A stretch of DNA of 60,354 nucleotides from an uncultured Gammaproteobacteria bacterium. GTDB lineage: Bacteria; Patescibacteriota; Patescibacteriia; Magasanikbacterales; GWA2-37-8. Below the pieces are notes generated by a model that did no database searches, was not told the origin of the DNA, and saw nothing but the letters and a program-made list of their open reading frames with translations. The DNA lies in assembly GCA_964641245.1 (NCBI GenBank), contig CAZXML010000006.1:1-60354 (forward strand), given 5' to 3'. Below, piece after piece: positions 1 through 60,354 of the stretch (positions are counted from its first letter, which is position 1; each line of letters opens with the position of its first letter). The position numbers and the translations under genes were made by a program.

Positions 1-3000
1 GACAAATTCTGCTTATAAAATCAACGGTACAAATGTCATCATTGCCCAACCAGCATTATCTAACTTCTTTTTCGGTAATTCAGGTAATTTGACGATGACG
101 GGGACCTATAACACCGCTATGGGTTATAATGCGCTCCTCAGCAACACCACCGGAAACACTAATTCCGCTATGGGTTTACAAGCGCTCTACAGCAACACCA
201 TCGGAACCCATAACACCGCTATGGGTTATAATGCGCTCCTCAGCAACACCACGGGGATCCATAATACCGCCATGGGTGTGAACGCGCTCTACGACCTCAA
301 TATCCTTGTTGGGACAGGAGCCAATACTGCCCTTGGCTATAACACCGGCAGAGGAATTATTACGGGTGTCAACAACACTATTATCGGAGCCAATGTTACA
401 GGGCTTACCTCCACACTTTCCAATAACATTATCATTGCGGACGGTGCCGGAAACCAAAGAATAAATATAGACGCAAACGGCTACGTTAGTTTCGGCACTA
501 CCACCCCCGTTGCTCAATTTTCTATCCAAGGGTTCGCCTCCAGCAGTCCTATTTTTGATGTAGCTTCATCATCTGGCGCAAGCCTTTTGCGCGTCCTCGC
601 CAACGGCAACATTGGCATCAATTCCTCCACTCCAATCGACACCCTCGCTGTTCAAGGCGGATTGCAAGTAGTAGGCGGAGTTACTTCCACAAATCTATAT
701 GTCTCCGGCATCACCAATCTTGGGGTCACTACTGTCTCTACACTCACTGCCACAAATGTTACCTCCACCAACGTTTCCAGTACCAATAGTTATTCCAATT
801 CATATACCGGTACTTGGAATGGAAACCTGCTTTCAATTACAGTCGGCGGCACCAACAGTTCCACCATTGGCCCGGCCGGCTCTGTCGCATATTCTAACGC
901 CAGCAGTTACTTGTTTACCGCCGCCGGTACAGCCGGACAAATTTTGCAGGCCAATGGCACCGGCGCTCCTACTTGGATAAATACCAGCACCATGGGATTT
1001 GTTAATCTGCAGGGCGTTACGTCCGGTACGCAACAAATTGGAAATTTTAATATTTCTGGTACAGGTCTTGTAGGTACGTCATTTGGTGTTAATACTACCA
1101 GCCCAATCGCTTCTTTGGCGGTGCAGGGAATTGGTGGAACTAACCCTTTTAGTATTAATTCCTCAACCGGAGCTTCTCTACTGGTTATTTTGCAAAACGG
1201 CAATGTTGGTATTGGAACTTCAACTCCCGCTTTCAAGATGGATGTTGCTGGAGATGTCAATATCACGACAAATTCTGCTTATAAAATCAACGGTACAAAT
1301 GTCATCATTGCCCAACCAGCACTAAGTAACTTCTTTTTCGGTAATTCAGGTAATTTGACGATGACGGGGAGCTATAACACCGCTATGGGTTCGCAAGCGC
1401 TCTACAGTAACACCGACGGAAGCAATAACACCGCTATGGGTGTACAAGCGCTCTTAAACAACACCACCGGAAGCGAAAACACCGCTTCGGGTATGTACGC
1501 GCTCTTAAACAACACCACCGGAAACTATAACACCGCTATGGGTATGTTCGCGCTCTTCGACTTCAATACCCTTGATGGGACAGGATCCAATACTGCCCTT
1601 GGCTATAACACCGGCAGAGGAATTTCTACAGGTGTCAACAACACCATTATCGGAGCCAATGTTACAGGGCTTGCCTCCGCACTTTCCAATAACATTATCA
1701 TTGCGGATGGTGCCGGAAACCAAAGAATAAATATAAACGCAAACGGCTACGCTAGTTTTGGCACTACCACCCCCGTTGCTCAATTTTCTATCCAAGGGTT
1801 CGCCTCCAGCAGTCCTATTTTTGATGTAGCTTCATCTTCTCTTTCCAGTTTATTTAGAATTTTAGCTAATGGTAATGTGGGTATCGGGACATCTTCTCCA
1901 AGCACCGCTCTGGCAGTAAATGGAACTTCTACGATGAATGGTTTACAAATTACAAACTTAGGGAGCGCGGCAGTACCCGCGATTGCGATAGGTACGGCCA
2001 CAGATGGTTTTTACCAACGAACCGCAACCACTTTGAATATAACTACTAATGGCGCGATAACTGCTGAATTTTATAATGGTGGACTCGCAAATAATCTTAT
2101 TTACACAGGCATTATCTCTAACGGTACTACTGCTGGGAGTAGTGCTGGGGGGCAAATAGACTTTGATGGTTCGGGAATGATTATGGGACTTACAACTGTT
2201 CCAACAATTCTGGCAATCAGAAATAAAACCGTATCTATCAACACCACATCCGTTTCCGCTTCGTTAATGGTTCAAAGCGCTCCCGGAGCCGTTCCGTTTT
2301 CGGTTGTTTCTTCTAGCGTTACCGAAACTTCAATGTTTAAAATATTATCAAATGGCAATGTGGGTGTTAATACTACCAGCCCAATCGCTTCTTTGGCGGT
2401 GCAGGGAATTGGTGGAACTAACCCTTTTAGTATTAATTCCTCAACCGGAGCTTCTCTACTGGTTATTTTGCAAAACGGCAATGTTGGTATTGGAACTTCA
2501 ACTCCCGCTTTCAAGATGGATGTTGCTGGAGATGTCAATATCACGACAAATTCTGCTTATAAAATCAACGGTACAAATGTCATCATTGCCCAACCAGAAT
2601 TAAGTAACTTCTTTTTCGGTAATTCAGGTAATTTGACGATGACGGGCGGCTATAACACCGCCTCGGGTTACCAAGCGCTCAACAGCAACACCGCCGGAAC
2701 CGATAACACCGCTATGGGTATGCAAGCGCTCTACAGCAACACCATCGGAAACTATAACACCGCTATGGGTGAGGCTGCGCTTTACAACAACACCACCGGA
2801 GACCAAAACACCGCCTCGGGTGCGTATGCGCTCTACAGCAACACCACCGGATTCTATAACACCGCCTTGGGCATGTACACGCTCCTCAACCTCAATATCC
2901 TTAATGAGACAGGAGCCAATACTGCCATTGGCTATAACACCGGAGGAGGAATTATTACAGGTGTCAACAACACCATTATCGGAGCCAATGTTACAGGGCT

Positions 3001-3230
3001 TGCCTCCGCACTTTCCAATAACATTATCATTGCGGATGGTGCCGGAAACCAAAGAATAAATATAAACGCAAACGGCTACGCTAGTTTCGGCACTACCACC
3101 CCCGTTGCTCAATTTTCTATTCAAGGGTTCGCCTCCAGCAGTCCTATTTTTAATGTAGCTTCATCTTCTCTTTCCAGTTTATTTAGAATTTTAGCTAATG
3201 GCAATGTTGGTATAGGATCTTCCACTCCTG
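1..3230 (+). repeat. Long in-frame tandem duplication inside the fibre gene: units 1-1266 and 1267-2544, plus a partial third unit from 2545 to about 3230.
   Basis: gacaaattctgcttataaaatcaacggtacaaatgtcatcattgcccaacc recurs at positions 1, 1267 and 2545. The stretch ~1083-1322 is essentially identical to ~2360-2600, as shown by identical frame-shifted ORF translations in the track (1083..1325 versus 2304..2603). Confidence 0.9.
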
Positions 3231-5260
3231 GCTTTAATTTTGTAGCTGTCGGATCTGTTTCTCTTCCTACCATTCCAGCCTTGGCCCGAAATTCCGATCT
3301 ACTTTGTTGGGATACTGTAACCGGTACTTTAAGCCACCAGGCAACCACATGTACAATTTCATCTGCTTGGTTTAAAGAAAATATTAAGAGCTTATCTTCG
3401 GAGAAATTGATGGAAGAGGTCAGACAATTAAGAGCTGTTAGTTTTGATTATAAATCTGATGGCCAAACAAGCGAGGGTTTTATTGCGGAAGAAGTGGCTT
3501 TAATAGATCCAATGTTGGTTGTTTATACTTCTGACTATACCAATGAAAGATTTGATTGGGTTCAAAAAAATTATCCGAACTCAATTCTATACAAAGACGG
3601 CAAAACTTTAATCCCCCAAACAGTGGATTATTCTCGAGTATCGGTTCTCCTTACCGGCGCGCTTCAAGACATAAATGCCAGACTGGCGGTTTATGCTTCT
3701 TCAACAGAAGTAATGTCTTCGGTTTTGAATATTAATACTACTAACAACACTATTGCAGTCGGCACTTCTACCAATCCATATAACCTTGTTGTCACAGGCA
3801 ATATTTCTTTGAGTGGTACGAATGTAGTGAATAAACTCTCCTTCGCCACCTCCACTTTATTTGAATCAAACGTAGCCAGTTTTTCCGGAGCCCGCGCCTT
3901 TATTTTAAACGCGCCTAATTTTACCGGCGCTTCGGCTGATAATTATATTATTTCTCTGCGGGCAAACAACAATCCGGTTTTCTCGGTGGCGGCCAGCGGC
4001 GATGTGCATGCATTCGGAAATTATTATGGCGCCAGCGCTGTTTTGGGCACTTCCACCAACCCTGGAGATTTGGCCGAGCGGGTAGATGTGGCTGTGGATG
4101 ATACGGTGGAACCTGGCGATGTGATGGTGGTAGATAAAAACGCGCCCGACACTTATCGTCGCAGTGGCTCGGCCTACGAACAATCCGTCGCCGGTATCAT
4201 CTCCACCAATCCTACTATTATCGTCGGCAACGGCAAAACCGAATACACTGCCGTAATGGCCATGGTTGGCCGCGTACCGGTAAAAGTTTCCAATGAAAAT
4301 GGAAATATTCAAAGAGGCGATTTATTGATTACCGCTTCCACGACCGGTTTTGCTATGAAGTATGATCCGGCTAAAGACAACAACAATAAAATGGTGGCTG
4401 TGATTGGTGTGGCCTTGGAGTCATTTGACGGCGGGATGTCGCCAACCCACCCCTACCCCGCCCAAGCGGGGAATACCACTACAGGAAAAATTTTGACTCT
4501 TATCAGAACCGGTTGGATATATAACCGCGATCAGGCGATAAATAATTTAGAAGATAATATTAAACAAATGGCTGTGGCGCAAGGAATAAATTTGTCTTCC
4601 GCCAGCGAAGCCAGCAATTTAAATATTCAGGACACTAGCGGACAACTGTCTTATACCGGCGGTATTCTTGATTTACAAAATAATTCCTTAATTAATGTAG
4701 CCGGTATAATGGGTAGAGATAATAAATGGAGAATTGACGAATCCGGTAATTTAATCCAAAAAATTGCCACGGCTAATGGCGATAAAGAAACCTATAGTCT
4801 GCAAAGCTCCGGCAAACAGGAGATTGTAATTTCCGGCACCAGTACATTGGAAAACGGAACTATAAAAGTCATTTTAGGCGATTTGGACCAGGCTATTATT
4901 GACAAAACAGTTCCATTAAGAATTCAAATTACCATGTCCGGTGAAACCAAGGGAGTGTATGTGTCCGAAAGGAATTTTGACAGCTTTGTGGTGAAAGAAA
5001 ATGAAAATGGACAGAGCAACGCTTCGTTTGACTGGACAGTCATCGCTAAAATTTTGCCGCCGGATTTGACTTCTGCCACCACAAATTCAGGCCAGGCCAA
5101 TAATGGCAGCGCGCCAACCGATGTTGTTACTATGATTCCTGATGCGGTCTTGTCAGCCAATACTTCTTCATCAATAAGTGATGTTACTTCCACGACGGTT
5201 ATTGATACGGGAGTTTCTTCTACGATTGATATTAGTTCCAGCACGCTCGTCACGCGGTAG
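2..5260 (+). CDS. Giant secreted fibre/adhesin-like protein with its 5' end outside the window. It has three ~425-aa modules of YadA-head/Hep_Hag-like NTAxG repeats, an internal Peptidase_S74-like intramolecular chaperone domain, and a ~525-aa C-terminal extension.
   Basis: Frame 2 is open from base 2. It reads TNSAYKINGTNVIIAQPALSNFFFGNSGNL, the same peptide as at the module junctions near 1267 and 2545, so the TTG at 89 in the ORF track is not the real start. Dozens of NTA[MS]G-xx-AL-xx-NT[TI]G heptad-like repeats are present. Stop codon is TAG at 5258-5260. Confidence 0.8.
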   Translation, partial: TNSAYKINGTNVIIAQPALSNFFFGNSGNLTMTGTYNTAMGYNALLSNTTGNTNSAMGLQALYSNTIGTHNTAMGYNALLSNTTGIHNTAMGVNALYDLNILVGTGANTALGYNTGRGIITGVNNTIIGANVTGLTSTLSNNIIIADGAGNQRINIDANGYVSFGTTTPVAQFSIQGFASSSPIFDVASSSGASLLRVLANGNIGINSSTPIDTLAVQGGLQVVGGVTSTNLYVSGITNLGVTTVSTLTATNVTSTNVSSTNSYSNSYTGTWNGNLLSITVGGTNSSTIGPAGSVAYSNASSYLFTAAGTAGQILQANGTGAPTWINTSTMGFVNLQGVTSGTQQIGNFNISGTGLVGTSFGVNTTSPIASLAVQGIGGTNPFSINSSTGASLLVILQNGNVGIGTSTPAFKMDVAGDVNITTNSAYKINGTNVIIAQPALSNFFFGNSGNLTMTGSYNTAMGSQALYSNTDGSNNTAMGVQALLNNTTGSENTASGMYALLNNTTGNYNTAMGMFALFDFNTLDGTGSNTALGYNTGRGISTGVNNTIIGANVTGLASALSNNIIIADGAGNQRININANGYASFGTTTPVAQFSIQGFASSSPIFDVASSSLSSLFRILANGNVGIGTSSPSTALAVNGTSTMNGLQITNLGSAAVPAIAIGTATDGFYQRTATTLNITTNGAITAEFYNGGLANNLIYTGIISNGTTAGSSAGGQIDFDGSGMIMGLTTVPTILAIRNKTVSINTTSVSASLMVQSAPGAVPFSVVSSSVTETSMFKILSNGNVGVNTTSPIASLAVQGIGGTNPFSINSSTGASLLVILQNGNVGIGTSTPAFKMDVAGDVNITTNSAYKINGTNVIIAQPELSNFFFGNSGNLTMTGGYNTASGYQALNSNTAGTDNTAMGMQALYSNTIGNYNTAMGEAALYNNTTGDQNTASGAYALYSNTTGFYNTALGMYTLLNLNILNETGANTAIGYNTGGGIITGVNNTIIGANVTGLASALSNNIIIADGAGNQRININANGYASFGTTTPVAQFSIQGFASSSPIFNVASSSLSSLFRILANGNVGIGSSTPGFNFVAVGSVSLPTIPALARNSDLLCWDTVTGTLSHQATTCTISSAWFKENIKSLSSEKLMEEVRQLRAVSFDYKSDGQTSEGFIAEEVALIDPMLVVYTSDYTNERFDWVQKNYPNSILYKDGKTLIPQTVDYSRVSVLLTGALQDINARLAVYASSTEVMSSVLNINTTNNTIAVGTSTNPYNLVVTGNISLSGTNVVNKLSFATSTLFESNVASFSGARAFILNAPNFTGASADNYIISLRANNNPVFSVAASGDVHAFGNYYGASAVLGTSTNPGDLAERVDVAVDDTVEPGDVMVVDKNAPDTYRRSGSAYEQSVAGIISTNPTIIVGNGKTEYTAVMAMVGRVPVKVSNENGNIQRGDLLITASTTGFAMKYDPAKDNNNKMVAVIGVALESFDGGMSPTHPYPAQAGNTTTGKILTLIRTGWIYNRDQAINNLEDNIKQMAVAQGINLSSASEASNLNIQDTSGQLSYTGGILDLQNNSLINVAGIMGRDNKWRIDESGNLIQKIATANGDKETYSLQSSGKQEIVISGTSTLENGTIKVILGDLDQAIIDKTVPLRIQITMSGETKGVYVSERNFDSFVVKENENGQSNASFDWTVIAKILPPDLTSATTNSGQANNGSAPTDVVTMIPDAVLSANTSSSISDVTSTTVIDTGVSSTIDISSSTLVTR
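3359..3685 (+). other. Peptidase_S74-like intramolecular chaperone / autoprocessing domain (tail-fibre and endosialidase type) embedded in the fibre protein.
   Basis: SSAWFKENIKSL...LRAVSFDYKSD...EGFIAEEVALIDPMLVV...QTVDYSRVSVLLTGALQDINARL matches the remembered S74 pattern: S-D-x-R-L-K-x-N-I ... GfIAqEv ... vdY..l..l...aiqeL. Confidence 0.6.
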
Positions 5261-5275
5261 AGATTTCGGTATTAT

Positions 5276-8200
5276 ATGACTTCACAACTAAAAAAAACAA
5301 TTTTGCTTGTCGTTGTTATTTGTAGCAGTTTTTTTTATTTATTTTTTCATCAAATTGATTCTATCCATGCGGCCAATGCAAATCAGGGAGTAACTGTTAA
5401 TTTGACCGTACCGGTTCCTGGCAGTACTGGCGGCGGCGGTACCGGCGGGGGCCCGGGAGGATCTGATGTGCCACCAGTAATTTTTGCTCTGGATTCCTTT
5501 GTTTCTTTTACCACGGCGACTGTAAGTTGGTCTGCCACTGATGATCTTGGCGTTGTCGCTTCAAGTTTTGTTTATGGGCCAACGATTAGTTATGGTAATT
5601 CCGGATTAGTAACCGGAAGCTATAAGGTTGATTTGCTCGGTCTGGCCACCGGCACTTTGTATTATTTTAAAATTTTGGCTATTGATACCGGTTCGCATAC
5701 CACTGAATATACCGGAACTTTTTCTACTTCACCGCCTCCGGCCGATACCGCCCCCCCGCTTATAAGCAACATTCAAGTGACTGCGGGCATAACCGCCGCC
5801 ACAATAACATGGGATACAAATGAATTAGCGGATAGCCAGATAAATTACGGTTTAACAAACTCCTATGGCAGTAATTATTTTGATGTAGAGGGAAAATTAA
5901 CGCATAGCGTTCTTTTATTTAATTTAACACCCAACACAACTTATCATTTTCAAATTATTTCCACCGACAGTTCCGGTAACAGCGGCAATACGCCAGATGC
6001 GACTTTTACCACTCAAGCTGACAGTGTGGCGCCTCCGGATGTTTCCGGCTTTCTTTTAACAACCACTACCAATTCTATTGTTTTGTCATGGACCAATCCT
6101 AGTTTAGCTGGAACCATAGACTTTAACTTAGTAAAAGTTCTCAGAAAAGTCGGGACACCATCGGTAAGCCCCGTTGATGGCACAGTGGTTTATACAGGCG
6201 CCGGAGAAAATTTTACAGATTTTAGTGTAGCAGTAAACACAGATTATTTTTATACAATTTTTTCTTTTGATACATCCGGAAATTATAGTCCGGGTATTTT
6301 TAGAAATGGAAAAATTTTACCGAGCCCCATTCCCGGACCTTTTGAAATTTGTGATAATGGATTGGATGATAACGGCAATGGCAGTGTAGATTGCGCGGAT
6401 ATTGCCTGCGTAAGTTTTCCGGCGTGTATTATTGTTCCCCCTCCCACTTCCACACCACCCGCGCCGGTTCCGGAGATTTGTAATAATGGAAATGATGATG
6501 ATTTAAACGGACAAATTGATTGCGCCGACAGCGCTTGTTCCGGCTATGTTGGCTGTCTGTCCCTTTCGACTGTCGCCGTTTGTAATAACGGGCTGGATGA
6601 TGATGGTGATGGAATAATTGATTATCCGGCCGACCCCGGATGTAGTAGCGCGGAAGATACCGATGAATATAATCCGCCCGAACCAACTATTCCGCCATTT
6701 GCCCAAATATATTTTAATGACCTGATATTTTTAGCCGGTAATCGCCAAATCAAGCTAGAGCCGTTGGAAAATATAATAACGGGATTATCCGGGGCTAATT
6801 TTTCATTGGTAGTTCCGGAAAATATTTTGGCAAGCGCGCCACGGACAATGATTTTAAGGGTAGGCGGGACGGATCAACACCAGTTTGTTTTTAATACAAC
6901 AGACAGAAAATATTATGCAGATCTTTCTTTTTTTGGCGTAGGTGAGTCACAGGCGTATTTGGAAATTGATTATGGTTCCGGTCAGCTGGATTCCGTGGGT
7001 TTTAAATTAAACAGTTTACCGTGGGGCCAAGTGGTTGATGAAGACGGCAAAGCTATTCCGGACGCTGAAATCACTCTTTTGGAAACCGACGGATCAGCGG
7101 CGCAGATGGGAAATTATGGCCAGTTAAATCCAATATTATCCGATGCCAACGGAAGTTTTGGCTGGATGGTGCTTAATGGCGATTTCAAAATTACCATATA
7201 TAAGGAAGGTTACTATAACCGTTCCTTTACCCTAAGCAATATTAGTAATCACGTAGTTAACGCAAAATTTGTTTTAATCACGCGGCCAATCAAGCTGGAT
7301 TTAACAGACACTCCGGCAAATATTATTAAAGCCTTAGGCTCGCAAACTAAAATCTTATCCAATATAGTTGTTCAGAAAGTGCAGGATGCCGTTACTAATC
7401 CGGAAGTGCAACAAGCAAACCAACAGATTGTGGCGCCGGCTACAATTACGGTGGTGTCCATTGGCGCGATAACATTAATTTCATGGTTGGATTTTCTGCC
7501 ACTTTTGCGGCTGTTGTTTCTGCAGCCGCTTATGCTTCTGGGCTGGAGAAAAAGAGAAAAATGGGGTTTGGTGTATAACTCTTTAAATAAATTACCAATC
7601 GATTTAGCAACTGTACGTTTAATCAGCCTGGAAACAAACAGAGTAATACAATCAAAAGTTACGGACACAAAAGGCCGGTTCTTATTTATGGTGGATCAGG
7701 GGAAATATAGGCTGGAAGTGCAAAAAAACAGTTTTATTTTCCCGTCCAAATTTTTGGAAGGATATAAAAGCGACGGCCAGAAAGTTGATATTTATCATAA
7801 TGAACCAATTGAAGTTCTTAAGCCGGCTAGCATTACAGCTAATGTGCCGCTTGATCCGGTGGGCGCGCAGAAAAAACCCTTACGTTTGGTTTTGGAAAAG
7901 TTTGGCCGAAAATTGCAGGTGGTGCTTTCTTGGATTGGTATTATTGTTACCGCCGCTTCCTTATATATATCCCCCAAATGGTACATTGTCGCTTTGCTGG
8001 TTTTACATATTGTGTTATTCCTTATCTTCCGCAGGTTGGCAGTGCCGCCCAAACCAAAAAATTGGGGTATTGTTTATGATGACACCAACAAAGCGCCGGT
8101 GGGCAGAGTGGTGGCCAGATTATTTAATTCCCAATTTAATAAGCTTGTAGATACGCAAATTACGGATAGTAGCGGTAAATATTATTTTATGGCTGGTGAT

Positions 8201-8320
8201 GGCAAGTATTATGTAACGTATGAACACAAGGAGTATCATCCAGAGAAAACGGATATTATTGATTTAGCAGGGAAAGATGCCGAAGTTATTACGGTTGATG
8301 TTAAATTAAAGAAGAATTAA
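5276..8320 (+). CDS. Large cell-surface/membrane protein: signal anchor, three Fn3-like domains, three Cys/Asp-rich CxNGxDDDxNGxxDCxDxxC modules, carboxypeptidase-regulatory-like beta domains, and internal TM segments.
   Basis: The N-terminal hydrophobic segment is KKTILLVVVICSSFFYLFF. Fn3-like blocks include VSWSATDD...YYFKILA and TWDTNELADSQINYG...TYHFQIIS. EICDNGLDDNGNGSVDCADIAC, EICNNGNDDDLNGQIDCADSAC and AVCNNGLDDDGDGIIDYPADPGC are present. TDTKGRFLFMVDQGKYRLEV and TDSSGKYYFMAGDGKYYVTY are also present. Confidence 0.65.
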   Translation: MTSQLKKTILLVVVICSSFFYLFFHQIDSIHAANANQGVTVNLTVPVPGSTGGGGTGGGPGGSDVPPVIFALDSFVSFTTATVSWSATDDLGVVASSFVYGPTISYGNSGLVTGSYKVDLLGLATGTLYYFKILAIDTGSHTTEYTGTFSTSPPPADTAPPLISNIQVTAGITAATITWDTNELADSQINYGLTNSYGSNYFDVEGKLTHSVLLFNLTPNTTYHFQIISTDSSGNSGNTPDATFTTQADSVAPPDVSGFLLTTTTNSIVLSWTNPSLAGTIDFNLVKVLRKVGTPSVSPVDGTVVYTGAGENFTDFSVAVNTDYFYTIFSFDTSGNYSPGIFRNGKILPSPIPGPFEICDNGLDDNGNGSVDCADIACVSFPACIIVPPPTSTPPAPVPEICNNGNDDDLNGQIDCADSACSGYVGCLSLSTVAVCNNGLDDDGDGIIDYPADPGCSSAEDTDEYNPPEPTIPPFAQIYFNDLIFLAGNRQIKLEPLENIITGLSGANFSLVVPENILASAPRTMILRVGGTDQHQFVFNTTDRKYYADLSFFGVGESQAYLEIDYGSGQLDSVGFKLNSLPWGQVVDEDGKAIPDAEITLLETDGSAAQMGNYGQLNPILSDANGSFGWMVLNGDFKITIYKEGYYNRSFTLSNISNHVVNAKFVLITRPIKLDLTDTPANIIKALGSQTKILSNIVVQKVQDAVTNPEVQQANQQIVAPATITVVSIGAITLISWLDFLPLLRLLFLQPLMLLGWRKREKWGLVYNSLNKLPIDLATVRLISLETNRVIQSKVTDTKGRFLFMVDQGKYRLEVQKNSFIFPSKFLEGYKSDGQKVDIYHNEPIEVLKPASITANVPLDPVGAQKKPLRLVLEKFGRKLQVVLSWIGIIVTAASLYISPKWYIVALLVLHIVLFLIFRRLAVPPKPKNWGIVYDDTNKAPVGRVVARLFNSQFNKLVDTQITDSSGKYYFMAGDGKYYVTYEHKEYHPEKTDIIDLAGKDAEVITVDVKLKKN

Positions 8321-8324
8321 TAAG

Positions 8325-8355
8325 CTTGCCACGCCGAAGCCTTAGCGAAGGTCTG
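8325..8355 (-). repeat. Copy A (inverted orientation) of a conserved 31-nt motif, CCTTCGCTAARGCTTCGGCnnGGCAAG.
   Basis: The reverse complement of cttgccacgccgaagccttagcgaaggtctg aligns with 42951-42982 and 57217-57249. Confidence 0.7.
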
Positions 8356-8356
8356 G

Positions 8357-8385
8357 TTGACAGTTGGTGATATTTAATTTATACT
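8357..8385 (+). promoter_or_regulatory. Sigma70-type promoter for tRNA-Ala.
   Basis: TTGACA (8357-8362), a 17-nt spacer, then TATACT (8380-8385), 12 nt upstream of the tRNA. Confidence 0.55.
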
Positions 8386-8397
8386 CATTAAAGAAAC

Positions 8398-8471
8398 GGG
8401 CCTTTAGCTCAGCTGGCTAGAGCGCTTCCATGGCATGGAAGAGGTCAAGGGTTCAAATCCCTTAAGGTCCA
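8398..8471 (+). tRNA. tRNA-Ala (anticodon GGC).
   Basis: Cloverleaf parse: acceptor GGGCCTT/AAGGTCC with the G3:U70 alanine identity pair. Anticodon arm is CTTCC-ATGGCAT-GGAAG. T arm is AAGGG-TTCAAAT-CCCTT. Discriminator is A. Confidence 0.9.
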
Positions 8472-8483
8472 CAAAAAATATAT

Positions 8484-9551
8484 ATGTCTCTATCCGTCGG
8501 CATAGTTGGTTTGCCTAACGTAGGAAAATCAACTTTATTTAACGCGCTAACCCGCAGTAAACAGGCAGACGCGCAAAATTACCCATTTTGTACCATCGAC
8601 CCTAACGTTGGTGTGGTTGAGGTGCCGGATGCAAGACTGCAAAAGTTGTCCGATGTTTCCAAATCAAAAAAAATTATTCCGACAGTTATAGAATTTGTAG
8701 ATATTGCCGGATTGGTAAAAGGAGCATCAGAAGGTGAAGGCTTGGGAAATAAATTTTTATCACATATTCGTGAAGTTGATGCGATCGTTCAGGTTGTCCG
8801 TTCGTTTAGCGATAGCAATGTAGTCCATGTGATTAATAGGGTTAATCCGCAGGAAGATGCCGATATTATAAATTTGGAATTGGTTTTGGCGGATTTGCAG
8901 GTGGCCAAAAAGAAGTTGGATACCGTGAAGCGCAGCGCGAAGGGAGTGGCGGCAAAAGATTTTGAAAAACAAATTGAATTATTTACCAGAGTGGAAGCGC
9001 ATTTGCAGGCCGGCAAACCAGCCCGCGATTTGGAGTATAATGAGGATGAAATTTTATGGATGAAAGAACTTCAGTTACTAACCATGAAGCCAATGTTGTA
9101 TGTGGTTAATGTTGATGAAGGTGGTCACGCTACCCAAATTAACGGTACAACTCCGCAAATAGAAATATCGGCCAAACTGGAAGCGGAACTGGCCGACTTA
9201 AGTGAAGAGGAAGCAAAAAATTATTTGAAAGAGTTGGGTTTGGAAGAAACAGGTTTGGATAGATTAATCACTGCCAGCTATAAATTATTAAATTTGATAA
9301 CTTTTCTTACCTCGGGTGAACCGGAAACCCGCGCCTGGACAGTGCAATATGGCGCCAAAGCCCCGGAAGCGGCCGGCGTCATTCACACAGATTTTGTTAA
9401 AGGTTTTGTAAAAGCCGACGTGGTAAATTGGCAGGATTTTGTGTTGGCCGGAGGCTGGAGCAAAATAAAAGAAACAGGAAAGATGAGATTAGAAGGAAAA
9501 GACTATGTGGTACAAGATGGGGACGTTGTGTATTTTCACATAGCCACCTAG
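8484..9551 (+). CDS. ychF: Ribosome-binding ATPase YchF.
   Basis: GIVGLPNVGKSTLFNALT P-loop, PFCTIDPN, and the C-terminal TGS-like VRAWTV...DGDVVYF motif. Confidence 0.9.
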   Translation: MSLSVGIVGLPNVGKSTLFNALTRSKQADAQNYPFCTIDPNVGVVEVPDARLQKLSDVSKSKKIIPTVIEFVDIAGLVKGASEGEGLGNKFLSHIREVDAIVQVVRSFSDSNVVHVINRVNPQEDADIINLELVLADLQVAKKKLDTVKRSAKGVAAKDFEKQIELFTRVEAHLQAGKPARDLEYNEDEILWMKELQLLTMKPMLYVVNVDEGGHATQINGTTPQIEISAKLEAELADLSEEEAKNYLKELGLEETGLDRLITASYKLLNLITFLTSGEPETRAWTVQYGAKAPEAAGVIHTDFVKGFVKADVVNWQDFVLAGGWSKIKETGKMRLEGKDYVVQDGDVVYFHIAT

Positions 9552-9613
9552 TTGTCATGCTGAACTTGTTTCAGCATCTTACGGTAGATCCTGAAATAAA
9601 TTCAGGATGACAA
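9552..9613. repeat. TTGTCAT...ATGACAA nested palindromic element, two-hairpin subtype.
   Basis: ttgtc-ATGCTGAA-cttgt-TTCAGCAT-...-ATCCTGAA-ataaa-TTCAGGAT-gacaa. It lies between the convergent ychF and methyltransferase genes. Confidence 0.85.
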
Positions 9614-9620
9614 TTGGCGT

Positions 9621-10796
9621 TTACCTTTTTTCATACCGCCAGATTTCTCTGGCTACCCGCTGGTTGGGGCGGGCATAGACAAGGCGTAATTGACCTTCAA
9701 AAAATGGTAGGGCTTTAAACCCTATTTTTTCAATTTCATTTTTACAATCAACCTCAATCCAATCACCGGCATATTTAAATCGGGGAATTATAAAAACAAC
9801 TTTGCCTTTAGTTTTTAGTACCCGGTGAAATTGTTGGAATGCCTGCAGATAAAGCTCTTTTAATTCTTTTGCCTGAACAAGCAAATCCTGCTTTGACTCC
9901 TGACCACGCAATGGTTTGCCGAGATATGGCTCGGTAACAACGGCATCTACGGAGCCGGACGGTAATTTCCCGGAAAGTTCCGCTATTTCACTTTTGAATA
10001 TTTTTATCTCCGGCAATTCCCGGTTGAATTTATTTGCCACCCATTCAATATTTAATTTTGTATCCGCCACCGCCTTTTCAGAGATATCGCTACCGATTAA
10101 ATTTTTATAGTTTAAGAGCAGAGCTTCGCTAATGATTGTGCCGGAACCGCAAAAAGGATCCAGTAGAATAGAGTTTAGCTGGGTTTGGGACAGGTTAATT
10201 AATATCATCGCCAGCTTGGGCGGTAACATGCCGCTTAAATCGTCGCGCCCCGGACGGCCAAAATCGCGGGCGCTAAATTGTTCAAAAGGCTGAACCGCGT
10301 CTGTTTTGGCGATGGAAAATAAATTGTCTTTTTTTTCTATTAAAAACTCCCGCCCCCGCGTCGTTAATCCGTTCATTGCCACGGCAACAGACGATAAGGC
10401 CGGTTCTTTGTTTTCCACGTATCTTATGGAGAGACCTTCATTTTTTAGCTTTTTCTTTATTTCTAAGCCGAGATCTTTTATTTCTTTTAAGGTTATTTCG
10501 GTATTGTAAAAACTAAGGCCAAAATTTATTTTTCCTTCCACCTTTTTAAGTTCCAGAATTATTTTTTCCTTCATTTCATCCGTGCTAACATTATCGGCAA
10601 TTTCCTCCGCAATTTTTATAGTGCCGCCCAACCGGCCGATTAAATTTTTGGCATCAAATTTAACATCGGTTTTTAAAATTGGCAAAGAGTAGTCGTAATT
10701 TTTTACACTTAAAACCGCGTCTATTTCAGCCGCGGCGATTAAAGATTCTCTGCCCAGTACAAACCAATGTCTAGGGCCTGGTGCTTGTGTTGGCAT
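9621..10796 (-). CDS. SAM-dependent RNA/DNA methyltransferase (UPF0020 / Trm11 / RlmL-like).
   Basis: DPFCGSGTIISEALLL SAM-binding motif and a VVTEPYLG catalytic motif (D/N-P-P-Y-like). Confidence 0.6.
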   Translation of the reverse strand: MPTQAPGPRHWFVLGRESLIAAAEIDAVLSVKNYDYSLPILKTDVKFDAKNLIGRLGGTIKIAEEIADNVSTDEMKEKIILELKKVEGKINFGLSFYNTEITLKEIKDLGLEIKKKLKNEGLSIRYVENKEPALSSVAVAMNGLTTRGREFLIEKKDNLFSIAKTDAVQPFEQFSARDFGRPGRDDLSGMLPPKLAMILINLSQTQLNSILLDPFCGSGTIISEALLLNYKNLIGSDISEKAVADTKLNIEWVANKFNRELPEIKIFKSEIAELSGKLPSGSVDAVVTEPYLGKPLRGQESKQDLLVQAKELKELYLQAFQQFHRVLKTKGKVVFIIPRFKYAGDWIEVDCKNEIEKIGFKALPFFEGQLRLVYARPNQRVAREIWRYEKR

Positions 10797-11103
10797 AAAC
10801 TGATGTGGTTGCGCCGTAATAAAATATATTCCTGACGTTCGGAGGGAACTCTTCCAGCTGCTTTTTGCGGCTGATTATTGCCCGCGCTTTTTCATAAGCC
10901 GGTAAATCCAGGTCATAAATACTCATATTTGACCGCAGGGCCACTATAGCATTCGCATTGGCGATTGTACTATAGATATTCTCATAAATAAAGTAATATG
11001 TAAACATGGCGCCGGATATGAGTAATCCAAGGATAATAATATTGATCAGACGCCAAAGGCCGTATCTCCCCTTATAAGAGATGATCATTTTATTGGTTAA
11101 CAT
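10771..11103 (-). CDS. Small single-pass membrane protein, last gene of the pil operon; function unknown.
   Basis: ORF with one TM segment (LINIIILGLLISGAMFTYYFIY). It overlaps the upstream pilO-like gene by 14 nt, suggesting coupling. Confidence 0.4.
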   Translation of the reverse strand: MLTNKMIISYKGRYGLWRLINIIILGLLISGAMFTYYFIYENIYSTIANANAIVALRSNMSIYDLDLPAYEKARAIISRKKQLEEFPPNVRNIFYYGATTSVYANTSTRP

Positions 11104-11632
11104 ATAATTCTATAGTAAGACTAAGGTTGGTGGTTGGTGTTGCTTCTCCATTTTTGGTAAAGACCGGCGTGGTTCGCAGTGAGTTTATGTAAATAAAATA
11201 ATTGGATGTTTCTAGTTCGGCGATGTGCATCAGGATATTCTCATAACTGCCGGCTAGGTTCATGGAAATGCTGGCGGTTTTGCTCCCACCCAGCTTATCC
11301 AGGTTGGAATTTAAAATTGTCTGCGTAATATGATGTTTGGCTGCTAAATCCTCCAAATATGTAATTAATTTAAGCTCATCCCCCGGTTTAAACAGAAAAG
11401 AATTAAAATCGGCGGAGGAATTTTTTATTTCTTCTAATTTTTTTCTGGTAACCCGTAAACGCAAAGATTGTTCATATTTTTGCTCCATGAATAACCGCAG
11501 CTTATAACTTTCATCTGAAGTTTTTTTAATATATGTTAAGGTTGGCACGAACACGCCCAGAATAATTATAAGAGACAGCAGTGTTAATGCGCCCGTTAGA
11601 ATAATTGTTTTTTTTGTTAAATCGAGAGTCAT
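11090..11632 (-). CDS. pilO: PilO-like type IV pilus assembly protein.
   Basis: N-terminal TM, then a coiled-coil region, then an alpha/beta domain. It sits directly after pilM-pilN. The call rests on position and topology only. Confidence 0.45.
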   Translation of the reverse strand: MTLDLTKKTIILTGALTLLSLIIILGVFVPTLTYIKKTSDESYKLRLFMEQKYEQSLRLRVTRKKLEEIKNSSADFNSFLFKPGDELKLITYLEDLAAKHHITQTILNSNLDKLGGSKTASISMNLAGSYENILMHIAELETSNYFIYINSLRTTPVFTKNGEATPTTNLSLTIELYVNQ

Positions 11633-11640
11633 AATGGCAT

Positions 11641-12246
11641 TTAATTATCATCTACGACCGGTTTTTGGCTGGATTTAGGGGCTTCTTTTTTTAATGAAAG
11701 GCTGACTAATTTCGCCTTAAATTCAAAATTAACATTCTCTTTTTGAAATAGCTGTGAAGCCGGCGTTTCTACCTGGGTAATCCAGGAAATTCCGTTTAGC
11801 ACATCCTGATAATGGATTAAGGCGGATCTGGTAAGGGCAGTTCCGGAAATTGACAATGTTTGCGCGTGGCGGTCTACCTGTACGGAACTAAGTTTTATAT
11901 CATTCGGCAAAGTGGCAATTAGTTCTTTTATTTTTGGCGTAACGGGCGCAAAGTTTTGGTTCGCTAAATTTATGTTGCGCACTAAATTATTAATAACCTT
12001 AACATCCTGATTGTAAGTATAATACTCGCGGTTAATTGCCGCCGCGCTGGCCGCCAAATTGGCAAAATCGTTTTCCAAAAAAAGCCAGCTCCAAATAAGG
12101 GTGGCCGCTAACACGGAGCCGATAATAATAACCAACTCCAAAATATCTTTTATCAGTAAAAAATTGATTATGTAGTCCAGGCGGCTCTTTTTTGCCGCCG
12201 GCAATAGATTGAAATTGATGTCCATCATACTTTTGTTTGTCATCAT
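11641..12246 (-). CDS. pilN: PilN-like fimbrial assembly protein.
   Basis: INFNLLPAAKK motif followed by a TM segment (PilN signature INLLP). The start is moved to the ATG pair at 12246/12243, because the 12261 start lies inside a repeat element. Confidence 0.6.
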   Translation of the reverse strand: MMTNKSMMDINFNLLPAAKKSRLDYIINFLLIKDILELVIIIGSVLAATLIWSWLFLENDFANLAASAAAINREYYTYNQDVKVINNLVRNINLANQNFAPVTPKIKELIATLPNDIKLSSVQVDRHAQTLSISGTALTRSALIHYQDVLNGISWITQVETPASQLFQKENVNFEFKAKLVSLSLKKEAPKSSQKPVVDDN

Positions 12247-12340
12247 GTTCACTGCGTTCAATGCAGGCTCTGAATGTAATGAAGGATCTCTGTCTCAATC
12301 GCTGAACGGACAGAGATTCTTCGCTTCACTCAGAATGACA
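12237..12340. repeat. TTGTCAT...ATGACA nested palindromic element, GATCTCTGTC/GACAGAGAT subtype, with a degenerate left arm.
   Basis: ctgaatgtaatgaaggatctctgtc ... gacagagattcttcgcttcactcagaatgaca. It lies between the pilM stop and the pilN start. Confidence 0.75.
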
Positions 12341-12353
12341 GTTTATATATTAT

Positions 12354-13460
12354 TTATTTTTCGTGGTTTTTGTTTTGTAACGGATTTTGAACGGCGCGGA
12401 GCGCTAAGCCGATCACACAGGCCAGCGGCAGGCTTTTATTTTTATCATATTCGTATAGTTTTTTATTCAGCAGGTTTTTCCACGGATGGCCGGCGTGAGC
12501 GGTAATTTTCAATTGCCTGGAAATAAAATTATCTATATTTTCCCAATTGGCCATGCCGCCGCAGATGGTAATGCGGCTGACAGTGTTGGTATTATTAAAA
12601 TGCTCTTTATAAAATAGCAGCGCGGTTTTAAGTTCGGCTATTAAACTTTCGGGAATGCCGGACACGGATGTGAGGTATTTGGGGTTATGAGCATCGTATT
12701 TAAGACCGTTTTTAATTTTTAATTCTTCAGCCGCGCCATGTTCAATTTTTAATCCTTGCGCAATAGCCGCAGTCACCAGTTCTCCTGAAAATCCTAATGT
12801 GGTGGTGAACTGAATGCTGTTGTTATCAAAGATAATTAAGGTAGAGCGGGTACCGCCTAAATCCAAAATTGCGCGCGCTTGCCCGGCGTAATCCTTATCC
12901 GCGGTAATCATAGACCGAGAAATAGCGGATGATTCCGTTTCTAAAACTATGGGGTTTAGGCCTACGCTTTCTATCAAATAAGTATAAGCATCGGTAACAA
13001 CCTTGGGAACGGCGGCAATTAAAACTTGTCTTTTTTTGGAAGTGGCAGTTGGCGTTACAACTTGCCAATCTAAATATGTGTCTTCCAACTCAAAAGGCAG
13101 ATGTTTTTTTGCCTGGTAGGTGATGTCTACCGATGTCAGTACGTTATCACTGCTTTCCACATCTATTAACTTTAAAAAAGTCTTTGGTTCCGGCAGGTTG
13201 GCAACAACCCAGGAAGAACGGATTGGTTTAAAACCGCCTCCATCTTTGCCTAATAAAACCAATAATTTCTTACGCACCAGTTCCGGCTGTTGAATATCCC
13301 CGTTAACAATAAGACCGGGTGGCAGAGAGGTTGAACGCAGTTCTTTAATATTATAATAGGGCCTTTCAAAGAAAGCGGAAGGCGAGAGTTGAACCAATTT
13401 TATGGATAAATCCCCGATATCCAAGCCGAACGCTCCGGCAAATGGGTTTCGTAGTAACAT
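12354..13460 (-). CDS. pilM: Type IV pilus assembly protein PilM (actin-like ATPase fold).
   Basis: FGLDIGDLSIKLVQL N-terminal phosphate-1-like motif, ILDLGGTRSTLII, and a position upstream of pilN. Confidence 0.75.
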   Translation of the reverse strand: MLLRNPFAGAFGLDIGDLSIKLVQLSPSAFFERPYYNIKELRSTSLPPGLIVNGDIQQPELVRKKLLVLLGKDGGGFKPIRSSWVVANLPEPKTFLKLIDVESSDNVLTSVDITYQAKKHLPFELEDTYLDWQVVTPTATSKKRQVLIAAVPKVVTDAYTYLIESVGLNPIVLETESSAISRSMITADKDYAGQARAILDLGGTRSTLIIFDNNSIQFTTTLGFSGELVTAAIAQGLKIEHGAAEELKIKNGLKYDAHNPKYLTSVSGIPESLIAELKTALLFYKEHFNNTNTVSRITICGGMANWENIDNFISRQLKITAHAGHPWKNLLNKKLYEYDKNKSLPLACVIGLALRAVQNPLQNKNHEK

Positions 13461-13462
13461 AA

Positions 13463-14569
13463 TTAGATAGTTTGTGACAAGGAATACATAGGCATGATGA
13501 CCGCGACAGCAATGCCGGCTACGGCCAAACCAAGCACCAGAATAATTATCGGTTCAATAATGGTGGTGAAATTTCTCATGGTAGTATCTACCTCGTTTCC
13601 ATAAAATTCCGCCAGCTCGCGCAACATGTCTTCGGTTTTCCCAGATCTTTCTCCCACCATTATCATTTCCGTAACCATGGGCGGAAAAATTTTGGGAAAC
13701 TGGCGCAAGATATCCGAAAGAGTTTCGCCTTTTTTTAATGATTCGGAAACTATTAATAAACTTTCTTTATAAATTACATTGCCCAACACCTCGGATGAAA
13801 TTCTGGTAGCGTCGATAATAGGAATGGTGCTTTCTAAAAGAGAAGAAAGCGTGAGGGTGAACCGCGCCAAGTTAATTTTTTTAATAATGCCGCCGATAAT
13901 CGGCAGGGCCAGGTTGGTGGCATGAACAACTCGTTTAACATCCGGTTTTTTTATAAGCCAAAATGCGGTTACTATAAATATGATTATAAAACCAAGCATC
14001 CATAAGCCGTATTTAGTGGTGGAGTCTGTTATAAAAATTAATATTCTGGTGGGTAAAGGCAGTTCTGCGCCAAAATCCTTAAACATAATAAGAAGTTTTG
14101 GCAAAATAAATACCACCACTTCTATGCTGATACCGATCATGGCGGTAACGATGACCGCCGGATACATCATGGCGCCTTTAATGCGCGAAGAAAGTTCGTG
14201 ATTTTTTTTCATTTGCACCGAAACCTGGTCCAGCGCTGTTTCCATTTTTCCGGCAGTTTCGCCGGCGCCAATCATGCTAACATAAATGGAAGGGAAAATT
14301 TTAGGATATTTAGCCAGCACCTCGCTTAACTGCAAGCCTTCTTCTACTCCAATGGTAATTTGGCCGATGACTGTTCTTAATTTTTTGTTTTCAATTTCCG
14401 CGCTTAAAATCCGTAAAGCATCTATTAAAGAAAGCCCGGCCTTTACCATGGTTTTTAAATGGCTGACAAAAAGAATTTTTTGCATGATTGGCACCCGGAC
14501 CAAATGATCCGATATCCAGGCGTTTATTTTTTGTTCAAAAGCGGAAGGTATGCGCGGTTGTTTAGGCAT
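13463..14569 (-). CDS. pilC: Type IV pilus platform protein PilC (GspF family).
   Basis: Two GspF repeats (KAGLSLIDALRIL..., SLLESTIPIIDATRI...) with three TM segments. The start is set at MPKQPRIP (14569), because the upstream codons lie in a hairpin repeat. Confidence 0.85.
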   Translation of the reverse strand: MPKQPRIPSAFEQKINAWISDHLVRVPIMQKILFVSHLKTMVKAGLSLIDALRILSAEIENKKLRTVIGQITIGVEEGLQLSEVLAKYPKIFPSIYVSMIGAGETAGKMETALDQVSVQMKKNHELSSRIKGAMMYPAVIVTAMIGISIEVVVFILPKLLIMFKDFGAELPLPTRILIFITDSTTKYGLWMLGFIIIFIVTAFWLIKKPDVKRVVHATNLALPIIGGIIKKINLARFTLTLSSLLESTIPIIDATRISSEVLGNVIYKESLLIVSESLKKGETLSDILRQFPKIFPPMVTEMIMVGERSGKTEDMLRELAEFYGNEVDTTMRNFTTIIEPIIILVLGLAVAGIAVAVIMPMYSLSQTI

Positions 14570-14586
14570 ATATTTAATTTGGATAA

Positions 14587-14640
14587 CACGAATGCGCTTG
14601 AGCGCCACGAATGATGCAAATATTATTCGTATTATTCGTG
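14587..14640. repeat. Word-stutter hairpin in the pilB-pilC spacer.
   Basis: cacgaatg occurs twice on the left and tattattcgt / attattcgtg on the right. It is followed by the ggcc-atca-ggcc mini-hairpin. Confidence 0.5.
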
Positions 14641-14673
14641 GGCCATCAGGCCATTTGTATCATCCTATTTTAT

Positions 14674-16407
14674 TTACTCTTTCGTGACCCGTAAAACTTC
14701 GGCAATAGTGGTAATTCCGGTTTTGGCTTTTACCAGACCATCTTCTAACATGGTAATCATATTATGAAGGCGGGCGTAGTTTTTTATATCATCGGCCGTG
14801 GCATGCGCGTTAATCATTCTGGTTAATTCTTCGTCAATTTCCAGAATTTCGTAGATGCCGATACGGCCTTTGTAGCCGGTTTGTCCGCAACGGTTGCAAC
14901 CTTCGCCTTTATAAAAAGTAATTTTTTCAACTTCACCGCCCTCGTCTTTGTAATCTTTGGGGATGTTGTTTTTAAAAAGGGCGGATATTTTTTTAACATC
15001 AAAGACTTTTCCCAGTTCGTCTGCAGATCCTTTGTCTAAATTGAAAGCCTTTTTGCAAAAAGTACAGATTTTGCGGACTAAACGCTGGGCCATAACGATA
15101 TTGGTGGTATAGGCCACTAAAAATGGCGGAACTCCCATATCTATTAAGCGGGGCACGGTGGTGGGCGCATCATTTGTGTGCAAGGTAGAGAGTACCAAGT
15201 GGCCGGTCATGGCCGCATGAATGGCAATTTCGGCTGTTTCCTGGTCGCGGATTTCTCCCACCATGATAATGTTTGGGTCTTGGCGTAAGAAAGCGCGTAA
15301 ACCGGTGGCAAAGGTAAAGCCAACTTTTGTGTTAATCTGGCTTTGATTTACGCCCTGGATACGGTATTCAATCGGGTCTTCAATAGTGGAAATATTAACA
15401 TCTGGTTGGTTCAAAATTCCCAAAATAGAGTATAATGTTGTGGTTTTACCACTGCCGGTTGGGCCGGTAACGAGTATCATGCCGTTGGGTTTTTTAATGG
15501 CTTCTTCCACCAGTTTTCTGGGGCCATCCAAAAATCCAAGCTGGTCTAAGGTCAGCGGTTTTGCGCCCTCATGTAATAAGCGCATTACGATTTTTTCACC
15601 ATCATAAACGGGAATAATAGAAACACGAAAAGCCATTTTTTCGTCTTGAATTTGAATCTTGAAACGGCCATCCTGCGGGGCCATGTGTTCGTCTATTTTT
15701 AGGTTGGAAAGGATTTTTACCCTGGCAATTAGGCCACTTTGTACGTTTTTTGGCAATGTCATGACCGCTTTTAAGATACCGTCTATACGATAGCGAACCA
15801 CCAGTTCCTTTTCGTTCGGTTCTACGTGAATATCGGAGGCGCCCTCGTAGACTGCATGCTCTAAAATACTGTTGACTATGTTTATGGTTGGTATTTCTTC
15901 GGCTGCCTTTTTTAAATCGCCGCCAACTACCTCTCCACCCTTGCTAGTGTCCTGAACAACACGCAAATCGTCCTCCAGTTCGGCGTGGTAGCGGTGTAAG
16001 GCTTCTTTGAGGTCGCCCGGGGAGGTAATATAAACTTTTGGTTCCAAACCGGTTTTACGGTGTAAAAATTCTATAGTTTGGATATCGGTTGGGTCAGCCA
16101 TGGCTAACATTAGTTCATTCTTTTCTTTATCAAAAGCCACTACCTGGTGCGCTCCCGCTACCGGCCCGGGTATTAAGTTTAAGACTTCCTTTTTAATTTC
16201 CTTTCCCTTTAAGGTAATATAAGGCACCTGCAGGTAATCAGCCGCTTTTTCGTACAATTCGGTTTCATTGACAACCCCATCGCTTATCAGCATTTCTTCA
16301 AACGGCTTGTTCATTTTATCAGCCTTCGCCTGCGTTACCTTCCAGATAGCGGCATCGCCAAGATTGTACTTTTTGAGGATAATTTTGAGGGTTTTTGGTA
16401 AAAGCAT
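14674..16407 (-). CDS. pilB: Type IV pilus assembly ATPase PilB (GspE family).
   Basis: N-terminal GspE_N-like domain, Walker A VTGPTGSGKTT, Asp/His boxes, and the tetracysteine motif CTFC...CNRC. Confidence 0.9.
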   Translation of the reverse strand: MLLPKTLKIILKKYNLGDAAIWKVTQAKADKMNKPFEEMLISDGVVNETELYEKAADYLQVPYITLKGKEIKKEVLNLIPGPVAGAHQVVAFDKEKNELMLAMADPTDIQTIEFLHRKTGLEPKVYITSPGDLKEALHRYHAELEDDLRVVQDTSKGGEVVGGDLKKAAEEIPTINIVNSILEHAVYEGASDIHVEPNEKELVVRYRIDGILKAVMTLPKNVQSGLIARVKILSNLKIDEHMAPQDGRFKIQIQDEKMAFRVSIIPVYDGEKIVMRLLHEGAKPLTLDQLGFLDGPRKLVEEAIKKPNGMILVTGPTGSGKTTTLYSILGILNQPDVNISTIEDPIEYRIQGVNQSQINTKVGFTFATGLRAFLRQDPNIIMVGEIRDQETAEIAIHAAMTGHLVLSTLHTNDAPTTVPRLIDMGVPPFLVAYTTNIVMAQRLVRKICTFCKKAFNLDKGSADELGKVFDVKKISALFKNNIPKDYKDEGGEVEKITFYKGEGCNRCGQTGYKGRIGIYEILEIDEELTRMINAHATADDIKNYARLHNMITMLEDGLVKAKTGITTIAEVLRVTKE

Positions 16408-16520
16408 AAAAAAAGACCAAGATTGATATTTAATCTGAAGTTTCCATTAATAATTATACCATATTATATGCAAAGCTTGAAATATTGATAAGGAGAGAGT
16501 AAAATTAAGGAGTAAAAAAT

Positions 16521-17018
16521 GTGGAGAGATTAATTAGAAGTAAAAATATGAGTGGTAAGATTGTCTGTGCCGGAGTTAATAAAACTGATATTGGTGCTGT
16601 TATTAAGCTAAGTCTTTTGTTAAATGAGGGCGATAATACTAAAACACCCGAGAGCATTAAAGAAGCGGCAAGTGAAGCATTAAAAAATGATTTAGTGTGG
16701 GTGGCAAAAAATGGAAATGAGGTTGTCGGCTATATATTATGCGAATTATTTGATGGGAAACAGCCGAATTTTCCCAATTCAATTTTTATTTCCGAGCTTT
16801 ATGTTGCAGATGAATTTCGAAAGCAAGGAGTTGGGCGACAACTGGTCGAATTAGTTTTGTCAGACAAATTTTCAGAAAAATATACATATTTATCCATTAC
16901 ACACGACCCAGAATCTAGGTTTTTAACCGATTTTTATAAATCACTTGGGTTTGAAGAAGTGGGTGTTACAGATGTTGGGAATGTAAAATTAATACGAAAA
17001 GTAGTAACCATGTTATAG
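16521..17018 (+). CDS. GNAT family N-acetyltransferase.
   Basis: ISELYVADEFRKQGVGRQLVE matches the acetyl-CoA binding motif (Q/R-x-x-G-x-G/A). The start is uncertain (GTG at 16521 or ATG at 16548). Confidence 0.7.
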   Translation: MERLIRSKNMSGKIVCAGVNKTDIGAVIKLSLLLNEGDNTKTPESIKEAASEALKNDLVWVAKNGNEVVGYILCELFDGKQPNFPNSIFISELYVADEFRKQGVGRQLVELVLSDKFSEKYTYLSITHDPESRFLTDFYKSLGFEEVGVTDVGNVKLIRKVVTML

Positions 17019-17043
17019 AAATTAAAATTTACAAAATAGATGT

Positions 17044-17532
17044 ATGGAAATTGCCGAGGAAAAATTTCAAAAAGTTAAAAACGAAGCTAAAGTATATTAT
17101 GATGTATTAGCGCCGGTGCATTGCCCATATCTTAAAAAAGATGTGCAGTTTAATAAATATGGTTTTGAACATATTTTATCTAAATCATGGAATTGTGGCC
17201 GTTCTAGACTGGAGCAGTATATTAGGTTGCGGCTTTTGCCTAAAATAGTAGAAATAATCAAATTTTCACACACATTACAAGAGTATGATGAACGGCCGAT
17301 GATGATAAGGCAGAAGATAAATTCACGCTGGGAAAAAAGACCAAAAATAGTGCGGTACTATGTATTTATCGCCGTTATTGTTTCCATAGGCGTTCGTTTT
17401 AAGGTCGTGGTAAAGGAAGTAGAAGGTGGGTTGCCATTTTTTTGGAGTATATATCCATCTTGGAGAAAAGAGAATAATGGTAATGGTGGGATGAAAAAAA
17501 TTTTTTATTCTGGAAATTTGGAACAAGATTAA
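17044..17532 (+). CDS. Hypothetical protein.
   Basis: A 162-aa ORF with no motif I can name. It is basic and has the FEHILSK...RLEQYIRLRLLP segment. Confidence 0.4.
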   Translation: MEIAEEKFQKVKNEAKVYYDVLAPVHCPYLKKDVQFNKYGFEHILSKSWNCGRSRLEQYIRLRLLPKIVEIIKFSHTLQEYDERPMMIRQKINSRWEKRPKIVRYYVFIAVIVSIGVRFKVVVKEVEGGLPFFWSIYPSWRKENNGNGGMKKIFYSGNLEQD

Positions 17533-17657
17533 AAAAACCGCCATACCAGATGGTTGACGGTCTTTACTATATAAACATTTGTCTGCGGTTTATGTGTTGA
17601 CCGCTGGAGAGCCAAAGCCCTCACAAATGCTTACAAACAAATTATACCACAGAATTC

Positions 17658-17678
17658 AGGGTTTTGTCAACCCTTTTT
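17658..17678 (+). terminator. Rho-independent terminator-like hairpin in a 320-nt non-coding gap.
   Basis: cAGGGTT-ttgtc-AACCCT followed by TTTT. Confidence 0.4.
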
Positions 17679-17736
17679 CCATAAACCTCAATTCTCTGTG
17701 GATAATTCGTAAAATATGCCCTCACGGCCACGCTTA

Positions 17737-17765
17737 TTGACTTTTTTACAACTTATTGCTATGAT
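17737..17765 (+). promoter_or_regulatory. Sigma70-type promoter of the rpsF-ssb-rpsR operon.
   Basis: TTGACT (17737-17742), a 17-nt spacer, then TATGAT (17760-17765). Confidence 0.5.
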
Positions 17766-17809
17766 AAGCCAGCCTTTGGAATAGTATCTAAACTAATTAA
17801 TTAAGTGGT

Positions 17810-17863
17810 TTGTCATGCTGGATTTGGTCAGCATTCCATATCCCGACTAAGTCGGGATGACAA
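17810..17863. repeat. TTGTCAT...ATGACAA element, two-hairpin subtype, in the rpsF 5' UTR.
   Basis: ttgtc-ATGCTGG-atttg-GTCAGCAT ... ATCCCGAC-taa-GTCGGGAT-gacaa. Confidence 0.8.
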
Positions 17864-17874
17864 AAAATTACACT

Positions 17875-18354
17875 ATGAAGAAATACGAATTGCTGTTGGT
17901 TTTGCCCGGTACTTTAGATGAAAAGGAAGTCGGGAAACTGGTACAAGAAATAAAGGAATCTGTTGGCGCTAACAGTCAGGATGTAGAATTAAACAATCTT
18001 GGCAAGGTTAGATTGTCTTATCCTATCAAGCAAATTAGGTATGGTTATTACTATACTTTAGTTTTTAATGCCGAACCGGGCGCAGTAAAAATAATTTCCG
18101 AAAAGTTAAGAATGAGAGCGGATGTTTTACGCAGTATGATTTCTCACTTTAACACCAACGTTGTAGCCGCCAAAAAAATTACATACAGCACCAACGAAGT
18201 CGGAGTTACTACTATGGTGGAAAAAGAAGAACCAGCTGAAAAAGTCAGAGTTGAGATGCCGGCAGTGTCCGCGCCGACTACCAAAGTTGATTTGAAGGCA
18301 ATTGATGAAAAACTGAATGAAATTTTGGATAACAACATTATACCGGGAGTATAA
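17875..18354 (+). CDS. rpsF: 30S ribosomal protein S6 with a C-terminal extension.
   Basis: MKKYELLLVLPG...RLSYPIKQIRYGYY. The start is moved from 17857 (inside the repeat terminus ATGACAA) to ATG 17875. Confidence 0.85.
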   Translation: MKKYELLLVLPGTLDEKEVGKLVQEIKESVGANSQDVELNNLGKVRLSYPIKQIRYGYYYTLVFNAEPGAVKIISEKLRMRADVLRSMISHFNTNVVAAKKITYSTNEVGVTTMVEKEEPAEKVRVEMPAVSAPTTKVDLKAIDEKLNEILDNNIIPGV

Positions 18355-18357
18355 TAA

Positions 18358-18425
18358 TTGTCATGCTGAACTTGATTCAGCATCTGGCGAATTTACAAAG
18401 ATCCTGAAACAAGTTCAGGATGACA
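18358..18425. repeat. TTGTCAT...ATGACA element, two-hairpin subtype, between rpsF and ssb.
   Basis: ttgtc-ATGCTGAA-cttga-TTCAGCAT ... ATCCTGAAC-aa-GTTCAGGAT-gaca. Confidence 0.85.
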
Positions 18426-18551
18426 TAACAAAATTGTATAGGGGTTTCGCCACATATATTCTCATTCACTCAAAAATGTTTTGTCATCAGGTTGCAATCA
18501 AGTAAACTTGTTGCAACTGCCGCCAATCCATTTTATTCATTCATTTCGAAT

Positions 18552-18989
18552 ATGGACCTAAATAAAGTCATGATCATCGGCCGTTTAACCCGAGATCCGG
18601 AACTTAAGAATACTCCTACCGGCAAGGCTGTGGCCACTATTGGCGTAGCGACCGGCAGGGTTTGGATAGATGCCAAAGGCCAGAAACAAAAACAAACCGA
18701 GTTTCATAATGTGGTGCTTTGGGGAAAGTTGGCCGAAATTGTTCACCAGTATTTACACAAGGGTGGAAAAATATATCTGGAAGGCCGTTTGCAAACCCGC
18801 GAATGGACCGGTCAGGACGGAGTAAAAAGATACCGGACGGAAATTGTGGGCGAGAACATGATAATGTTGGACTCACGACCGGCCGGAGCTACCGGAACTC
18901 CTTCCACATCTTATGAACCGACCGCTATGACGGAAGCGCCTCAAGAAGTCATTGAGGAAGAAGTAAAAGTAGAAGATATACCATTTTAA
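18552..18989 (+). CDS. ssb: Single-stranded DNA-binding protein.
   Basis: MDLNKVMIIGRLTRDPELK OB-fold start and an acidic tail ending in EDIPF. The start is moved to ATG 18552. Confidence 0.9.
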   Translation: MDLNKVMIIGRLTRDPELKNTPTGKAVATIGVATGRVWIDAKGQKQKQTEFHNVVLWGKLAEIVHQYLHKGGKIYLEGRLQTREWTGQDGVKRYRTEIVGENMIMLDSRPAGATGTPSTSYEPTAMTEAPQEVIEEEVKVEDIPF

Positions 18990-19006
18990 ATTAAAAAAAA
19001 TTATTT

Positions 19007-19240
19007 ATGATGAATAATGCAGCAAAAGAAAAAGAACAAAAAGATAAGGCTTGTTATTACTGTGTGAATAACAAATTAGTAGTTGATTATAAAGACATCA
19101 CTACTTTAAGAAAATTTGTTTCTTCCTACATGAAAATAGCCCCGCGCCGACGCAGTGGTTTGTGCGCTAAACACCAGCGCCAAGTTGCCGGAGCGGTAAA
19201 GAGAGCCAGACAAGCATCACTGATGCCTTACACAGCTTAA
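19007..19240 (+). CDS. rpsR: 30S ribosomal protein S18.
   Basis: CYYC...VDYKD...LRKFVS...I.PRRRSGLCAKHQR. Confidence 0.9.
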   Translation: MMNNAAKEKEQKDKACYYCVNNKLVVDYKDITTLRKFVSSYMKIAPRRRSGLCAKHQRQVAGAVKRARQASLMPYTA

Positions 19241-19246
19241 ATAAAA

Positions 19247-19265
19247 AGCCCCGCGAGGGGCTTTT
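19247..19265 (+). terminator. Rho-independent terminator after rpsR.
   Basis: AGCCCC-gcga-GGGGCT followed by TTT. Confidence 0.6.
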
Positions 19266-19272
19266 GAAGTAT

Positions 19273-20307
19273 ATGTCTAATTGGTCTGATTTAAAAAATA
19301 ATCCGCGGTTGAAAAATATCTATGATACGCGAATTAAAATTATTAAATTAATCCGCGATTTTTTTTGGTCTATGGATTTTATGGAAACAGATACGCCGGT
19401 TGCGGTAAAGTTGGCCAGCCAGGAGCCATATCTTAATCCGTTGTTCGTTACCATCCACGATCCGAACAGTCATGCTGAAAATTTTTATTTACGCACCTCG
19501 CCGGAGTTTGCTTTAAAAAAATTACTGGCGGTTGGTTACGAAAAGATTTTTGAGATCGGCAAATGCTTCCGTGATTACGAAAGTTTTGGCGGTAATCATA
19601 ATACCGAGTTCACTATGCTGGAATGGTATCGGGCGCCCGGAAAATATCAGGATATTATGGATGATACCGAGAACTTGTTTAAATATATTAGTCGAAATTT
19701 AGAAATAAAGAAATTAAGAAATAGGCAGGTCGAAATTTTAATTGATTGCAAGTGGGACCGCTTAAGCATGAAAGAGGTTTGGCAAAAATATATTGGTGTT
19801 AATCTTGACGATTATTTAGAAATTGATAGGTTAAAACAATTGGCCATTGATAAAAAATACGTGATAGATGATAATTACGAATACGAAGATATTTTTTATA
19901 AAATTTTCTTAAATGAAATTGAGCCTAATTTGGGAAACGAAACTCCGATTTTTGTTTATGATTACCCTGCCTGCATGACCTCTCTGTCCCGCTTATGCGA
20001 ACACGATAACAGATATGCGGAAAGATTTGAGTTGTATATTGGAGGTTTGGAGTTGGCCAATGCTTTTGGCGAATTAACCGATGCCAAAGTGCAGGAAAAA
20101 CAATTGCAAAAAGACATGGAGCTACGAAAGAAACTCGGCAAGGAAACTTGGCCAGTAGACAAGGATTTTATCGCCGCTTTACAGTCCGGAATCCCAACGG
20201 CAGGGGGTATTGCCTTGGGAGTAGATCGTATGGTAGTATTATTTACCGAAGCGAAGGATATAAATGAGGTAATCTTTGGAGCGGTAAAGGACCAGATTGA
20301 AAATTAG
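19273..20307 (+). CDS. epmA: EF-P lysine beta-lysyltransferase EpmA (GenX/PoxA; class II LysRS catalytic-core paralog).
   Basis: Class II aaRS motifs are present: FRDYESFGGNHNTEFTMLEWY, ELANAFGEL and GGIALGVDRMV. There is no anticodon-binding domain. The gene sits immediately upstream of efp. Confidence 0.75.
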   Translation: MSNWSDLKNNPRLKNIYDTRIKIIKLIRDFFWSMDFMETDTPVAVKLASQEPYLNPLFVTIHDPNSHAENFYLRTSPEFALKKLLAVGYEKIFEIGKCFRDYESFGGNHNTEFTMLEWYRAPGKYQDIMDDTENLFKYISRNLEIKKLRNRQVEILIDCKWDRLSMKEVWQKYIGVNLDDYLEIDRLKQLAIDKKYVIDDNYEYEDIFYKIFLNEIEPNLGNETPIFVYDYPACMTSLSRLCEHDNRYAERFELYIGGLELANAFGELTDAKVQEKQLQKDMELRKKLGKETWPVDKDFIAALQSGIPTAGGIALGVDRMVVLFTEAKDINEVIFGAVKDQIEN

Positions 20308-20326
20308 TAATTTTTCTAATTTATTT

Positions 20327-20418
20327 GTATTACGTATCAAGTATTAAGTATTAAGCCCGACCGATAAAGCTTTTATTGGTTATCAAATACATAATACTTA
20401 ATACATAATACCTAATAC
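20327..20418. repeat. AT-rich word-stutter hairpin (GTATTAAG words).
   Basis: The left arm is gtattacgtatcaagtattaagtattaag. The right arm is cataatacttaatacataatacctaatac. Related words occur at 28348-28380 and 45421-45507. Confidence 0.75.
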
Positions 20419-20425
20419 TTTGTCT

Positions 20426-20989
20426 ATGTCCTCATCAACATCCGATGTAAAAAAAGGAGTAGTTATCCGTCAGGGAAATGACTTGTTTGTGGTAGTAGAA
20501 TTTCAACATGTAAATCCGGGTAAGGGCGCGGCTTTTGTGCGTACCCGTATGAAAAGCTTAAGCAACGACAAAGTGGTGGAAGTAACGTATAAAACCAGCG
20601 AAACCGTGGATATTGTGCAGGTAGATTTCCGCACTATGCAGTTTTTGTATAAGACAGGTGAGAAGTATGCTTTTATGAACATGCAAACCTACGAACAGAT
20701 AGAAATGGACGGGGAATTTATCGGTAGTGACGCCAAATATTTAAAAGAAGGGATTGATGTGGTGGTTGGATTATACGAAGACCGCCCTGTTAGCGTGCAA
20801 TTGCCCACAAAAATAAAATACAAAGTAGTAGAAGCTCCTCCGGCAGTTCGCGGAGATAGCGCCACCGGCAACGTTACCAAAGAAATCACTCTGGATAATG
20901 GCCTAAAAGTACAGGCGCCAATATTCATTAAAGAAGGCGAAGAGGTTCTGGTCAATACCGAAACAGGCGAGTATTCCGCCCGAGCCTAA
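20426..20989 (+). CDS. efp: Elongation factor P.
   Basis: VNPGKGAAFVRTRMK loop with the modifiable Lys in PGKG. Three-domain length of 187 aa. Confidence 0.9.
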   Translation: MSSSTSDVKKGVVIRQGNDLFVVVEFQHVNPGKGAAFVRTRMKSLSNDKVVEVTYKTSETVDIVQVDFRTMQFLYKTGEKYAFMNMQTYEQIEMDGEFIGSDAKYLKEGIDVVVGLYEDRPVSVQLPTKIKYKVVEAPPAVRGDSATGNVTKEITLDNGLKVQAPIFIKEGEEVLVNTETGEYSARA

Positions 20990-21011
20990 ACTCTGATATA
21001 ATTTTAGGTAT

Positions 21012-22694
21012 ATGCAGTACCTGAATTTTTTATGGTCAAGCAAGTTTGGCGCGACAGTTTTATGGCTGATCGGTTTTTTGGTTGTTTTTAATATCTTAAA
21101 ATGGATTTTTCTAAAAAAGGGAAAAAAAGCGGCTAAATTTTTTCTTTCCCTGATTGTTTCCATCGGCGGGGGTGTAAAAGGTAATTCAAGTATCAGTAAT
21201 TTTATTGGCCGGCATCCGGTGTGGGCAAAGTTCTTAAAGCAAAGACTGGACCGGTCAAAATTTAGCGGGTTGATGCTGTCAATTCTGTCATTAGTGGTTT
21301 TTTACGCCGTTAGTTCCTTTGTGGGAACGGCGGTTGATATTTTTATTATTGGCAATGTTTTAAGCGCGGATTCAAGCTTGGCCAATCTGTTGGCGGCTTT
21401 TCGTAATCCTTTACTTGCAAAAATATTCTTATGGATAACATTGCTGGGAAATTGGCGTTTAGTGGCGGTAATGATGTTGGCGGCTTTAATTTTATTCTGG
21501 TTGTGGAATAAAAAAAATTATATTGCGCCATTTTTGATCAGTATCGGCGGAGGTTTTGTAACCGGCGCCGTGGGCAAATATATTTGGCAAAGGCCCAGGC
21601 CTTTAGAAGTGGCGGTCTACATGGAGAAGTCATGGTCGTTCCCCAGCGGCCATGCCATTCTGGCCGTAACCTTGTATGGTTTTTTAATTTACTTTTTTTG
21701 GAAGCATCTGGCCAGATGGAAAAATAAAATAGACGTTTTGTTTTTTGGTCTTTTGATAATTATTTTTATCGGATTTAGCCGTTTATATTTAGGGGTGCAC
21801 TATTTAAGCGATGTTTGGGCCGGTTATATGGTAGGGCTTTTTTGGTTAACTGTCGGCATTGGTTTGGTGGAATCCAAAAAAACATTTTTATCTTCACCGG
21901 AGAATGACTCGGCTATATTATGTTTTACCAAAACATGCCTGGCTAAATTAGGGTTGTATAAAGAAATTCTACCGAAGCATTTAAAAATTATTACGGTTGC
22001 TTTGGCCGGTTTATTGGTGGCCGCGTATGTTGGGTACGGTTTAAGCTACAAACCATTATTTAATCCGGCCGGAGAAGTAGAAAATATCCATACTGTGGCT
22101 GATGCTAAATTGGGAGAAATTTTTACCGATTACAAATTACCTAAATTTACCGAGACTCTTTTTGGCAATCCCCAGGAGCCAATCAGTTTTATAGTAGTGG
22201 CCGATAACGATGAACAGCTTATAACATCATTTCAAAAAGCCGGTTGGTTTTTAGCCGAAAAGCCCAATGTTCATTTTTTGGTGGCTGCATTTAAGTTTCA
22301 GGTCCTTAATCAACCTTACCCCACCGCGCCAATGACCCCGTATTTTTGGCAGACATATACTAACGATTTTGGGTTTGAAGAACCAACCGAAGTGAATAGC
22401 GCCCGCTATCGTCATCATGCCAGATTTTGGCGAACCGACTTTACTACTCCCGAAGGTAAAAATATTTATGTCGGCATTACCAGTTTTGATATGGGAGTAA
22501 AATGGTGGGGCTTAACCCATAAAATAAAACCGGATATAGACAGTGAAAGGGATTATCTTTTTGATGATTTGAACAAGGCGTTGGCAGTGGGTGATTATAA
22601 AAAAATACAATTTGTGGATCCGGTCCTGGGAATGAATTTTACGGGGGATCAGTTTTTTACGGATGGCAAGGCATATGTGATGTATTTGAAGTAA
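21012..22694 (+). CDS. Membrane PAP2-family phosphatase fused to an LssY-like C-terminal domain.
   Basis: PAP2 motifs KYIWQRPRP, PSGHA and SRLYLGVHYLSD are present. The C-terminal part contains RYRHHARFW...SFDMG. Confidence 0.7.
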   Translation: MQYLNFLWSSKFGATVLWLIGFLVVFNILKWIFLKKGKKAAKFFLSLIVSIGGGVKGNSSISNFIGRHPVWAKFLKQRLDRSKFSGLMLSILSLVVFYAVSSFVGTAVDIFIIGNVLSADSSLANLLAAFRNPLLAKIFLWITLLGNWRLVAVMMLAALILFWLWNKKNYIAPFLISIGGGFVTGAVGKYIWQRPRPLEVAVYMEKSWSFPSGHAILAVTLYGFLIYFFWKHLARWKNKIDVLFFGLLIIIFIGFSRLYLGVHYLSDVWAGYMVGLFWLTVGIGLVESKKTFLSSPENDSAILCFTKTCLAKLGLYKEILPKHLKIITVALAGLLVAAYVGYGLSYKPLFNPAGEVENIHTVADAKLGEIFTDYKLPKFTETLFGNPQEPISFIVVADNDEQLITSFQKAGWFLAEKPNVHFLVAAFKFQVLNQPYPTAPMTPYFWQTYTNDFGFEEPTEVNSARYRHHARFWRTDFTTPEGKNIYVGITSFDMGVKWWGLTHKIKPDIDSERDYLFDDLNKALAVGDYKKIQFVDPVLGMNFTGDQFFTDGKAYVMYLK

Positions 22695-22700
22695 TTAAAA

Positions 22701-22731
22701 AACCGACCACATCAGATGGTCGGTTTTTTTT
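22701..22731. terminator. Bidirectional intrinsic terminator between convergent genes.
   Basis: AACCGACCA-catcaga-TGGTCGGTT, flanked by an A-run upstream and a T-run downstream. Confidence 0.7.
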
Positions 22732-22740
22732 ATTCTTTTT

Positions 22741-23481
22741 TTATTCAACAAGTAATGTTCCGGTCATGCCCACATGCCCGACCCCGCAGTAGACCTTGCA
22801 GGAAGTAGTGAAAGTACCGGTCTTATCGGCTGTAAATTCAACGACCGTTGTTTCTCCGGGTTTAATATCGGCATTAATATTAAAATCCGGAATAGAATAG
22901 CTGTGCGCCACGTCAATTGTTTTTAATTTTAGCACAACCTTATCTCCTTTTTTAACTTTAATAACCGCCGGAGAGAATGACCATTGTTTGGCGGTGATAA
23001 TAAATTCTTTGCGCGCGCCGATGGGAGCTTGAATTGTGTCTTTGGTAACTTCCGCGAAATTAGATATATTGAACTCACCCATAATTACCTGCTGGTCTCT
23101 GATTACTGGGCCGTCATTGCCGGGGAATTCAAATACGCCATTTTGTCCGCGGTCATAATGGAGCATGGCGATTAAAGACGGGGAAAGATTGGTTTTGTCT
23201 ATTGTTACTTTTATTTTTGAAGAACTGCCTTTTAGTAATGCGGTGTACCCAATTACTCCTCCCGGCAAGCCATTTTGTTTTTCGTGGATTACCACCCAGC
23301 CATTGTCGTCGATGTTAGCTTTGTCGATTACCACCTGGTTATCGGCTTTTAAATCTTGCGCCGATACTAAAATAGATGGTGTTTGGTTGCCGGTTTGAGC
23401 CGTTTCTTTGCCGACACAACCGGCGCCCAGAAGCGCTAGAGTGCCTAGAACTGCGGCCAAAGACAGGAGTTGTTTATGCAT
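22741..23481 (-). CDS. Lipoprotein with a C-terminal CuA-type (cytochrome oxidase subunit II-like) cupredoxin domain.
   Basis: The start is moved to MHKQLLSLAAVLGTLALLGAGC (lipobox), because the 23541 start lies inside a repeat. DVAHSYSIPDF is followed 35 residues after the His by CKVYCGVGHVGM, which fits C-x3-C-G-x2-H-x2-M. Confidence 0.7.
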   Translation of the reverse strand: MHKQLLSLAAVLGTLALLGAGCVGKETAQTGNQTPSILVSAQDLKADNQVVIDKANIDDNGWVVIHEKQNGLPGGVIGYTALLKGSSSKIKVTIDKTNLSPSLIAMLHYDRGQNGVFEFPGNDGPVIRDQQVIMGEFNISNFAEVTKDTIQAPIGARKEFIITAKQWSFSPAVIKVKKGDKVVLKLKTIDVAHSYSIPDFNINADIKPGETTVVEFTADKTGTFTTSCKVYCGVGHVGMTGTLLVE

Positions 23482-23494
23482 ATATTTTATTTTA

Positions 23495-23554
23495 TTGTCA
23501 TCCTGAACTTGTTTCAGCATCTTCCGTAGATCCTGAAACAAGTTCAGGATGACA
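23495..23554. repeat. TTGTCAT...ATGACA element, two-hairpin subtype.
   Basis: ttgtc-ATCCTGAA-cttgt-TTCAGCAT ... ATCCTGAAAC-aa-GTTCAGGAT-gaca. Confidence 0.85.
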
Positions 23555-23587
23555 TTAATTATGTTTACAGTTTAATTCTACATTCTA

Positions 23588-23615
23588 TTGACTTTTTTGT
23601 AAAATTGAGTAAAAT
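23588..23615 (+). promoter_or_regulatory. Candidate promoter reading toward tRNA-Gly(TCC).
   Basis: TTGACT (23588-23593), a 16-nt spacer, then TAAAAT (23610-23615). Confidence 0.4.
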
Positions 23616-23630
23616 ACGCTCATTGTGGAT

Positions 23631-23662
23631 CTGTTTATTTCACTCACTGCGGGTATCATATA
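23631..23662 (+). repeat. Direct duplicate of the tRNA-Gly(TCC) leader plus the first 14 nt of the tRNA.
   Basis: ctgtTtatttcactcactGCGGGTATCATATA at 23631-23662 matches ctgtCtatttcactcactGCGGGTATCATATA at 23741-23772 (31 of 32). Confidence 0.85.
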
Positions 23663-23696
23663 CTTAAGGTATATAATACCCTCGCTCGGAAATATC

Positions 23697-23743
23697 CAGA
23701 ATAGATATTTTTCGCTTGCAAGCAATCAAAAATATCTATTCTG
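23697..23743. repeat. Perfect 16-bp inverted repeat with a 15-nt loop, lying between the two tRNA-leader copies.
   Basis: cagaatagatattttt - cgcttgcaagcaatc - aaaaatatctattctg. Confidence 0.85.
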
Positions 23744-23758
23744 TCTATTTCACTCACT

Positions 23759-23830
23759 GCGGGTATCATATAATGGTTATTATATCAGTTTTCCAAACTG
23801 AATACAGGGGTTCGATTCCCCTTACCCGCT
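23759..23830 (+). tRNA. tRNA-Gly (anticodon TCC).
   Basis: Acceptor is GCGGGTA/TACCCGC. Anticodon arm is TCAGT-TTTCCAA-ACTGA. T arm is AGGGG-TTCGATT-CCCCT. Confidence 0.85.
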
Positions 23831-23898
23831 CAAGTCATGAACCGACCGAAAGTCTGGTTTATGGCGGTTCCTTCACAACCCTAACCCGGAGGTAAACC

Positions 23899-24723
23899 AT
23901 GCTCCCTCTCGATCTATTCATTGTCCGCCACGGGAAGTCCGAAGGCAACAGCGCGCTTGGGAAATTCATACAAAATCAAGATGCAGAATTTGACCCCGAA
24001 TTCCTGAAACGTCACAATTCCCAATTTAGATTAACGGATAAGGGTAAGGATCAGTGTCCGGCTTCCGGGGTTTGGCTTAAGGAATGGCTCAAGGAAAAAA
24101 AACTGGCGCATTTTGACCAGTACTTTGTTTCTACGCACATTCGGGCATGCGAGACGGCGGCCTTACTTAATTTACCGGATGCGGCATGGGAACAGGACTC
24201 TCAGTTGCACGAACGTGACAATGGTCTGTGGGGTGTTATCCCTAATGCGGACTGGCAGAAACGGTACGAAGAATCCATACTACGTAATCGATTCCACGGT
24301 TTTTATACGCCACACGAGAACGGCGAATCTATTTCCGATGTATGTAATCGTTTGCGGCCATTCGTTAGCACTCTGGACAGACAAGAAGTAAATCAAAAAC
24401 GAGTAATCGTGGTCGCGCACGGTGATGTGTCGCAGGCTTTCCGCGTTATTTTGGAGAGAATTACCCCAGTCGACTTCCATGAACGCTGGATTGCAAATAA
24501 GCCGGACTTCCGGATTGGCAATGGTCAGATTCTCCACTACACCCGTGTTGATCCTTCCGAGCCGACATGCACCCACCATGATCGTTTTCGATGGGTGCGT
24601 TCTGTTAATCCCTGGTGTCCGACATATGCGGGCCACGACTGGCGATTTATCGAGAAACGTTATTATAGTAATGAGAAGCTAATAGACATGGTTGAGCGAT
24701 TTCCACCACTGATAAAGGACTGA
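23899..24723 (+). CDS. Histidine phosphatase family protein (phosphoglycerate-mutase-like).
   Basis: LFIVRHGKSEGN (RHG motif) and a downstream VVAHGDV. Confidence 0.7.
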   Translation: MLPLDLFIVRHGKSEGNSALGKFIQNQDAEFDPEFLKRHNSQFRLTDKGKDQCPASGVWLKEWLKEKKLAHFDQYFVSTHIRACETAALLNLPDAAWEQDSQLHERDNGLWGVIPNADWQKRYEESILRNRFHGFYTPHENGESISDVCNRLRPFVSTLDRQEVNQKRVIVVAHGDVSQAFRVILERITPVDFHERWIANKPDFRIGNGQILHYTRVDPSEPTCTHHDRFRWVRSVNPWCPTYAGHDWRFIEKRYYSNEKLIDMVERFPPLIKD

Positions 24724-24740
24724 TACAAAATCACAATCCT

Positions 24741-24777
24741 AGGCGCTCCGCAACCGCGGGACGCCTTAATTTTTTTG
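24741..24777 (+). terminator. Rho-independent terminator.
   Basis: AGGCGcTCCGC-aacc-GCGGGaCGCCT followed by taaTTTTTTT. Confidence 0.65.
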
Positions 24778-24839
24778 ATTTAACGAAATCACGCCACGCA
24801 CCGTCCATTGAAGCGTGGCGCTGTAAATTTAATAAATAA

Positions 24840-24868
24840 TTGACAAATTCCGGTTTAAGAGGTAAAAT
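24840..24868 (+). promoter_or_regulatory. Sigma70-type promoter of the small lipoprotein gene.
   Basis: TTGACA (24840-24845), a 17-nt spacer, then TAAAAT (24863-24868). Confidence 0.5.
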
Positions 24869-24906
24869 TGTTTTTGTTCATTAATCTCATAAGAGGAGAA
24901 GCGGTC

Positions 24907-25233
24907 ATGAGGAAAAATCTGGGCGGACTGATTGTTGCGTTGTTTTTAGTTGGTTCCTGTGGCGCATGCGCGGTTGGTTTGAATAAGAAACTCGACAAGT
25001 TGAACTCTAACCTCGAGGCCTCTCGGGTAGAGATGGCGGCAATTCGTGCAGAGGCAGTTAAGAAAATCGATGAGTTTATCGTTGTGATTGCCGGTCTTCG
25101 TGATGAAGTAGCGGGGCTGAAATCAACAGCGGCTGGTCAAGCAGACGTTCAGGTGCGCATTGCCGAAGCGCTGGAGTCCATCAATAAGAAGGCGGAAGAT
25201 TTCTTGAGGCTAAAGAAGATCCTTTCTCCCTAG
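24907..25233 (+). CDS. Small coiled-coil lipoprotein.
   Basis: MRKNLGGLIVALFLVGSCG lipobox after the RBS aagaggagaag; the rest is helical heptad-like. The start is moved from 24868 to ATG 24907. Confidence 0.6.
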   Translation: MRKNLGGLIVALFLVGSCGACAVGLNKKLDKLNSNLEASRVEMAAIRAEAVKKIDEFIVVIAGLRDEVAGLKSTAAGQADVQVRIAEALESINKKAEDFLRLKKILSP

Positions 25234-25329
25234 AAACAGAGGTGTTATTTTAAAATAATATCACGGTCGCCCAAAGTGACCGATTAATTCCAACAAAAGA
25301 CATCAGTCATTTGTCGGGATTAAAATTAT

Positions 25330-25401
25330 GCGGGTGTCATATAACGGTTATTATACGTCCTTGCCAAGGATGAAATGACGGTTCGATTCCGTTCACCCGC
25401 T
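25330..25401 (+). tRNA. tRNA-Gly (anticodon GCC).
   Basis: Acceptor is GCGGGTG/CACCCGC. Anticodon arm is CGTCC-TTGCCAA-GGATG. T arm is GACGG-TTCGATT-CCGTT. Confidence 0.85.
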
Positions 25402-25408
25402 CTAAAAT

Positions 25409-25479
25409 GGACTACAGACTACGGACTACCGACTACCGACTTTTGTCAGGTGTGGTCAGTAGTCTGTCGTCAGTAGTCC
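25409..25479. repeat. Word-stutter hairpin built from GACTAC heptamers, lying between two tRNAs.
   Basis: ggactac-agactac-ggactac-cgactac-cgac ... gtcagtagtctgtcgtcagtagtcc. Confidence 0.75.
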
Positions 25480-25485
25480 GCATAT

Positions 25486-25560
25486 AGCGGGGTAGAGCAA
25501 TGGCAGCTCGCTGGGCTCATAACCCGGAGGTTCCCGGTTCAAGTCCGGGCCCCGCAACCA
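25486..25560 (+). tRNA. Initiator tRNA-fMet (anticodon CAT), with CCA encoded.
   Basis: It aligns position by position with the E. coli initiator as I remember it: xGCGGGG-T-A-GAGC...CTGGGCTCATAACCCGG...CCCCGCAACCA. The GGG:CCC run in the anticodon stem and A11 are present. Position 1 is A opposite A72 (unpaired 1:72). Confidence 0.8.
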
Positions 25561-25656
25561 ATTGAAGGATCGTAATTGACCTTCATCAATCTTCATCAGT
25601 ATTTATCAATCTAGGCAAACGCTTAGTGTATTTTTGCTTTGCCTTATTAATTTTTT

Positions 25657-27006
25657 ATGACACACACAAATCTATTTGAAGCCTTGGGTTGGAAAAAAGG
25701 CTTGGGAGAAGAAGTGGCGCAAGGCAGTTTGCCGGAAGTGCACAAGTCTATTCCTGTGCCCAAACATTATTCATTCTTTAGGAAATTAATGGTCTTTGCC
25801 GGACCCGGTTTTATGGTAGCGGTAGGCTATATGGACCCGGGAAATTGGGCTACCGATTTGGCCGGCGGATCTAAATTCGGTTATGATCTGCTGTTTGTTA
25901 TTTTGTTGTCCAATTGTTTTGCTATGATTCTGCAACATTTGGCCCTGAAACTGGGAATTGTGACCGGCCGGGATTTGGCGCAGATCTGCCGTGATAAATA
26001 TTCACGAAAAACGGCAATATTTTTCTGGTTAATGGCTGAAGTTATGATTGTAGCCTGTGATTTGGCCGAAGTCATCGGTTCGGCGATTGCTTTAAAATTG
26101 TTATTTGGTATTCCCGTTTTGGCCGGTGTAATAATTACCGTCGCGGATGTTTTTGTTATTCTGCTATTACAACGCAGAGGCTTTCGTTATATAGAAGCGG
26201 TGGTTGTGACTTTGATTGCAACTATTACCCTGTCTTTTATTACAGAACTGTTCTTATCCGGTCCGGACGCCATCCCTCTTTTGCAGGGTTTTCTACCCGG
26301 AACAAATTTGTTCCTGAATCCGGAGATGTTGTACATAGGCATTGGTATCTTGGGCGCTACGGTTATGCCTCATAATTTGTATTTGCATTCGGCTATTGTT
26401 CAGACCAGAAATTACGAAGAAACCGAAGAAGGCAAACGCGAAGCGGTAAAATTTGCGACCATCGATTCCACCGTGGCTTTATTTCTGGCCCTCTTTGTTA
26501 ATTCCGCCATCCTAATTGTCTCCGCCGCCACCTTTCACTTCAGCGGTCATACCGGCGTGGCCGAAATTGATGAGGCGTATAAACTTTTTGCGCCACTACT
26601 TGGAACCGGTGTGGCCAGCATTTTGTTCGCAGTCGCTTTGCTGGCTTCCGGGCAAAACTCCACCCTGACCGGCACTTTAGCCGGACAGGTAATTATGGAG
26701 GGTTTTCTAAACTTAAGGGTTAAACCTTGGGTAAGAAGAATTATAACCAGATTGACGGCTATTGTGCCGGCGGTGCTGGTGATAATTATCTACGGCTCCA
26801 AAGGGCTGACTAATTTATTGATATTAAGCCAGGTAATTTTAAGCATTCAACTTTCGTTTGCCGTTTTCCCGTTAATAATGTTTACCGGCAGTAAAAAAGT
26901 GATGGGCAGTTTTGCTAACGGTAAAATTCTGACCGTTGTGTCATGGGTGGTGGCTTTGATAATCGCCGGCTTAAATGTTTGGCTGGTGGTGAATATTTTG
27001 TTGTAG
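25657..27006 (+). CDS. mntH: NRAMP-family divalent metal (Mn2+/Fe2+) transporter.
   Basis: GPGFMVAVGYMDPGNWATDLAGGSKFGY, TVMPHNLYLHS, and about 11 TM segments. Confidence 0.9.
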   Translation: MTHTNLFEALGWKKGLGEEVAQGSLPEVHKSIPVPKHYSFFRKLMVFAGPGFMVAVGYMDPGNWATDLAGGSKFGYDLLFVILLSNCFAMILQHLALKLGIVTGRDLAQICRDKYSRKTAIFFWLMAEVMIVACDLAEVIGSAIALKLLFGIPVLAGVIITVADVFVILLLQRRGFRYIEAVVVTLIATITLSFITELFLSGPDAIPLLQGFLPGTNLFLNPEMLYIGIGILGATVMPHNLYLHSAIVQTRNYEETEEGKREAVKFATIDSTVALFLALFVNSAILIVSAATFHFSGHTGVAEIDEAYKLFAPLLGTGVASILFAVALLASGQNSTLTGTLAGQVIMEGFLNLRVKPWVRRIITRLTAIVPAVLVIIIYGSKGLTNLLILSQVILSIQLSFAVFPLIMFTGSKKVMGSFANGKILTVVSWVVALIIAGLNVWLVVNILL

Positions 27007-27033
27007 GTGACAGTTTACCGCGAGTCTCGTTAA

Positions 27034-27244
27034 TTGTCATTTCGACACCGCGAATGTCATCCCGAGCGAGCCGTAGCGACGAGGGATCTATTCCGATTAT
27101 ACTAAGGTATTTTTCACACACGCTCGGAAATTAAAACAAGTTTTAACTTCTCTCACTTTGTATGAAAAATAAAAAATTATAATCACAATATTATATTAAT
27201 AGGTATAGATCCCTCGTCGGCTAAGACCTCGCTCGGGATGACAA
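27034..27244. mobile_element. Expanded, MITE-like member of the TGTCAT...ATGACA family: ~37-nt terminal inverted repeats enclosing a 115-nt AT-rich core.
   Basis: The left arm tgtcatcccgagcgagccgtagcgacgagggatcta (27055-27090) pairs with the right arm tagatccctcgtcggctaagacctcgctcgggatgaca (27206-27243). An extra truncated terminus, ttgtcatttcgac, sits at 27034. Confidence 0.6.
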
Positions 27245-27290
27245 ATAAAAAATCCTTCCGATTGAGTCGGAAGGATTTTCTTATATTTTT

Positions 27291-28343
27291 TTAATCGTTA
27301 CTCAATTCCTCCCGATAATATTGTTCGTACATTTCCCACAAAGACAAAAGCAGAGCGGTGATAATCGGGCCGATGATAAAACCGGAAACGCCGAAAATTA
27401 ATAAACCGCCCAAGGTGGAAAATAAAATAAGCAGGGGGTGCATTTGGGTGTCTTTGCCGACCAGGATTGGCCGGAGAAAATTGTCTACGGTGGAAATTAC
27501 CAGCATGCCCACAATTACTATCATAGTGCCTTGCCAGATATTGCCTAAAATAAACATTACCACCGCGGCGGGAAGCCAAACTACATAAGAACCAAATCCC
27601 GGCACGATAGAAAAAAGCATCATTATTATTCCCAATATTAAAGCGCCCTCAACGCCCGTAATATAAAACAAAACTCCGCCCAAAAAACCCTGAATCGCCC
27701 CCACAATGAGTGTGCCTTTTAGAACAGCGCGCACAGTAGAGGTAAATTTTTTATACATTATTTCTTCATGCTCATCTCCTAACGGTGAAATGTGTGACAG
27801 TTTTTTCAGTATTTTTTCTCCGTCTTTAAGGAAGAAGAAAAGCGCGTAAATCATGATAACGAACATGATGAGGAAAGTGAGTGAGTTCTGGGTTAAATTT
27901 TTGGCGGCGGTTAAACTAAAGTCCGCGATAGTTTTGGCGATTTCGATAAGTTTGGTTGTGACCTGCTGTTCATCGATATTAAATTTATCGGTGATGGGGT
28001 TGTTTTGTACCCAGCCAATTACGCCTTTTACTGCGCCGACAATAGCGTTCCGGTTATTTGACAAAGAAGTATAAAGGGACAGTGACTCTTTTAGGATTAA
28101 ACCGCTTAATATGGCCACCGGAATAATAATTACAATCAAAACCAGAAGTATTGTGATTAAGGAGCTGATGTTGGCATGTTTGATTTTGGATTTGATTTTT
28201 TTAAATACCGGATAAAAAATACCGGCAATTATGGCAGACCAGAAAATAGGATAAAAAAACGGTTTGATGAGGAAGAAAAAGATGATGGTGATGAGGATGA
28301 GAAAGGTAAAAAAGGTGAGGTTTTTAAATTTGGAGAAGTTCAT
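27291..28343 (-). CDS. AI-2E family transporter (PerM/UPF0118).
   Basis: A polytopic membrane protein with the family-typical C-terminal block VDNFLRPILVGKDTQMHPLLILFSTLGG. Confidence 0.75.
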   Translation of the reverse strand: MNFSKFKNLTFFTFLILITIIFFFLIKPFFYPIFWSAIIAGIFYPVFKKIKSKIKHANISSLITILLVLIVIIIPVAILSGLILKESLSLYTSLSNNRNAIVGAVKGVIGWVQNNPITDKFNIDEQQVTTKLIEIAKTIADFSLTAAKNLTQNSLTFLIMFVIMIYALFFFLKDGEKILKKLSHISPLGDEHEEIMYKKFTSTVRAVLKGTLIVGAIQGFLGGVLFYITGVEGALILGIIMMLFSIVPGFGSYVVWLPAAVVMFILGNIWQGTMIVIVGMLVISTVDNFLRPILVGKDTQMHPLLILFSTLGGLLIFGVSGFIIGPIITALLLSLWEMYEQYYREELSND

Positions 28344-28347
28344 AGCA

Positions 28348-28380
28348 GAAGTATTATGTATTAAGTATTATGTATTAAGC
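28348..28380. repeat. Tandem GTATTATGTATTAA words (half-site of the AT-rich word family).
   Basis: agaagtattatgtattaagtattatgtattaagc. Confidence 0.6.
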
Positions 28381-28401
28381 GTTGGCATTGTGAGTGTCTA
28401 A

Positions 28402-28484
28402 TTGTCATCCTGAGCATAGCGAAGGATCTCTGTCTCAACTGATCGACGACGGACAGAGATTATTCATTGCATTCAGAATGACAA
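28402..28484. repeat. TTGTCAT...ATGACAA element, GATCTCTGTC/GACAGAGAT subtype.
   Basis: ttgtcatcctgagcatagcgaaggatctctgtc-tcaactgatcgacgacg-gacagagattattcattgcattcagaatgacaaa. Confidence 0.85.
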
Positions 28485-28501
28485 AATAATTATACCACAA
28501 C

Positions 28502-29911
28502 CTAACCCTGCTTCAAAACCTCTTTTAGCGTTTCTTTGGAAATTATTTTAAAAATCATAACCAATGCGCCATATACCAGTACGCCGGTAAGAACCGAGAT
28601 TATGATATTAGCCGGTTGCAGTTCGTACACAATCACGCCCATTATAGTACTGGCCAGTACTATTTTCCCCAGCGATTTAAAGCGGGGAGTAAAATTGGCA
28701 TAATGATTGGCTAAAAGCATTAGCGCCAGGCCGGCATAAAGCTCGGAGAATATGGAAACGCCGGCGGCGCCGTAGATGCCGTACCTGGGAATAAAAATAA
28801 AATAGGCGATGGTGGTTAGAACCGCATCAGAAATGTAAATCCACACAGCTTGTCGTTGGCGGTCTATGGCCAGAGCAATATAACCGAAGATGTTACCGAA
28901 GGTAATGCCCAATATGGCCACGGATAAAAACTGCAAAATTCGGCCGGAACCGGCGAATTCCGCTCCGCCTACTAAAACCATAATTGGATTGGCTAAAACC
29001 AAAATCCCGGCCATCATCGGCGCTAAAATTAGGGCTACTAAATCCAAACTGGTTTGGTATCTTTTTTTAAATTCTTCGGTTAAATTCCGCGACCAGGCAA
29101 ATGCTACCAGCGGCATCATAATGCCCATAATCATTCCGGCGCTTTGGGTAATAATATCCAGTATGCGATAGGCCGCGCCGTAGAGAGCGACGTCCGTTTG
29201 AGAAACATACAAAGGCAAAATAACCCGGTCGCCCTGCAAATAAAAAACATTAAAGATAACCGTGGTCGCTGTAGGCCACATTTTATAAAAAATGGCTTTG
29301 GAGATTGTCCGATCAATTGCAAATTTTACTTTTGGACTTTTTTGCCAGAGATAGAAAGTATAGATGACCGAAGCTAAAGTGATAACACCCATGGTTGGCA
29401 GGAAGCCATAATTTTTCGCCGAGATCAAAAACAAACCTAACACCAAAATGATTCTACCCAGCACTTCGCCGGTTGTTTGAATAATCATTTTTAATTGCGA
29501 CTGGCAGTAGCCGATAAAAATATTGTTTAATGAAATGGCAAAAAAGGATAAAGACATTATGGCCACGGCCCACTTAATCGGCGCGGGGTAGGGGAATAAC
29601 AAAATAACCAACGGCGCCAAAAGTTGAAAGAATAAAGCAGTGATAAATCTCCAGGTAAATAAATTATTTAAAAGGCTGGATTTATCAAATTCCGGTTCGG
29701 AGAGCATTTTGGCCGTGATGATGGTGAAGCCAAAGTCGCTGAAAATGCCAACAAATTGTAAAAAGCCGGTGGCAGTAACGTACCAGCCGAACTTTTCCAC
29801 GCCTAAAGCGCGGGTCATGATACCAACTGCGACAAGCCCAAGCATAGTGCTGATGACTTTGCCGACGATTTGGATGGAGGTGTTTTTGGCGATTGATTTG
29901 GTGAGGGACAT
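28502..29911 (-). CDS. Polysaccharide/oligosaccharide flippase (MOP superfamily, Wzx/MurJ-like).
   Basis: 469 aa with about 12-14 TM segments. The N-terminal KNTSIQIVGKVISTMLGLV pattern is typical of PST-family flippases. Confidence 0.6.
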   Translation of the reverse strand: MSLTKSIAKNTSIQIVGKVISTMLGLVAVGIMTRALGVEKFGWYVTATGFLQFVGIFSDFGFTIITAKMLSEPEFDKSSLLNNLFTWRFITALFFQLLAPLVILLFPYPAPIKWAVAIMSLSFFAISLNNIFIGYCQSQLKMIIQTTGEVLGRIILVLGLFLISAKNYGFLPTMGVITLASVIYTFYLWQKSPKVKFAIDRTISKAIFYKMWPTATTVIFNVFYLQGDRVILPLYVSQTDVALYGAAYRILDIITQSAGMIMGIMMPLVAFAWSRNLTEEFKKRYQTSLDLVALILAPMMAGILVLANPIMVLVGGAEFAGSGRILQFLSVAILGITFGNIFGYIALAIDRQRQAVWIYISDAVLTTIAYFIFIPRYGIYGAAGVSIFSELYAGLALMLLANHYANFTPRFKSLGKIVLASTIMGVIVYELQPANIIISVLTGVLVYGALVMIFKIISKETLKEVLKQG

Positions 29912-29914
29912 AAA

Positions 29915-29977
29915 TTAAGGCAGAATAAGGCAAGTAAAGCAGAATAAAGCAAAGTAAGGCAGATTAAGCAAAGTAAG
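29915..29977. repeat. About three copies of a ~20-nt degenerate tandem repeat in a divergent promoter region.
   Basis: taaggcagaataaggcaag / taaagcagaataaagcaaag / taaggcagattaagcaaag. Confidence 0.7.
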
Positions 29978-30064
29978 TATAACAATTGTCGAAGTGGATA
30001 GCAACCAGAAGACCTGCCTGCCGGCTGGACAATATTTCTGGTATTGTGTTAACATTATGCCAAT

Positions 30065-31069
30065 ATGCGTCAAAATCAATATCTGACAAAAACTGCTTTG
30101 TTAATTGCTTCGGGCGTATTTTTTTTAATTTTTAGTCCAACTTTTGCCCAAACTATCATCAACTCTGTAACAACAGACGAGTCCAGCACCTCTACCGTGC
30201 AAACTCGCGAACTGATTGCCGAGCCAATTATCCGCGTTGGTTTGTATAAAACTAATGAGGCGGTTAAATTTGTTTCAGATTTTTCTTATGAAGTTTGGAG
30301 TGGGGAGAAATTAAGAGGGGTGATTGCGGCGGGCCAAACTACAACTTTGAGTTACAAAAATGGCCAGTATAGCATTAAGGGCGCTGGCATGGAATTTAGC
30401 TTATTTGATTATTTTCGTTTGATTCCTCAAGAGCCAAGCATTTTTTTTACTTTAGTCAGTTATCAGCGGCCGGTCGCCGGACGAAAAAAAATTAATTTTA
30501 ATGTGTATCGCGGAACGCTGGAATTTCGTTATTCACCAAAAAGCAAACAGTCTTATATTATAAATGAATTGCCGTTGGATTATTACACAGCCGGCGTGGC
30601 CGAAACCCACGATTCCGCTCCTATAGAATATATCAAAGCCCTAATGGTGGCCGTGCGGTCTTATGCCTATTCGCATATCAGCAAAAATCCGCCCACAGAA
30701 AAAAGAATGTTTGATGTTTACGCCACTACGGTGGATCAAATTTATCTTGGCTATAATTCGGAACTGTTTATGCCGAACGTAACCGCCGCGGCCAATGATA
30801 CTGCCGGCCAAATGGTAACCTACAAAGGCAACCCGGTACCCACTCCATATTTCAGTCACTCCAACGGCAACACCAAGAACTGGAAAACAAAAGATAGGCC
30901 GTGGTTAAAAAGTGTTATTGCTAAATATGACAAAGGCAAAAAAATGTATGGCCACGGTATGGGAATGAGCAACAATGATGCCATCAAACGCGCGCAAAAA
31001 GACGGCTGGACTTATGATCAAATCCTTCAGTACTATTACACTAGTACGACGATAGAGAAGATATATTAG
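30065..31069 (+). CDS. SpoIID/LytB domain protein (peptidoglycan remodelling).
   Basis: Signal peptide is present. Motifs are YTAGVAETHDSAPIEYIKALMVAVRSYA, DQIYLGY and YFSHSNGNT. Confidence 0.7.
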   Translation: MRQNQYLTKTALLIASGVFFLIFSPTFAQTIINSVTTDESSTSTVQTRELIAEPIIRVGLYKTNEAVKFVSDFSYEVWSGEKLRGVIAAGQTTTLSYKNGQYSIKGAGMEFSLFDYFRLIPQEPSIFFTLVSYQRPVAGRKKINFNVYRGTLEFRYSPKSKQSYIINELPLDYYTAGVAETHDSAPIEYIKALMVAVRSYAYSHISKNPPTEKRMFDVYATTVDQIYLGYNSELFMPNVTAAANDTAGQMVTYKGNPVPTPYFSHSNGNTKNWKTKDRPWLKSVIAKYDKGKKMYGHGMGMSNNDAIKRAQKDGWTYDQILQYYYTSTTIEKIY

Positions 31070-31605
31070 TGTTTCTCGTGGTATTTTTTGTCTTCTGCCG
31101 CCAGGTTTAGAATTTCTTCGCGTAATTTGTTTGGGTTAGACACGTTTCTAAAAATAAATTTTGGGACAGGGCCGGCGGTTTGTAGGTTTAAGTTGCCGTA
31201 ATTAAAAATTGAGGGGAAAATTCCGTGTACTTCGGAAGAAGCGTCTTGAATTTGATATAAATCAACTTCAGACACTGTTCGCGCGAACAGTGTTTTTTGT
31301 TCCACGTCCAGCAGGCGGTCGTTGGTTATAACCCATAAATCCAAATGAAAAGTGACAAAATAAGTATAAAAAAATAAAATAACGGATAAATAATAAATAC
31401 CGGCCAGCAGAACTGCGGCCACGTAATAAATAGGATTTTGTAAAAGTACGCTAAGTGTATTTAAAATGAGCCAGTACAAACCAACCGGTATGGCCAGCAG
31501 AACCACAAAAAATAAAATTACCGGTAAAAATGTTATCCAGTGTCGGCGGACAACGTACATTATTTTTTCGTAACCTTTTTGCTGGAAAAGTTTGCTTGGA
31601 TTCAT
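31066..31605 (-). CDS. Membrane protein with a bacterial PH (YdbS/YdbT-like) domain.
   Basis: RRHWITFLP, then two TM segments, then VITNDRLLDVEQK...NLQTAG. Confidence 0.5.
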   Translation of the reverse strand: MNPSKLFQQKGYEKIMYVVRRHWITFLPVILFFVVLLAIPVGLYWLILNTLSVLLQNPIYYVAAVLLAGIYYLSVILFFYTYFVTFHLDLWVITNDRLLDVEQKTLFARTVSEVDLYQIQDASSEVHGIFPSIFNYGNLNLQTAGPVPKFIFRNVSNPNKLREEILNLAAEDKKYHEKH

Positions 31606-31616
31606 AGTGTGAAAAG

Positions 31617-31880
31617 TTAAAAAATATTATTCTGATTGCCGGACCAACTTCCGCCCCAAATTATAACCGGCTGTGTCCAATCTGTTCCTTGTAATAAATC
31701 CCAGGTGACAAAAATAATTAGGGCGGAAACGGTAATAACAAATATTGTAACCAAAAAACTGGAAAAGGAATTGGTCCCGGTTAATAAAATATGAAAAAAA
31801 TTCACGGCGAAGAAAACAATAAATACAATTAAAAATAAAGCGTAAATAACGAGCAGACTGTAGAGGGGAACGGAAAGCAT
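31617..31880 (-). CDS. Small hydrophobic membrane protein (3 TM).
   Basis: An 87-aa ORF that is almost entirely hydrophobic, located in the ruvB-downstream operon. Confidence 0.45.
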   Translation of the reverse strand: MLSVPLYSLLVIYALFLIVFIVFFAVNFFHILLTGTNSFSSFLVTIFVITVSALIIFVTWDLLQGTDWTQPVIIWGGSWSGNQNNIF

Positions 31881-31897
31881 AATTTTTTAATTTTAAT

Positions 31898-31977
31898 TTG
31901 TCATCCTGAACAAGGTGAAGGATCCCTGTCTGTTTGGTAATTAAGACAGAGATTCTTCGTTTCACTCAGAATGACAA
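31898..31977. repeat. TTGTCAT...ATGACAA element, CTGTC/GACAG subtype; it overlaps the ruvB stop codon.
   Basis: ttgtcatcctgaacaaggtgaaggatccctgtc-tgtttggtaattaa-gacagagattcttcgtttcactcagaatgacaa. Confidence 0.85.
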
Positions 31978-33069
31978 TTGATTGATTGTTGGTTCTTTAT
32001 ATCCTAAATGTTTGTATGCCGCCGGAGTGGCTTTGCGTCCGCGGGGAGTGCGTTCCAAAAATCCCATTTGTAATAAAAATGGTTCGTAGATAGTTTCGAT
32101 TGTGTCCATTTCTTCGCTGATGGCGGCGGCCAAGGTGTTAAGCCCGGCCGGTCCGCCGGCAAATTTATTTATTAAAGTATCTAGCAGACGGCGGTCAATT
32201 TCGTCCAGACCCAGTTCATCTATGGCCAGCATGCTTAAGGCTTCGCCGGCAATTTGTTTATTTATTTTTTTATCGTTATGGCGGACTTGCGCAAAATCCC
32301 GCACGCGTTTTAATAAACGGTTGGCAATGCGCGGAGTACGGCGGGAACGTTCGGCAATTAGCGCGCCGGCATCCGTTTCTATATCCATATTTAAAATTTT
32401 GGCATTGCGAAGCAGTATGGTTTCAATATCGCCGTGTTCATAAAAATCCAAATGAAAAGTGTGGCCAAAACGGTCGCGCAGGGGAGCGGAAATTAAACCG
32501 ATTTTGGTGGTGGCGCCGATAAGGGTAAATTTGGATAAAGGCATGCGGATAGTGCGCGCGGCCGGGCCTTTGCCAATAATAATGTCTAAAGAATAATCTT
32601 CCAGCGCCGGGTACAAAACTTCTTCTATGGTTTTATTTAAACGGTGAATTTCATCTATAAAAAGAACCTCGCCGTCTTGCAGGTTGGATAAAATAGCGGC
32701 CAAGTCGCCCACTTTTTCTAAAGCCGGGCCGGAGGTGACTTTGATGTTGCTGTTCATTTCGCGCGCAATAATGTTGGCCAGAGTGGTTTTGCCTAAACCG
32801 GGGTTTCCGTAAAGCAAAATATGTTCCAGCATTTCGCCGCGCTTGGTGGCGGCTTCCATGGAAATTCCCAAATTTTGTTTTATTTGCGCCTGCCCGATAA
32901 AATCCGCCAGTTTTTGCGGACGCAAACTATTGTCAAAGACAACTTCTTCTTCATTTACTTCTGGCGCGGTTAGGTTGGATTGTTCTTCACTCCCTGCGGG
33001 AGTACCCCCGTATGAGGTTTGGTTTGAATCTTGCATATATGGGTTAATTATATGATAAACGGATAGCAA
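31966..33069 (-). CDS. ruvB: Holliday junction branch migration helicase RuvB (start uncertain; N-terminal extension).
   Basis: [12 protein letters not shown], Walker [20 protein letters not shown], and a [14 protein letters not shown] arginine-finger region. Confidence 0.9.
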
Positions 33070-33103
33070 AGTCCAATTGTAAATGATTGGAAATTAGAAA
33101 TTT

Positions 33104-33127
33104 AAAAAAGGCGACATTGCTGTCGCC
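33104..33127 (-). terminator. Rho-independent terminator of the deaminase-like gene.
   Basis: On the minus strand: GGCGACA-gcaa-TGTCGCC followed by TTTTTT. Confidence 0.65.
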
Positions 33128-33143
33128 CTGAAGCCGTGAAGAA

Positions 33144-34154
33144 TTATTGTCGTCTGAGCCCCCGAAAATAGTTGGCCAGATTTTCAATAAACTCCTGTCC
33201 AAAACTACGTGGATTAAAGGCGAAAGGAATCCATTCTTTTACGCTGGTTTTCCACGCGCCGGTTACTCGTTTTTGAGCATCGTATGTCACGAGCCAGACA
33301 GGCGGATCATTTTCTCGACCGGCAAGCAACTCTGCCTGCAGGTTCAGTTCCAGCAAATGCTGGCGATCCTTGTACGTCACTTGCGGCGCGCCTCCGCCAA
33401 AATTTTCGCAAACGATAATCACCGATTGCACAGATGGGTCATTTGCCCTTCTGGCTTGTCGGATGGCGTCGCGGAGCGCGTAGATTGGATGATAGTCGCA
33501 CATGATATCGCGCGCGCCAATGAAATAATTGATTTGCGTAGCAATAAGCGCGTGGTAGCGGCGTTCGGGGTGGATGTATTCTGAAGAGTAGGCATCATTT
33601 ACCAGTAACGCGCCATCCCTAATTACTACTTTGATTTTTTTCTGTATGTCTGGGGAGATACTGCCAATATCCAAACTTCTAAACCCGGAAAAGAGGTACT
33701 GGCTCATCTTGGCAACAACCGCGACACCGCCATCGGCCGCGCCCGAGACAATCTCGAAATCCGCGCCCAAATCTTCGAGCATGATATCCCGGCAATTGCC
33801 GCACGGCCCCGAAATGTTTTCAGGGTTTCCGTCAATAATTCCCAGAATAGCTTCTTCGACGTTTGTTCTTCCATAATGAGAACGGAAGGTCGCCACAGCC
33901 GTTTCTTCTCCGTGCAGTGCTTGGCAGAGGCCATATTCAATGTTACCAGCCGGCAACATCTTGTTTTGGACCGAACCAACACCTGTCCTTACCATATAAT
34001 TGGAGAACTGAGGATGTGAAACAACCGATTTCTCGGCCACCTCTAAAGCCTCGGCATACTTTTTGACCCGCGCTTTTTGCGCCGGGGAGAGGTCAACCAA
34101 ATTCATACCACCGCTTGAATTAAGTTGCGCCGCCTTGAAGTTCCATTTGCCCAT
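33144..34154 (-). CDS. Two-domain cytidine/deoxycytidine deaminase-like protein.
   Basis: A zinc-ligand pattern is present: ALHGEETA (H-x-E) and PCGNCRDIM (PCxxC). The second half lacks these ligands, as in two-domain Cdd. Confidence 0.5.
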   Translation of the reverse strand: MGKWNFKAAQLNSSGGMNLVDLSPAQKARVKKYAEALEVAEKSVVSHPQFSNYMVRTGVGSVQNKMLPAGNIEYGLCQALHGEETAVATFRSHYGRTNVEEAILGIIDGNPENISGPCGNCRDIMLEDLGADFEIVSGAADGGVAVVAKMSQYLFSGFRSLDIGSISPDIQKKIKVVIRDGALLVNDAYSSEYIHPERRYHALIATQINYFIGARDIMCDYHPIYALRDAIRQARRANDPSVQSVIIVCENFGGGAPQVTYKDRQHLLELNLQAELLAGRENDPPVWLVTYDAQKRVTGAWKTSVKEWIPFAFNPRSFGQEFIENLANYFRGLRRQ

Positions 34155-34295
34155 TGGGTTCTCCTTTGTTTTTTCCTAAACCCAATATATCCCGCTAATT
34201 GGAATTTGGCAAGTTTATTTGGTATAAAAAAAGTGCCTGGCGCTATGTAGTAGCCACCAGGCCTGTTTGCTTCACTCGCAGAAGTGTGACAGAGA

Positions 34296-34799
34296 TTATG
34301 TTTGGAACTTGGCTCTGTACTTGATGAGAGCCACCTTGAGAGCGTCCAAGCTCCGCACCATCTCACCGCCGTACGCGTAGATGAAGTGCTCGACTTGCAG
34401 ATTGACGACACTGCCGTCATTGTCCGAGGCCAGACGGAAGTCGCCTCGATAGCCGATAGTCGGCTTCCCCAACATCGCGCCGCACGCGATCTCCGCGGCC
34501 GTGCCACTGTCCACGTCAATGCCATCCAGTACGGCGATAATAATGTCTGACTCCCTGATGGCATTTTCGTTGTTGCGCCCGATGATGGGGTTGAGCTTCT
34601 CCCAGGCCTGCTTTTTTTCCGGGCCATACGGGAGGTCAAGAGCGACCTTGATCAGCTCAAATGGAGTCAGCTCCCACGGATCACGGATGTCAAACCCCGC
34701 CGCAATTACCAGGGGGATGAGTACCGTCTTGTGGAAATGACTGCCAACTTCGGAAAAACCCAACGGGCCGGCGAGATACGCAATCGGATTCGGTTTCAT
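34296..34799 (-). CDS. Nucleoside 2-deoxyribosyltransferase family protein.
   Basis: AYLAGPLGFSE N-terminal motif and DGIDVDSGTAAEIACGAMLGKP catalytic-Glu motif. Confidence 0.7.
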   Translation of the reverse strand: MKPNPIAYLAGPLGFSEVGSHFHKTVLIPLVIAAGFDIRDPWELTPFELIKVALDLPYGPEKKQAWEKLNPIIGRNNENAIRESDIIIAVLDGIDVDSGTAAEIACGAMLGKPTIGYRGDFRLASDNDGSVVNLQVEHFIYAYGGEMVRSLDALKVALIKYRAKFQT

Positions 34800-34913
34800 G
34801 ACGCTTCCCTCTCTTTCTTATTTTAAAGTGTAGCAGATGTGTATTACCAACGCAAGTACTTGTCAGTATCTTCTATATTTGTTAATCTTGAACAAGAAAG
34901 GAAGGAAACAAAT

Positions 34914-35825
34914 ATGGGAAATGTAACTGTGTTTGGTAGTTTTATCGTTGACTTGGCTTTTCGGGGCGACCGTTTGCCGGTGCCCGGAGAAACTGTTTTC
35001 GGCAAGTTCATTATGGGTCCGGGCGGCAAAGGATCTAACCAAGCCGTCGCGGCCAAATTAGCCGGCGCCGATGTCAGTTTGATTACCGCGCTTGGCGAAG
35101 ATATTTTTGCGGATGTTGCTCTAAAATTCTACAAAGAAATTGGCATGAACGATGGGTTCATCTATCGCGCGAAGGACTCTCATACCGGCGTGGCCTCCAT
35201 CGGCGTGGAAACAAAGAGCGGCCAAAACCAAATAATGGTGGCTCCGGGAGCCTGTGATGAAATAAGCGAAGAAGTGATTCAAAAGGCAAGCGAATTTTTG
35301 CAGGCCAAGATCTTCTTAACGCAATTCGAATGCAACCTGGCCGCCGTTGTTCTGGCAATAACTCTGGCAAAAAATAAATACGGCGCCCTCACCATTTTGA
35401 ATCCGGCTCCGGCCAAGGAATTCGACAGCAGTGTTCTTTCCTGCGTGGATATTATCGTTCCCAACGAAACAGAGGCTTCCTTTATCACCGGCGTGCCTTT
35501 GGCGGAATACGAATTTCACAAGAAAGCGGCCGCGAAGCTGGCCGAGAAGGTAAGAACGGTTATCATCACGCTTGGCGGCAAGGGCGTTTACTGTCCATCG
35601 GTTTCCGAAGAAATACTTCCGGCATTCAAGGTCAAGGCAATCGACACGGCTGGCGCTGGTGATGCCTTCTGCGGAGTCTTGGCCGCGGCTCTGGCTGAAA
35701 ATCAACCGCTGGCAACGGCCATCAGATTCGCCCAAGCCGGCGCGGCCATTTCCGTTACCAGACACGGCACGGCTCCGGCCATGCCTCGCCGAGCAGAAAT
35801 AGAAGAACTTATTAAGAACGGATAA
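34914..35825 (+). CDS. rbsK: Ribokinase (PfkB family).
   Basis: GGKGSNQAVAAAKLAG-like block, NETEA, and the DTAGAGDAFCG anion hole. The start is moved to ATG 34914, after the RBS aaggaagg. Confidence 0.75.
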   Translation: MGNVTVFGSFIVDLAFRGDRLPVPGETVFGKFIMGPGGKGSNQAVAAKLAGADVSLITALGEDIFADVALKFYKEIGMNDGFIYRAKDSHTGVASIGVETKSGQNQIMVAPGACDEISEEVIQKASEFLQAKIFLTQFECNLAAVVLAITLAKNKYGALTILNPAPAKEFDSSVLSCVDIIVPNETEASFITGVPLAEYEFHKKAAAKLAEKVRTVIITLGGKGVYCPSVSEEILPAFKVKAIDTAGAGDAFCGVLAAALAENQPLATAIRFAQAGAAISVTRHGTAPAMPRRAEIEELIKNG

Positions 35826-35845
35826 ATTCCCTCTGTGGAATATAA

Positions 35846-35880
35846 ACGGATACGCCCGAAAAGGCTATCCGTATTTTATT
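35846..35880 (+). terminator. Rho-independent terminator after rbsK.
   Basis: ACGGATAcGCC-cgaaaa-GGCTATCCGT followed by ATTTTATTT. Confidence 0.6.
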
Positions 35881-35951
35881 TATTTGCATTTTTTATTTAA
35901 GTAGTATAAGATTTTGTCTAGGTACAAACCTCAACAAGAAGGAGAAACACA

Positions 35952-36734
35952 ATGGACGCGAACAAGCCGATCAAAGAAGATGGCCGCACTTATCATCTGG
36001 AAACTTTGCCGGGTGACATTGCTCCGCACTGTCTACTCGTCGGTTCTCCCGAACGGGCCGAGATGATTGCCGCAAACTTGTTCAAGAACGGGACTCTCGT
36101 CGGTCACCATCGTGGTCTCATGTCTTTCACCGGAAGTGTGGAAGGAGTACCGATGTCGGTGGTCACTACCGGGATGGGAGACGCCTCTACTGGCATTGTT
36201 TTGCCCGAGGCATTCTATTCCGGCGCGAAGAGGCTCATCCGGGTAGGTTCCTGTTCCACTTTGTGGAAAGAGCCGAGGCCAGGCGATTCAGCGATCTGTA
36301 CTGCGGCTGTCCGTTATGAAGGCGCCTCAAAAGACTGGGCGCCCATTGAATACCCGACGGTGTCGGATTATCGCGTCGTCCGCGCGCTAGTCGAAGCGGC
36401 AGAACAGCTCAATCTGCCACATCACGTTGGCATCGGCGCCACCACGAGTGACTTCGTCGCGGGTCAAGGTCGGCCGGACATTAACGGCTACCTCTCGCCC
36501 CGAATGCTTGCTCGACACGAGGAATTGATCCAGCTTGGCGTCCTTTTTTACTCGATGGAAGAAGCGACGATCTTCGTATGGTGTACCGCTATCGGCAAGA
36601 ACATTTGGGCCGGCGCGGTGGACGCGATCTATGGCAACCGCATTACCAACGAGTTTGAGGTTTGCGGTGAAGAAGAAGCAGCCGAGATTGCCATAAAGGC
36701 CTTGCTGATTCTCAATGAGCGTTACCCGCTCTAG
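35952..36734 (+). CDS. Nucleoside phosphorylase, PNP_UDP_1 family (uridine-phosphorylase-like).
   Basis: YHLETLPGDIAPHCLLVGSPERAEMIA, VTTGMGDAS, RVGSCS and EEATIF motifs. Confidence 0.7.
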   Translation: MDANKPIKEDGRTYHLETLPGDIAPHCLLVGSPERAEMIAANLFKNGTLVGHHRGLMSFTGSVEGVPMSVVTTGMGDASTGIVLPEAFYSGAKRLIRVGSCSTLWKEPRPGDSAICTAAVRYEGASKDWAPIEYPTVSDYRVVRALVEAAEQLNLPHHVGIGATTSDFVAGQGRPDINGYLSPRMLARHEELIQLGVLFYSMEEATIFVWCTAIGKNIWAGAVDAIYGNRITNEFEVCGEEEAAEIAIKALLILNERYPL

Positions 36735-36968
36735 GCTTCCGTGATACGGGTATACTATCCTCTTAAAAATAACCAAGGAGTAAACTTATGGACTGTCTTG
36801 CGCAAAGGCAGTCCTTCTAATTTAGAAAATTATTTTGATGGAAAAAATTACAGCGCTTAGCGCTGTGGATAACTAATCAAGCACGTCTTTTTTCCTTTTG
36901 TTTAAAGCAAAAAAGAAACATTTGGAGCATTGTTTCAAAAATGCTATAATGTCTTTACCCTAATCTTT

Positions 36969-37016
36969 TTACTATATGTTGTGGTCAAAAATAATTTGTG
37001 CTACAATATGTAGGAA
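36969..37016 (+). promoter_or_regulatory. Two NrdR-box-like palindromes overlapping an extended -10 promoter upstream of nrdJ.
   Basis: CTATATGTTG (36972-36981) and CAATATGTAG (37004-37013) both fit the remembered core CwAtATaTwG. They are 32 bp apart centre to centre. TGcTACAAT is at 36999-37007 and TTGTGG lies 17 nt upstream. Confidence 0.45.
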
Positions 37017-37049
37017 CGGGGTTTAAGCCGCAATTAACTAAATTTCCAT

Positions 37050-40000
37050 ATGCAAAACGCCTTAGCCACTAAAACATTCGTCGTAGATAATGATTTTAAG
37101 TACTCCACGGAAGGGCTTCGTTTTGCCCGGCTTTTTACCAAAGATGGCGTTAGCCCGTTTGATATGTTTTCATACGAACTGCGTCCTTCTTTAATCCGCG
37201 AACCGAGCGGCCAAATTGTCTTTGAAATGAAGGAAGTAGAGGTGCCAAAAACCTGGACTCAAGTGGCCACCGATATTTTAGCGCAAAAATACTTCCGCAA
37301 GGCCGGCGTGCCTCAATATAATGCCGACGGCACCCCGGAGTTGAATCAAGACGGCAGTCCCGTTTTAGGGCCGGAGCATAGTGTAAAGCAGGTGGCTCAC
37401 CGTTTGGCTGGCACGTGGCGTTACTGGGGAGAAAAATACGGATATTTTGCTAGCGCCCAGGATGCGCAAGTTTTTTACGATGAACTGGTATTCATGTTAA
37501 TTTCCCAACGCGTTGCGCCAAACTCACCGCAATGGTTTACCACCGGTTTGTATTGGGCTTATGGAATTAACGGTCCGGCGCAAGGCCATTATTATCCGGA
37601 TCCAGATAATAATGGAGCCGTCACGCGCTCACCGGATGCTTATTCCAGAAACCAGCCCCACGCTTGTTTTATTCAATCAATTAAAGATGATTTGGTAAAC
37701 GATGGTGGTATTATGGATTTGTGGATACGCGAAGCCAGATTATTTAAATACGGCAGTGGTACCGGCACTAACTTTTCCACTTTGCGCGGTACCGGAGAAA
37801 AACTTTCCGGAGGCGGCACTTCTTCCGGCTTAATGAGCTTCTTAAAAATAGGCGACCGCGCTGCCGGCGCTATAAAATCCGGAGGCACCACCCGCCGCGC
37901 CGCGAAAATGGTTGTTTTAAACATAGATCATCCGGACATAGAAGAATTTATTGAATGGAAAGTAAAAGAGGAAAAAAAGGTAGCCGCTCTTATCGCCGCC
38001 GGTTATGATTCGGCCTACGAAGGCGAAGCCTATCAAACTGTTTCCGGACAAAACTCCAACAATTCCGTACGCGTTACCCATGATTTTTTGGAAACCGTAG
38101 AAAACAATAAAGACTGGAATTTAATCGGACGCAAAAATGGAGACATCATAAAAACCCTGCCCGCCCGCCAGCTTTGGGACAAGATTGCCAGCGCCGCTTG
38201 GGCTTGCGCCGATCCAGGAGTTCAATTTGATACTAACATAAATGAATGGCACACTTGTTTATCATCCGGACGCATCAACGCTTCCAACCCCTGTAGTGAA
38301 TACATGTTTTTAGATGACACCGCTTGCAATTTGGCCTCCATAAATTTGGGTCATTATTATGATGTTGATACTTTAAGTTTTGATGTGGATGATTTTAAGT
38401 ACACCACCAGAATGTGGACCGTAGTTTTGGAAATCAGTATTTTAATGGCGCAATTTCCCGGTCCGGAAATAGCCCAGAACAGTTATCTTTTCCGCACCTT
38501 GGGTTTGGGCTATGCAAATATTGGCAGTGTACTCATGACTGCCGGTATTCCCTATGATTCTCCGGAGGCCATGGGTTTTGCCGGCACCATTACCGCTTTA
38601 ATGACCGCCGAGTCTTATGTTGCTTCGGCTGAAATGGCCAAATTTATGGGCCCATTTGCCGAATATAATAAGAACCGCGAAGATATGTTGCGGGTAATAC
38701 GCAATCACCGCCGGGCCGCTTTTAATGTCCGTGAAGATGAATACGAAAATCTGTCGGTAAAACCAATGGGAATAAATCCGGAATTTGTGCCTGCCTATTT
38801 GTTGGTCGCCGCCCGTGAAAGTTGGAATAAAGCTCTGGAAATGGGAGAGCAATACGGTTATCGTAACGCGCAAACAACTTTGCTCGCTCCTACCGGTACC
38901 ATTGGTTTGTTAATGGACTGCGCCACCACCGGTGTGGAACCGGATTTCGCTTTGGTAAAGTTTAAAAAATTGGCCGGTGGCGGTTACTTCAAAATTGTAA
39001 ACGAATCCGTACCTGTCGCATTACGTGTTATGGGTTATACGGAAATACAAATAAACGACATTATAAATTATTTACGCGGTCATGCTACATTAAAAAACGC
39101 TCCACACATCAATCATCAAACTCTAAAAGAGAAAGGTTTTACCGATGAAGAATTGGCCAAGGTGGAGAAATCATTATCCAAAATTTTTGAATTGGCCTTT
39201 GCTTTTAATGTCTGGACATTGGGTGAGGATTGTTTAAAGCGTTTGGGTTTCACTAGCGAGCAGTATAATGACAACAACTTTAATGTATTATCTGTTTTAG
39301 GATTTAATGCCGAGCAAATTTTGGCAGCCAATGAATATGTTTGCGGAGCCATGACCATCGAAGGCGCGCCGCATTTGCGCAAAGAACATTACGCCGTGTT
39401 TGATACGGCCAATAAAAACGGCAAAAAAGGTTTGCGCTACATCCATTATTTAGGACACATCCGCATGATGGCCGCGGTGCAACCATTTTTATCCGGCGCT
39501 ATTTCCAAAACCATCAACATGCCAAACGAAGCAACGCTAGACGATGTGAAGACAGCTTATGTTGCTTCCTGGAAATTAGGGCTCAAGGCCATGGCTTTGT
39601 ATCGCGACGGTTGTAAGTTGTCTCAACCCTTATCCGCCAAATCGGACAAAAAGAAAGGGGATAAAAAAGATGAGAATGAAATAGAAAAACAAGAAATTAA
39701 GAAATTAGGAAATGAAGAAATTGGGAAATTAAAAAGTGATGAAATTGAGAAATTGGGAAATAAAGAAATTGAAGTTGTGGTAAAGCATAATGCCGACGGT
39801 TCCATTTCCGGAACCAGAATTTATACGCACAATGAACAACACAAATTGCCGTATAAACGCAGTGGTGTAACCATCAAAACAAAAGTTTCCGGTCAGACTA
39901 TATTCTTACGGACCGGTGAATATCCGGATGGTAAATTAGGAGAAATATTTATTGACATGCACAAAGAAGGCGCCGCTTTCCGAAGCATGTTAAATTTATT

Positions 40001-40496
40001 CGCTATTTCTATTTCTACCGGCCTGCAATACGGAGTTCCGTTGGAAGAATATGTAGAAAAGTTTACGTTTACGCGCTTTGAACCCAGCGGTATTACCGAC
40101 CACCCCAATGTTAAATTCTGCACTTCTATAATAGACTTTTTATTTCGCGTATTGGGCATGGAATATCTGGGCCGCACCGATTTTGTGCAGGTAAAACCAA
40201 ACGGAATTCAAAAAAATAAAGCCGAACAAATGGAACAGCTGGCCGCAAAACTGGGTGGGCAACACGCGATGTCTCTAAATGATGAAGTTGGTAAAAATGG
40301 TCAAATTGTTCAGGCAACGTTGCCAAATATGCCTAAAGCCGGCTCTGCGCATGAGGCCGAAGGTAATTCGATTAATAAACAATTATCCGGAATGATGGGC
40401 GATGCGCCGTCATGTGGAACTTGCGGACACATTACAATCCGAAGCGGCAGTTGCTACAAGTGTTTAAATTGCGGTAGCACGACGGGGTGTAGTTAG
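37050..40496 (+). CDS. nrdJ: Adenosylcobalamin-dependent (class II) ribonucleotide reductase.
   Basis: NPCSEY active-site Cys loop, GGTTRRAAKM, and ISKTINMP. The C-terminal tail is CGTCGH...CYKCLNCG. Confidence 0.9.
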   Translation: MQNALATKTFVVDNDFKYSTEGLRFARLFTKDGVSPFDMFSYELRPSLIREPSGQIVFEMKEVEVPKTWTQVATDILAQKYFRKAGVPQYNADGTPELNQDGSPVLGPEHSVKQVAHRLAGTWRYWGEKYGYFASAQDAQVFYDELVFMLISQRVAPNSPQWFTTGLYWAYGINGPAQGHYYPDPDNNGAVTRSPDAYSRNQPHACFIQSIKDDLVNDGGIMDLWIREARLFKYGSGTGTNFSTLRGTGEKLSGGGTSSGLMSFLKIGDRAAGAIKSGGTTRRAAKMVVLNIDHPDIEEFIEWKVKEEKKVAALIAAGYDSAYEGEAYQTVSGQNSNNSVRVTHDFLETVENNKDWNLIGRKNGDIIKTLPARQLWDKIASAAWACADPGVQFDTNINEWHTCLSSGRINASNPCSEYMFLDDTACNLASINLGHYYDVDTLSFDVDDFKYTTRMWTVVLEISILMAQFPGPEIAQNSYLFRTLGLGYANIGSVLMTAGIPYDSPEAMGFAGTITALMTAESYVASAEMAKFMGPFAEYNKNREDMLRVIRNHRRAAFNVREDEYENLSVKPMGINPEFVPAYLLVAARESWNKALEMGEQYGYRNAQTTLLAPTGTIGLLMDCATTGVEPDFALVKFKKLAGGGYFKIVNESVPVALRVMGYTEIQINDIINYLRGHATLKNAPHINHQTLKEKGFTDEELAKVEKSLSKIFELAFAFNVWTLGEDCLKRLGFTSEQYNDNNFNVLSVLGFNAEQILAANEYVCGAMTIEGAPHLRKEHYAVFDTANKNGKKGLRYIHYLGHIRMMAAVQPFLSGAISKTINMPNEATLDDVKTAYVASWKLGLKAMALYRDGCKLSQPLSAKSDKKKGDKKDENEIEKQEIKKLGNEEIGKLKSDEIEKLGNKEIEVVVKHNADGSISGTRIYTHNEQHKLPYKRSGVTIKTKVSGQTIFLRTGEYPDGKLGEIFIDMHKEGAAFRSMLNLFAISISTGLQYGVPLEEYVEKFTFTRFEPSGITDHPNVKFCTSIIDFLFRVLGMEYLGRTDFVQVKPNGIQKNKAEQMEQLAAKLGGQHAMSLNDEVGKNGQIVQATLPNMPKAGSAHEAEGNSINKQLSGMMGDAPSCGTCGHITIRSGSCYKCLNCGSTTGCS

Positions 40497-40500
40497 AGAT

Positions 40501-40594
40501 TTATCCAGATATCCAGATAATCCAGATTTACGGATATTGAACCGTTAGTTTGGAGTATCATCTGTAAATCTGGATTATCCGTAAATCCGGATAA
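40501..40594. repeat. Word-stutter hairpin built from ATCCAGAT / TTACGGAT words, between nrdJ and the adenosyltransferase gene.
   Basis: The left arm is ttatccagatatccagataatccagatttacggat. The right arm is atctgtaaatctggattatccgtaaatccggataa. Several pairing registers are possible. Confidence 0.8.
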
Positions 40595-40598
40595 CACT

Positions 40599-41180
40599 AT
40601 GAAAATATATACAAAAACCGGTGACAAAGGAGAGACGGGTCTGTTGGGCGGTGTTAGGGTTGATAAGAATTGCATAGAAATGCAACTCATTGGCGAAACC
40701 GACGAATTAAACGCCGCGCTGGGTGTGGTTGTGGCTTCACTCAACTGTCATCCTGAACTTGTTTCAGGATCTTTGGTTCAATTTCTCCAAAACATCCAGC
40801 GCGATTTATTTAAAATCGGGGCCGAGTTCGCTTCTCTGCAAACACCTCTGTCGGAACGCGTAGAAAAAATAAACGAAAGCAGAGTTATAGAAATGGAAAA
40901 AATGATTGATGAATTTTGGTCGGAACTTTCGGAACTTAAAAATTTTATTCTTCCGGGTGGTAGCCAGGCCGGCGCGCATCTTCATCTGGCGCGGACTATT
41001 TGCCGGCGGTTAGAGCGGGAACTGGTAGCGTTTGGCAAAAGTCAAATGTCAAATGTCAAAAGTCCAAAGTCCAATCTACGTCCCGAACTTTATATTTATT
41101 TAAACCGTCTTAGTGATTTTTTATTTGCCGCCGCGCGGTGGGTGAATTTTAAAGCGGGGGAGGAGGAGATAAAAGTATAA
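40599..41180 (+). CDS. pduO: PduO-type ATP:cob(I)alamin adenosyltransferase.
   Basis: MKIYTKTGDKGETGL N-terminus, DELNAALG, and IQRDLFKIGAE. Confidence 0.85.
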   Translation: MKIYTKTGDKGETGLLGGVRVDKNCIEMQLIGETDELNAALGVVVASLNCHPELVSGSLVQFLQNIQRDLFKIGAEFASLQTPLSERVEKINESRVIEMEKMIDEFWSELSELKNFILPGGSQAGAHLHLARTICRRLERELVAFGKSQMSNVKSPKSNLRPELYIYLNRLSDFLFAAARWVNFKAGEEEIKV

Positions 41181-41184
41181 TAAA

Positions 41185-41204
41185 AGGAACGATTTCTCGT
41201 TCCT
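41185..41204. terminator. Hairpin between convergent genes.
   Basis: AGGAACGA-tttc-TCGTTCCT. Confidence 0.5.
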
Positions 41205-41222
41205 CGGGTAGTAGCTAAAGTT

Positions 41223-41588
41223 CTATTGCCTGACGAGTTCGGCTCGCAGTCTGTCCGGCCGGTCTGGGAAATGTTCACCACGGAAAAACAGAGCGGCCCA
41301 ATTATCAGGTTGCCAACCTTCTTGAATCCAATGAATCCAATAACCCAATGCGGCTTGTTGTCCGTATTGTGGATTTCCAGGATATGGCATGTAACCAGTC
41401 TCGTCATCAATCTTAATTACATCGTTGAAAAGGACACTTCCGTCGGCGTTATAGATTGTGAGTCTGTCGCCGGGTTGAAGTAAAACCAAGGCATCATACC
41501 CTTGTTTTCCGTCTTCCATAAGAGACCACATCACTCCTTCGGTACCAGTCTCAAAATAGTAGTCTAAAACTCCGCTGTATTGCCGCAT
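41223..41588 (-). CDS. Hypothetical protein in a G+C-rich islet.
   Basis: A 121-aa ORF with no recognisable motif. Its composition is clearly richer in G+C than the neighbours. Confidence 0.45.
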   Translation of the reverse strand: MRQYSGVLDYYFETGTEGVMWSLMEDGKQGYDALVLLQPGDRLTIYNADGSVLFNDVIKIDDETGYMPYPGNPQYGQQAALGYWIHWIQEGWQPDNWAALFFRGEHFPDRPDRLRAELVRQ

Positions 41589-41619
41589 GGTTTTCCTTCC
41601 TTCCGTTTTGGTTGATTGT

Positions 41620-42165
41620 TTACTTGTCGGCCTTCACCGCCATCGCATCCATCATGGTGCGGTTGGTGATGTGAAACTGGCAGGCCGGTTCGTGGTTGTC
41701 GCTGGGGAGAAAGAACTCATACTCCGCGTCCAGGGTTCCGTCATTGTGGAGACGGAGTTCGTTGGCGGAGATGGCCACCTTCACGTTGGTGGCGCATAGG
41801 TATTCGTTGTTGCTGGGCACGTTTTTGCCAACGTGCATCTGGTCATCCGAATTTCGGATAACAACGTTTTGCCAGACCTGCCTGATGTTGAATGACATCT
41901 CCGGGTAACCGGTGTAGAAAACGCATACTACGAATTCGCTGTCAGAATTCCCCCGGTCGCATTGCGTATAGATTGTACCGCCATCCACCACTTTTGCTTC
42001 CAAAATGAAGCTGTGGTCCGCGGAGTCAGATGGAACATCTTCCTTAGCGAAGGTTACCGACACTACATAGGATGGTTCGTAATTGGTTTCTCTGCCCGAC
42101 CGGTAGGTCGTGGCACAGCCAAATGTCAAACCAATTACAATGAATGTCATCATCATTCTGCGCAT
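41620..42165 (-). CDS. Hypothetical lipoprotein in a G+C-rich islet.
   Basis: MRRMMMTFIVIGLTFGCATTY matches a lipobox (L-T-F-G-C). Confidence 0.5.
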   Translation of the reverse strand: MRRMMMTFIVIGLTFGCATTYRSGRETNYEPSYVVSVTFAKEDVPSDSADHSFILEAKVVDGGTIYTQCDRGNSDSEFVVCVFYTGYPEMSFNIRQVWQNVVIRNSDDQMHVGKNVPSNNEYLCATNVKVAISANELRLHNDGTLDAEYEFFLPSDNHEPACQFHITNRTMMDAMAVKADK

Positions 42166-42240
42166 CGTCTGCCTCCGTTGTTGGGTGTGTATTTCATCCT
42201 AGATTAAAAGGCGCGAATTGTCAATATATGAGTAATTAAA

Positions 42241-42267
42241 AATCATCCCGATTATATCGGGATGATT
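42241..42267 (-). terminator. Terminator hairpin downstream of tRNA-Leu(TAA).
   Basis: AATCATCCCGA-ttata-TCGGGATGATT, with a T-run on the minus strand (the A-run at 42236-42240). Confidence 0.6.
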
Positions 42268-42273
42268 TGTTTG

Positions 42274-42356
42274 TGCCCAGGGCGGGAGTCGAACCCGCAT
42301 GACCGAAGTCGCAGGATTTTAAGTCCTGTGTGGCTGACCAGTTACACCACCTGGGC
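42274..42356 (-). tRNA. tRNA-Leu (anticodon TAA).
   Basis: Minus-strand parse: acceptor GCCCAGG/CCTGGGC. Anticodon arm is CAGGA-CTTAAAA-TCCTG. Long variable arm is CGACTTCGGTCAT. T arm is GCGGG-TTCGACT-CCCGC. Confidence 0.85.
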
Positions 42357-42359
42357 ATA

Positions 42360-42833
42360 TTATTGTTTTTTTCTTCTTCCTCGATGTGTTGGTTTTAGAC
42401 TATGGCAATTTGGACATAAAACCCGTAAATTTTCTAACCTATTATCGTGTCGGTCTCCGTTTATATGGTCAAGTTCAAGTGGTAAATAACCGTCAGGTGT
42501 TTGTACCGCCCAACCACATTCTTCACAATGCTTTGGTTTTAAATTAGCCGTGAATAGCCGTTTTTTTAATTTAAAACTTTGGAAGTAAGTACCTTTGGCA
42601 AGAATTTTTTCCAAGGGTATGCGCGCTACACCAACTCCGCGTAGCCCCGCATTCCAACCACGGCCTTTGAAGTGCGCAATATCCAATTTATATTCTATAA
42701 GATATTTTTTTACCTGCTCATAATTACCCCCAGCTTCTCGCAATCCTAATCTTGTTAATACCTGTCGATAACTGAAACATTCTTTAGCCGCTTTTTTTAA
42801 TTGCTCCATTGTCCATTTTCTTTTTCTATTCAT
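42360..42833 (-). CDS. HNH endonuclease (free-standing, homing-endonuclease-like).
   Basis: CEECGW...LELDHINGDRHDNRLENLRVLCPNCH. The stop codon is 3 nt from the 5' end of tRNA-Leu. Confidence 0.75.
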   Translation of the reverse strand: MNRKRKWTMEQLKKAAKECFSYRQVLTRLGLREAGGNYEQVKKYLIEYKLDIAHFKGRGWNAGLRGVGVARIPLEKILAKGTYFQSFKLKKRLFTANLKPKHCEECGWAVQTPDGYLPLELDHINGDRHDNRLENLRVLCPNCHSLKPTHRGRRKKQ

Positions 42834-42950
42834 AGTGCCAGTATTATATCATAACGGAAGAGATATAACAACAGCAGTATTCTTTGTCTACCATTTAGAC
42901 GAAGAACGAAAACTGTAAAAATATTATCACAATCCGCGGTAAATTACAAG

Positions 42951-42982
42951 ACCAGCCTTCGCTAAAGCTTCGGCACGGCAAG
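42951..42982 (+). repeat. Copy B of the 31-nt CCTTCGCTAAAGCTTCGGCnnGGCAAG motif.
   Basis: accagccttcgctaaagcttcggcacggcaag. Confidence 0.7.
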
Positions 42983-42984
42983 TG

Positions 42985-42993
42985 TGGTATAAT
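42985..42993 (+). promoter_or_regulatory. Extended -10 element, TGgTATAAT, ending 6 nt before the ATG of the pilin-like gene.
   Basis: tgGTATAAT at 42985-42993; ATG at 43000. Confidence 0.4.
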
Positions 42994-42999
42994 ATCTCC

Positions 43000-44793
43000 A
43001 TGCTTGTCAAAAACACAAAAGGCTTTTTGCTTATGGAAGTTCTGGTTGCGTCCGGACTGTTTTTGTTATTTGCTATTGGAATATATGGAACAACAACTCT
43101 TGTTTTTAAAATTGTGTACTCATCTCGGTTGCGAATTTTGGAAACCGCGCTTATCAGCGAGCGCCTGGAAGTGGTTCGCAACCTGCCTTTTGATAATGTG
43201 GGAATAATTAACGGCGTTCCCAGCGGTGTTCTTCCGTACACCACCACCACTGTCCGCAACGGCGTTACATTTGTATTAATTACCACGGTTAGAAATATAG
43301 ACGACCCGTTTGACGGCACCATCACCAGTACTCCGGCCGATACTTCTCCGGCTGATTATAAATTAGTGGAAATATCCGCAATTTGTCAAAATTGCCGCCA
43401 ACTAAATTCTGTCATTCTTAGCACCAGAGTTGCCCCAAAAAACTTAGAGGGCGCCAGTCAAAACGGGGCGTTATTCATTCATGTTTTTGATTATAACGGC
43501 CTGAATATTGCGGGCGCTACCGTATCTGTCACAAATACCGCCACCAATCCGCATACTATTATTACAGATACAACCGACAATTCGGGCATGGTTCAGATTA
43601 TTGGCGCGCCAACCGGAACTCAAAGTTATCACATCCGAGTTTCAAAGGCCGGATACTCCAGCGACTATACGGTTTCATCCACCGCCCAAGTTCCCAGTCC
43701 GGTTAAGCCGCCGTCAAATGTTGTCAGTCAGTCAATTACCGAAATAAGTTTCCAAATCGATGTGGCGGGCGCTTTAAATCTAAATACCGTCAATGCCGGT
43801 TGCGCCACGGTGGCCAGCGTCCCTCTTTTAGTTCACGGCGAAAAAATTATCGGCACCAGCCCGACTTCTTATAAATTTTCACAAAGCATCACCACCAATG
43901 GCAGTGGAAATTATAATTTTTCTAACATGGAATTTGATAAATATCTTATATCCGTGTTGGGCACAACCTATGATATTGCCGGTTCAATTCCCATGTTGCC
44001 CGTAGATTTGACTCCCGGGCTGACTCAAAATGCATTCTTAATAATGCGGGCGATCAGCGGAATTTCTTTGCTGGTTCAGGTAAAAGATGCCGGTACCGGC
44101 CTGCCGTTATCCGACGCCGCCGTAAGAGTTTACAATGGAGCGGGTTATGACCAGACAATATCCACCGGAGTCGGTTATCTTCGGCAAACGGACTGGTCCG
44201 GAGGAAGCGGCCAGGTAAATTATACGGACACCGCCAAATATTTTAGCGATAACGGCAATGTTAATGTTAGTTCGGCCGGCGACATAAAATTAAAAAAAGC
44301 CGGTGGCGACTATTTAAACAGCGGATGGCTGGAATCATCCTCCATAGATTTTGGCGCGGCCGCAAATTACAACAATATTATTTTTTCGCCGCTTTCTCAG
44401 CCGTCACGAACCGGGGTTAATCCGATATCTTTTCAAATCGCAACGGCCAATTCAGAAAATCCCAACCAGTGGGTTTTTCTTGGGCCCAACGGCACATCCA
44501 CCACATATTACACAGCTACCAGCACTAATATAAACAGCGTACACAACGGCGACCGCTACCTGCGGTATAAAGTATTTTTAAACACCGCCGACGATTCATA
44601 CACCCCCACACTTTCAGAGGTTTCTTTTACCTATACCAACAGCTGTACGCCTCCGGGGCAAAGCTATTTTAACGGTTTGCCTTCCGGAGATTATACTATA
44701 GATGTCAGCCGGACAGGTTATTCCACCAAAAGCACGGCCGACACAATTACCAGCACTTCACAAATTCTAATCAACCTTTCTCCAAGCCAATAA
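43000..44793 (+). CDS. Large prepilin-type (class III signal peptide) protein; minor pilin / tip-adhesin candidate.
   Basis: MLVKNTKG|FLLMEVLVASGLFLLFAIGIY carries the G/F-x-x-x-E prepilin cleavage motif. It is followed by repeated beta-rich, carboxypeptidase-regulatory-like segments. Confidence 0.65.
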   Translation: MLVKNTKGFLLMEVLVASGLFLLFAIGIYGTTTLVFKIVYSSRLRILETALISERLEVVRNLPFDNVGIINGVPSGVLPYTTTTVRNGVTFVLITTVRNIDDPFDGTITSTPADTSPADYKLVEISAICQNCRQLNSVILSTRVAPKNLEGASQNGALFIHVFDYNGLNIAGATVSVTNTATNPHTIITDTTDNSGMVQIIGAPTGTQSYHIRVSKAGYSSDYTVSSTAQVPSPVKPPSNVVSQSITEISFQIDVAGALNLNTVNAGCATVASVPLLVHGEKIIGTSPTSYKFSQSITTNGSGNYNFSNMEFDKYLISVLGTTYDIAGSIPMLPVDLTPGLTQNAFLIMRAISGISLLVQVKDAGTGLPLSDAAVRVYNGAGYDQTISTGVGYLRQTDWSGGSGQVNYTDTAKYFSDNGNVNVSSAGDIKLKKAGGDYLNSGWLESSSIDFGAAANYNNIIFSPLSQPSRTGVNPISFQIATANSENPNQWVFLGPNGTSTTYYTATSTNINSVHNGDRYLRYKVFLNTADDSYTPTLSEVSFTYTNSCTPPGQSYFNGLPSGDYTIDVSRTGYSTKSTADTITSTSQILINLSPSQ

Positions 44794-44795
44794 AT

Positions 44796-45407
44796 ATGTT
44801 TAGCCGTTTAGACAATAAGGGTATTTCGCTCTTGGAGCTGGTAGTGGGAATAGGAATTTTTATACTGCTTTTTGGCGCGGTAATAGATATGTTTTTATTT
44901 ACCTGGAGAGGAAACGCAATCGTTTGGGAACAGCTTTCCACCCAAAATGAAGGCAGAAAGGCGACACAGGATTTCAGCAACGAGCTAAGAGAAGCGACCG
45001 CATCCAGTATCGGCGCCTATGCCATAGAGTCGGCCACTGGCACGCAGATGGTTTTTTACAGCAACATAGACGCCGATTCGTTTGTGGAAAGAGTAAGGTA
45101 TTTTGTTGCCAGCACAACTTTAAAAAAAGGGGTAATAAAACCAACAGGCAATCCGCTTACTTATAATTCCAGCACCGAGAGCATTGTTACCATTGCCAAT
45201 GATGTTGCCAACAACGGCATAACCAATGTATTTACATATTACGACAACAATTTTACCGGTTCGGAAAGTCCTTTGACAGGCGCAATTGATGTCACCAAAA
45301 TACGGGTTGTCAAAATGAGTTTAAGGTTGGAAGAAAACCCAAACCTTTCGCCGGTGCCTTTTTATATAGAATTAAAAGTAATGATAAGAAATTTGAAAGA
45401 TAATTGA
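44796..45407 (+). CDS. Prepilin-type minor pilin.
   Basis: MFSRLDNKG|ISLLELVVGIGIFILLF (G-x-x-L-L-E motif). Confidence 0.65.
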   Translation: MFSRLDNKGISLLELVVGIGIFILLFGAVIDMFLFTWRGNAIVWEQLSTQNEGRKATQDFSNELREATASSIGAYAIESATGTQMVFYSNIDADSFVERVRYFVASTTLKKGVIKPTGNPLTYNSSTESIVTIANDVANNGITNVFTYYDNNFTGSESPLTGAIDVTKIRVVKMSLRLEENPNLSPVPFYIELKVMIRNLKDN

Positions 45408-45420
45408 GTTGAGCGCAGTG

Positions 45421-45507
45421 AAGTATTAAGTATCAAGTATTATGGGGTGAACGGCCGCGTTTGTCTGCTTAATACTTAATACATAATACTTGATACATAA
45501 TAATACT
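45421..45507. repeat. AT-rich word-stutter hairpin (GTATTAAG / GTATCAAG words).
   Basis: aagtattaagtatcaagtattatg ... cttaatacttaatacataatacttgatacataataatact. Confidence 0.75.
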
Positions 45508-46917
45508 ATGCAAATAGAAAAACTTAAAAAATTAAAAAAACTATTTTCTCGCGACAGGCGCGGCAATATCCTGCTGTTCGTGATGGTTTTTGGCACTATT
45601 TGTCTTTCTATTATTATTGTGGGAGTGGCCGGATATGCTATTTCTGAAAACAGGGCGTCCTTAAAAAAACATAACAGAGAAATGGCCTTTGAGATTGCCG
45701 ACGCCGGCGCGAATTATTATCGTTGGCATTTAGCTCACGACAAAAGCGACTATTACGACGGCAACGGAACCAGCACGCCCGGTCCGTATATCCATGATTA
45801 TTACGACAAAGACGGTAACGCCATTGGACAATATTCTTTAACGATCACGCCTCCGCCGGTCGGATCATCCGTAGTCACAATAGAATCAACCGGATGGTTG
45901 AATATCCAGCCGGGTAGCCGGCGGGTGATAAAAATCAGAGTTGCTTTTCCGTCTGTTACCGACTACGCCTTCTTAACAAATAGCGACGCCTGGATCGGCA
46001 ATGAAGAAGAAGTGCACGGCCGTTTTCACGCCAATGGGGGCATTCGTTTTGACGGGACTAATGACGCTTCGGTGGCCAGCGCCGTTTTGACTTATTACTG
46101 CCAGCCAATACATGGCGGCGGATGTAATAATACATCCAAGCCGGGCATTTGGGGTGATGGCGGACCAACGGAGTTATGGAGTTTCCCTGTTCCCGCAAAA
46201 GATTTTACAGAAATCACCGCGAGTCTGGCGCAAATGAAAACAGCCGCAGAGTCGGACGGCGTTTATTTATCTTCTTCAGGTGAACAGGGGTGGGCGATAA
46301 CTTTTACGGGTGATGGCAATTTTGCCGCCCAGAAAGTTATTACCACGGATTGTTATGATACCAAGGACATTGGCGAGAAAAATTGGGTTGTGCGCTGTAC
46401 AGATGCGTCAACATACGGGCCGACCACTACTTATTCAATTCCGGCGAACGGTTTTATTTATGTAGACGATATGGTTTGGGTTAGCGGGGTAGTTAAAGGA
46501 AAAGCGACCATTGGCGTATCAAACGGTAAATCAATTACAATTGGCGGCAACATAACTTATGTTGCAAAAGACGGGACTGATGTTTTAGGGTTAATCGCCG
46601 AACAAAATATTTTGGTCGTTAAAAACTCTCCGGATGTTCTGGAAGTTGACGCGGCTTTAATCGCCCAAAATGGAGCGGCCAAAAGATATGATTATTCAGG
46701 CGGCGGCGGAGATGACAGAAAAACCAGTATTACAATATATGGATCCATAGCTTCAAATGGTATATGGACATGGAGTTGGATAAACCTGGGCGGAAATTTA
46801 GTGTCCGGGTATAGAGATACATTTGCGACCTACGACGTAAATTTAACCTACGGTCCGCCGCCCGGATTTCCAATTAGTTCACAATATAATTTGATTAGTT
46901 GGGAAGAGGTGAATTAG
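45508..46917 (+). CDS. PilX-like pilus-associated protein with an N-terminal membrane anchor.
   Basis: The start is moved to MQIEKLKK (ATG 45508). RRGNILLFVMVFGTICLSIIIVGVAGYA is a hydrophobic anchor. The gene follows two prepilin genes. Confidence 0.5.
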   Translation: MQIEKLKKLKKLFSRDRRGNILLFVMVFGTICLSIIIVGVAGYAISENRASLKKHNREMAFEIADAGANYYRWHLAHDKSDYYDGNGTSTPGPYIHDYYDKDGNAIGQYSLTITPPPVGSSVVTIESTGWLNIQPGSRRVIKIRVAFPSVTDYAFLTNSDAWIGNEEEVHGRFHANGGIRFDGTNDASVASAVLTYYCQPIHGGGCNNTSKPGIWGDGGPTELWSFPVPAKDFTEITASLAQMKTAAESDGVYLSSSGEQGWAITFTGDGNFAAQKVITTDCYDTKDIGEKNWVVRCTDASTYGPTTTYSIPANGFIYVDDMVWVSGVVKGKATIGVSNGKSITIGGNITYVAKDGTDVLGLIAEQNILVVKNSPDVLEVDAALIAQNGAAKRYDYSGGGGDDRKTSITIYGSIASNGIWTWSWINLGGNLVSGYRDTFATYDVNLTYGPPPGFPISSQYNLISWEEVN

Positions 46918-46960
46918 CCCTTGCCGACTGGTAGATTTTTGATATAATGGACAATGGTAA

Positions 46961-47088
46961 TTGTCATTGCGAGCAAAGCGAAGCAATCCCACAGTCCGTT
47001 AGTGCCAACAATGGGATTGTCCCGATAGTGAATCGAGGATCCTCGACTGCAGTCGGGACCGCGTCGCTACGGCTCCTCGCAATGACAA
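46961..47088. repeat. TTGTCAT...ATGACAA element, TTGCGAG / AATCCCA subtype, with an extra TCCCGA...TCGGGA hairpin.
   Basis: ttgtcattgcgag...gcaatccca-...-tgggattg-tcccgatagtgaatcgaggatcctcgactgcagtcggga-...ctcgcaatgacaa. Confidence 0.85.
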
Positions 47089-47113
47089 CTAGAAATTCAT
47101 AATTTATATCGCT

Positions 47114-47980
47114 ATGTCCAAAATCCGCAAGCTCGTCATCCCCGTCGCCGGCCTTGGTACTCGTTTTTTGCCAGCCACCAAAGCCCAGCCAAAAGAAATG
47201 CTGCCTATTGTGGATAAGCCTATAATCCAGTATGTGGTAGAAGACGCGGTAAGATCGGGAATTACCGATATTATTATGGTTACCGGTCCCAGCAAGCGGG
47301 CGGTGGAGGATCATTTTAGTCCTAATTACGAATTGGTTAATTTGTTAAAAAAACAGGGAAAAGAAGATCTGGCGGAAGAGGTAAAGAAAATAGCCGACAT
47401 GGCCAATTTTATTTTTATTCGCCAGAAAGGGCCGTATGGCAATGGTACGCCGGTGCTGTGCGCCAAAGATGTGGTTGGCGACGAGCCGTTTGCCGTAATG
47501 TGGGGGGACGAGTTTTTTTACGCGCCGCAAAAACCGCAACTAAAACAACTAATGGAAGTCTATGAAAAATTTGGCGAACCAGTTCTTACTGCTTACGAAG
47601 TAGATGATAAAGGAACGGAAAAGCACGGTATTATAGACGCGCTGGAGGTGGAAGAGGGTATATATAATGTAAGAAATATTATAGAAAAACCCGGGCCAAA
47701 AAAAGCGCCTTCCCGTTTGGCCAGTTTGGGCGGATTTATTTTTACCCCGGATATTTTTGAAGCTTTGGAAAATACCAAATTAGGCAAAGACGGAGAATTA
47801 TGGTTGGTAGACGCCATTTTCAAACTCTTAAAAAACCACCCAATTTATGCCAAAAAAATAGACGGCATATATTATGATACCGGCTCCAAACTCGGATACC
47901 TCAAAGCCAATGTAGATTTTGCCCTGCGCGATAAAAAATTGGCAGATGAATTTAGAAAGTATTTGCGGAGTGTGGTATAA
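47114..47980 (+). CDS. galU: UTP-glucose-1-phosphate uridylyltransferase.
   Basis: KLVIPVAGLGTRFLPATKAQPKEMLPIVDKPIIQYVVEDA. Confidence 0.9.
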   Translation: MSKIRKLVIPVAGLGTRFLPATKAQPKEMLPIVDKPIIQYVVEDAVRSGITDIIMVTGPSKRAVEDHFSPNYELVNLLKKQGKEDLAEEVKKIADMANFIFIRQKGPYGNGTPVLCAKDVVGDEPFAVMWGDEFFYAPQKPQLKQLMEVYEKFGEPVLTAYEVDDKGTEKHGIIDALEVEEGIYNVRNIIEKPGPKKAPSRLASLGGFIFTPDIFEALENTKLGKDGELWLVDAIFKLLKNHPIYAKKIDGIYYDTGSKLGYLKANVDFALRDKKLADEFRKYLRSVV

Positions 47981-48017
47981 TGGAAATGAGCGAAAAAGAT
48001 ATCAACCATAGCTTGTC

Positions 48018-49403
48018 ATGGTTTCTATGTCTAAAAAGTTATTATTAATTTTCAGTTTCATTCTAGCCTTACCTCTGGCCGGCTTTGGTTGCCAGGGTCT
48101 TTCCCAGCAACAGGTCGCGGCTACCAAACCAATTACATTGGAATTTTGGACAGTTTTTGACGATGTAGATGCTTTGCAGGCGCAGATAGCTAAATACAAA
48201 GCCGAACGTCCTTATTTAACCATCAATTTAAAGCAACTCACCGCCGGGGAGTTGTATCCGCGTCTTCTAGAGGCTCTGTCCGAAGACCATGGACCGGATA
48301 TTATTTCCGTCCGCAATCGCTGGATGCGTTTTTATCAGCCCAAATTGGCCGCCATGCCATCGGGTTTTTCCGACACCACCGTGGTTGTAAAAAAAACCAC
48401 TTTGGGCACGGAAACTATTGTTAATACGGTGGCGCAAACTCTGCCGACCGCTCTTCAGGTAGATAAAGAATATGTTCAGGCGGTTAAGAATGACGTAATT
48501 ATAGATGGCAAAATTTACGGTTTGCCCTTGTCTTTAGAAAACATGGCTTTGTTTTATAACAAAGACTTGCTGGATAAAGCGGGTGTAGCTGAACCGCCAA
48601 AAAACTGGGAAGAATTTCAGGCGGCGGTAAAAAAGCTTACCAAGTTTGATAAAAAAACCGGAAAAATTTTACAATCCGGCACTGCCATGGGAACCGGAAA
48701 CAACATTCCCGGATTTGAGGATTTGCTCTATATTTTATTCAAACAAAGCAACGTCCCTTTTGTAAATAAAAACGGCGCGGCTACTTTCCAAAGTGGTGTA
48801 CCCAATCTGGCCAACCCCGCTATGTCGGTTATGAATTTTTATACCGATTTTGCCAATTCCGCCCGCGACACCTATACTTGGAACGAAGAAATGGGTAATG
48901 CTTTAGATCAGTTTGTAAACGGTTCGCTGGGTTTTTTCTTCGGCTACAGCTATCATTATCCGGTTATCAAAGCCCGCGCCCCGCAATTAAACGTGGCTAT
49001 TTTACCAATGTTGCAACTCAATCCGGAAACTCCGGTTAATGCCGCTAATTATTGGGTGCAGACTGTTTTAGACAAATCAAAAAATAAAAATGAAGCCTGG
49101 GGTCTGCTCAACTTCTTAACCCATTCCAAAACCACCAAAGATTATCTAGACCAATCCGGCCGCCCGTCCGCTCTGCGTACCTATATAGCCGGGCAACTAG
49201 ACAACACCGAACTTTATCCATTTGTATCGCAAGTTTTAATTTCCGACAGTTGGTACAAAGGTAAAGATTACGAAACCGCCGTAAAAGCCCTAGGCGATAT
49301 GACACACGAATGGTTGTTGCCACCGGTACAGATAGGCGCGGAATTACAATACCGACAAGAAGTCTTAAATCGCGCCGCCGCGAAGTTTAATCAGAGTTTA
49401 TAG
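48018..49403 (+). CDS. ABC transporter extracellular solute-binding lipoprotein (family 1, sugar-type).
   Basis: The signal peptide is KKLLLIFSFILALPLAGFGC, with a lipobox. The 460-aa periplasmic-binding-protein length and the YGLPLSLENMALFYNKDLL block fit the family. An alternative start is at 48027. Confidence 0.65.
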   Translation: MVSMSKKLLLIFSFILALPLAGFGCQGLSQQQVAATKPITLEFWTVFDDVDALQAQIAKYKAERPYLTINLKQLTAGELYPRLLEALSEDHGPDIISVRNRWMRFYQPKLAAMPSGFSDTTVVVKKTTLGTETIVNTVAQTLPTALQVDKEYVQAVKNDVIIDGKIYGLPLSLENMALFYNKDLLDKAGVAEPPKNWEEFQAAVKKLTKFDKKTGKILQSGTAMGTGNNIPGFEDLLYILFKQSNVPFVNKNGAATFQSGVPNLANPAMSVMNFYTDFANSARDTYTWNEEMGNALDQFVNGSLGFFFGYSYHYPVIKARAPQLNVAILPMLQLNPETPVNAANYWVQTVLDKSKNKNEAWGLLNFLTHSKTTKDYLDQSGRPSALRTYIAGQLDNTELYPFVSQVLISDSWYKGKDYETAVKALGDMTHEWLLPPVQIGAELQYRQEVLNRAAAKFNQSL

Positions 49404-49427
49404 GCGATCATTCTGACCGCGCACCAT

Positions 49428-49507
49428 TTGTCATTCTGAGCATAGCGAAGAATCTCTGTCTGTTCGGCGATTGAGACAGAGATCCTTCATTACATTCAGG
49501 ATGACAA
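49428..49507. repeat. TTGTCAT...ATGACAA element, ATCTCTGTC/GACAGAGAT subtype.
   Basis: ttgtcattctgagcatagcgaagaatctctgtc-tgttcggcgattga-gacagagatccttcattacattcaggatgacaa. Confidence 0.9.
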
Positions 49508-49516
49508 TAAAAAAAT

Positions 49517-49960
49517 ATGACAAAAACTTCCAAAATTATATTTATTTTTGCAATTCTAGCCATAACTTTTTTTAATGCCGGTCAGGTTTTGGCGCAAACC
49601 GGTAGTAGCGAACTAATAGATAGTAAGTTTATTCCGCAATGCGCGCTAGAAAATCCCACTGGCGGAGAAGCGGGAAAGGCCAAAGAAGGCGAATGCCGAA
49701 ACATTAGCATCTTTGTAGTATTGCTCATACACCTCGCCAATTATTTGTTCAGCATTGTCGGCGCTTTGGCTTTGTTATTTTTTATTTATGGCGGTTTTAC
49801 CTTAATTTTATCCCGAGGCGCCACCGAGCAGGTAAAAAAAGGAAAAGATATTATGGTAGCGGCAATTATTGGGCTGGTAATTGTTTTTGGCGCCTATATG
49901 TTGGTAGGATTTTTGGGGGATGCTGTGGGGCTGAAAGGCGGCTATAAATTAACAATGTAG
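49517..49960 (+). CDS. VirB2/TrbC-like (T4SS-pilin-like) small membrane protein, paralog 1 (most divergent).
   Basis: The signal peptide ends in VLAQ. A Cys pair (CALEN...EGEC) is present. TM1 is followed by the loop YGGFTLILSRGATEQVKKGKD, then TM2 with IIGLVIVFGAY. Confidence 0.55.
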   Translation: MTKTSKIIFIFAILAITFFNAGQVLAQTGSSELIDSKFIPQCALENPTGGEAGKAKEGECRNISIFVVLLIHLANYLFSIVGALALLFFIYGGFTLILSRGATEQVKKGKDIMVAAIIGLVIVFGAYMLVGFLGDAVGLKGGYKLTM

Positions 49961-49966
49961 TAGTTT

Positions 49967-50827
49967 ATGAAAAATTTGAAAAAAAACTTAGTCAGTCGCG
50001 GATTTACAATTTTAGCTTTATTCATTTTATTTTTTATATTGCCGGTAAATAGAGCAAAAGCAGCTTGTGACCCCGCAGTACAAAGTTGCGCCCCTGTTGA
50101 TTATTACTATTACAGTGAAGACACGTTAACTAATTGTTATTGCCATTCTTTGCAAGCGGGTAGTCAGGCCGAGGCAGAAGATAAATTAGCAGGCCTCACC
50201 CCAATACCAAGGAAATGTGGTGTAGATCAGGCAGTGCCATCAGAAAGTTCGGAAACAATTCCAGAGGTAACAGAAGGAGCCTGTCCGGCAGAAGATGGTT
50301 CCACCCAACTTATCTATTATTATTGCATAGTTATTGAAGTTATCGATGATGAATCAAGTGGATCAAGTCAGCTTAGTCAGGGTAAGTGCTTGGATTTTAC
50401 CAGCACAAATGACTCCAACGCTTTTGATCAAGCGCGCACTCTTTGCGCCGGTGGTACTACCAAGTTGATAGCTAATACAGTCCAATGGGATAAAGGTAGA
50501 TGCCAATTACAGGGAGAATTGGGGAGCGAGGACAAGCCTAAAGGATCACTTGCAGAATTAAAACGTTATGCCAAATCATTAAACAAGGCAAAATTTTCCG
50601 GTCCGGTGGATGTTATCAGCCGGTTCATAAACATGCTGTTGGCATTTATTGGTTCCATATCTTTAGTTTTGTATATTTTTGCCGGATTTTTGTGGATGAC
50701 GGCTTCCGGAAATGCTGAAAAAGTAACCAAAGCAAAAAGCATAATGGTTTGGACTACTCTAGGTGTAGTGGTTATGTTGGCCAGTTACATGTTAGTAAGT
50801 TTTATATTTGATTCTTTGAAATTGTAA
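49967..50827 (+). CDS. VirB2/TrbC-like protein, paralog 2, with a ~190-aa Cys-rich N-terminal decoration.
   Basis: The signal anchor ends in NRAKA. Twelve Cys residues lie in the inserted domain. The C-terminal core is FAGFLWMTASGNAEKVTKAKSIMVWTTLGVVVMLASY. Confidence 0.6.
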   Translation: MKNLKKNLVSRGFTILALFILFFILPVNRAKAACDPAVQSCAPVDYYYYSEDTLTNCYCHSLQAGSQAEAEDKLAGLTPIPRKCGVDQAVPSESSETIPEVTEGACPAEDGSTQLIYYYCIVIEVIDDESSGSSQLSQGKCLDFTSTNDSNAFDQARTLCAGGTTKLIANTVQWDKGRCQLQGELGSEDKPKGSLAELKRYAKSLNKAKFSGPVDVISRFINMLLAFIGSISLVLYIFAGFLWMTASGNAEKVTKAKSIMVWTTLGVVVMLASYMLVSFIFDSLKL

Positions 50828-50839
50828 TTTATGTCCTTC

Positions 50840-51208
50840 ATGAAAAAGACAATTTTTATAATTATTTTAAGCCTTGCATTTATTTTTAGCATGTCTGGCC
50901 GTGCTTTAGCAGTTCCCGCGCCGGCGGATCCAAACATGGTTAAGTTAGATAATCCATTAGAAGGAAATAAAACCGAAGCCACTCAAATCATATCCAAAGT
51001 CATCACAACAGCCCTTGGCATAATCGGCGCCCTAACCTTATTAATGTTGGTGTATGGCGGGTTCCAGTGGCTCACCTCAGCCGGCAATCCGGAAAAAGTA
51101 AAAATGGGCACGCAAACTATGGTTTGGGCTATAATTGGTGTGCTTTTGGTCTTTGCCAGCTATATGTTGTTATCAACCTTTACAAATTATCTAACTGGAA
51201 AGGTATAA
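50840..51208 (+). CDS. VirB2/TrbC-like protein, paralog 3.
   Basis: The signal peptide ends in ALAVP. The core is YGGFQWLTSAGNPEKVKMGTQTMVWAIIGVLLVFASY. An alternative start is at 50831. Confidence 0.65.
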   Translation: MKKTIFIIILSLAFIFSMSGRALAVPAPADPNMVKLDNPLEGNKTEATQIISKVITTALGIIGALTLLMLVYGGFQWLTSAGNPEKVKMGTQTMVWAIIGVLLVFASYMLLSTFTNYLTGKV

Positions 51209-51281
51209 ACAGGTGTGATATAATACTAAATAATTACAAATAACGAAATATGCAAATTTCAATTCGAAAGGGGGTGAAAAT

Positions 51282-51665
51282 ATGATGAAACTGAAACAAA
51301 TGTTTGCTGTTATGGCAACCTTGTCTATATTAGCCCCGGTCGTAGTAATGGCGCAAACAGCGCCAATTACCGCAGAAGATTTAGGTATTCAATATGGCGC
51401 GGCAACAGGTTTGGGCACTAAAGATATCCGCGTTACTATAGCTTCTATTATCAAAACAGCCATGGGCTTACTTGGTATTGTGGCCGTAGTAATCGTTTTA
51501 ATCGGTGGTTTTAAATGGATGACCGCCGGTGGTAACGATGAACAAGTTGGTGAAGCCAAGAAATGGATATTTTCCGGTGTTATTGGTTTAGCAATTATCT
51601 TGTCCGCCTACGCGTTGGCGACATATGTAATTAATAGTTTAGTTACAGCTACTACCTCACCATAA
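51282..51665 (+). CDS. VirB2/TrbC-like protein, paralog 4.
   Basis: A strong RBS (aagggggtg) is present. The signal peptide ends in VMAQ. The core is IGGFKWMTAGGNDEQVGEAKKWIFSGVIGLAIILSAY. Confidence 0.65.
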   Translation: MMKLKQMFAVMATLSILAPVVVMAQTAPITAEDLGIQYGAATGLGTKDIRVTIASIIKTAMGLLGIVAVVIVLIGGFKWMTAGGNDEQVGEAKKWIFSGVIGLAIILSAYALATYVINSLVTATTSP

Positions 51666-51677
51666 TTATTTTTCCTT

Positions 51678-51706
51678 GCAGGGGGTTCGCGCGCGCAACC
51701 CCCTGC
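51678..51706 (+). terminator. GC-rich hairpin after paralog 4.
   Basis: GCAGGGGGTT-cgcgcgcgc-AACCCCCTGC. A second hairpin, CCCCGC-ttgg-GCGGGG, lies at ~51733-51748. No clear T-run follows either. Confidence 0.4.
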
Positions 51707-51777
51707 CCAGGAAAGCTCGGCACCTGTAATTCCCCGCTTGGGCGGGGTAGGGGCGGGTTGGTAGGTGTCCATTAGTC

Positions 51778-51847
51778 TGTCATTCTGAGCAGAGCGAAGA
51801 ATCTCTTAAACAATGAGAGGGATCCTTCATTTCATTCAGGATGACAA
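51778..51847. repeat. TGTCAT...ATGACAA element, short variant.
   Basis: tgtcattctgagcagagcgaagaatctct-taaacaa-tgagagggatccttcatttcattcaggatgacaa. Confidence 0.85.
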
Positions 51848-51861
51848 AACCAAAATAAAAT

Positions 51862-52227
51862 ATGACAACACTCAAAAAAATATTTCTATTTTTAGCGGTA
51901 GTGGGGTTAGTAGTTCCGTCTTTTGCATTTGCAGATGAATTTGGTTTAGATGAAGCTGCCGGGGGAACGAAATTAATACAGGTTAAAGATACGCAAACGG
52001 ATATACCGAATTTAATCGGCAACATCGTCGGCGTGGCCCTATCATTTTTAGGCGCCATATTTTTTCTTTTAATTTTATACGCCGGTTTTTTATGGATGAC
52101 CGCTTTTGGTTCGTCAGAAAAAACCGACAAAGCTAAAGGCATATTAGAGCACGCGGCTGTAGGTTTGCTGATAGTTTTGGCCGCCTATGCGATTTCCAGG
52201 TTTGTGTTTACCGCTCTAGGCGTGTAA
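51862..52227 (+). CDS. VirB2/TrbC-like protein, paralog 5.
   Basis: The signal peptide ends in FAFA. The core is YAGFLWMTAFGSSEKTDKAKGILEHAAVGLLIVLAAY. Confidence 0.65.
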   Translation: MTTLKKIFLFLAVVGLVVPSFAFADEFGLDEAAGGTKLIQVKDTQTDIPNLIGNIVGVALSFLGAIFFLLILYAGFLWMTAFGSSEKTDKAKGILEHAAVGLLIVLAAYAISRFVFTALGV

Positions 52228-52309
52228 GGTGGCAGTTCAGCTCAAACTCCAACCAACCCGTTTAATATATTTAATTTTAAACAGTTGTTGAATAATTTAT
52301 AAACTGAGT

Positions 52310-52834
52310 ATGCGTAAAATACTTTTTACAACCATAATAATGTTAGCATTGTCAACACCGTTTTTTGTCTCGGCCCAGGCGCCATGCCCACCAGGCAAAT
52401 CCGGTCTACAATGTGCTGGCACGATTTTGGATCAATCCGCAAACACCAGCAAAACCGGACTCTCGGCCGATTTGGGAGACACCGTCGCCACAGTAATAAA
52501 AGCCGTATTGGCTCTGGTTGGCACCATATTTTTAATCCTCACTATTTACGCCGGAATTTTATGGATGACAGCCCAAGGAAACGAAGAACAAGTTACCAAG
52601 GCCGTGGGCATAATTAAAGCTTCAGTTATTGGTTTGATTATTATTATGTCCGCTTACGCCATTACTTTCTTTGTAACCAGTAAGTTGACGGGAGCGACCG
52701 GCACATCAAGCCAAAATACTCCTAACTCAAATCAACTCGGTTGTTGTTATACCGCTTCAACCGATCAGTTTACTTCGCGCCTAGAATCAGATTGCCAAGG
52801 CGCTCAAGAGACATGGGGCGCCGAGCCATGTTAA
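52310..52834 (+). CDS. VirB2/TrbC-like protein, paralog 6, with a Cys-containing C-terminal tail.
   Basis: The signal peptide ends in VSAQA. The core is YAGILWMTAQGNEEQVTKAVGIIKASVIGLIIIMSAY. The tail is ...QLGCCYTASTDQFTSRLESDCQGAQETWGAEPC. Confidence 0.65.
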   Translation: MRKILFTTIIMLALSTPFFVSAQAPCPPGKSGLQCAGTILDQSANTSKTGLSADLGDTVATVIKAVLALVGTIFLILTIYAGILWMTAQGNEEQVTKAVGIIKASVIGLIIIMSAYAITFFVTSKLTGATGTSSQNTPNSNQLGCCYTASTDQFTSRLESDCQGAQETWGAEPC

Positions 52835-52840
52835 AATTAT

Positions 52841-53209
52841 ATGAAAAAATATTTTCTCATTTCTCTGTTAGCGTTTAATCTGTTGCTCGTTCCGGCGGCA
52901 AATGTTTACGCGCAAACAGATCTTTCTCAAGACATTGCCCAAAAGAGCGGTTATGGTCCGGTTACCGGCTCTAGCCTTTCGGAAACCATTGGCAAAATTA
53001 TAAAAATAATCTTGGGATTTTTAGGAACTATATTTTTAGCGTTAACCGTTTACGCGGGCGTGTTATGGATGACGGCGGCGGGAAACGAAGAACAAGTCAC
53101 AAAGTCATTGGGAATTTTAAAAACAGCCGTAATCGGGCTGATTATCATAATCGCCGCTTATAGTATTACCTATTTTGTAATGCTTAATGCCTTCGCCCTC
53201 ACAGCCTAG
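52841..53209 (+). CDS. VirB2/TrbC-like protein, paralog 7.
   Basis: The signal peptide ends in VYAQ. The core is YAGVLWMTAAGNEEQVTKSLGILKTAVIGLIIIIAAY. Confidence 0.65.
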   Translation: MKKYFLISLLAFNLLLVPAANVYAQTDLSQDIAQKSGYGPVTGSSLSETIGKIIKIILGFLGTIFLALTVYAGVLWMTAAGNEEQVTKSLGILKTAVIGLIIIIAAYSITYFVMLNAFALTA

Positions 53210-53215
53210 TGGGCA

Positions 53216-53302
53216 TCTCTCCCCTTTTAGGGGAGAGACAGAGAGAGGGGTATGCGGTGAACGACAATACCCCCACCCTGCCCTCCCCCTAAAAGGGGGA
53301 GG
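53216..53302. repeat. Cluster of three G/C-homopolymer-rich hairpins between paralogs 7 and 8.
   Basis: TCTCTCCCC-tttta-GGGGAGAGA (53216-53238), GGGGTAT...ATACCCC (53247-53273), and CCTCCCCC-taaaa-GGGGGAGG (53282-53302). Confidence 0.7.
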
Positions 53303-53330
53303 AGAAACAAAAAGTGAATTAAATTTTTTT

Positions 53331-53810
53331 ATGAAAAAAATAACCTTTTTTATATTCTGTCTCGTTTCTTTATTATTTATTTTGCATTCTTCATTCGCGC
53401 TCGCCGCGACCCCTTCTGAAGAAGCCCTGGAACAGTTAAATGCGGCTGCTGGAGCAGGCGGAGCAAATATTGCCGGCTCCGGGCCAATGGATCCGCGCAT
53501 TATTGTGGCCATAATCATCCGGTCGCTCTTGCAGCTTATTGGTATAGTTTTTGTTGCGCTGACTGTTTATGCCGGCTTTTTGTGGATGACGGCTGGCGGA
53601 GAAGAAGAAAAAACAAGCAAAGCAAAAAAATTATTATCCAATGGGGTGATTGGCTTGGCTATAATTTTATCCGCTTACACTATTTCGTATTTTATTTTCC
53701 GGTCACTTTTGGGCGCTACCGCCAGCAATGGCAACCCCTTTGGTTATGGAAGTACTTCTAATATTACTAATTATGGCCCTAATGCCAATGATTATAATTA
53801 TTACAAGTAG
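53331..53810 (+). CDS. VirB2/TrbC-like protein, paralog 8, with an Asn/Tyr/Gly-rich C-terminal tail.
   Basis: The start is moved to MKKITFFIF (ATG 53331), because the track ORF start at 53187 reads through hairpin repeats. The core is YAGFLWMTAGGEEEKTSKAKKLLSNGVIGLAIILSAY. Confidence 0.65.
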   Translation: MKKITFFIFCLVSLLFILHSSFALAATPSEEALEQLNAAAGAGGANIAGSGPMDPRIIVAIIIRSLLQLIGIVFVALTVYAGFLWMTAGGEEEKTSKAKKLLSNGVIGLAIILSAYTISYFIFRSLLGATASNGNPFGYGSTSNITNYGPNANDYNYYK

Positions 53811-53815
53811 AAGGT

Positions 53816-54940
53816 TTATATTTTTGGCGTAAAAATATTTTTCAATATAATCTCGCCAGCATTTGGGTGAGATTTTTTTTGAATGAGAGTTGGATTTGAA
53901 AGTAGGGTTTGGATTTTTTTGGCCAGATCATCGCTTGAATTCGCTCTTAAGCCGTAATGATTTTTTTCCAGATACGTCGCGTTGTAATCTTCCTGTCCTG
54001 GGATAGGATTTATAATTATAATAGGCTTTTGCAAAAACATAACCTCGGAAACGGTTAGTCCGCCCGCCTTGCCAACTATTACATCCGCAATCCGCATCCA
54101 TTCGTCTATATTATCGGCATTTTTTAAAATAGTAAAATTCCTTTGTCCGGCATCCTTTATATCTTCCAAATCCTTAAAAAGTTCTTGATTAGTATTGCCT
54201 GAAATAGCCACCACATTCACATTCTTATTTTGAGAAAAAATTGCCGGTACCGCGTCTTTGGCGCTGATTTTACCGCTGGAGATGGGCATGATTAAAATTG
54301 TTGGCCAGTCATTATTTATATTCAGTTTCCTTTTTAATTCAGCAGTATTTTTGACGGCAAAAAAACTGGCGTGAAGAGGCAAACCGCTGGCGATGCTTTT
54401 TATGCCTTTTTTTTCCAGTTCAATTTTTGTTTCTTCGCTGGCGACAAAAAAATTGCGTACACAAGGGGCCAGCCAGATTTGATGAGCGTGATAATCGGTA
54501 ATTACCGTGTCCAGAGGTATAGAAAAATTTTTAGGGAATAAGAGTTGAGGAGAAAACTGGGTGGAAACTATATAATCCGGCCGGAATTCCTCTATTTTTT
54601 TTAAAAATTTCCTCGCGCCTAATTTAAAAAACGGTCTAAGACCTATCAATATTTTCTGTGTGAAAGGTTTGTCGGTTAAGTGGTAGATAAATTTATAAGT
54701 TCTGGGGATGTGGTTGATGAATGTGTTGTAGGATGAAACCGAAAAAGCGCGGGCAAACCCGGAAAGATAATCCGCCAAATCTATATGAAGCACCTGAACA
54801 TCGGGGTATAGTTTTTGAGAAGCTAAACGCAATGCCTCGGCCGCGCGGAAATGTCCGGAGCCGGTGGAGCACGAAACAATAAGAAGTTTTTTCCCGCCAA
54901 AGCGGGATCCCGCCTCATGGCGGTGATAAATGTTGGACAT
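53816..54940 (-). CDS. GT28-family glycosyltransferase (MGDG-synthase / diacylglycerol glycosyltransferase-like).
   Basis: KKLLIVSCSTGSGHFRAAEAL N-terminal motif and C-terminal GKAGGLTVSEVMFLQKPIIIINPIPGQE. The start is moved to ATG 54940, because the 54985 start overlaps tRNA-His. Confidence 0.65.
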   Translation of the reverse strand: MSNIYHRHEAGSRFGGKKLLIVSCSTGSGHFRAAEALRLASQKLYPDVQVLHIDLADYLSGFARAFSVSSYNTFINHIPRTYKFIYHLTDKPFTQKILIGLRPFFKLGARKFLKKIEEFRPDYIVSTQFSPQLLFPKNFSIPLDTVITDYHAHQIWLAPCVRNFFVASEETKIELEKKGIKSIASGLPLHASFFAVKNTAELKRKLNINNDWPTILIMPISSGKISAKDAVPAIFSQNKNVNVVAISGNTNQELFKDLEDIKDAGQRNFTILKNADNIDEWMRIADVIVGKAGGLTVSEVMFLQKPIIIINPIPGQEDYNATYLEKNHYGLRANSSDDLAKKIQTLLSNPTLIQKKSHPNAGEIILKNIFTPKI

Positions 54941-54943
54941 ATT

Positions 54944-55019
54944 TGGGGTGCCTAATGGGAGTCGAACCCATGTTGCGAGATCCACAATCTCACGTAATAA
55001 CCGTTATACCATAGGCACC
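54944..55019 (-). tRNA. tRNA-His (anticodon GTG) with encoded G-1 and CCA.
   Basis: Minus strand: G-GTGCCTA...TGAGA-TTGTGGA-TCTCG...ATGGG-TTCGACT-CCCAT-TAGGCAC-C-CCA. Confidence 0.85.
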
Positions 55020-55036
55020 ATATCGACGACGTCCTG

Positions 55037-55108
55037 TGTTCCCAGTAGGAATCGAACCTACACATCCAGCTTAGAAGGCTAGTGTCCTATCCATTAAACG
55101 ATGGGAAC
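55037..55108 (-). tRNA. tRNA-Arg (anticodon TCT).
   Basis: Minus strand: acceptor GTTCCCA/TGGGAAC. Anticodon arm is CTAGC-CTTCTAA-GCTGG. T arm is GTAGG-TTCGATT-CCTAC. Discriminator is A. Confidence 0.85.
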
Positions 55109-55357
55109 ATTGCTATTTTTTGAATTAATCAATCGTTCAATTGCCTTTCTGCTTTTCCATTTTTTAATTTGGTATTCTCTACTTTGTGCATCGGAGCGAT
55201 TTTGATATGGCTCTGTATATACTAACATACACGGCAATTTACTTTTCGTCGAGAAAACCCTGCCTCGGTCATGGTCGGCTTTCCGGCTAACCAGGTCGCT
55301 CGTGCTTCCAATGTAGTATGAACCATCGCTTAACTTGATGATGTATACGTGGTACAT
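55094..55357 (-). CDS. Small GIY-YIG nuclease (UPF0213/YhbQ-like). Its last 5 codons and stop codon lie inside tRNA-Arg.
   Basis: MYHVYIIKLSDGSYYIGSTSDLVSRKADH...REYQIKKW carries the GIY-(10)-YIG motif, the Arg, and the Glu. The start is moved to ATG 55357, because the upstream part of the track ORF reads through a palindromic repeat. Confidence 0.7.
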   Translation of the reverse strand: MYHVYIIKLSDGSYYIGSTSDLVSRKADHDRGRVFSTKSKLPCMLVYTEPYQNRSDAQSREYQIKKWKSRKAIERLINSKNSNVPIV

Positions 55358-55373
55358 ATGGAAGAGTAGTGTC

Positions 55374-55436
55374 TCCCGACTTTGCCTTTGGCGGCAAAGT
55401 CGCGGATCCTCGATTTTGCTCGAAGCAAAATCGGGA
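55374..55436. repeat. TCCCGA...TCGGGA nested palindromic element, related to the inner hairpins of 17810 and 46961.
   Basis: tcccgaC-TTTGCC-tttggc-GGCAAAG-tcgcggatcctcga-TTTTGCT-cgaa-GCAAAA-tcggga. Confidence 0.75.
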
Positions 55437-55458
55437 CTATCCATTAAACGATGGAGAC
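55437..55458 (-). pseudogene. Orphan duplicate of the 5' acceptor/D-arm segment of tRNA-Arg(TCT).
   Basis: ctatccattaaacgatggagac matches 55087-55108 (ctatccattaaacgatgggaac) at 20 of 22 positions. Confidence 0.7.
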
Positions 55459-55547
55459 CCGAGACTTTTGACTCGTTCGCTATCATATACTATTTTTACA
55501 GATTAATCAAGGTGTGGTATCATATGGGGTAGTTTATCATAATTTGT

Positions 55548-55895
55548 ATGTATAGAAGAATTTTTATATTTCTGGTTTTTACTCTAATAATTCTTGGTCC
55601 TGCTCGTCCGGCATTGGCTCAATTTGGCTTAGATAAAAGCGGCCCAACGGCGGGTTATGGAGAGACTAATATTTATTCCACCATTAGCACTGTCATCAGC
55701 GTTGTACTATCCGTTGCCGGTTTGGTTTTTTTGGCTATTATGTTTTATGCCGGCCTGCGCTGGATGACTGCCCGCGGCAATGAAGAATTTATCTCCAAGG
55801 CAAAAGGAGCTATGTTTGGAGCGCTGATCGGGTTCATTTTAGTCACAATTTCTTATGGCGCTTCCGCCTTTATTTTCAGCAAGTTGATTAATTAA
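55548..55895 (+). CDS. VirB2/TrbC-like protein, paralog 9.
   Basis: The signal peptide ends in ALAQ. The core is YAGLRWMTARGNEEFISKAKGAMFGALIGFILVTISY. Confidence 0.65.
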   Translation: MYRRIFIFLVFTLIILGPARPALAQFGLDKSGPTAGYGETNIYSTISTVISVVLSVAGLVFLAIMFYAGLRWMTARGNEEFISKAKGAMFGALIGFILVTISYGASAFIFSKLIN

Positions 55896-55896
55896 T

Positions 55897-55998
55897 TTGT
55901 CATTGCGAGGAGGTCTTGGCGACCGACGAAGCAATCCCAAAGTACTGGTTGGTACTAACAATGGGATTGCCACGTCGCTACGGCTCCTCGCAATGACA
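55897..55998. repeat. TTGTCAT...ATGACA element, TTGCGAG / AATCCCA subtype.
   Basis: ttgtcattgcgagg...gaagcaatccca-aagtactggttggtactaaca-atgggattgc...cctcgcaatgaca. Confidence 0.85.
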
Positions 55999-56005
55999 CG
56001 CCAAC

Positions 56006-56034
56006 TTGACATTTTTGGGGTTTTGGGCTATAGT
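56006..56034 (+). promoter_or_regulatory. Sigma70-type promoter of rpsO.
   Basis: TTGACA (56006-56011), a 17-nt spacer, then TATAGT (56029-56034). An 84-nt leader follows before ATG 56119. Confidence 0.6.
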
Positions 56035-56118
56035 TATCTTGTTATTAAACACATCCGCCTAGGCGGAGCGGACTGCCTGGAAACATACTCCTGGGTCAGC
56101 TCGTTAAACATATTTCGT

Positions 56119-56487
56119 ATGTTAGAGAAAAAGAAAAAGCAGGCGATTATCAAAAAGTTCCAGACACACGCCGGCGACACCGGTTCAAACGAGGTCCAGA
56201 TTGCCATCCTGGCAGCGGAAATAGACGAACTGGCCGAGCACTTAAAAAGCCATCACAAAGATCACTCATCCCGCCGCGGTTTACTGCGCAAGGTAAGCAG
56301 CCGCCGGAACTTAATGCGTTATTTAAAGAAAGAAGATCCGGAAAGTTACGAACAATTAGTCAAAAAATTAAAAATTAAACCAGCTAAACTCATCACTAAA
56401 CCGGACGGTTCCACCGCAGAAATAGAAGAAGAATTGGCTGAAGAAATAGAATTAATCGGACAAAAACATGATTCCGCAAATCAATAA
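56119..56487 (+). CDS. rpsO: 30S ribosomal protein S15 with a ~35-aa C-terminal extension.
   Basis: MLEKKKKQAIIKKFQTHAGDTGSNEVQIAILAAEIDELAEHLKSHHKDHSSRRGLLRKVSSRRNLMRYL. The start is moved from 55897 (inside the repeat) to ATG 56119. Confidence 0.9.
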   Translation: MLEKKKKQAIIKKFQTHAGDTGSNEVQIAILAAEIDELAEHLKSHHKDHSSRRGLLRKVSSRRNLMRYLKKEDPESYEQLVKKLKIKPAKLITKPDGSTAEIEEELAEEIELIGQKHDSANQ

Positions 56488-57043
56488 AAAAAGAAACACA
56501 CTTAAACACCCCGACCAAAGAGTAGGGGTGTTTATTGATGTGCAAAATATGTACTACAGCGCCAAAAATTTATTTGGCGCCAAAGTAAATTTTGGCAACA
56601 TCGTCAAAGAAGCCACCGCCGGCCGAAAACTTATCCGCGCTATCGCTTATGTGGTCAGCACCGAAGGCAAAGAAGAACAGCCGTTTTTTGACGCCTTATA
56701 TAATGTAGGCATAGAAACCAAAGACAAACCATTGCAAATATTCTTGGGCGGAGAAAAAAAAGCCGACTGGGATGTTGGTTTGGCCGTAGACGCCATCCGT
56801 TTTTCTCCCAGTTTAGATGCTATAATTTTGGTAAGCGGCGATGGCGACTATATTCCTTTGGTAGATTACTTAAGAAGCCAGGGCAAGCAGGTAGAAGTTA
56901 TGGCTTTTGGCGGAACGACCTCCGGAAAGTTAATAGACGCGTCCGATGATTTTATAGATTTAAGCCAGGACAAAGCCAAGTTTTTGATAGCAGACAAAAG
57001 ATACACCGCCAAGAGACCAGGGTATCCACCGAAGAAAGTATAA
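56468..57043 (+). CDS. NYN-domain (LabA/DUF88-like) putative ribonuclease.
   Basis: VGVFIDVQNMYYS ... ILVSGDGDYIPLVDYLRSQGKQVEVMAF, the acidic NYN catalytic pattern. It overlaps the rpsO 3' end by 20 nt. Confidence 0.7.
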   Translation: MIPQINKKRNTLKHPDQRVGVFIDVQNMYYSAKNLFGAKVNFGNIVKEATAGRKLIRAIAYVVSTEGKEEQPFFDALYNVGIETKDKPLQIFLGGEKKADWDVGLAVDAIRFSPSLDAIILVSGDGDYIPLVDYLRSQGKQVEVMAFGGTTSGKLIDASDDFIDLSQDKAKFLIADKRYTAKRPGYPPKKV

Positions 57044-57053
57044 CAAACAATCA

Positions 57054-57133
57054 TTGTCATTCTGAGCAAAGCGAAGAATCTCTGTCCGTTCGGCGATTGA
57101 GACAGAGATCCTTCATTGCATTCAGGATGACAA
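57054..57133. repeat. TTGTCAT...ATGACAA element, ATCTCTGTC/GACAGAGAT subtype. Its loop and right arm are nearly identical to the copy at 49428.
   Basis: ttgtcattctgagcaaagcgaagaatctctgtc-cgttcggcgattga-gacagagatccttcattgcattcaggatgacaa. Confidence 0.9.
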
Positions 57134-57216
57134 AAAAACAAATCAGTAATTAATTAAAAGAAGTTGGTTTGAGGACAAATAGACCGTAATTGGTCTGTAG
57201 CTCTCAAATCATCTTC

Positions 57217-57249
57217 AGCCCGCCTTCGCTAAAGCTTCGGCCGGGCAAG
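57217..57249 (+). repeat. Copy C of the 31-nt CCTTCGCTAAAGCTTCGGCnnGGCAAG motif, in the pnp leader.
   Basis: agcccgccttcgctaaagcttcggccgggcaag. Confidence 0.7.
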
Positions 57250-57286
57250 AAAGTCCCAAGGGGGATACCTTTGGGAAACATATAGT

Positions 57287-59479
57287 ATGTCAGTAAAAAA
57301 TTGGTCCATGGAATGGGGCGGAAGAACCCTGTCTGTGGAAGTAGGCAAGCTTGCATTACAAGCTAATTCTTCTTGTACAGTCCGTTATGGCGACACGGTC
57401 ATTTTGGCCACCGCCACCATCAGCAAAAATTCCCGCGAGGGCATAGACTTTTTGCCTTTAATGGTAAATTTTGAGGAAAAGTTATACGCCGCCGGAAAAA
57501 TAAAAGGCAGCCGCTTTATAAAGCGTGAAGGCCGCCCTACCGAAGAGGCCACTTTATCCGGCCGTTTGGTAGACCGCGCTATCCGTCCGCTTTTTGATGA
57601 GAACTTACGCAGAGATGTGCAGGTTATTTTAACCGCTCTGTCTTTTGACGGTGAGGTTGATTCGCAAATTCCGGCTATGATTGCCGCTTCAATCGCACTC
57701 ACCATTTCTCCAATTCCTTGGAAGGGGCCGATTGCCGGCGTTCGCGTTGGCCAAATAGACGGCCAGTGGAAAATTAACACCACTATTTCCGAAAGAGCCA
57801 TCAGCACCACAGACATTGTGGTGGCCGGCACTCCGGAAAAAGTAATTATGGTGGAAGCCGGTTGTAACGAAACAACGGAAGAAGATGTAATCGCCGCTAT
57901 GCAGTTTGGCGCTTCACAAATGGCTCCGATGATAGACTTTATCAATAAAATTCAAAAAGAAGTCGGACAAACTAAATATGATTTGTCCGGAACCGGCGAC
58001 GAAAAAGAAGCTGCTCTTCAAGAAGCGGAGAAATCCGCCATTGAATTGGTTTCCAGCCACGTGGATGATTGGATTTTTGATGTGCCAAAAATTGATCGCA
58101 GAGAACGAGTGGAATTAATCAACAAATTCAGCGACGCCATTGCCGAAATGTTGAAAGTCAAAGAAGTTGATGAAAAAATCACAAAAATTATTTTGGGACG
58201 CGTTAAAGTTTATGTGGAAAAATATATTACCGAACGCATTATTAAAAAAGATCAGCGTTTAGACGGCCGTTCCATTCACGAAGTTCGCCAATTATCCGCG
58301 GAAGTCAGTTTGTTGCCCCGCACTCATGGCACGGCTATGTTTATGCGCGGTGATACTCAAGTATTATCCGTTGTTACTTTGGGAGCTCCCGGGGATGTGC
58401 AGACATTAGACACCATGGAACAAGAAGGCACCAAACGCTACATGCATCATTATAGTGATACTCCGGCTACTTACGGAGAAACCGGCCCATTACGCGGTCC
58501 GGGAAACAGAGCTATCGGCCACGGCGCTTTAGCCGAGCGCGCTTTGGAGCCCATGCTTCCGCCGGAAACTGAATTTCCTTACACCATGCGTGTTGTATCC
58601 GAAGTTTTGGGTTCTAACGGCTCCAGTTCTATGGCTTCGGTTTGCGGTTCTTCCTTATCTTTAATGGATGCGGGCGTACCGTTAAAAAAACCGGTGGCCG
58701 GAATTGCCATGGGACTTGCCAGCGATGATAAAGGCAATTGGAAAGTTATTACCGATTTGCAGGATGTGGAAGACGGACCGGGCGGAATGGATTTCAAAAT
58801 TGCCGGAACCCGCGATGGTATTACCGCTATTCAAATGGATACCAAAACCGAAGGTTTAAGCTGGGAAATTGTGAAACAAACATTTGCTCAATCCAAAGAA
58901 GCCAGAATAAAAATTTTGGACTTCATGAGCAAAACAATTGCCGAACCCCGCGCCGACTTATCGCAATATGCTCCGCGCATTGTCACCATCAATATCAATC
59001 CGGATAAAATCCGCGATGTTATTGGTCCGGGCGGAAAAATGATTAACAAAATTATCGCCGAAACCGGAGTGGCTATAGACATTGAAGATGACGGACGTGT
59101 GTTCGTCACTTCAACGGACGCCGCCGGTATGGAAAAAGCCGTGCAGTGGGTAAAAGATTTGACCCGCGAAGTGGTGGCCGGAGAAACTTTTGAAGGCACA
59201 GTTGTCCGCTTGGAAGACTTCGGCGCTTTTGTGCAAGTTTTACCTGGCCAAGACGGCTTAGTTCACGTAAGCGAAATTGCCTGGACCCGAACCAACAAAC
59301 CAAGCGATGTCATGCATTTGGGCGACAAAGTAAAAGTGGTTGTAAAAGAAATAGACAGCATGAACCGCATAAGTTTAAGCATGAAACAATTAACTCCCAA
59401 ACCGGAAGGCTACGTAGACCAACCGGCCTTTGAACGCACTTCCCGCCCGCCTCAACGCGGAGGTGGCAGAGGAAGGTAA
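57287..59479 (+). CDS. pnp: Polyribonucleotide nucleotidyltransferase (PNPase).
   Basis: Two RNase PH domains (GRxxEEATL..., DGRSIHEVRQL...RTHGTAMF), a KH domain (IGPGGKMINKI) and an S1 domain (FGAFVQVLPGQDGLVHVSE). Confidence 0.95.
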   Translation: MSVKNWSMEWGGRTLSVEVGKLALQANSSCTVRYGDTVILATATISKNSREGIDFLPLMVNFEEKLYAAGKIKGSRFIKREGRPTEEATLSGRLVDRAIRPLFDENLRRDVQVILTALSFDGEVDSQIPAMIAASIALTISPIPWKGPIAGVRVGQIDGQWKINTTISERAISTTDIVVAGTPEKVIMVEAGCNETTEEDVIAAMQFGASQMAPMIDFINKIQKEVGQTKYDLSGTGDEKEAALQEAEKSAIELVSSHVDDWIFDVPKIDRRERVELINKFSDAIAEMLKVKEVDEKITKIILGRVKVYVEKYITERIIKKDQRLDGRSIHEVRQLSAEVSLLPRTHGTAMFMRGDTQVLSVVTLGAPGDVQTLDTMEQEGTKRYMHHYSDTPATYGETGPLRGPGNRAIGHGALAERALEPMLPPETEFPYTMRVVSEVLGSNGSSSMASVCGSSLSLMDAGVPLKKPVAGIAMGLASDDKGNWKVITDLQDVEDGPGGMDFKIAGTRDGITAIQMDTKTEGLSWEIVKQTFAQSKEARIKILDFMSKTIAEPRADLSQYAPRIVTININPDKIRDVIGPGGKMINKIIAETGVAIDIEDDGRVFVTSTDAAGMEKAVQWVKDLTREVVAGETFEGTVVRLEDFGAFVQVLPGQDGLVHVSEIAWTRTNKPSDVMHLGDKVKVVVKEIDSMNRISLSMKQLTPKPEGYVDQPAFERTSRPPQRGGGRGR

Positions 59480-59493
59480 AATTATCTAATAAA

Positions 59494-59529
59494 ATCAACT
59501 CCGACTCAATCGGGGTTGATTTTTTTTTC
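59494..59529 (+). terminator. Rho-independent terminator after pnp.
   Basis: ATCAACTCCGA-ctcaa-TCGGGGTTGAT followed by a T9 run. Confidence 0.75.
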
Positions 59530-59566
59530 TTTTCGTGGTTGAATTAGAGGCACAAAGGAGGAAGAC

Positions 59567-59818
59567 ATGACCGAACCGGCGACCCCCAGTACGTTTATTG
59601 AAGCAGTTCGAAAAGCCGATACGAGGGACGGCATTCTTTTCACTTTTCTCTTTGATCAAGGCGTGAGCTTGCTTATGCTTACCGCGAGTTATGAGAAGAT
59701 TGCCGATCTGTTAGGGGTTGACGCGCCCACCGTGACTCGTTGGCGGGTAGGCGTGAACTTGCCACAACGAGCAATGTGCCGTTCGATTTTGGAGAAGTTG
59801 GTAGTAGCTCTGATGTAG
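59567..59818 (+). CDS. Small helix-turn-helix (Cro/XRE-like) protein.
   Basis: A strong RBS (aaaggaggaag) is present. IADLLGVDAPTVTRWRVG is a helix-turn-helix segment. Confidence 0.5.
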   Translation: MTEPATPSTFIEAVRKADTRDGILFTFLFDQGVSLLMLTASYEKIADLLGVDAPTVTRWRVGVNLPQRAMCRSILEKLVVALM

Positions 59819-59874
59819 TTCATTAAAAGTAGATATAAAAATACGGGGCGCGCTTTTTGCTCGTCCCCAAATAT

Positions 59875-59958
59875 GCCGCGGTGGTGAAATTGGTATCCAC
59901 GCCAGCCTTAGGAGCTGGTTCCCGCAAGGGATTGAGAGTTCGAGTCTCTCCCGCGGCA
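59875..59958 (+). tRNA. tRNA-Leu (anticodon TAG).
   Basis: Acceptor is GCCGCGG/CCGCGGC. Anticodon arm is CCAGC-CTTAGGA-GCTGG. Long variable arm is TTCCCGCAAGGGATT. T arm is GAGAG-TTCGAGT-CTCTC. Confidence 0.85.
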
Positions 59959-59988
59959 CATAATAAATATAAATACGACACACCTAAA

Positions 59989-60270
59989 ATGGAGAAACAC
60001 GAAGCAAAAATATTCGCCGCCGAACTGGGCGCGGAAATGCCGCAGTTTGATTTGCATGAAAAATATCCTCATGAAATTGAGAATGATGTGAAATCATTTG
60101 TGATAGAAAATTACGGATTGGGTAAAGAAATGGTGCGAATTATTTACGGCGGTGGAACCGGGAAAATGAGGGAAGCGGTATTAGAAATTCTTAATCAGAA
60201 AGACCTGCAAAACATCATTGCCAATATAGATATAAAAGAGGGCAGTTGTGTAGTGGTGTATAAGGGCTAA
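59989..60270 (+). CDS. Smr (small MutS-related) domain protein.
   Basis: MVRIIYGGGTGKMREAVLEILN fits the Smr pattern (v.IIHGkGtG.L+). The start is moved to ATG 59989, because the track ORF start at 59857 overlaps tRNA-Leu. Confidence 0.6.
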   Translation: MEKHEAKIFAAELGAEMPQFDLHEKYPHEIENDVKSFVIENYGLGKEMVRIIYGGGTGKMREAVLEILNQKDLQNIIANIDIKEGSCVVVYKG

Positions 60271-60354
60271 TCTATCCACATTTTATCCCCGCCCGTAGCC
60301 CTGAATAAGATGACATACATCGTAGACACTTTTACCCCGCCAAAAGGATGCCGT

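Follow-up and report, generated by a model that had tools for sequence, protein, structure and literature searches.

A fibre gene cut by the contig edge

The window, i.e., the whole stretch of 60,354 nucleotides that was analysed (contig CAZXML010000006.1), opens inside a giant gene on its forward strand. The reading frame is open at the 5' edge and continues for 1752 codons, and the preliminary description was right both in reading it as open from base 2 and in expecting a protein longer than the 1723 aa of the ORF track, the N-terminus being located on another contig (C9). We consider that window 2-5260 probably holds the 3' five-sixths of a gene on the chromosome of an ultra-small member of the Patescibacteria (candidate phyla radiation, CPR), the product being a trimeric surface fibre that is secreted and resembles phage tail fibres; the genome (ca. 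0.95 Mb) is a draft of 13 contigs. Leaving domain annotation and assembly aside, this is an ordinary fibre or adhesin gene, rich in repeats, that lies at the edge of a contig, and it is otherwise unexceptional within a widespread family, the exception being two different predicted self-cleaving folding domains in tandem (Table 1).

Table 1 Features of the fibre gene, in window coordinates
Feature	Position	Strand	Basis
Fibre gene ORF, 5'-truncated, 1752 codons plus stop; upstream part on contig C9	2..5260	+	
55-nt k-mer, same as 1267-1321; apparent assembly-graph junction closing 1-1266 as a cycle	1..55	+	
Head/neck cassette 1: pre-head 2-103; 17-aa (51-nt) NTAxG-x2-AL-x2-NTTG repeats 104-292; neck 310-574	2..580	+	Repeats, alignment; PHROG virion structural / tail-spike families
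55-nt match to the terminal 55 nt of C9; probable entry point of the N-terminal part of the gene	728..782	+	Sequence identity
Spacer 1 with 'GTWNG...GGTN...' domain; holds the 845-1054 apparent conversion tract	728..1084	+	
Connector with NGNVGIGTSTP-type beta-helix motif; same as 2363-2544	1085..1266	+	
Head/neck cassette 2: repeats 1370-1557; neck 1576-1840	1267..1846	+	
Spacer 2; DNA unrelated to spacer 1; ca. 59% aa identity to part of the C4 paralogue	1847..2362	+	
Connector copy 2; 0 differences from 1085-1266	2363..2544	+	
Head/neck cassette 3: one extra 51-nt repeat unit; repeats 2650-2871; neck 2905-3169	2545..3175	+	
Peptidase_S74 intramolecular chaperone; putative cleavage Ser1120 at nt 3359 in S-S-A-W-F-K1125-E-N-I	3323..3697	+	Pfam, 8hqz_d alignment
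Short beta-rich stub that separates the chaperone domains and opens the conserved C-terminal block; low-confidence model	3725..4066	+	
Peptidase_G2-like (phi29 gp12-type) predicted chaperone barrel; starts at invariant D1356-L-A-E1359 (nt 4067-4078)	4067..4522	+	
Genome-wide 33-nt hairpin repeat, in-frame insertion in a barrel loop; encodes PTHPYPAQAGN; absent from orthologues	4442..4474	+	
C-terminal beta-sandwich of the conserved block, pLDDT 76-89	4757..5059	+	Model
Low-complexity tail, Ser/Thr-rich, varies among orthologues	5063..5257	+	

The last 55 nt of C9 are identical to window 728-782, and a 218-codon ORF at the end of that contig, which holds the signal peptide and a conserved N-terminal domain (N-domain), is in frame with the window across this overlap. 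Fifty-five nucleotides is the k-mer overlap of the assembler, and exact overlaps of this length are present at most contig ends of the assembly. In four complete congeneric loci (G012, G001, G010, and G015), the genes found upstream on C9, a giant ORF, the gene for a 1014-aa neighbour, and ychF are all contiguous; the giant ORFs (2260-3815 aa) have the same N-domain and C-terminal domain, and orthologues carry the GGTN domain directly after the N-domain, as a C9 join predicts. From the k-mer overlaps and the synteny we place the join of C9 to the window at 728-782, as one part of an overall explanation that we hold to be probable. The window start itself is, by all appearances, an assembly break within a repeat, with the true gene start on C9. 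The preliminary description had allowed that the gene might really begin near base 89 and had advised recovery of the upstream contig; the former is excluded by the location of the N-terminus on C9, and the latter has been achieved, signal peptide and conserved domain included.

Two predicted self-cleaving domains at the C-terminus

A Peptidase_S74 match (PF13884, aa 1120-1173) was obtained with 29.2 bits for the whole protein and 32.4 bits for a fragment (cut-off 22), and the chaperone of a T5-like L-shaped tail fibre (8hqz_d, residues 951-1066 of 1076) aligns here with its S...K pair in register. Compared with the consensus SDxxxK, the motif S1120-S-A-W-F-K1125 keeps the spacing of Ser and Lys and has Ser in place of Asp; the paralogue reads SSARFK, and among the homologues some have SD and others SS. 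The domain is internal, being followed by ca. 520 aa. Self-cleavage at the putative Ser1120 is thus not assured, because the motif is SSxxxK instead of SDxxxK and the domain is internal instead of terminal. In having S74 above the cut-off, the whole chaperone of the T5-like fibre in alignment, and the S-x4-K spacing, the window protein is like the K1F endosialidase and the T5 L-shaped tail fibre pb1, but it differs from them in its SSAWFK motif, in the 520 aa after the domain, and in being cellular and Sec-exported. The eukaryotic myelin regulatory factor (MyRF) self-cleaves, freeing an N-terminal trimer. It also has an internal S74-type domain with more sequence after it and is in this respect a precedent, although organism, topology, and function are entirely different.

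The conserved 450-aa C-terminal block receives no name from Pfam or NCBIfam in the window protein. We assign it, by transitive homology and predicted structure, to a divergent phi29-gp12-type (Peptidase_G2) intramolecular chaperone. Four orthologous giant ORFs (G025:C59, G017:C8, G034:C7, and G037:C2) match PF11962 with 30.4, 29.8, 27.5, and 25.4 bits (cut-off 25; the score of G037:C2 is a sum with neighbouring matches in the frame), and the passing regions align to aa 1242-1690 of the window protein (E = 8.6e-61, 3e-57, 2e-28, and 1.4e-13, respectively). Within the orthologue alignments, GDFAEFVD, GADYAEYF, and GDLAEYVP stand opposite GDLAERVD of the window with D-x-A-E in register. None of 18 sequences, with identities as low as 40%, departs from the Asp and Glu concerned (D1356 and E1359; D115 and E118 in alignment A1), and these residues we take to be the catalytic pair of family G2 in MEROPS, an Asp/Glu pair reportedly described as catalytic by Xiang and co-workers in 2009. 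Direct searches were negative: PF11962 has no match in the window protein even at E<=10 and none in its own genome at E<=1, hhalign of the C-terminal domain profile with a single canonical Peptidase_G2 sequence (P0112) gave no alignment, and the same profile returned only RpoD noise from the PDB sequences.

The two AF2 monomer models have low confidence (mean pLDDT 56-59), that of the C-terminal domain reaching 75-90 only at residues 116-265. A Foldseek search against BFVD retrieved a 'Preneck appendage protein barrel' (E = 3e-10, TMt 0.67), a second one (E = 5.5e-9, TMt 0.63), and many phage proteins; the top 50 PDB matches include no phi29 gp12 chain. The likeness to the phi29 gp12 pre-neck appendage (PF11962; MEROPS G2) lies in the resemblance of the modelled barrel to preneck appendage barrel models and in orthologues that pass PF11962 in the segment with G-(A)-D-[YFL]-A-E, its Asp and Glu invariant. 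In contrast to gp12, the window protein is below Pfam detection, has ca. 200 extra residues including a beta-sandwich, carries the domain behind S74, and is only predicted to be cleaved. The phi29 chaperone domain is missing from the finished appendage (PMC9863714).

The block could instead be a functional tip that is retained (a lectin or an enzyme) or a cell-wall anchor, with S74 acting only as a trimerisation knot, a reading that we find unlikely. It would account for a block longer than the canonical G2 chaperone with a separate, confidently modelled beta-sandwich, for PDB Foldseek matches that include tailspike C-terminal domains as well as decoration proteins of phages, and for the SS form of the S74 motif; yet the invariant D-x-A-E coincides with the segment that PF11962 matches in orthologues, and S-x4-K stands just upstream of the C-terminal domain in eight of the 31 aligned homologues (window protein not counted). 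The 65-82% conservation of the block between species with different middles could be that of a tip, but ends that are conserved around a variable middle suggest an anchor and a folding module more readily than a tip kept constant behind a shaft that varies. The reading as a divergent phi29-type autochaperone would also give a testable function to a domain with matches in 25,346 cluster representatives at E<=1e-3, a set that falls to 412 at E<=1e-30.

Head/neck cassettes and the assembly of the repeats

Direct repeats begin at 1, 1267, and 2545. These positions agree with the preliminary description, but the first 90 nt, which it took to recur exactly, agree with each copy at 87/90 sites, the exact run at the window start being 55 nt against 1267 and 53 nt against 2545. 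Its equation of 1083-1322 with ca. 2360-2600 holds as a correspondence to 2361-2600 (offset 1278, 237/240), full identity being confined to 1085-1266 and 2363-2544. Three copies of a head/neck are indeed present, but the near-identical 1.27-kb modules of that description reduce to a common cassette of ca. 0.6 kb plus connector: the cassettes are ca. 575-640 nt each and 75-100% identical, the 182-nt connector is identical in its two copies, and module 3 consists of the head/neck part only. Along the aligned units, identity starts at 90-98% (columns 1-120), is 63-85% for the 17-aa repeats and 88-100% for the neck, drops to 33-45% across the spacers (ca. 610-1084 vs. 1876-2362), and is back to 100% in the last 182 nt. 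Modules 1 and 2 contain 5-6 NTAxG repeats and module 3 contains 7, where ca. 8 per module had been proposed. The conserved neck described earlier is found in all three copies, the differences between them amounting to 10-14 of 265 nt and 6-8 of 88 aa.

Where repeat stretches are identical, their synonymous sites are identical too, and the C4 paralogue has a sharp tract of 208/210 in common with window 845-1054. Both observations back the recent homogenisation that had been suggested as duplication or ongoing gene conversion, and gene conversion among the repeats and with the C4 paralogue is evident.

Window 1-1266 is, as we read the overlaps, a repeat cycle in the assembly graph, and the protein length can therefore be given only as a minimum, i.e., at least 2,111 aa, with 422 aa more for each extra turn. 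The tandem modules as a whole might even be largely an assembly artefact, in which one or two real cassettes, or strain variants from the metagenome, were strung together and no genome has three cassettes. Such an artefact would be in keeping with a contig that starts within a repeat and closes 1-1266 on itself by a 55-mer, with exact repeats (182+53 nt) longer than the k-mer, and with a draft in 13 contigs. However, the three cassettes are 15-37% different in the 17-aa repeat part, module 3 has its extra unit, and the downstream partners differ (spacer 1, spacer 2, and S74); they are therefore distinct sequences and not duplicated reads. The frame is also open through all junctions, the contamination estimate of the genome is 0.15%, and several such heads are present in single homologues elsewhere (e.g., P0107, P0101, and P0063), and we regard an artefact of this kind as quite improbable. 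That the region is error-prone in assembly, as the preliminary description warned, is borne out by the contig break at this point and by orthologues that are cut by contig ends or fragmented in most drafts of the same genus. The length and module content of fibre genes in MAGs of this genus should not be trusted without long reads.

A probable cellular fibre built of phage-like modules

The protein is matched by PHROG virion structural, tail-spike, and tail-fibre families (E = 8e-43 to 3.5e-7), and some of its 2011 homologues bear the source name 'tail fiber domain-containing protein'; an NCBIfam search of the protein and a PDB sequence search with its whole length gave no match. The head/neck profile matches Bdellovibrio Bd2133 (8ond, E = 6e-10), 8ojn (E = 7e-4), and 8oml, members of the mosaic adhesive trimer (MAT) fibres of Bdellovibrio bacteriovorus (Caulton et al. 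2024, PMC10769870; PDB 8ond, 8ojn, 8oml), and the match is centred on sGNvGiGTttPtakL, the capping-loop motif of the shaft. MyRF contains S74 and has the same capping-loop motif (PMC10769870).

Similar to the window protein, for which a trimeric state is presumed, the MAT proteins are cellular rather than viral trimeric fibres of phage-like type that begin with a signal peptide and a conserved beta-rich N-domain. The N-domain on C9 (ca. 140 aa after the signal peptide) has the same layout in at least 23 homologues; it belongs to no Pfam family, and a word-seeded search from a distant N-domain gave no Bdellovibrio protein, i.e., homology between the two N-domains was not found. Further likenesses are the long beta-helical shaft with the capping motif VG(I/N)GxxxPxxxL, mosaic and swappable distal modules, the coexistence of S74 and non-S74 subfamilies, and several paralogues per genome. 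Unlike the MAT fibres, in which S74 is terminal, the window protein comes from a CPR lineage and has an internal S74 followed by a second, G2-like chaperone block, a conserved C-terminus with a variable middle, and head cassettes of 17-aa repeats.

The PHROG matches, the S74 and phi29-like chaperone domains, and Foldseek matches that are mostly to phage proteins would also suit the tail fibre gene of a prophage or phage remnant rather than a cellular surface protein. Synteny and the signal peptide led us to reject this reading, which we consider very improbable: the N-terminus has a Sec signal peptide, the gene lies between cellular genes (an O-antigen-ligase-like/TPR membrane protein and secreted proteins upstream; an fn3/CarboxypepD_reg surface protein, ychF, and type IV pilus genes downstream), the gene order is kept in the four complete loci of the genus, the barrel region (window 3995-4600) has no tblastn match in 50,697 phage records, and the MAT fibres are a precedent for the cellular use of such modules.

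We give equally little credence to a trimeric autotransporter adhesin of the YadA/Hep_Hag type, the label first given to the repeats: Asn/Thr/Gly-rich 'NTAxG..AL..NTTG' repeats followed by a conserved neck do recur along this long fibre as in YadA-like heads, and some homologues have precomputed PF05658 matches or the JGI name 'trimeric autotransporter adhesin', but the YadA_head family (PF05658) is absent from the window protein and from 18/18 aligned heads, on which ground the reading was rejected, the repeat period is 17 aa, S74 and a marginal CBM_X2 are all that Pfam finds along the protein, with neither a YadA anchor nor any further autotransporter domain among its matches, phage-type folding modules (S74 and G2-like) stand at the C-terminus, Foldseek with the poor head/neck monomer model (pLDDT 59) has no match, YadA-like heads included, and the Patescibacteria are not known to have an outer membrane. 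A poor monomer model is to be expected, since the head/neck part should be an intertwined trimer.

Proposed folding and exchange of the fibre

As a cellular surface fibre, the protein would comprise, in order, a signal peptide, the conserved N-domain, beta-helical shaft segments that bear (N)GNVGIGTxxP motifs, the three head/neck cassettes with their 17-residue Asn/Thr/Gly repeats, the S74 chaperone, a short stub, a divergent Peptidase_G2-type chaperone, a beta-sandwich, and a Ser/Thr-rich tail. We propose that it is exported by Sec and that its N-domain serves as a cell-proximal anchor, as proposed for the MAT fibres of Bdellovibrio. The C-terminal chaperone domains may nucleate trimerisation of the intertwined shaft and would afterwards be released by self-cleavage, at Ser1120, ahead of Asp1356, or at both sites, and the remaining, N-terminally anchored fibre could bind the surface of a partner (host) cell through its variable middle. 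A role of the conserved ends in anchoring and folding would explain the free exchange of the middle among species and paralogues, through recombination or gene conversion, as well as the difficulty that the repeats cause to assemblers.

It is possible, though we hold it with low confidence, that this CPR lineage uses a fixed chassis of an N-terminal anchor and a C-terminal phi29-type self-removing chaperone, into which recombination can drop any trimer-forming cassette, with two successive and mechanistically different self-cleavages in this protein (Ser-Lys 1120 and Asp/Glu 1356). We found no description of a tandem S74 and G2-like arrangement. If true, episymbiotic bacteria would have in it a natural plug-and-play means of altering their host specificity. 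With type IV pili set aside, host recognition by Patescibacteria is largely unexplained. Every cultivated member of the Patescibacteria lives attached to other microbes (10.1101/2024.11.25.624915). Conserved ends and a middle swapped between species and paralogues are the pattern expected of a host-recognition fibre.

For the comparison of module number between strains that the preliminary description advised, we found no near-identical strain, the best metagenome match being 71% identical. Between congeneric species both ends of the gene are kept and the whole middle is replaced, a difference far beyond a change in copy number. The cassettes in the middle are beta-propellers in most congeners and head/neck units plus a complete S74 unit here. 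The fibre gene is among the largest in the 0.95-Mb genome.

Repeat architecture of the fibre gene

The fibre frame (+) is open from base 2 to the stop at 5258-5260 (1752 codons), i.e., it runs through the 5' edge of the window as first described, and its first listed in-frame start, a TTG at 89, is merely formal. Direct repeats start at 1, 1267 and 2545, each opening a head/neck cassette. The first 90 nt had been reported to recur exactly; in fact, 87 of 90 positions agree with each other copy, and the exact runs are 55 nt (with 1267) and 53 nt (with 2545). Alignment of the three repeat units gave a mosaic pattern in place of the claimed three near-identical 1.27-kb modules: similarity is high in the pre-head, the neck and the last 182 nt and low in the spacers, and module 3 is head/neck alone followed by a different region. 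The NTAxG units, previously put at about eight per module, number 5-6, 5-6 and 7, respectively. The repeats of cassette 3 (2650-2871) contain one 51-nt (17-aa) unit more than those of cassettes 1 (104-292) and 2 (1370-1557), so repeat number varies within cassettes too. The observation made in the preliminary description is thus partly confirmed, and its interpretation partly supported.

Features of the fibre gene and its surroundings (coordinates are those of the window unless a contig is named)
Feature	Position	Identity or copies	Remarks
Pre-head	alignment columns 1-120	90-98% between copies	
17-residue repeats		63-85% between copies	period 51 nt
Neck		88-100% between copies	10-14 nt differences per 265 nt
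Spacers	about 610-1084 vs 1876-2362	33-45% between copies	
Last 182 nt	1085-1266 = 2363-2544	identical	
Three conserved upstream genes	C9:33074-37090	syntenic with the fibre gene in at least 8 congeners	
Upstream gene, 769 aa			polytopic membrane protein, TPR tail; O-antigen-ligase-like by eye
Upstream gene, 211 aa			secreted, Ser/Thr-rich
Upstream gene, 302 aa			secreted, C-terminal membrane helix
Neighbour gene, 1014 aa	5276-8320		fn3, three CarboxypepD_reg-like and SdrD_B-like domains; 15 nt past the fibre stop
33-nt hairpin copy	4442-4474	absent from orthologues	in frame, loop of barrel
33-nt hairpin copy	51729-51761		minus strand

In the 182+53-nt exact repeat and in the 132 nt over which necks 2 and 3 agree exactly, synonymous sites are also identical, and recent gene conversion or duplication, as originally suggested, is a better explanation than protein-level selection. 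A paralogue on contig C4 (C4:55350-59354, an open frame of 1335 codons; P0011, 1325 aa when counted from the start codon) comprises a signal peptide, a GGTN domain, LVIVD beta-propeller repeats, beta-helix connectors and a terminal S74 domain with SSARFK. Window 845-1054 matches C4:55806-56015 at 208/210 positions, with sharp bounds and flanks at 50-70%; it is a typical conversion tract, and the two genes thus exchange sequence.

Assembly break and gene start

The window is a complete contig (C6) of a genome in 13 contigs (0.95 Mb), and contig ends share exactly 55 nt with other contigs (C1/C4, C3/C4, C7/C10, C2/C12 and others), such overlaps being links of the de Bruijn graph. C6 opens with 55 nt that are found again at C6:1267, and the last 55 nt of contig C9 equal C6:728-782. 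The end of C9 holds, in the window's frame, a 218-codon open frame starting MEEPCRRERAKNKLPILLIFGLVLFFVFVGIFSRKAIAATAPS... with a Sec-type signal sequence and then a beta-rich domain, and 31 of 41 related genomes have giant ORFs that begin with this N-domain. Four uninterrupted congeneric loci (giant ORFs of 3815 aa in G012, 3015 aa in G001, 3506 aa in G010 and 2260 aa in G015) share the order of C9's three upstream genes, giant ORF, 1014-aa neighbour and ychF, and the giant ORF in each carries both the C9 N-domain and the window's C-terminal block. A 'GTWNG...GGTN' domain, which begins near window 728, directly follows the N-domain in G012, G001, G010 and G008 (in the last, the giant ORF is cut off by the contig end).

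The 55-nt overlap, the synteny among congeners and the adjacency of N-domain and GGTN domain together indicate that the fibre gene starts on C9, which supplies the N-terminus sought upstream and excludes a real start near base 89. Window 1-1266 would then be a cycle entered from C9 at 728, with a minimal product of 197 + 161 + 1753 codons (2,111 aa, in line with the predicted excess over 1723 aa) and 422 aa more per further turn of the cycle. That the cassettes are an assembly artefact is unlikely, since they are distinct sequences within one open frame; their copy number may differ from that assembled. In most of the 15 congeneric drafts this gene runs off a contig end, lies in fragments or contains an N-run, which backs the earlier warning that the region is error-prone. 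In practice, the gene model should be corrected by joining C9 to C6, and MAG copies of the fibre gene are unreliable. Two inverted-repeat termini, ACGGCATCCTTTTGGCGGGGTAAAAGTGTCTACGATGTAT... and GCAATTCGCGGAGAAAACTATGCACTTGTCTACGATGTGG..., close many of the contigs (window 60300-60354 and most ends of contigs in the genome) and probably mark the edges of collapsed multi-copy insertion sequences; contig C8 shares the window's last 55 nt.

Relationship to known fibres

Pfam matches in the window protein were confined to Peptidase_S74 (aa 1120-1173) and, marginally, CBM_X2, and an NCBIfam search gave no match. Its heads and shaft match virion structural, tail-spike and tail-fibre families in PHROGs, consistent with the giant fibre first proposed. 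A search across 5.8 billion proteins returned 2011 homologues; source names, where given, read 'tail fiber domain-containing protein', 'trimeric autotransporter adhesin' or 'hypothetical protein', and Patescibacteria/Magasanikbacteria, Limnobacter and Bdellovibrionales are among the organisms named. Via sGNvGiGTttPtakL, the head/neck profile matches solved Bdellovibrio fibres, i.e., Bd2133 (8ond, E 6e-10), 8ojn and 8oml. These Bdellovibrio proteins are mosaic adhesive trimer (MAT) fibres, surface-located and phage-like, in which a signal peptide precedes a conserved N-domain (~130 aa) and a trimeric beta-helix meanders towards tips that can be swapped, and they split into S74 and non-S74 subfamilies (PMC10769870). 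The fibre thus belongs to the widespread and already named phage-tail-fibre-like surface proteins, the Bdellovibrio MAT fibres being its closest characterised relatives. The signal peptide, together with synteny conserved on the chromosome, makes a prophage fibre unlikely. The YadA/Hep_Hag label reflects motif resemblance only: PF05658 matched neither the window protein nor any of 18 aligned heads, and Pfam detected no autotransporter anchor, so a trimeric autotransporter adhesin fails both defining tests (heads and C-terminal anchor).

The S74 domain aligns over its full length with the terminal chaperone of a T5-like L-shaped tail fibre (8hqz_d residues 951-1066 of 1076), S1120-SAWF-K1125 lying opposite S-GIEY-K; the Ser and the Lys are retained, with a second Ser in place of the consensus Asp. 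Unlike canonical cases, it is trailed by ~520 aa. An S-x4-K-x-[ND]-I motif lies 60-120 aa upstream of the conserved C-terminal block in 8 of 31 aligned homologues (window protein not counted), and S74 ahead of this block is a recurrent arrangement; among the four complete congeneric orthologues, only that of G010 has an S74 domain before the block.

A candidate autochaperone in the conserved C-terminal block

The best whole-protein database matches cover only aa 1242-1690 (65-82% identity), in proteins that differ from it in the middle, where most have LVIVD propellers, and at least 23 of them also have the C9 N-domain; conserved ends thus enclose a variable middle. In the congeneric orthologues (L018-L025) the middle holds one or more LVIVD beta-propeller units, and NTAxG head cassettes are absent. 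The block has no sequence match in Pfam, NCBIfam, PHROG or PDB. Its AF2 model reaches good confidence in just two parts, a barrel (residues 116-265) and a beta-sandwich (345-445), and shows only weak resemblance to tailspike C-terminal domains and phage decoration proteins in the PDB; against predicted viral structures it matched 82 proteins at E<=1e-3, two of them annotated 'Preneck appendage protein (barrel)' (TMt 0.63-0.67).

PF11962 (Peptidase_G2) is an autoproteolytic intramolecular chaperone in phi29/GA-1 appendages, and it scores above cut-off in G025:C59, G017:C8, G034:C7 and G037:C2, in the same ORFs that bear the N-domain. The matched segments align with the window block at E 8.6e-61 to 1.4e-13, placing GDFAEFVD, GADYAEYF and GDLAEYVP opposite NPG-D1356-LAE1359-RVD. 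This Asp and Glu, which we take to be the catalytic residues of family G2, are invariant across an 18-sequence alignment down to 40% identity. The window protein itself falls below Pfam detection with PF11962, so the G2 assignment is transitive and structural. On these grounds the block is probably an autochaperone of the phi29-gp12 type, divergent and extended by a beta-sandwich; that it is instead a retained functional tip seems to us rather improbable. The phi29 chaperone domain is missing from the finished appendage (PMC9863714), and such domains aid trimerisation and then release themselves (PMC9128512). The architectural twist of the fibre would be an internal S74 followed by this G2-like autochaperone, with conserved ends flanking a recombining middle. 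A profile of the block matched 25,346 cluster representatives at E<=1e-3, of which 12,887 reach E<=1e-10 and 412 reach E<=1e-30; the domain is common yet under-annotated.

Proposed function and neighbourhood

We postulate that Sec exports the fibre protein, that the conserved N-domain anchors it on the cell surface (as proposed for MATs), and that the C-terminal chaperone(s) nucleate an intertwined trimer and, after trimerisation, cut themselves at Ser1120, before Asp1356 or at both sites. Exposed as the interacting part would be the variable middle, here three head/neck cassettes on beta-helical spacers, and given the episymbiotic lineage, host-cell binding is plausible. A role at the cell surface agrees with the neighbourhood: the O-antigen-ligase-like/TPR protein and two secreted proteins upstream on C9 may form a surface-assembly cluster, and downstream lie type IV pilus genes and the gene of the fn3/CarboxypepD_reg protein, a possible partner at the surface whose place beside the fibre gene is conserved in G012, G001, G010 and G015.

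A 33-nt hairpin element, CCAACCCACCCCTACCCCGCCCAAGCGGGGAAT (CCCCGC/GCGGGG), has 17 genomic copies (<=4 substitutions allowed), 12 of them exact. The copy within the fibre gene adds PTHPYPAQAGN to a loop reading VALESLxxSTGK in orthologues. At least six others lie deep within stop-to-stop frames of 484-931 codons, in varied frames and orientations, a behaviour resembling that of Rickettsia palindromic elements.

Follow-up and report, generated by a model that had tools for sequence, protein, structure and literature searches.

TGTC-tagged hairpin repeats in a CPR genome: probable relatives of the single-stranded DNA targets of Ssn-family GIY-YIG nucleases

The stretch of DNA analysed here (the window, 60,354 nucleotides) belongs to a CPR bacterium, Magasanikbacteria-like, whose relatives are syntenic with it, and it carries a dispersed family of palindromes together with a small gene for a GIY-YIG nuclease (Table 1). 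That the family, as described in a first-pass annotation, is real is apparent from its signature heptamer TTGTCAT, which occurs 28 times in the window against 8.8 expected, a count reached in none of 100 shuffles, and from the palindrome found at every copy, each being predicted to fold into a long hairpin (-21 to -83 kcal/mol). An independent repeat finder recovered the same palindromes as its families D4, D6, D7, D8 and D10. The gene contexts given in that annotation, namely pilM/pilN, the rpsF 5' UTR, rpsF/ssb, the region upstream of rpsO (an S15 domain is found in the ORF 55897-56487) and the spacer between the NYN gene and pnp, were all confirmed. The paired copies, or doublets, lie in unidirectional (10), convergent (2) and divergent (1) contexts (n=13), most of them 0-45 nt from the upstream stop codon, and the one in the rpsF 5' UTR follows a conserved promoter-like TTGACT..TATGATAAG and precedes the start codon at 17875. 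The copy at 40746-40771 has the same sequence as the units at 18425(-) and 23554(-); the Pfam match spans the whole of the adenosyltransferase protein, in which a loop is a net two residues longer than in YvqK (PDB 1rty).

Table 1. Hairpin elements and the GIY-YIG reading frame in the window
Feature	Position	Strand	Context
Type A doublet (units 9553-9578 +, 9587-9612 -)	9552..9613		Between convergent YchF stop (9551) and methyltransferase stop (9621)
Type B doublet, small nested hairpin insertion near one end	12237..12340		Between pilM and pilN (both -)
Degenerate doublet, GCTGG../CCCGAC.. stems	17810..17863		rpsF 5' UTR
Type A doublet	18358..18425		3 nt past rpsF stop, upstream of ssb
Type A doublet, near-perfect 31-nt arms	23495..23554		Divergent spacer, upstream of cupredoxin gene (-)
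Type D doublet (TGTCATCCCGAGCGAG..CGACGAGGGATC)	27034..27244		Between convergent Nramp and AI-2E genes
Type B doublet (REP1 GAGC..GCGAAG on +, REP2 GAAT..ATGAAT on -)	28402..28484		Between AI-2E and polysaccharide-synthesis genes
Type B doublet	31898..31977		Overlaps last ruvB codons, provides ruvB stop codon
Single type A unit	40746..40771	+	Inside PduO-type cobalamin adenosyltransferase gene; encodes CHPELVSGS
Type C doublet (TGTCATTGCGAG..GCAATCCCA)	46961..47088		Nested GTCCCGA..TCGAGGATCCTCGA..TCGGGAC palindrome at ~47019-47059
Type B doublet	49428..49507		Between solute-binding protein gene and first pilin paralogue
Type B doublet, shorter spacer	51778..51847		Between two pilin paralogues
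Type C doublet, long inner hairpins	55897..55998		1 nt past pilin gene stop, upstream of rpsO
Type B doublet	57054..57133		Between NYN-domain gene and pnp
Tail-to-tail double hairpin (CGATTTTGC../CGACTTTGCC.. joined at GGATCC), related but distinct	55374..55436	-	Directly upstream of GIY-YIG ORF
GIY-YIG nuclease ORF, 86 aa, single-domain, Ssn-like	55097..55357	-	3' end abuts tRNA-Arg (55036-55108)

The elements were initially read as nested palindromes, and palindromes they are, but the basic unit is the arm and not the doublet; the nested appearance arises because most units are inverted pairs with their tags outward. The window holds 27 arms, which form 13 such doublets and one single unit (40746-40771), and every arm is a small hairpin of its own, consisting of TGTC, then AT-NNN-GA..loop..N'N'N'-AT, then C. 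TGTC followed by AT begins all 27 arms; every one of the 27 units has GTC directly 5' of the palindrome, and 25 of them have C directly 3' of it. Under a strict definition, [T/C]GTCAT-NNN-(7-33 nt)-N'N'N'-AT, the window contains 24 units as against 1.7 in shuffled sequence (n=200, maximum 6). The GGATC core once assigned to all copies reduces to an 'ATC' after the stem, which reads GGATC, GCATC, GAATC or CAATC, and the four proposed subtypes are better understood as different ways of combining hairpin units that are independent of one another and whose stems covary. Type A has a stem of 8 bp (ATGCTGAA/TTCAGCAT) and a loop of 5 nt, while in types B and C the stem comprises 9 positions with tandem G.A/A.G in its middle and loops of 3 nt (GNA/ANA); long inner hairpins occur in type D and in some type C units. 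At their 3' ends type C units carry CCCA, and types A and B CT or CTCTGTC. The type B copies at 49428 and 57054, both recovered as family D6, are 94% identical over 88 nt. The spacer within type A doublets is very variable in length (4-39 nt), an observation which fits poorly with simple copying of the whole doublet.

Some copies are more elaborate. Those at 12237-12340 and 27034-27244 contain the expected palindromes and carry extra nested insertions as well, the latter having about 100 nt of AT-rich DNA between its arms and, at 27034-27054, an additional partial head. The element at 55374-55436, previously listed as a relative, is indeed a double hairpin, but it is arranged tail to tail, lacks the GTCAT tag and has a second copy inside the 46961-47088 element (~47019-47059). 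With one doublet in about 3.7 kb the density is high, as had been remarked, but lies within the range reported for genomes rich in such repeats: REPs number hundreds to thousands of units in a genome (PMC3733652), and some species exceed 300 SRM (Ssn-related motif) elements (PMC11893778).

The pairing is conserved. Among hits of a pattern that does not itself require pairing, the three variable pairs of the stem are fully complementary in 42 of 49 unique viral hits and in 39 of 63 unique genome hits, where about one would be expected by chance, and 7-11 different triplet types occur. Nor are the copies confined to the window, a confinement which the first-pass annotation had named as a refutation: units are found in more than 120 IMG/VR contigs and in more than 119 GTDB genome stretches from Nitrospirota, Acidobacteriota, Chloroflexota, Bacteroidota, Firmicutes, Planctomycetota, Proteobacteria and CPR, and type A units in at least 120 metagenome contigs and 34 viral contigs. 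The family is thus not lineage-specific. In GC-rich loci the tag reads CGTC. In this wider sample 45 contexts are convergent and 22 divergent, and single units lie sense (64) or antisense (59) to co-oriented genes.

Comparison with related genomes demonstrates that the elements are gained and lost, which fits the suggestion that they are non-autonomous mobile elements. Two syntenic relatives, L243 and L244, lack units over 17-20 kb and have short spacers, whereas two others, L245 and L246, carry other unit types at some orthologous sites. Thus the site at 9552-9613 is empty in L243, L244 and L246 but occupied by a type B doublet with the same flanks in L245; the pilM-pilN spacer, which in the window holds the 12237-12340 element, is only 11-14 nt long in L243/L244; the rpsF-ssb spacer of the same two genomes is 40-46 nt long and without an element; and the spacer corresponding to 28402-28484 contains other unit types in L246 and none in L243/L244. 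The element in the rpsF 5' UTR is likewise absent from L243/L244, but L245 possesses an orthologous copy differing from that of the window by one compensatory pair (CCCGAC/GTCGGG vs CCCGAT/ATCGGG), and this copy, being kept in two lineages, could have a local function. At filled as compared with empty orthologous sites no target-site duplication is visible.

What, then, do the elements do? The first-pass annotation had offered four roles, of which protein-binding sites and non-autonomous mobile elements fit the observations, while RNase III/E processing sites and mRNA stabilisers found no support. It is improbable, in our estimate, that the elements act primarily as RNA in cis, whether as 3'-end stabilisers, as terminators independent of U-tracts or as RNase III/E sites tuning operons and 5' UTRs. 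Such a function would agree with the preference for co-oriented neighbours (10 of 13 doublets) and for positions close behind stop codons, with the very stable hairpins predicted for all copies and with the compensatory pair in the rpsF 5' UTR, and the REP literature permits side effects of this kind (PMC3733652). Yet the elements are missing from the orthologous spacers of close relatives with the same operons, the single units display no sense/antisense bias, one copy lies within a coding sequence, and the units recur across unrelated genes, phyla and phages. Likewise, no Rfam family is matched by the elements at the gathering or E-value threshold: a search of Rfam 15 returned only tRNAs at the gathering threshold and, at E <= 1, nothing further but hairpins of miRNA precursors matched by chance. 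The proposal that arm mismatches are mostly transitions which would preserve G:U pairing did not survive counting, the overall figures being 80 transitions vs 88 transversions, and G:T 37 vs A:C 43 as read on one strand; in type B doublets transitions do dominate, but on one strand they split evenly between G:T and A:C. The reported lack of U-tracts does hold, the sequences 3' of the hairpins in the direction of transcription being A-rich or mixed, which also disposes of intrinsic terminators. Finally, the RNA form of the related Neisseria meningitidis motif is not bound by SsnA (PMC11893778).

An alternative to a function in RNA would be one in single-stranded DNA. The Ssn enzymes are site-specific ssDNA nucleases which bind a hairpin, the NTS/SRM, and cut just upstream of it (Chenal 2025, PMC11893778). 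Their biochemistry has been demonstrated for homologues from Neisseria and Wolbachia, which are inactive on dsDNA and RNA, and the positions critical for cutting and binding are the nucleotides just 5' of the palindrome and the C just 3' of it (PMC11893778). The units of the window resemble this motif in being oriented hairpins with a 5' (C/T)GTCAT tag, a palindrome opening with AT and a C directly after it, and in belonging to a class with hundreds of intergenic copies per genome (PMC11893778). They differ in that their stems are AT-rich (CTGAA/TTCAG) or contain tandem GA mismatches around a GC-GNA-GC minihairpin, and in that the host belongs to the CPR, a group unmentioned by Chenal 2025 (PMC11893778). 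Moreover, the published SRM search sequence, HGTCWYN(0-2)YYVSBRHN(0-5)WNVSBRGN(0-2)RNCYNB, has no match in the window. It matches control sequences of NTS type and rejects the consensus units of types A, B and C; having been built from 29 genomes of 4 phyla (PMC11893778), it fails here as a search string, and the anatomy of the unit is not at fault. Membership of the family consequently rests on tag, stem, tail and the association with genes in other genomes.

That association is consistent. Inverted units of type A or B-like type flank a gene for a single-domain GIY-YIG protein of ~95 aa (cd10448-type), as in the published pairs, the 19 contexts comprising 5 loci selected by their units, 6 metagenome contexts selected by protein and 8 of 8 isolates selected by protein (cyanobacteria; alpha-, beta- and gamma-proteobacteria); in every context examined in these other genomes, units of these types flank the small GIY-YIG gene. 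Type A units flank the ssn-type gene in L262/L412, L311, L400/L422, L402, L432, L436 and L440, type B-like units in L163 (Gracilibacteria) and L442 (Planktothrix), and NTS-like units in L443-L449. The 60-kb window itself, by contrast with the published systems, lacks a canonical ssn gene with TGTCAT units on its flanks. Its GIY-YIG ORF (Pfam PF01541, E = 8.5e-14) aligns over its full length to the Ssn-homologue profile (47.9 bits) and has homologues annotated in Patescibacteria, but carries different hairpins from the TGTCAT units and belongs to a tRNA-linked CPR clade; in L450 a homologous double hairpin lies upstream of a homologous gene.

The same units also fall within the description of the CGTC-tagged REPs (CGTC-1 to CGTC-4; Di Nocera 2013, PMC3733652), a superfamily which includes Neisseria dRS3 and Rickettsia RPE-4/RPE-6. 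Common to both are a CGTC tag that is often TGTC, a stem of 8-9 bp opening with A-T and T-A, a short 3' tail in the case of type C units, a predominance of inverted dimers, often heterodimers (26 of 27 units of the window lie in 13 inverted dimers), a location in unidirectional or convergent spacers near 3' ends with occasional intragenic copies, and the lack of an associated transposase. The published tail is unpaired, with the consensus CCA (PMC3733652), as against the CCCA and CT or CTCTGTC endings described above, and the loops are stated to be of 4-5 nt, so that 3-nt GNA loops and long inner hairpins fall outside, although other loop sizes were noted for some families (PMC3733652). That survey recorded the family in 5 phyla, mostly alpha-proteobacteria (PMC3733652), whereas here we encounter CPR, many more phyla and viral contigs.

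We therefore favour, with a probability of roughly three in four, the view that the elements belong, as hairpin repeats at the level of DNA, to the CGTC/TGTC-tagged REP superfamily, also published as the Ssn-related motifs (NTS/SRM), which are bound and cut as ssDNA by Ssn-family GIY-YIG nucleases; the suggested protein-binding role thereby gains a candidate partner, the unit class being a published substrate of these enzymes. The unit comprises an unpaired 5' TGTC tag and a stem whose first pairs are A-T and T-A and whose next three covary freely; its core, GA/GA or GAA/TTC, encloses a small loop, in many cases a GC-GNA-GC minihairpin, and a C stands immediately 3' of the stem. Whenever the DNA becomes single-stranded, during replication, repair or DNA uptake, each unit would fold and would be bound in an orientation-specific manner by a small single-domain Ssn-family nuclease, which would then make a single-strand cut a few nucleotides 5' of the tag. 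An Ssn-type enzyme of this organism probably recognises the variants found here, the units presumably spread by the action of the nuclease or by repair of its cuts, and any effects on neighbouring mRNAs would be a by-product.

Other mobile systems account for the elements far less well. REPINs proper, in which a RAYT, an IS200/IS605-like Y1 HUH enzyme, mobilises REP doublets, share the architecture of non-autonomous inverted REP pairs forming a long hairpin (Bertels and Rainey 2011, PMC3116915) and the pairing of the repeats with one small nuclease-type gene that they flank, and one IS200-like tnpA does lie between inverted units in L295; but that element has subterminal hairpins of its own and looks inserted between the units. 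The tag of REPINs is GTAG and their enzyme has the Y1 HUH transposase fold, a Y1 transposase is absent from the window, the RAYT genes in the unit-bearing loci L056 and L084 have another repeat, GTGGCGCAGGCTTCAGCCTGTGG, on their flanks, and no tyrosine transposase flanked by CGTC repeats was recorded by Di Nocera 2013 (PMC3733652), so that we regard this origin as very unlikely. Classical MITEs, deletion derivatives of DDE-transposase IS elements with TTGTCAT/ATGACAA terminal inverted repeats and target-site duplications, are less probable still, for despite the inverted repeats, the small size and the presence/absence polymorphism, target-site duplications are not seen, each arm is a complete hairpin unit that also occurs singly, and clustering of the ORFs around several hundred units revealed no recurrent DDE transposase.

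Both the hairpin repeat class (Di Nocera 2013) and its pairing with GIY-YIG genes (Chenal 2025) are already published; what is new is the CPR host, the unit variants missed by the published SRM pattern and an Ssn-like gene beside tRNA-Arg. Preferring the Ssn-related reading, we would suggest tentatively, as something that may well prove otherwise, that the AT-rich (CTGAA..TTCAG) and the GA-mismatch/GC-GNA-GC units constitute SRM classes beyond that pattern, that gain and loss among close CPR relatives would then be the first comparative evidence of current mobility of these hairpins, presumably via Ssn-type nucleases, and that the tRNA-linked Ssn-like clade of the CPR is a further variant. If so, the range of Ssn/SRM pairs would take in CPR/Patescibacteria and many other phyla as well as the genomes of phages, and the CPR-specific tRNA-linked clade, with a double hairpin of its own (55097-55454; also L245 and L450), would represent a further distinct form of the system.

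The palindromic family reported by the first-pass annotation is real: where 8.8 would be expected, the window has 28 copies of TTGTCAT, a count reached by no shuffle, and all the intervals assigned to the family are predicted to fold into long hairpins (-21 to -83 kcal/mol). When all TGTCAT heads are listed with their downstream sequence, every arm proves to be a small hairpin complete by itself, so that the supposed nested palindromes are doublets of hairpin units. Each unit comprises the tag TGTC, a stem opening with A-T and T-A followed by three variable pairs, a core (GA..GA(A) or GAA..TTC), a short loop, the complementary stem and a final C. The window contains 27 such units, namely 13 inverted pairs with the tags pointing outward and one lone unit; a strict unit definition gives 24 matches compared to 1.7 in shuffles, and the same families emerge from a repeat finder run independently. 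The four proposed subtypes are better seen as combinations of unit variants: type A with GCTGAA/CCTGAA stems, type B with GAGC-ANA-GCGAAG paired with GAAT-GNA-ATGAAG, type C with TGCGAG..GCAATCCCA and type D with CCCGAGCGAG..GAGGGATC.

Pfam scans of the window reveal an rpsF-ssb-rpsR operon, a type IV pilus operon, eight T4SS_pilin paralogues in tandem, a class II ribonucleotide reductase and PNPase. Homologues of its S6 protein come from Parcubacteria/Magasanikbacteria MAGs, and over the 14.7 kb fetched, the window agrees at 99.99% with a JGI metagenome contig of 34.6 kb (3300010391). The gene context originally described for the elements (pilM/pilN, the rpsF 5' UTR, rpsF/ssb, upstream of rpsO, NYN gene/pnp) is confirmed. 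Ten doublets lie between co-oriented genes, two between convergent and one between divergent genes, most of them 0-45 nt from the upstream stop codon. One doublet supplies the ruvB stop codon, one unit within a PduO-type adenosyltransferase gene amounts to a net two-residue loop change, and several ATGACA.. 'starts' are unit ends; recognition of the units thus guards against spurious ORF calls in annotation. On two Planktothrix agardhii plasmids (L442, L242) unit doublets are annotated within MmeI and PglX coding sequences.

The units are not limited to this lineage and are structurally constrained. A scan with the pattern TGTCATNNNGAGCNNNGCGAN{3,4}ATC, in which tag and core are fixed and the stem is left as N, yielded among the matches listed more than 120 IMG/VR viral contigs and more than 119 stretches of GTDB genomes, the latter from Nitrospirota, Acidobacteriota, Chloroflexota, Bacteroidota, Desulfobacterota, Firmicutes, Planctomycetota, Proteobacteria, Saccharibacteria, Gracilibacteria and Uhrbacteria. 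Among the unique matches listed, which include 7-11 triplet types, the variable triplets show full complementarity in 42 of the 49 viral matches and in 39 of the 63 from genomes, where ~1 would be expected; the unit hairpin thus covaries strongly. Type A units occur in at least 120 metagenome contigs and in 34 viral contigs, and near-copies of type B doublets are carried by cyanobacterial plasmids; blastn of one doublet against phages gave no match. At the IMG/VR loci (L003-L122) units occupy intergenic spacers in the structural modules of phages, frequently at 10-40 nt before a ribosome-binding site and overall in either orientation.

Comparison with four syntenic relatives (L243-L246; S6 identity 78-85%) uncovered the presence/absence polymorphism that had been suggested as a check. 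In L243 and L244 the gene order is kept over 17-20 kb and there are no units: the pilM-pilN spacer measures 11-14 nt, the rpsF-ssb spacer 40-46 nt, and the YchF and methyltransferase genes overlap. After YchF, between the same flanks, L245 has a type B doublet where the window has type A, and the spacer of window 28402-28484 holds other unit types in L246, while the rpsF-leader doublet is orthologous in L245 and differs by one compensatory pair. Since orthologous sites are thus empty, filled or differently filled, the elements are recent insertions with fast turnover, sometimes at the same site, and the family is one of mobile hairpin repeats. Two of the window's type B doublets share 94% identity across 88 nt that take in the spacer. 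Target-site duplications, looked for at filled versus empty sites, are not visible. A match of the TTAC..GGTA spacer of the 9552 doublet to the inner ends of one ssn cassette was attributed to chance and discarded, the spacers of 67 type A doublets being unrelated.

The alternative that the elements act as regulatory RNA is not supported. Direct inspection of the flanks bears out the absence of U-tracts after the hairpins in the direction of transcription. The arm mismatches, said to be mostly transitions that preserve G:U pairing, comprise 80 transitions and 88 transversions between arms; read on one strand, they give 37 G:T and 43 A:C oppositions. The differences seen in type B compensate each other inside each arm (GAGC..GCGA versus GAAT..ATGA), so that selection is on the unit hairpin and not on the long one. 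Across ~400 fetched loci with crude ORF calls, single units between co-oriented ORFs are sense in 64 cases and antisense in 59, and convergent contexts outnumber divergent ones by 45 to 22. The proposed Rfam check returned only nulls for the elements at gathering threshold and E <= 1, and a literature search by sequence strings gave nothing relevant. Altogether, the evidence points to a role at the level of DNA rather than to a strand-specific role of RNA.

Which protein might act on such DNA hairpins? Clustering of neighbouring ORFs gave phage structural or random housekeeping genes, which were set aside. The REP-associated Y1 tyrosine transposases (RAYTs) were sought by motif regex, without result, and by phmmer searches whose queries were E. 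coli RayT and an approximate sequence for IS608 TnpA; these returned two RAYTs and one IS200 between units. RAYT was rejected as the partner, since both RAYTs in unit-bearing loci (L056, L084) are flanked by a different repeat; as these contigs also carry TGTCAT doublets, two hairpin-repeat systems coexist there. The IS200-like element (L295) may be an insertion beside or into a doublet.

ORF clustering also revealed, in type A loci only, a family of ~95-aa GIY-YIG proteins, the closest solved structures being the UPF0213 proteins 1zg2 and 1ywl. The genes are tightly flanked, typically by a unit(+) 20-90 nt upstream and a unit(-) 0-60 nt downstream with the tags outward. This arrangement recurs in five unit-selected loci (L262, L311, L400, L163, L260), in six protein-selected metagenome contexts and in 8/8 isolates obtained by tblastn of PLSDB (Planktothrix, Azospirillum lipoferum, Sinorhizobium meliloti, Neisseria gonorrhoeae, Novosphingobium aromaticivorans, Sphingobium, Rhizobium and Aeromonas caviae). 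Viral contigs searched with the GIY-YIG alignment gave one locus only, and tblastn against GenBank phages no match. On a Planktothrix agardhii plasmid an ssn-type gene with flanking doublets is situated between restriction-modification and DISARM genes. The cassette in locus L402 looks as if copied into the loop of a pre-existing unit.

The elements belong to a known kind, the CGTC/TGTC-tagged REPs or Ssn-related motifs; a 2025 paper reported their partner enzyme and biochemistry. The CGTC-tagged REPs were described as having a tag that is often TGTC, an 8-9 bp stem starting with AT and a short tail, and as being arranged as inverted dimers, often heterodimers, near gene 3' ends; in Rickettsia some copies are intragenic, Neisseria dRS3 is identical with the family, and no transposase is associated (Di Nocera 2013, PMC3733652). 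The window units largely fit this description. Hairpins termed NTS in Neisseria and SRM in general flank ssnA, encoding a 94-aa GIY-YIG protein (cd10448) that binds the hairpin in its single-stranded DNA form only, with the cut falling a few nucleotides upstream, is inactive on dsDNA and RNA, and lowers transformation by NTS-bearing DNA; the NTS-ssnA-NTS layout was likened to an insertion sequence, with mobility as a hypothesis (Chenal 2025, PMC11893778). The gene association found here is therefore an independent rediscovery. That study neither cites the 2013 classification nor mentions CPR/Patescibacteria (PMC11893778). The degenerate SRM search sequence given there recognises units of Proteobacteria, but has 0 matches in the window and rejects the consensus units of types A, B and C, so that AT-rich and GA-mismatch variants, which in other genomes, a Gracilibacteria MAG among them, lie on either side of Ssn homologues, would be missed by the published survey. 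The SRM family is accordingly under-detected by this string, and the variants could be a source of new hairpin/nuclease specificities, of use for the ssDNA tools that the same paper proposes. New here are the CPR host group, unit variants that the published pattern does not cover, comparative evidence of recent gain and loss, and a tRNA-linked Ssn-like cassette.

The window lacks a canonical ssn gene with TGTCAT units on its flanks. It does encode an 86-aa single-domain GIY-YIG protein, which aligns end to end with an Ssn-family profile, immediately 5' of tRNA-Arg. The layout recurs in L245 and in another fetched locus, L450, and in all three a duplicate of the first 17-24 nt of the tRNA lies beyond the gene, with a conserved double hairpin between duplicate and gene. 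This suggests a separate cassette, linked to tRNA genes and belonging to a CPR-specific Ssn-like clade; the cassette seems to insert into tRNA genes, restoring their 5' part. We infer that the organism's own nuclease might recognise the window units, or move them.

Coordinates of individual features in the window and in loci fetched from other genomes (L-numbers)
Location	Feature	Context
40746-40771	lone unit	
55097-55357	86-aa GIY-YIG protein	
55036-55454 (- strand)	GIY-YIG/tRNA cassette	tRNA-Arg
55374-55436	double hairpin of the cassette	
L245:1285-1700	GIY-YIG/tRNA cassette	tRNA-Ala
L450:1400-1820	GIY-YIG/tRNA cassette	tRNA-Arg
L402:1880-2400	20-nt direct duplication TTTCAGGACCTCGACGGTTT	brackets ssn gene and one unit
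L056:1167-1817; L084:1407-2165	RAYT-like Y1 transposase genes	own REPIN-like repeat GTGGCGCAGGCTTCAGCCTGTGG
L295:383-1076	IS200-like tnpA, end hairpins CCACCTGC..GCAGGTGG	between inverted TGTCAT/CGTCAT units
L143:3394-4253	tandem array, 8.2 copies of a 105-bp unit, one TGTCATGTTGAGCGAAGCGAAACATC hairpin per copy	Bacteroidaceae MAG
20327-20418; 28358-28384; 45415-45511	second palindromic family, GTATTAAGTATCAAGTATTA-like units	intergenic spacers
40501-40594; L245:10465-10510	palindromic family of ATCCAGATAATCC / GGATTACGCGGATT-like units	fills rpsF-ssb spacer of L245, where the window has a TGTCAT doublet
53221-53298	CCCCTTTTAGGGGAG.. palindrome	inside pilin-paralogue ORF; similar cctctcccttgatgggagagg hairpins adjoin TGTCAT units upstream of genes in phage contigs L004, L012, L062, L066, L079
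25410-25480; 51671-51714	GACTAC(N)GACTAC repeats; GC-rich palindrome	between tRNA-Gly and tRNA-Met; after pilin gene
39677-39772; 19694-19733	GAAATTNR runs, 8-nt period	long run within ribonucleotide reductase ORF
1-2995	~1.27-kb internal repeats, 83-85% identity	1723-aa surface-protein ORF 89-5260

The CPR bacteria have tiny genomes and a lifestyle believed to rely on type IV pili and the uptake of DNA. Hairpins of the type targeted by ssDNA nucleases are dense around the pilus, pilin and ribosomal-protein genes. In Neisseria the Ssn system restricts incoming single-stranded DNA (PMC11893778). The hairpin load would put an Ssn system in a group of organisms in which the uptake of foreign DNA may be central.

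Follow-up and report, generated by a model that had tools for sequence, protein, structure and literature searches.

Arrays of VirB2-like pilin genes have already been published for Patescibacteria. They comprise 2-11 genes with ~25% identity and are reported from 383 assemblies (Quinonero-Coronel et al. 2025, PMC12102498), and in Southlakia epibionticum ML1 a VirB2-like pilin array inside a T4SS cluster is essential (Wang et al. 2023, PMC10633639; PMC12857230). The window analysed here, a stretch of DNA of 60,354 nucleotides, is a chromosomal piece from a Magasanikbacteria-like Patescibacterium (GTDB class ABY1) and carries an array from the same phylum and the same PF18895 family as those in PMC12102498, in S. 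epibionticum ML1 and in the TM7x 'Sec secreted array'. Like the window array, these are chromosomal tandem arrays of 2-11 genes without a relaxase, at times interrupted by a non-pilin gene and with ~25% identity. The published cases stress arrays in or beside virB4 clusters, chiefly from Saccharimonadia and Microgenomatia, whereas no virB4 lies within 10 kb of the window array or of the arrays in 79 related ABY1-type loci; these display the order GalU-SBP-pilins-glycosyltransferase-pilin instead.

The conjugative pilins of the VirB2/TrbC type (PF04956; the A. tumefaciens T-pilus, PDB 8cue/8fai, and RP4 TrbC) likewise combine a signal peptide with a hydrophobic two-helix hairpin and a short loop. 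The array differs from these in scoring below the PF04956 gathering threshold, in its monoderm host, in having nine paralogs rather than one gene, in not adjoining virB3/virB4, and in carrying long variable ectodomains. Mbov_0395 / MMCAP2_0565 of the Mycoplasma ICEs (NF045849) is likewise small, pilin-like and two-helical and belongs to the T4SS of a wall-poor monoderm, but is encoded by a single gene in a mobile element, whereas the window genes form a chromosomal array and score below 40 bits. Finally, as related in PMC12102498, the VirB2 clusters of Bartonella, Anaplasma and Rickettsia also contain several divergent tandem copies, and the T4SS genes of Rickettsiales are scattered over the genome; these are diderm intracellular animal pathogens, in which antigenic variation is the supposed role of the VirB2 copies.

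The nine pilin genes and their products

Nine plus-strand ORFs between 49517 and 55895, which an earlier note had grouped under one architecture, are all present and were all assigned to T4SS_pilin (PF18895) in a Pfam scan, at 28.0-49.3 bits against a gathering cut-off of 26.6 bits:

49517..49960, plus strand: pilin paralog 1 (147 aa; PF18895, 37.5 bits)
49967..50827, plus strand: pilin paralog 2 (286 aa; PF18895, 28.0 bits)
50831..51208, plus strand: pilin paralog 3 (125 aa; PF18895, 49.3 bits)
51282..51665, plus strand: pilin paralog 4 (127 aa; PF18895, 44.5 bits)
51862..52227, plus strand: pilin paralog 5 (121 aa; PF18895, 34.0 bits)
52310..52834, plus strand: pilin paralog 6 (174 aa; PF18895, 32.9 bits)
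52841..53209, plus strand: pilin paralog 7 (122 aa; PF18895, 35.7 bits)
53331..53810, plus strand: pilin paralog 8 (159 aa; PF18895, 33.1 bits)
55548..55895, plus strand: pilin paralog 9 (115 aa; PF18895, 28.3 bits), set apart from the other eight

An HMM built from the nine pilin cores and run on the window matched these same nine and none besides, and nine PF18895 members in one locus are far beyond chance. Two starts require comment: position 50840 is the second in-frame ATG of paralog 3, for which 50831 and 50840 are both possible, and the longest ORF for paralog 8 begins at 53187, but its extra part is translated palindromic DNA. The block that interrupts the array was confirmed to contain a GT28/MGDG-synthase-type gene on the minus strand, tRNA-His, tRNA-Arg and a GIY-YIG gene.

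Every paralog carries a Sec-type leader and, after it, two hydrophobic helices that a short loop joins into a hairpin. By heuristic criteria rather than SignalP, all nine N-termini resemble signal peptides, as the earlier note had proposed, with 2-3 K/R, a hydrophobic h-region and an A-x-A-type site at residues 22-32, and two hydrophobic segments follow the leader in all nine (also heuristic). An AF2 model of paralog 4 contains a leader helix and a hairpin (H49-81/H86-125), with pLDDT mostly >90 (block means 85-95). The loop, described earlier as nearly invariant, does have a shared motif, but strict invariance does not hold: W-M-T is missing from paralog 1 and the Tyr from paralogs 2 and 4, and besides Met1 only G82, G93, G101, E104, G119 and Y127 are invariant in the alignment of the nine.

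The extensions outside the hairpin vary widely, and the Cys count is even in each of them. There are two cysteines in the N-terminal ectodomain of paralog 1 and 10 in that of paralog 2, which is ~185 aa long and has no homologue detectable by search; its orthologues at position 2 are long without exception, measuring 272-317 aa in the four closest species. Paralog 6 combines a Cys-rich C-terminal tail (4 Cys) with two N-terminal cysteines, and the C-terminal tail of paralog 8 is rich in Gly/Asn/Tyr. Among the five closest species, identity is 56-84% in the core, 15-62% in the N-terminal parts and 0-41% in the C-terminal tails; the exposed parts are thus fast-evolving and the hairpin cores conserved, in agreement with the contrast first seen between the copies.

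The nine pilins of the locus are divergent members of the T4SS_pilin (PF18895) / VirB2-TrbC superfamily. Of the two families to which the earlier note had pointed, PF18895 was recovered for 9/9 paralogs, whereas TrbC/VirB2 (PF04956) scores remained below threshold for 9/9 (19 bits for paralog 3). The sub-threshold matches of paralogs 3 and 4 nevertheless span the whole profile, and 43/100 family members match PF04956 at E<=0.01, which upholds the VirB2/TrbC-type identity. All nine paralogs also align, sub-threshold, to nearly all 80 residues of the NF045849 model, the best being paralog 3 with 35.9 bits (cut-off 40 bits). The sole match in a PDB sequence search with the family profile was A. 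tumefaciens VirB2, which was not significant, and a Foldseek search returned generic hairpin matches only, with no VirB2. In the wider family there are also polyproteins in which 6 to 17 hairpins are fused, and proteins of 2,000-4,300 aa with one N-terminal pilin domain.

The PF18895 assignment also bears on a holin-like role, another possibility raised earlier. Holin-like or bacteriocin-immunity-type proteins are, like these, small with two transmembrane helices, and paralog 9 has a weak Holin_9 match (E = 0.048). However, confident PF18895 membership in 9/9 cases effectively refutes this reading, which is extremely improbable given also that the leaders look cleavable, that no phage, lysis or bacteriocin genes were found nearby in the window, and that the chromosomal locus is conserved over many species.

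Conservation, order and expression signals

Sequence comparisons show an old array whose gene order is fixed and whose members have orthologues at the same positions in other species. Among genomes, its best relatives are Parcubacteria bacterium Gr01-1014_13 (75% identity) and Magasanikbacteria MAGs. Each window paralog best matches the same ordinal position in loci L003, L004, L005 and L008, with 43-84% identity (57-70% for paralog 1), while only 22-63% identity is found between paralogs inside the window. Collinear order is preserved in 38/52 loci having at least four reciprocal best hits, and paralogs 4 and 6 each have a reciprocal best hit in 69/79 loci. Even the detached position of paralog 9, after eight pilin genes and a glycosyltransferase, recurs in L004, L005, L008 and many more loci. 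The orthologues of paralogs 7 and 8 are single fused proteins, with the second leader lost, in P0001-P0004 (four separate clusters), which implies that both are present together and, like the polyproteins of the wider family, speaks for co-assembly. This positional orthology across species suggests fixed, distinct roles, unlike those in the Bartonella, Anaplasma and Rickettsia clusters.

It is possible to view the nine genes instead as a repertoire of alternative pilins, of which one or a few are used at a time for host-range or antigenic variation or to evade host defence, an idea that was proposed earlier for Bartonella and Anaplasma VirB2 paralogs. The concentration of differences in the exposed N- and C-terminal parts and the homologue-free ectodomain of paralog 2 fit this view, several promoter-like sites and hairpin elements could split the array into separately expressed units, and PMC12102498 itself proposes adaptation to different host strains for Patescibacteria. 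Fast turnover, however, would be expected to leave lineage-specific duplications rather than positional orthologues in a kept order, and the fusions of 7 and 8 place two paralogs together. Neither near-identical DNA between pilin copies (the best inter-copy repeats are 63-80% identical) nor gene-conversion tracts or invertible segments were found in the array, leaving the phase variation once suggested for it unsupported. The array is moreover 100% identical at the protein level in a JGI metagenome contig, as are the first six paralogs in a separate Logan run assembly, whose 3.5 kb contig reaches no further. A repertoire is accordingly considered decidedly unlikely.

Several candidate expression signals and hairpin elements punctuate the array; the promoter-like and other expression signals are consensus pattern matches only:

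49428..49507, plus strand: palindromic hairpin element that lies 10 nt before the start codon of paralog 1 (-37.6 kcal/mol, z = -6.1)
51196..51224, plus strand: promoter-like site ahead of paralog 4 (TGGAAA-17-TATAAT with TG; 10/12 consensus matches)
51778..51846, plus strand: palindromic hairpin element in the gap between paralogs 4 and 5 (-27.5 kcal/mol, z = -3.9)
53216..53302, plus strand: GC-rich double hairpin in the gap between paralogs 7 and 8 (-51.5 kcal/mol, z = -5.3)

The same element terminus as in the 51778..51846 hairpin lies between paralogs 4 and 5 in L003. The double hairpin coincides with the junction that is fused in P0001-P0004.

Paralog 4 is the most conserved of the nine, with 70-84% identity to its orthologues compared to 77-87% for S15, and is the only one with a strong Shine-Dalgarno sequence (AAGGGGGTG). 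It is therefore the probable major structural subunit: it is conserved like a ribosomal protein, no other paralog has a strong ribosome-binding site, a promoter-like site of its own precedes it and a hairpin follows the gene.

Neighbouring genes

Three neighbouring genes belong to an order, GalU-SBP-pilins-glycosyltransferase, that recurs across the 79 related loci:

47114..47980, plus strand: GalU-like UTP-glucose-1-phosphate uridylyltransferase (TIGR01099, 322 bits; cut-off 326.8)
48018..49403, plus strand: orphan SBP_bac_1 solute-binding protein (SBP) with a lipoprotein-like leader, directly 5' of paralog 1 (PF01547, E = 2e-25)
53816..54940, minus strand: MGDG-synthase/GT28-type glycosyltransferase, UgtP-like (diglucosyl-diacylglycerol synthase), in the gap between paralogs 8 and 9 (PF06925, PF04101; NF010135 164 bits, below its cut-off)

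Counting the 81 fetched loci and the window, the SBP is the commonest array neighbour (52/82 sources) and GalU adjoins the array in 42/82; of the 64 sources with an upstream gene (63 related loci and the window), 41 have the SBP immediately before the first pilin. The glycosyltransferase position between paralogs 8 and 9 is occupied by a GT28 type in 29 loci and by a GT2 type in others.

Type IV pilus genes were correctly placed 2.6 kb upstream of the array, the pilin-like ORFs ending at 46917. Directly upstream of GalU-SBP, the window and ~21 loci have three ORFs, two of which have prepilin-like N-termini (by eye); the window also carries pilB, pilC, pilM and pilN, and a PilB ATPase lies <4 kb from the array in L022 and L063. 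On these grounds, the partner of the nine proteins might be the type IV pilus machinery instead of a T4SS. Type IV pilus assembly, however, needs a class III prepilin signal (G|F-x-x-x-E), which the nine type I (A-x-A) leaders lack, and in more distant loci the link to these genes is gone while GalU-SBP-array persists. Such a partnership is very improbable.

Secretion machinery and a possible filament

The 60 kb window yielded no VirB4, VirB6, VirB11 or VirD4 (50 ORFs by Pfam; ~23 smaller ones, 77-367 aa, by eye), and none of the 79 related loci has a gene for VirB4 or a coupling protein within 10 kb of its array. The observation that no secretion machinery is visible therefore stands for the window, but not as a sign of a machine-less system, since relatives are listed with VirB4 elsewhere: Gr01-1014_13 and 4/5 array-carrying Magasanikbacteria genomes are VirB4-positive (PMC12102498 Table S1). 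One array-carrying relative, RIFCSPHIGHO2_02_FULL_47_14, is listed as lacking VirB4, but this MAG is perhaps incomplete. The virB4, trsD and virB3 genes of Magasanikbacteria GWA2_37_8 are genes 794-796, with no pilin row near (PMC12102498 Table S3); its array, KKQ40371-KKQ40379, is absent from that table. Because close relatives with the same array have virB4-trsD-virB3 elsewhere, the missing machinery probably reflects the limit of the window. With no nearby virB4 in any related locus, what ties the array to VirB4 is homology together with co-occurrence at genome level in relatives, not gene neighbourhood.

The same distribution could instead mean that the pilin fold has been reused without VirB4, the nine being envelope proteins that anchor ectodomains or form a glycolipid module with GalU, the SBP and the glycosyltransferase. 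These are the most constant neighbours, one array-carrying relative is listed without VirB4, and the family members of 2,000-4,300 aa look like anchored surface giants. This reading is nonetheless unlikely, given that the family is homologous to VirB2/TrbC, that it occurs, and is essential, inside virB4 clusters in Saccharimonadia and Microgenomatia, and that VirB4 is present in most ABY1 genomes; synteny within one class may also reflect inheritance rather than function.

Among the roles offered in the earlier note, a multi-subunit filament fits best, because of the positional orthology, the natural fusions and the one highly conserved, well-expressed-looking paralog. We favour, with a probability of roughly 60%, nine pilins polymerised by a VirB4-type complex encoded elsewhere, with paralog 4 as the major and the eight others as minor or decorating subunits. 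Once its leader has been cleaved off, each pilin would be a membrane protein whose two termini face outwards and whose K-rich loop faces inwards. Extraction and polymerisation of the pilins would then fall to an ATPase complex of the VirB4 type (virB4-trsD-virB3 and a coupling protein), whose genes would lie at another site in the genome, as they do in relatives; the product would be a pilus or a conduit directed at the host cell. To our knowledge, no pilus has ever been seen on a Patescibacterial T4SS. The eight other paralogs would probably be non-redundant, displaying their fast-evolving, often Cys-rich ectodomains outside for host contact. More speculatively, the products of the three neighbouring genes (GalU, solute-binding lipoprotein, UgtP-like glycosyltransferase) may provide the filament with an accompanying glycolipid or glycan.

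What this locus adds to the arrays already described is thus an array that is old and ordered, with a candidate major subunit in paralog 4 and natural fusions of paralogs 7 and 8, in which fast-evolving ends are borne on conserved cores and the GalU-SBP-pilins-glycosyltransferase order is maintained in 79 loci without a nearby virB4.

Nine pilin-like ORFs and their family

An earlier note, made from the sequence alone, had described nine same-strand VirB2/TrbC-like pilin ORFs, and all nine are present in the ORF list of the window, as eight contiguous genes and one detached gene. The interruption before the ninth is also as described, consisting of a GT28/MGDG-synthase-type gene, tRNA-His, tRNA-Arg and a GIY-YIG gene, all on the minus strand.

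Features of the pilin array (paralogs numbered in window order, from the ORF list)
49517-49960, plus strand, paralog 1
49967-50827, plus strand, paralog 2
50831-51208, plus strand, paralog 3
51196-51224, promoter-like site of paralog 4
51282-51665, plus strand, paralog 4
51862-52227, plus strand, paralog 5
52310-52834, plus strand, paralog 6
52841-53209, plus strand, paralog 7
53216-53302, GC-rich double hairpin between paralogs 7 and 8 (-51.5 kcal/mol)
53331-53810, plus strand, paralog 8
55036-55108, minus strand, tRNA-Arg, its 5' end overlapped by the first copy of an 18-nt repeat
55087-55104 and 55437-55454, exact 18-nt direct repeat CTATCCATTAAACGATGG, bracketing most of the GIY-YIG gene
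55094-55486, minus strand, GIY-YIG gene
55548-55895, plus strand, paralog 9

In paralog 3, the start at 50840 given in the earlier note is the second in-frame ATG, and public gene calls are split, one per start. The longest ORF for paralog 8 begins at 53187, but this N-terminal extension is false, being translated palindromic DNA from the double hairpin.

All nine paralogs match the T4SS_pilin family PF18895 by Pfam HMM at 28.0-49.3 bits, with the gathering threshold at 26.6 bits, and the same assignment appears in the precomputed annotation of a JGI contig copy. An HMM built from the shared core of the nine matches exactly these nine ORFs in the 60 kb. The call of a VirB2/TrbC-type pilin family was right. 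None of the nine reaches the 27.9-bit gathering threshold of the other family that the note had named, PF04956 (TrbC/VirB2); the best scores, both from full-length matches, are those of paralog 4 (19.1 bits) and paralog 3 (19.0 bits), and the rest are weaker or absent. Homology to VirB2/TrbC is nevertheless likely, because 43 of 100 family relatives match PF04956 at E <=0.01 (best 2e-6), and at the sequence level the PF18895 family is continuous with classical VirB2/TrbC. All nine also match the Mycoplasma ICE family NF045849 (Mbov_0395 pilin-like conjugal transfer protein), but below its cut-off (15.5-35.9 bits versus 40 bits). The family as a whole is large, with 80,687 representatives at 50% identity (E <=1e-3).

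Each ORF begins with 2-3 basic residues and a hydrophobic stretch ending in an A-x-A-type site at residues 22-32, followed by two further hydrophobic segments. By this heuristic leader and hydropathy analysis (not a SignalP call), all nine have the cleavable leader and two-helix hydrophobic hairpin of PF18895, in agreement with the Sec-type signal peptide and hairpin originally described. For paralog 4, an AlphaFold2 model built from a 100-sequence alignment places a leader helix at residues 3-22 and the hairpin helices at 49-81 and 86-125, with hairpin pLDDT mostly >90 and block means of 85-95. A Foldseek search of the PDB with this model returned nothing at E <=0.001, only generic helical hairpins; it is uninformative here because simple helical hairpins match many unrelated proteins. 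Among PDB sequences, the family profile matches only VirB2 8cue, not significantly (E = 3.9). The loop between the helices was said to be nearly invariant, but its motif varies more than that: in the alignment only six columns other than Met are invariant, W-M-T being missing in paralog 1 and the Tyr in paralogs 2 and 4.

A holin-like function had also been proposed. Its sole support is a Holin_9 match by paralog 9 (E = 0.048), which is contradicted by the family assignment and the genomic context, and no phage or lysis genes were found near the array among the window ORFs; such a role is barely credible. A bacteriocin-immunity-type protein was rejected on the same family assignment and context.

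Relatives, positional orthology and proposed subunit roles

A 21 kb contig of JGI metagenome 3300010391 (Ga0136847_10639805) encodes all nine pilins at 100% protein identity, and a short (3.5 kb) Logan contig (SRR6155509) encodes the first six, each without a difference along its whole length. A scan of one genome per GTDB species gave >530 related stretches, in which the best relatives are Parcubacteria bacterium Gr01-1014_13 (75% identity to paralog 7) and Candidatus Magasanikbacteria MAGs, placed in GTDB class ABY1 (PMC12102498 Table S1). Synteny and PNPase identity (81-88% to the four closest loci, which come from Parcubacteria/Magasanikbacteria MAGs of ABY1) identify the host as a member of the Patescibacteria. 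Dozens of TPA MAGs titled 'uncultured Gammaproteobacteria bacterium' (loci L005-L008, L013-L015 and many others) contain Magasanikbacteria-type pilin arrays with the same synteny, and their organism labels are evidently wrong. Nearly every one of 79 related loci has 5-13 pilin ORFs, and arrays are the rule in this clade.

A comparison across species shows that the order of the array is preserved. Each window paralog best-matches the same ordinal position in the four closest loci (L003, L004, L005 and L008) at 43-84% identity, a pattern mostly kept in 15 more distant loci, while the paralogs inside the window are 22-63% identical to each other, in the core only. The number of loci with a reciprocal best hit varies by paralog, from 18 to 69 of the 79, and of the 52 loci that have four or more of these hits, 38 show perfect collinearity. 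Where DNA repeats are shared between copies, their identity is only 63-80%. The earlier suggestion of a phase-variable array is not supported, as neither near-identical repeats nor inverted repeats flanking promoters, the signs of phase variation or gene conversion looked for, were found in the array. The array is thus old and ordered, and the positional orthology, the collinearity and the low repeat identity argue for nine non-redundant roles rather than for a recently expanding or recombining variation cassette.

The termini evolve much faster than the core. Among the five closest species, identity is 56-84% over the hairpin core, against 15-62% over the mature N-terminal segments and 0-41% over the C-terminal tails. 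Searched for homologues, the ectodomain of paralog 2 (185 aa, 10 Cys) matched nothing but itself. Cysteines in the extensions are even in number (two in paralog 1, 10 in paralog 2, two plus four in paralog 6), and further Cys-rich N- or C-terminal domains are found on orthologues. The data fit an extracellular position of both termini, the topology expected of a protein with two membrane helices after a cleaved leader. Divergent exposed ends of this kind could also belong to a repertoire of alternative pilins, a reading that is unlikely given the fixed order of the nine orthologues.

Paralog 4 is distinct in several respects. Its orthologues share 70-84% identity with it, not far from the values for S15 (77-87%) and PNPase (81-88%); they occur in 69 of 79 loci, and its extensions are the shortest of the nine. 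No other paralog has a strong Shine-Dalgarno sequence; that of paralog 4 is AAGGGGGTG, 7 nt ahead of its start codon. This site, the promoter-like site, a stable hairpin element after the gene (51778-51846, with the same element at the paralog 4/5 junction in the nearest species), the conservation, the breadth of orthologues and the short extensions together lead us to infer that paralog 4 is the major subunit.

In P0001-P0004, which come from four separate clusters, the paralog 7 orthologue (74-82% identity) is fused to the paralog 8 orthologue (64-76%), with the second leader lost; the junction is exactly where the double hairpin lies in the window. That such fusions are possible places the linked ends on one side of the membrane, and suggests hairpins lying side by side in one assembly.

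Longer family members were also observed. P0131, P0132, P0150 and P0157 are polyproteins in which 6 to 17 hairpin domains stand in tandem; the sequences of P0132 (6 hairpins) and P0150 (17) start with one leader and contain none further in, which makes them look like genuine fusions and not like gene arrays that were read through. A second type comprises giant proteins of ~890-4,340 aa with a single pilin-type domain (L072 7266-15748, L078 7245-16678, P0198, P0212, P0238 and others), which in the P-numbered examples is N-terminal (leader plus hairpin). The pilin module may anchor these huge surface proteins or incorporate them into a filament.

Genomic setting and the secretion machinery

The window is ordinary chromosome, with genes for S6/SSB/S18-like proteins, EF-P, class II ribonucleotide reductase, S15, an NYN-domain protein, PNPase and eight tRNAs. 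It also contains a type IV pilus set.

Type IV pilus set of the window
11641-12261, PilN
12354-13460, PilM
13463-14608, PilC
14674-16407, PilB
42982-46917, three ORFs completing the set, two with prepilin-like N-termini (read by eye)

The presence of this set would allow the array proteins to act as partners of a type IV pilus. However, the link to type IV pilus genes is not kept in more distant loci, and the class III prepilin leader (G|F/M-x-x-x-E) with a single N-terminal helix is absent from all nine paralogs, which instead have type I A-x-A leaders and two later helices; the partnership is very improbable. At 89-8320, the window also encodes two very large secreted-looking proteins (1723 and 1014 aa) with Peptidase_S74 (endosialidase chaperone), fn3, CarboxypepD_reg and SdrD_B domains, which are candidate surface adhesins.

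Other neighbours are more constant. An orphan SBP_bac_1 lipoprotein-like gene lies beside the array in 52 of 82 sources (81 fetched loci and the window), and immediately precedes the first pilin in 41 of the 64 sources with an upstream gene (63 related loci and the window); GalU is present in 42 of 82. After the eighth pilin comes a glycosyltransferase, which is GT28/UgtP-like in 29 loci, where it may lie on either strand, and of the GT2 type in others; the ninth pilin and S15-NYN-PNPase then follow. The GalU-SBP-array order is kept where all other flanks differ. A sub-clade (L058, L060, L064, L070, L079 and L080) has another layout: SBP, one pilin, four small conserved genes (~219, 183, 128 and 119 aa), GT2, a 537-aa protein, six pilins, a conserved 204-aa protein and PPDK, with no Pfam match for either the 537-aa or the 204-aa protein.

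Small repeats also mark the region. MITE/REP-like palindromic intergenic elements occur at 46958-47091, 49428-49507, 51778-51846, 55897-55998 and 57054-57134, with further termini at 12328, 27055/27231, 28403, 31964 and 43410. Their termini, TGTCATT[CG][TC]GAGC...AATGACA, give 13 matches versus 0.11 expected by chance, and the elements fold as hairpins of 70-135 nt (-27 to -57 kcal/mol). Five are at gene boundaries in or around the pilin array, and they generate spurious ORFs (for example 49408-49563, minus strand, and an N-terminal extension of S15 at 55897); the double hairpin between paralogs 7 and 8 is separate from them. No Rfam family matched the elements, only tRNAs being found in the window, and they are mostly missing in related species, except at the paralog 4/5 junction in L003. 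The 18-nt repeat pair looks, from its sequence, like an insertion footprint beside tRNA-Arg; the GIY-YIG gene is missing from most related loci.

The earlier note saw no secretion machinery in the 60 kb, and this was borne out: no VirB4, VirD4, VirB6, VirB3, TrsD or VirB11 was found among 50 Pfam-scanned window ORFs, some 23 smaller ORFs (77-367 aa) being judged by eye outside that scan. For 79 related loci, ORFs were called over the array and up to 10 kb on each side, and every recurrent large neighbour and every Walker A ORF of at least 500 aa was Pfam-scanned; no VirB4 or coupling protein was detected within 10 kb of any array. These neighbours were instead PPDK, PBP1, GT2, DnaA, Wzy, PilB (twice), FtsH, UvrA, SMC, IF2, ComM and DUF2079, with no Pfam family matched by one 1223-aa ORF in L078. 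Thus in neither the window nor the 79 loci is the array within or next to a T4SS gene cluster (virB3/virB4 etc.). In L035, L040, L045 and L067 the array is a few genes from dnaA, in keeping with a published observation that the T4SS genes of Patescibacteria often lie close to the origin of replication.

Published tables place the machinery elsewhere in the genomes of relatives. Gr01-1014_13 and four of five named array-carrying Magasanikbacteria, i.e. five of six relatives, are entered as 'VirB4: Yes' (PMC12102498 Table S1). For Magasanikbacteria GW2011_GWA2_37_8, Table S3 enters VirB4, TrsD and VirB3 as genes 794-796, homologues of the coupling protein as genes 222, 223 and 823, and no pilin near virB4 (PMC12102498). 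The absence in the window is therefore most simply a limit of the window, coverage of its own genome being confined to these 60 kb. The array of GW2011_GWA2_37_8 (L009; KKQ40371-KKQ40379, annotated 'hypothetical') is missing from Table S3, in which the sole VirB2 row for the genome is a different protein (KKQ40626.1); among the rows examined, those based on PF18895 are all virB4-proximal. Arrays distant from virB4 thus appear to be under-recorded in the survey.

Proposed function and significance

Taken as a whole, an array that feeds a T4SS pilus is given a probability of roughly 60%, with less assigned to the individual subunit roles. The pilins would be exported by Sec and their leaders cleaved, giving an N-out, C-out topology with the K-rich loop inside. 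A distant VirB4/TrsD/VirB3 complex would then extract and polymerise them into a pilus or conduit towards the host, with paralog 4 as the putative shaft and the others as minor or decorating subunits presenting variable ectodomains. Classical VirB2 pili contain stoichiometric phospholipid, and it can be speculated that GalU and the UgtP-like enzyme supply a glucolipid or glycan partner. Polymerisation that depends on VirB4 and yields a pilus with lipid is a trait of VirB2/TrbC pilins, and would be predicted for the present system.

The distance from any T4SS cluster would also suit an anchor or envelope module that works independently of a T4SS; VirB4 is recorded in five of six relatives, and we consider such a module rather unlikely. 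A further possibility is that the conserved GalU/SBP/eight pilins/lipid glycosyltransferase/ninth pilin block in ABY1 is a self-contained module, independent of or loosely coupled to distant virB4. Such a module would make either a VirB2-type filament, heteropolymeric and associated with glycolipid, or a scaffold for surface display, and its subunits would have fixed roles: paralog 4 would form the shaft, 7 and 8 a pair, and paralog 2 a large Cys-rich adhesin. This is a decidedly long shot, but if true, would represent a pilus architecture unseen in any characterised T4SS.

Patescibacteria are a large, mostly uncultured bacterial branch living attached to host cells, and their T4SS is reportedly essential in the one species tested. 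Quinonero-Coronel et al. (2025) screened 3,035 Patescibacteria genomes using the PF18895, PF04956 and CONJScan profiles, and described arrays of 2-11 genes in 383 assemblies, with a mean identity of 25% (maximum 54%) (PMC12102498). Among these are the Sec-secreted one of TM7x and that of Southlakia epibionticum ML1, which is reported to be essential (Wang et al. 2023, PMC10633639). The nine genes here, with a mean column identity of 24%, are of this already described type, and what is new is the ABY1/Magasanikbacteria case. It adds useful anatomy and a virB4-distant, GalU-SBP-glycosyltransferase-linked context that is absent from that survey. A 2025 review regards Patescibacterial systems as unique among monoderm T4SSs in their potential to make conjugative pili, and their VirB2-like pilins are of interest because monoderm T4SSs are normally without a pilus (PMC12857230).

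The locus is no new kind of system, and for the specialist is moderately interesting rather than surprising. Its contribution is a set of nine members, fixed and with an orthologue for each position, in which one member is probably the major subunit, two are fused in relatives and the exposed ends evolve fast; the recurrent link with UDP-glucose/glycolipid enzymes and an orphan binding protein is a testable addition. A further suggestion from this locus is that counts of such arrays come out too low in surveys built around virB4 neighbourhoods.
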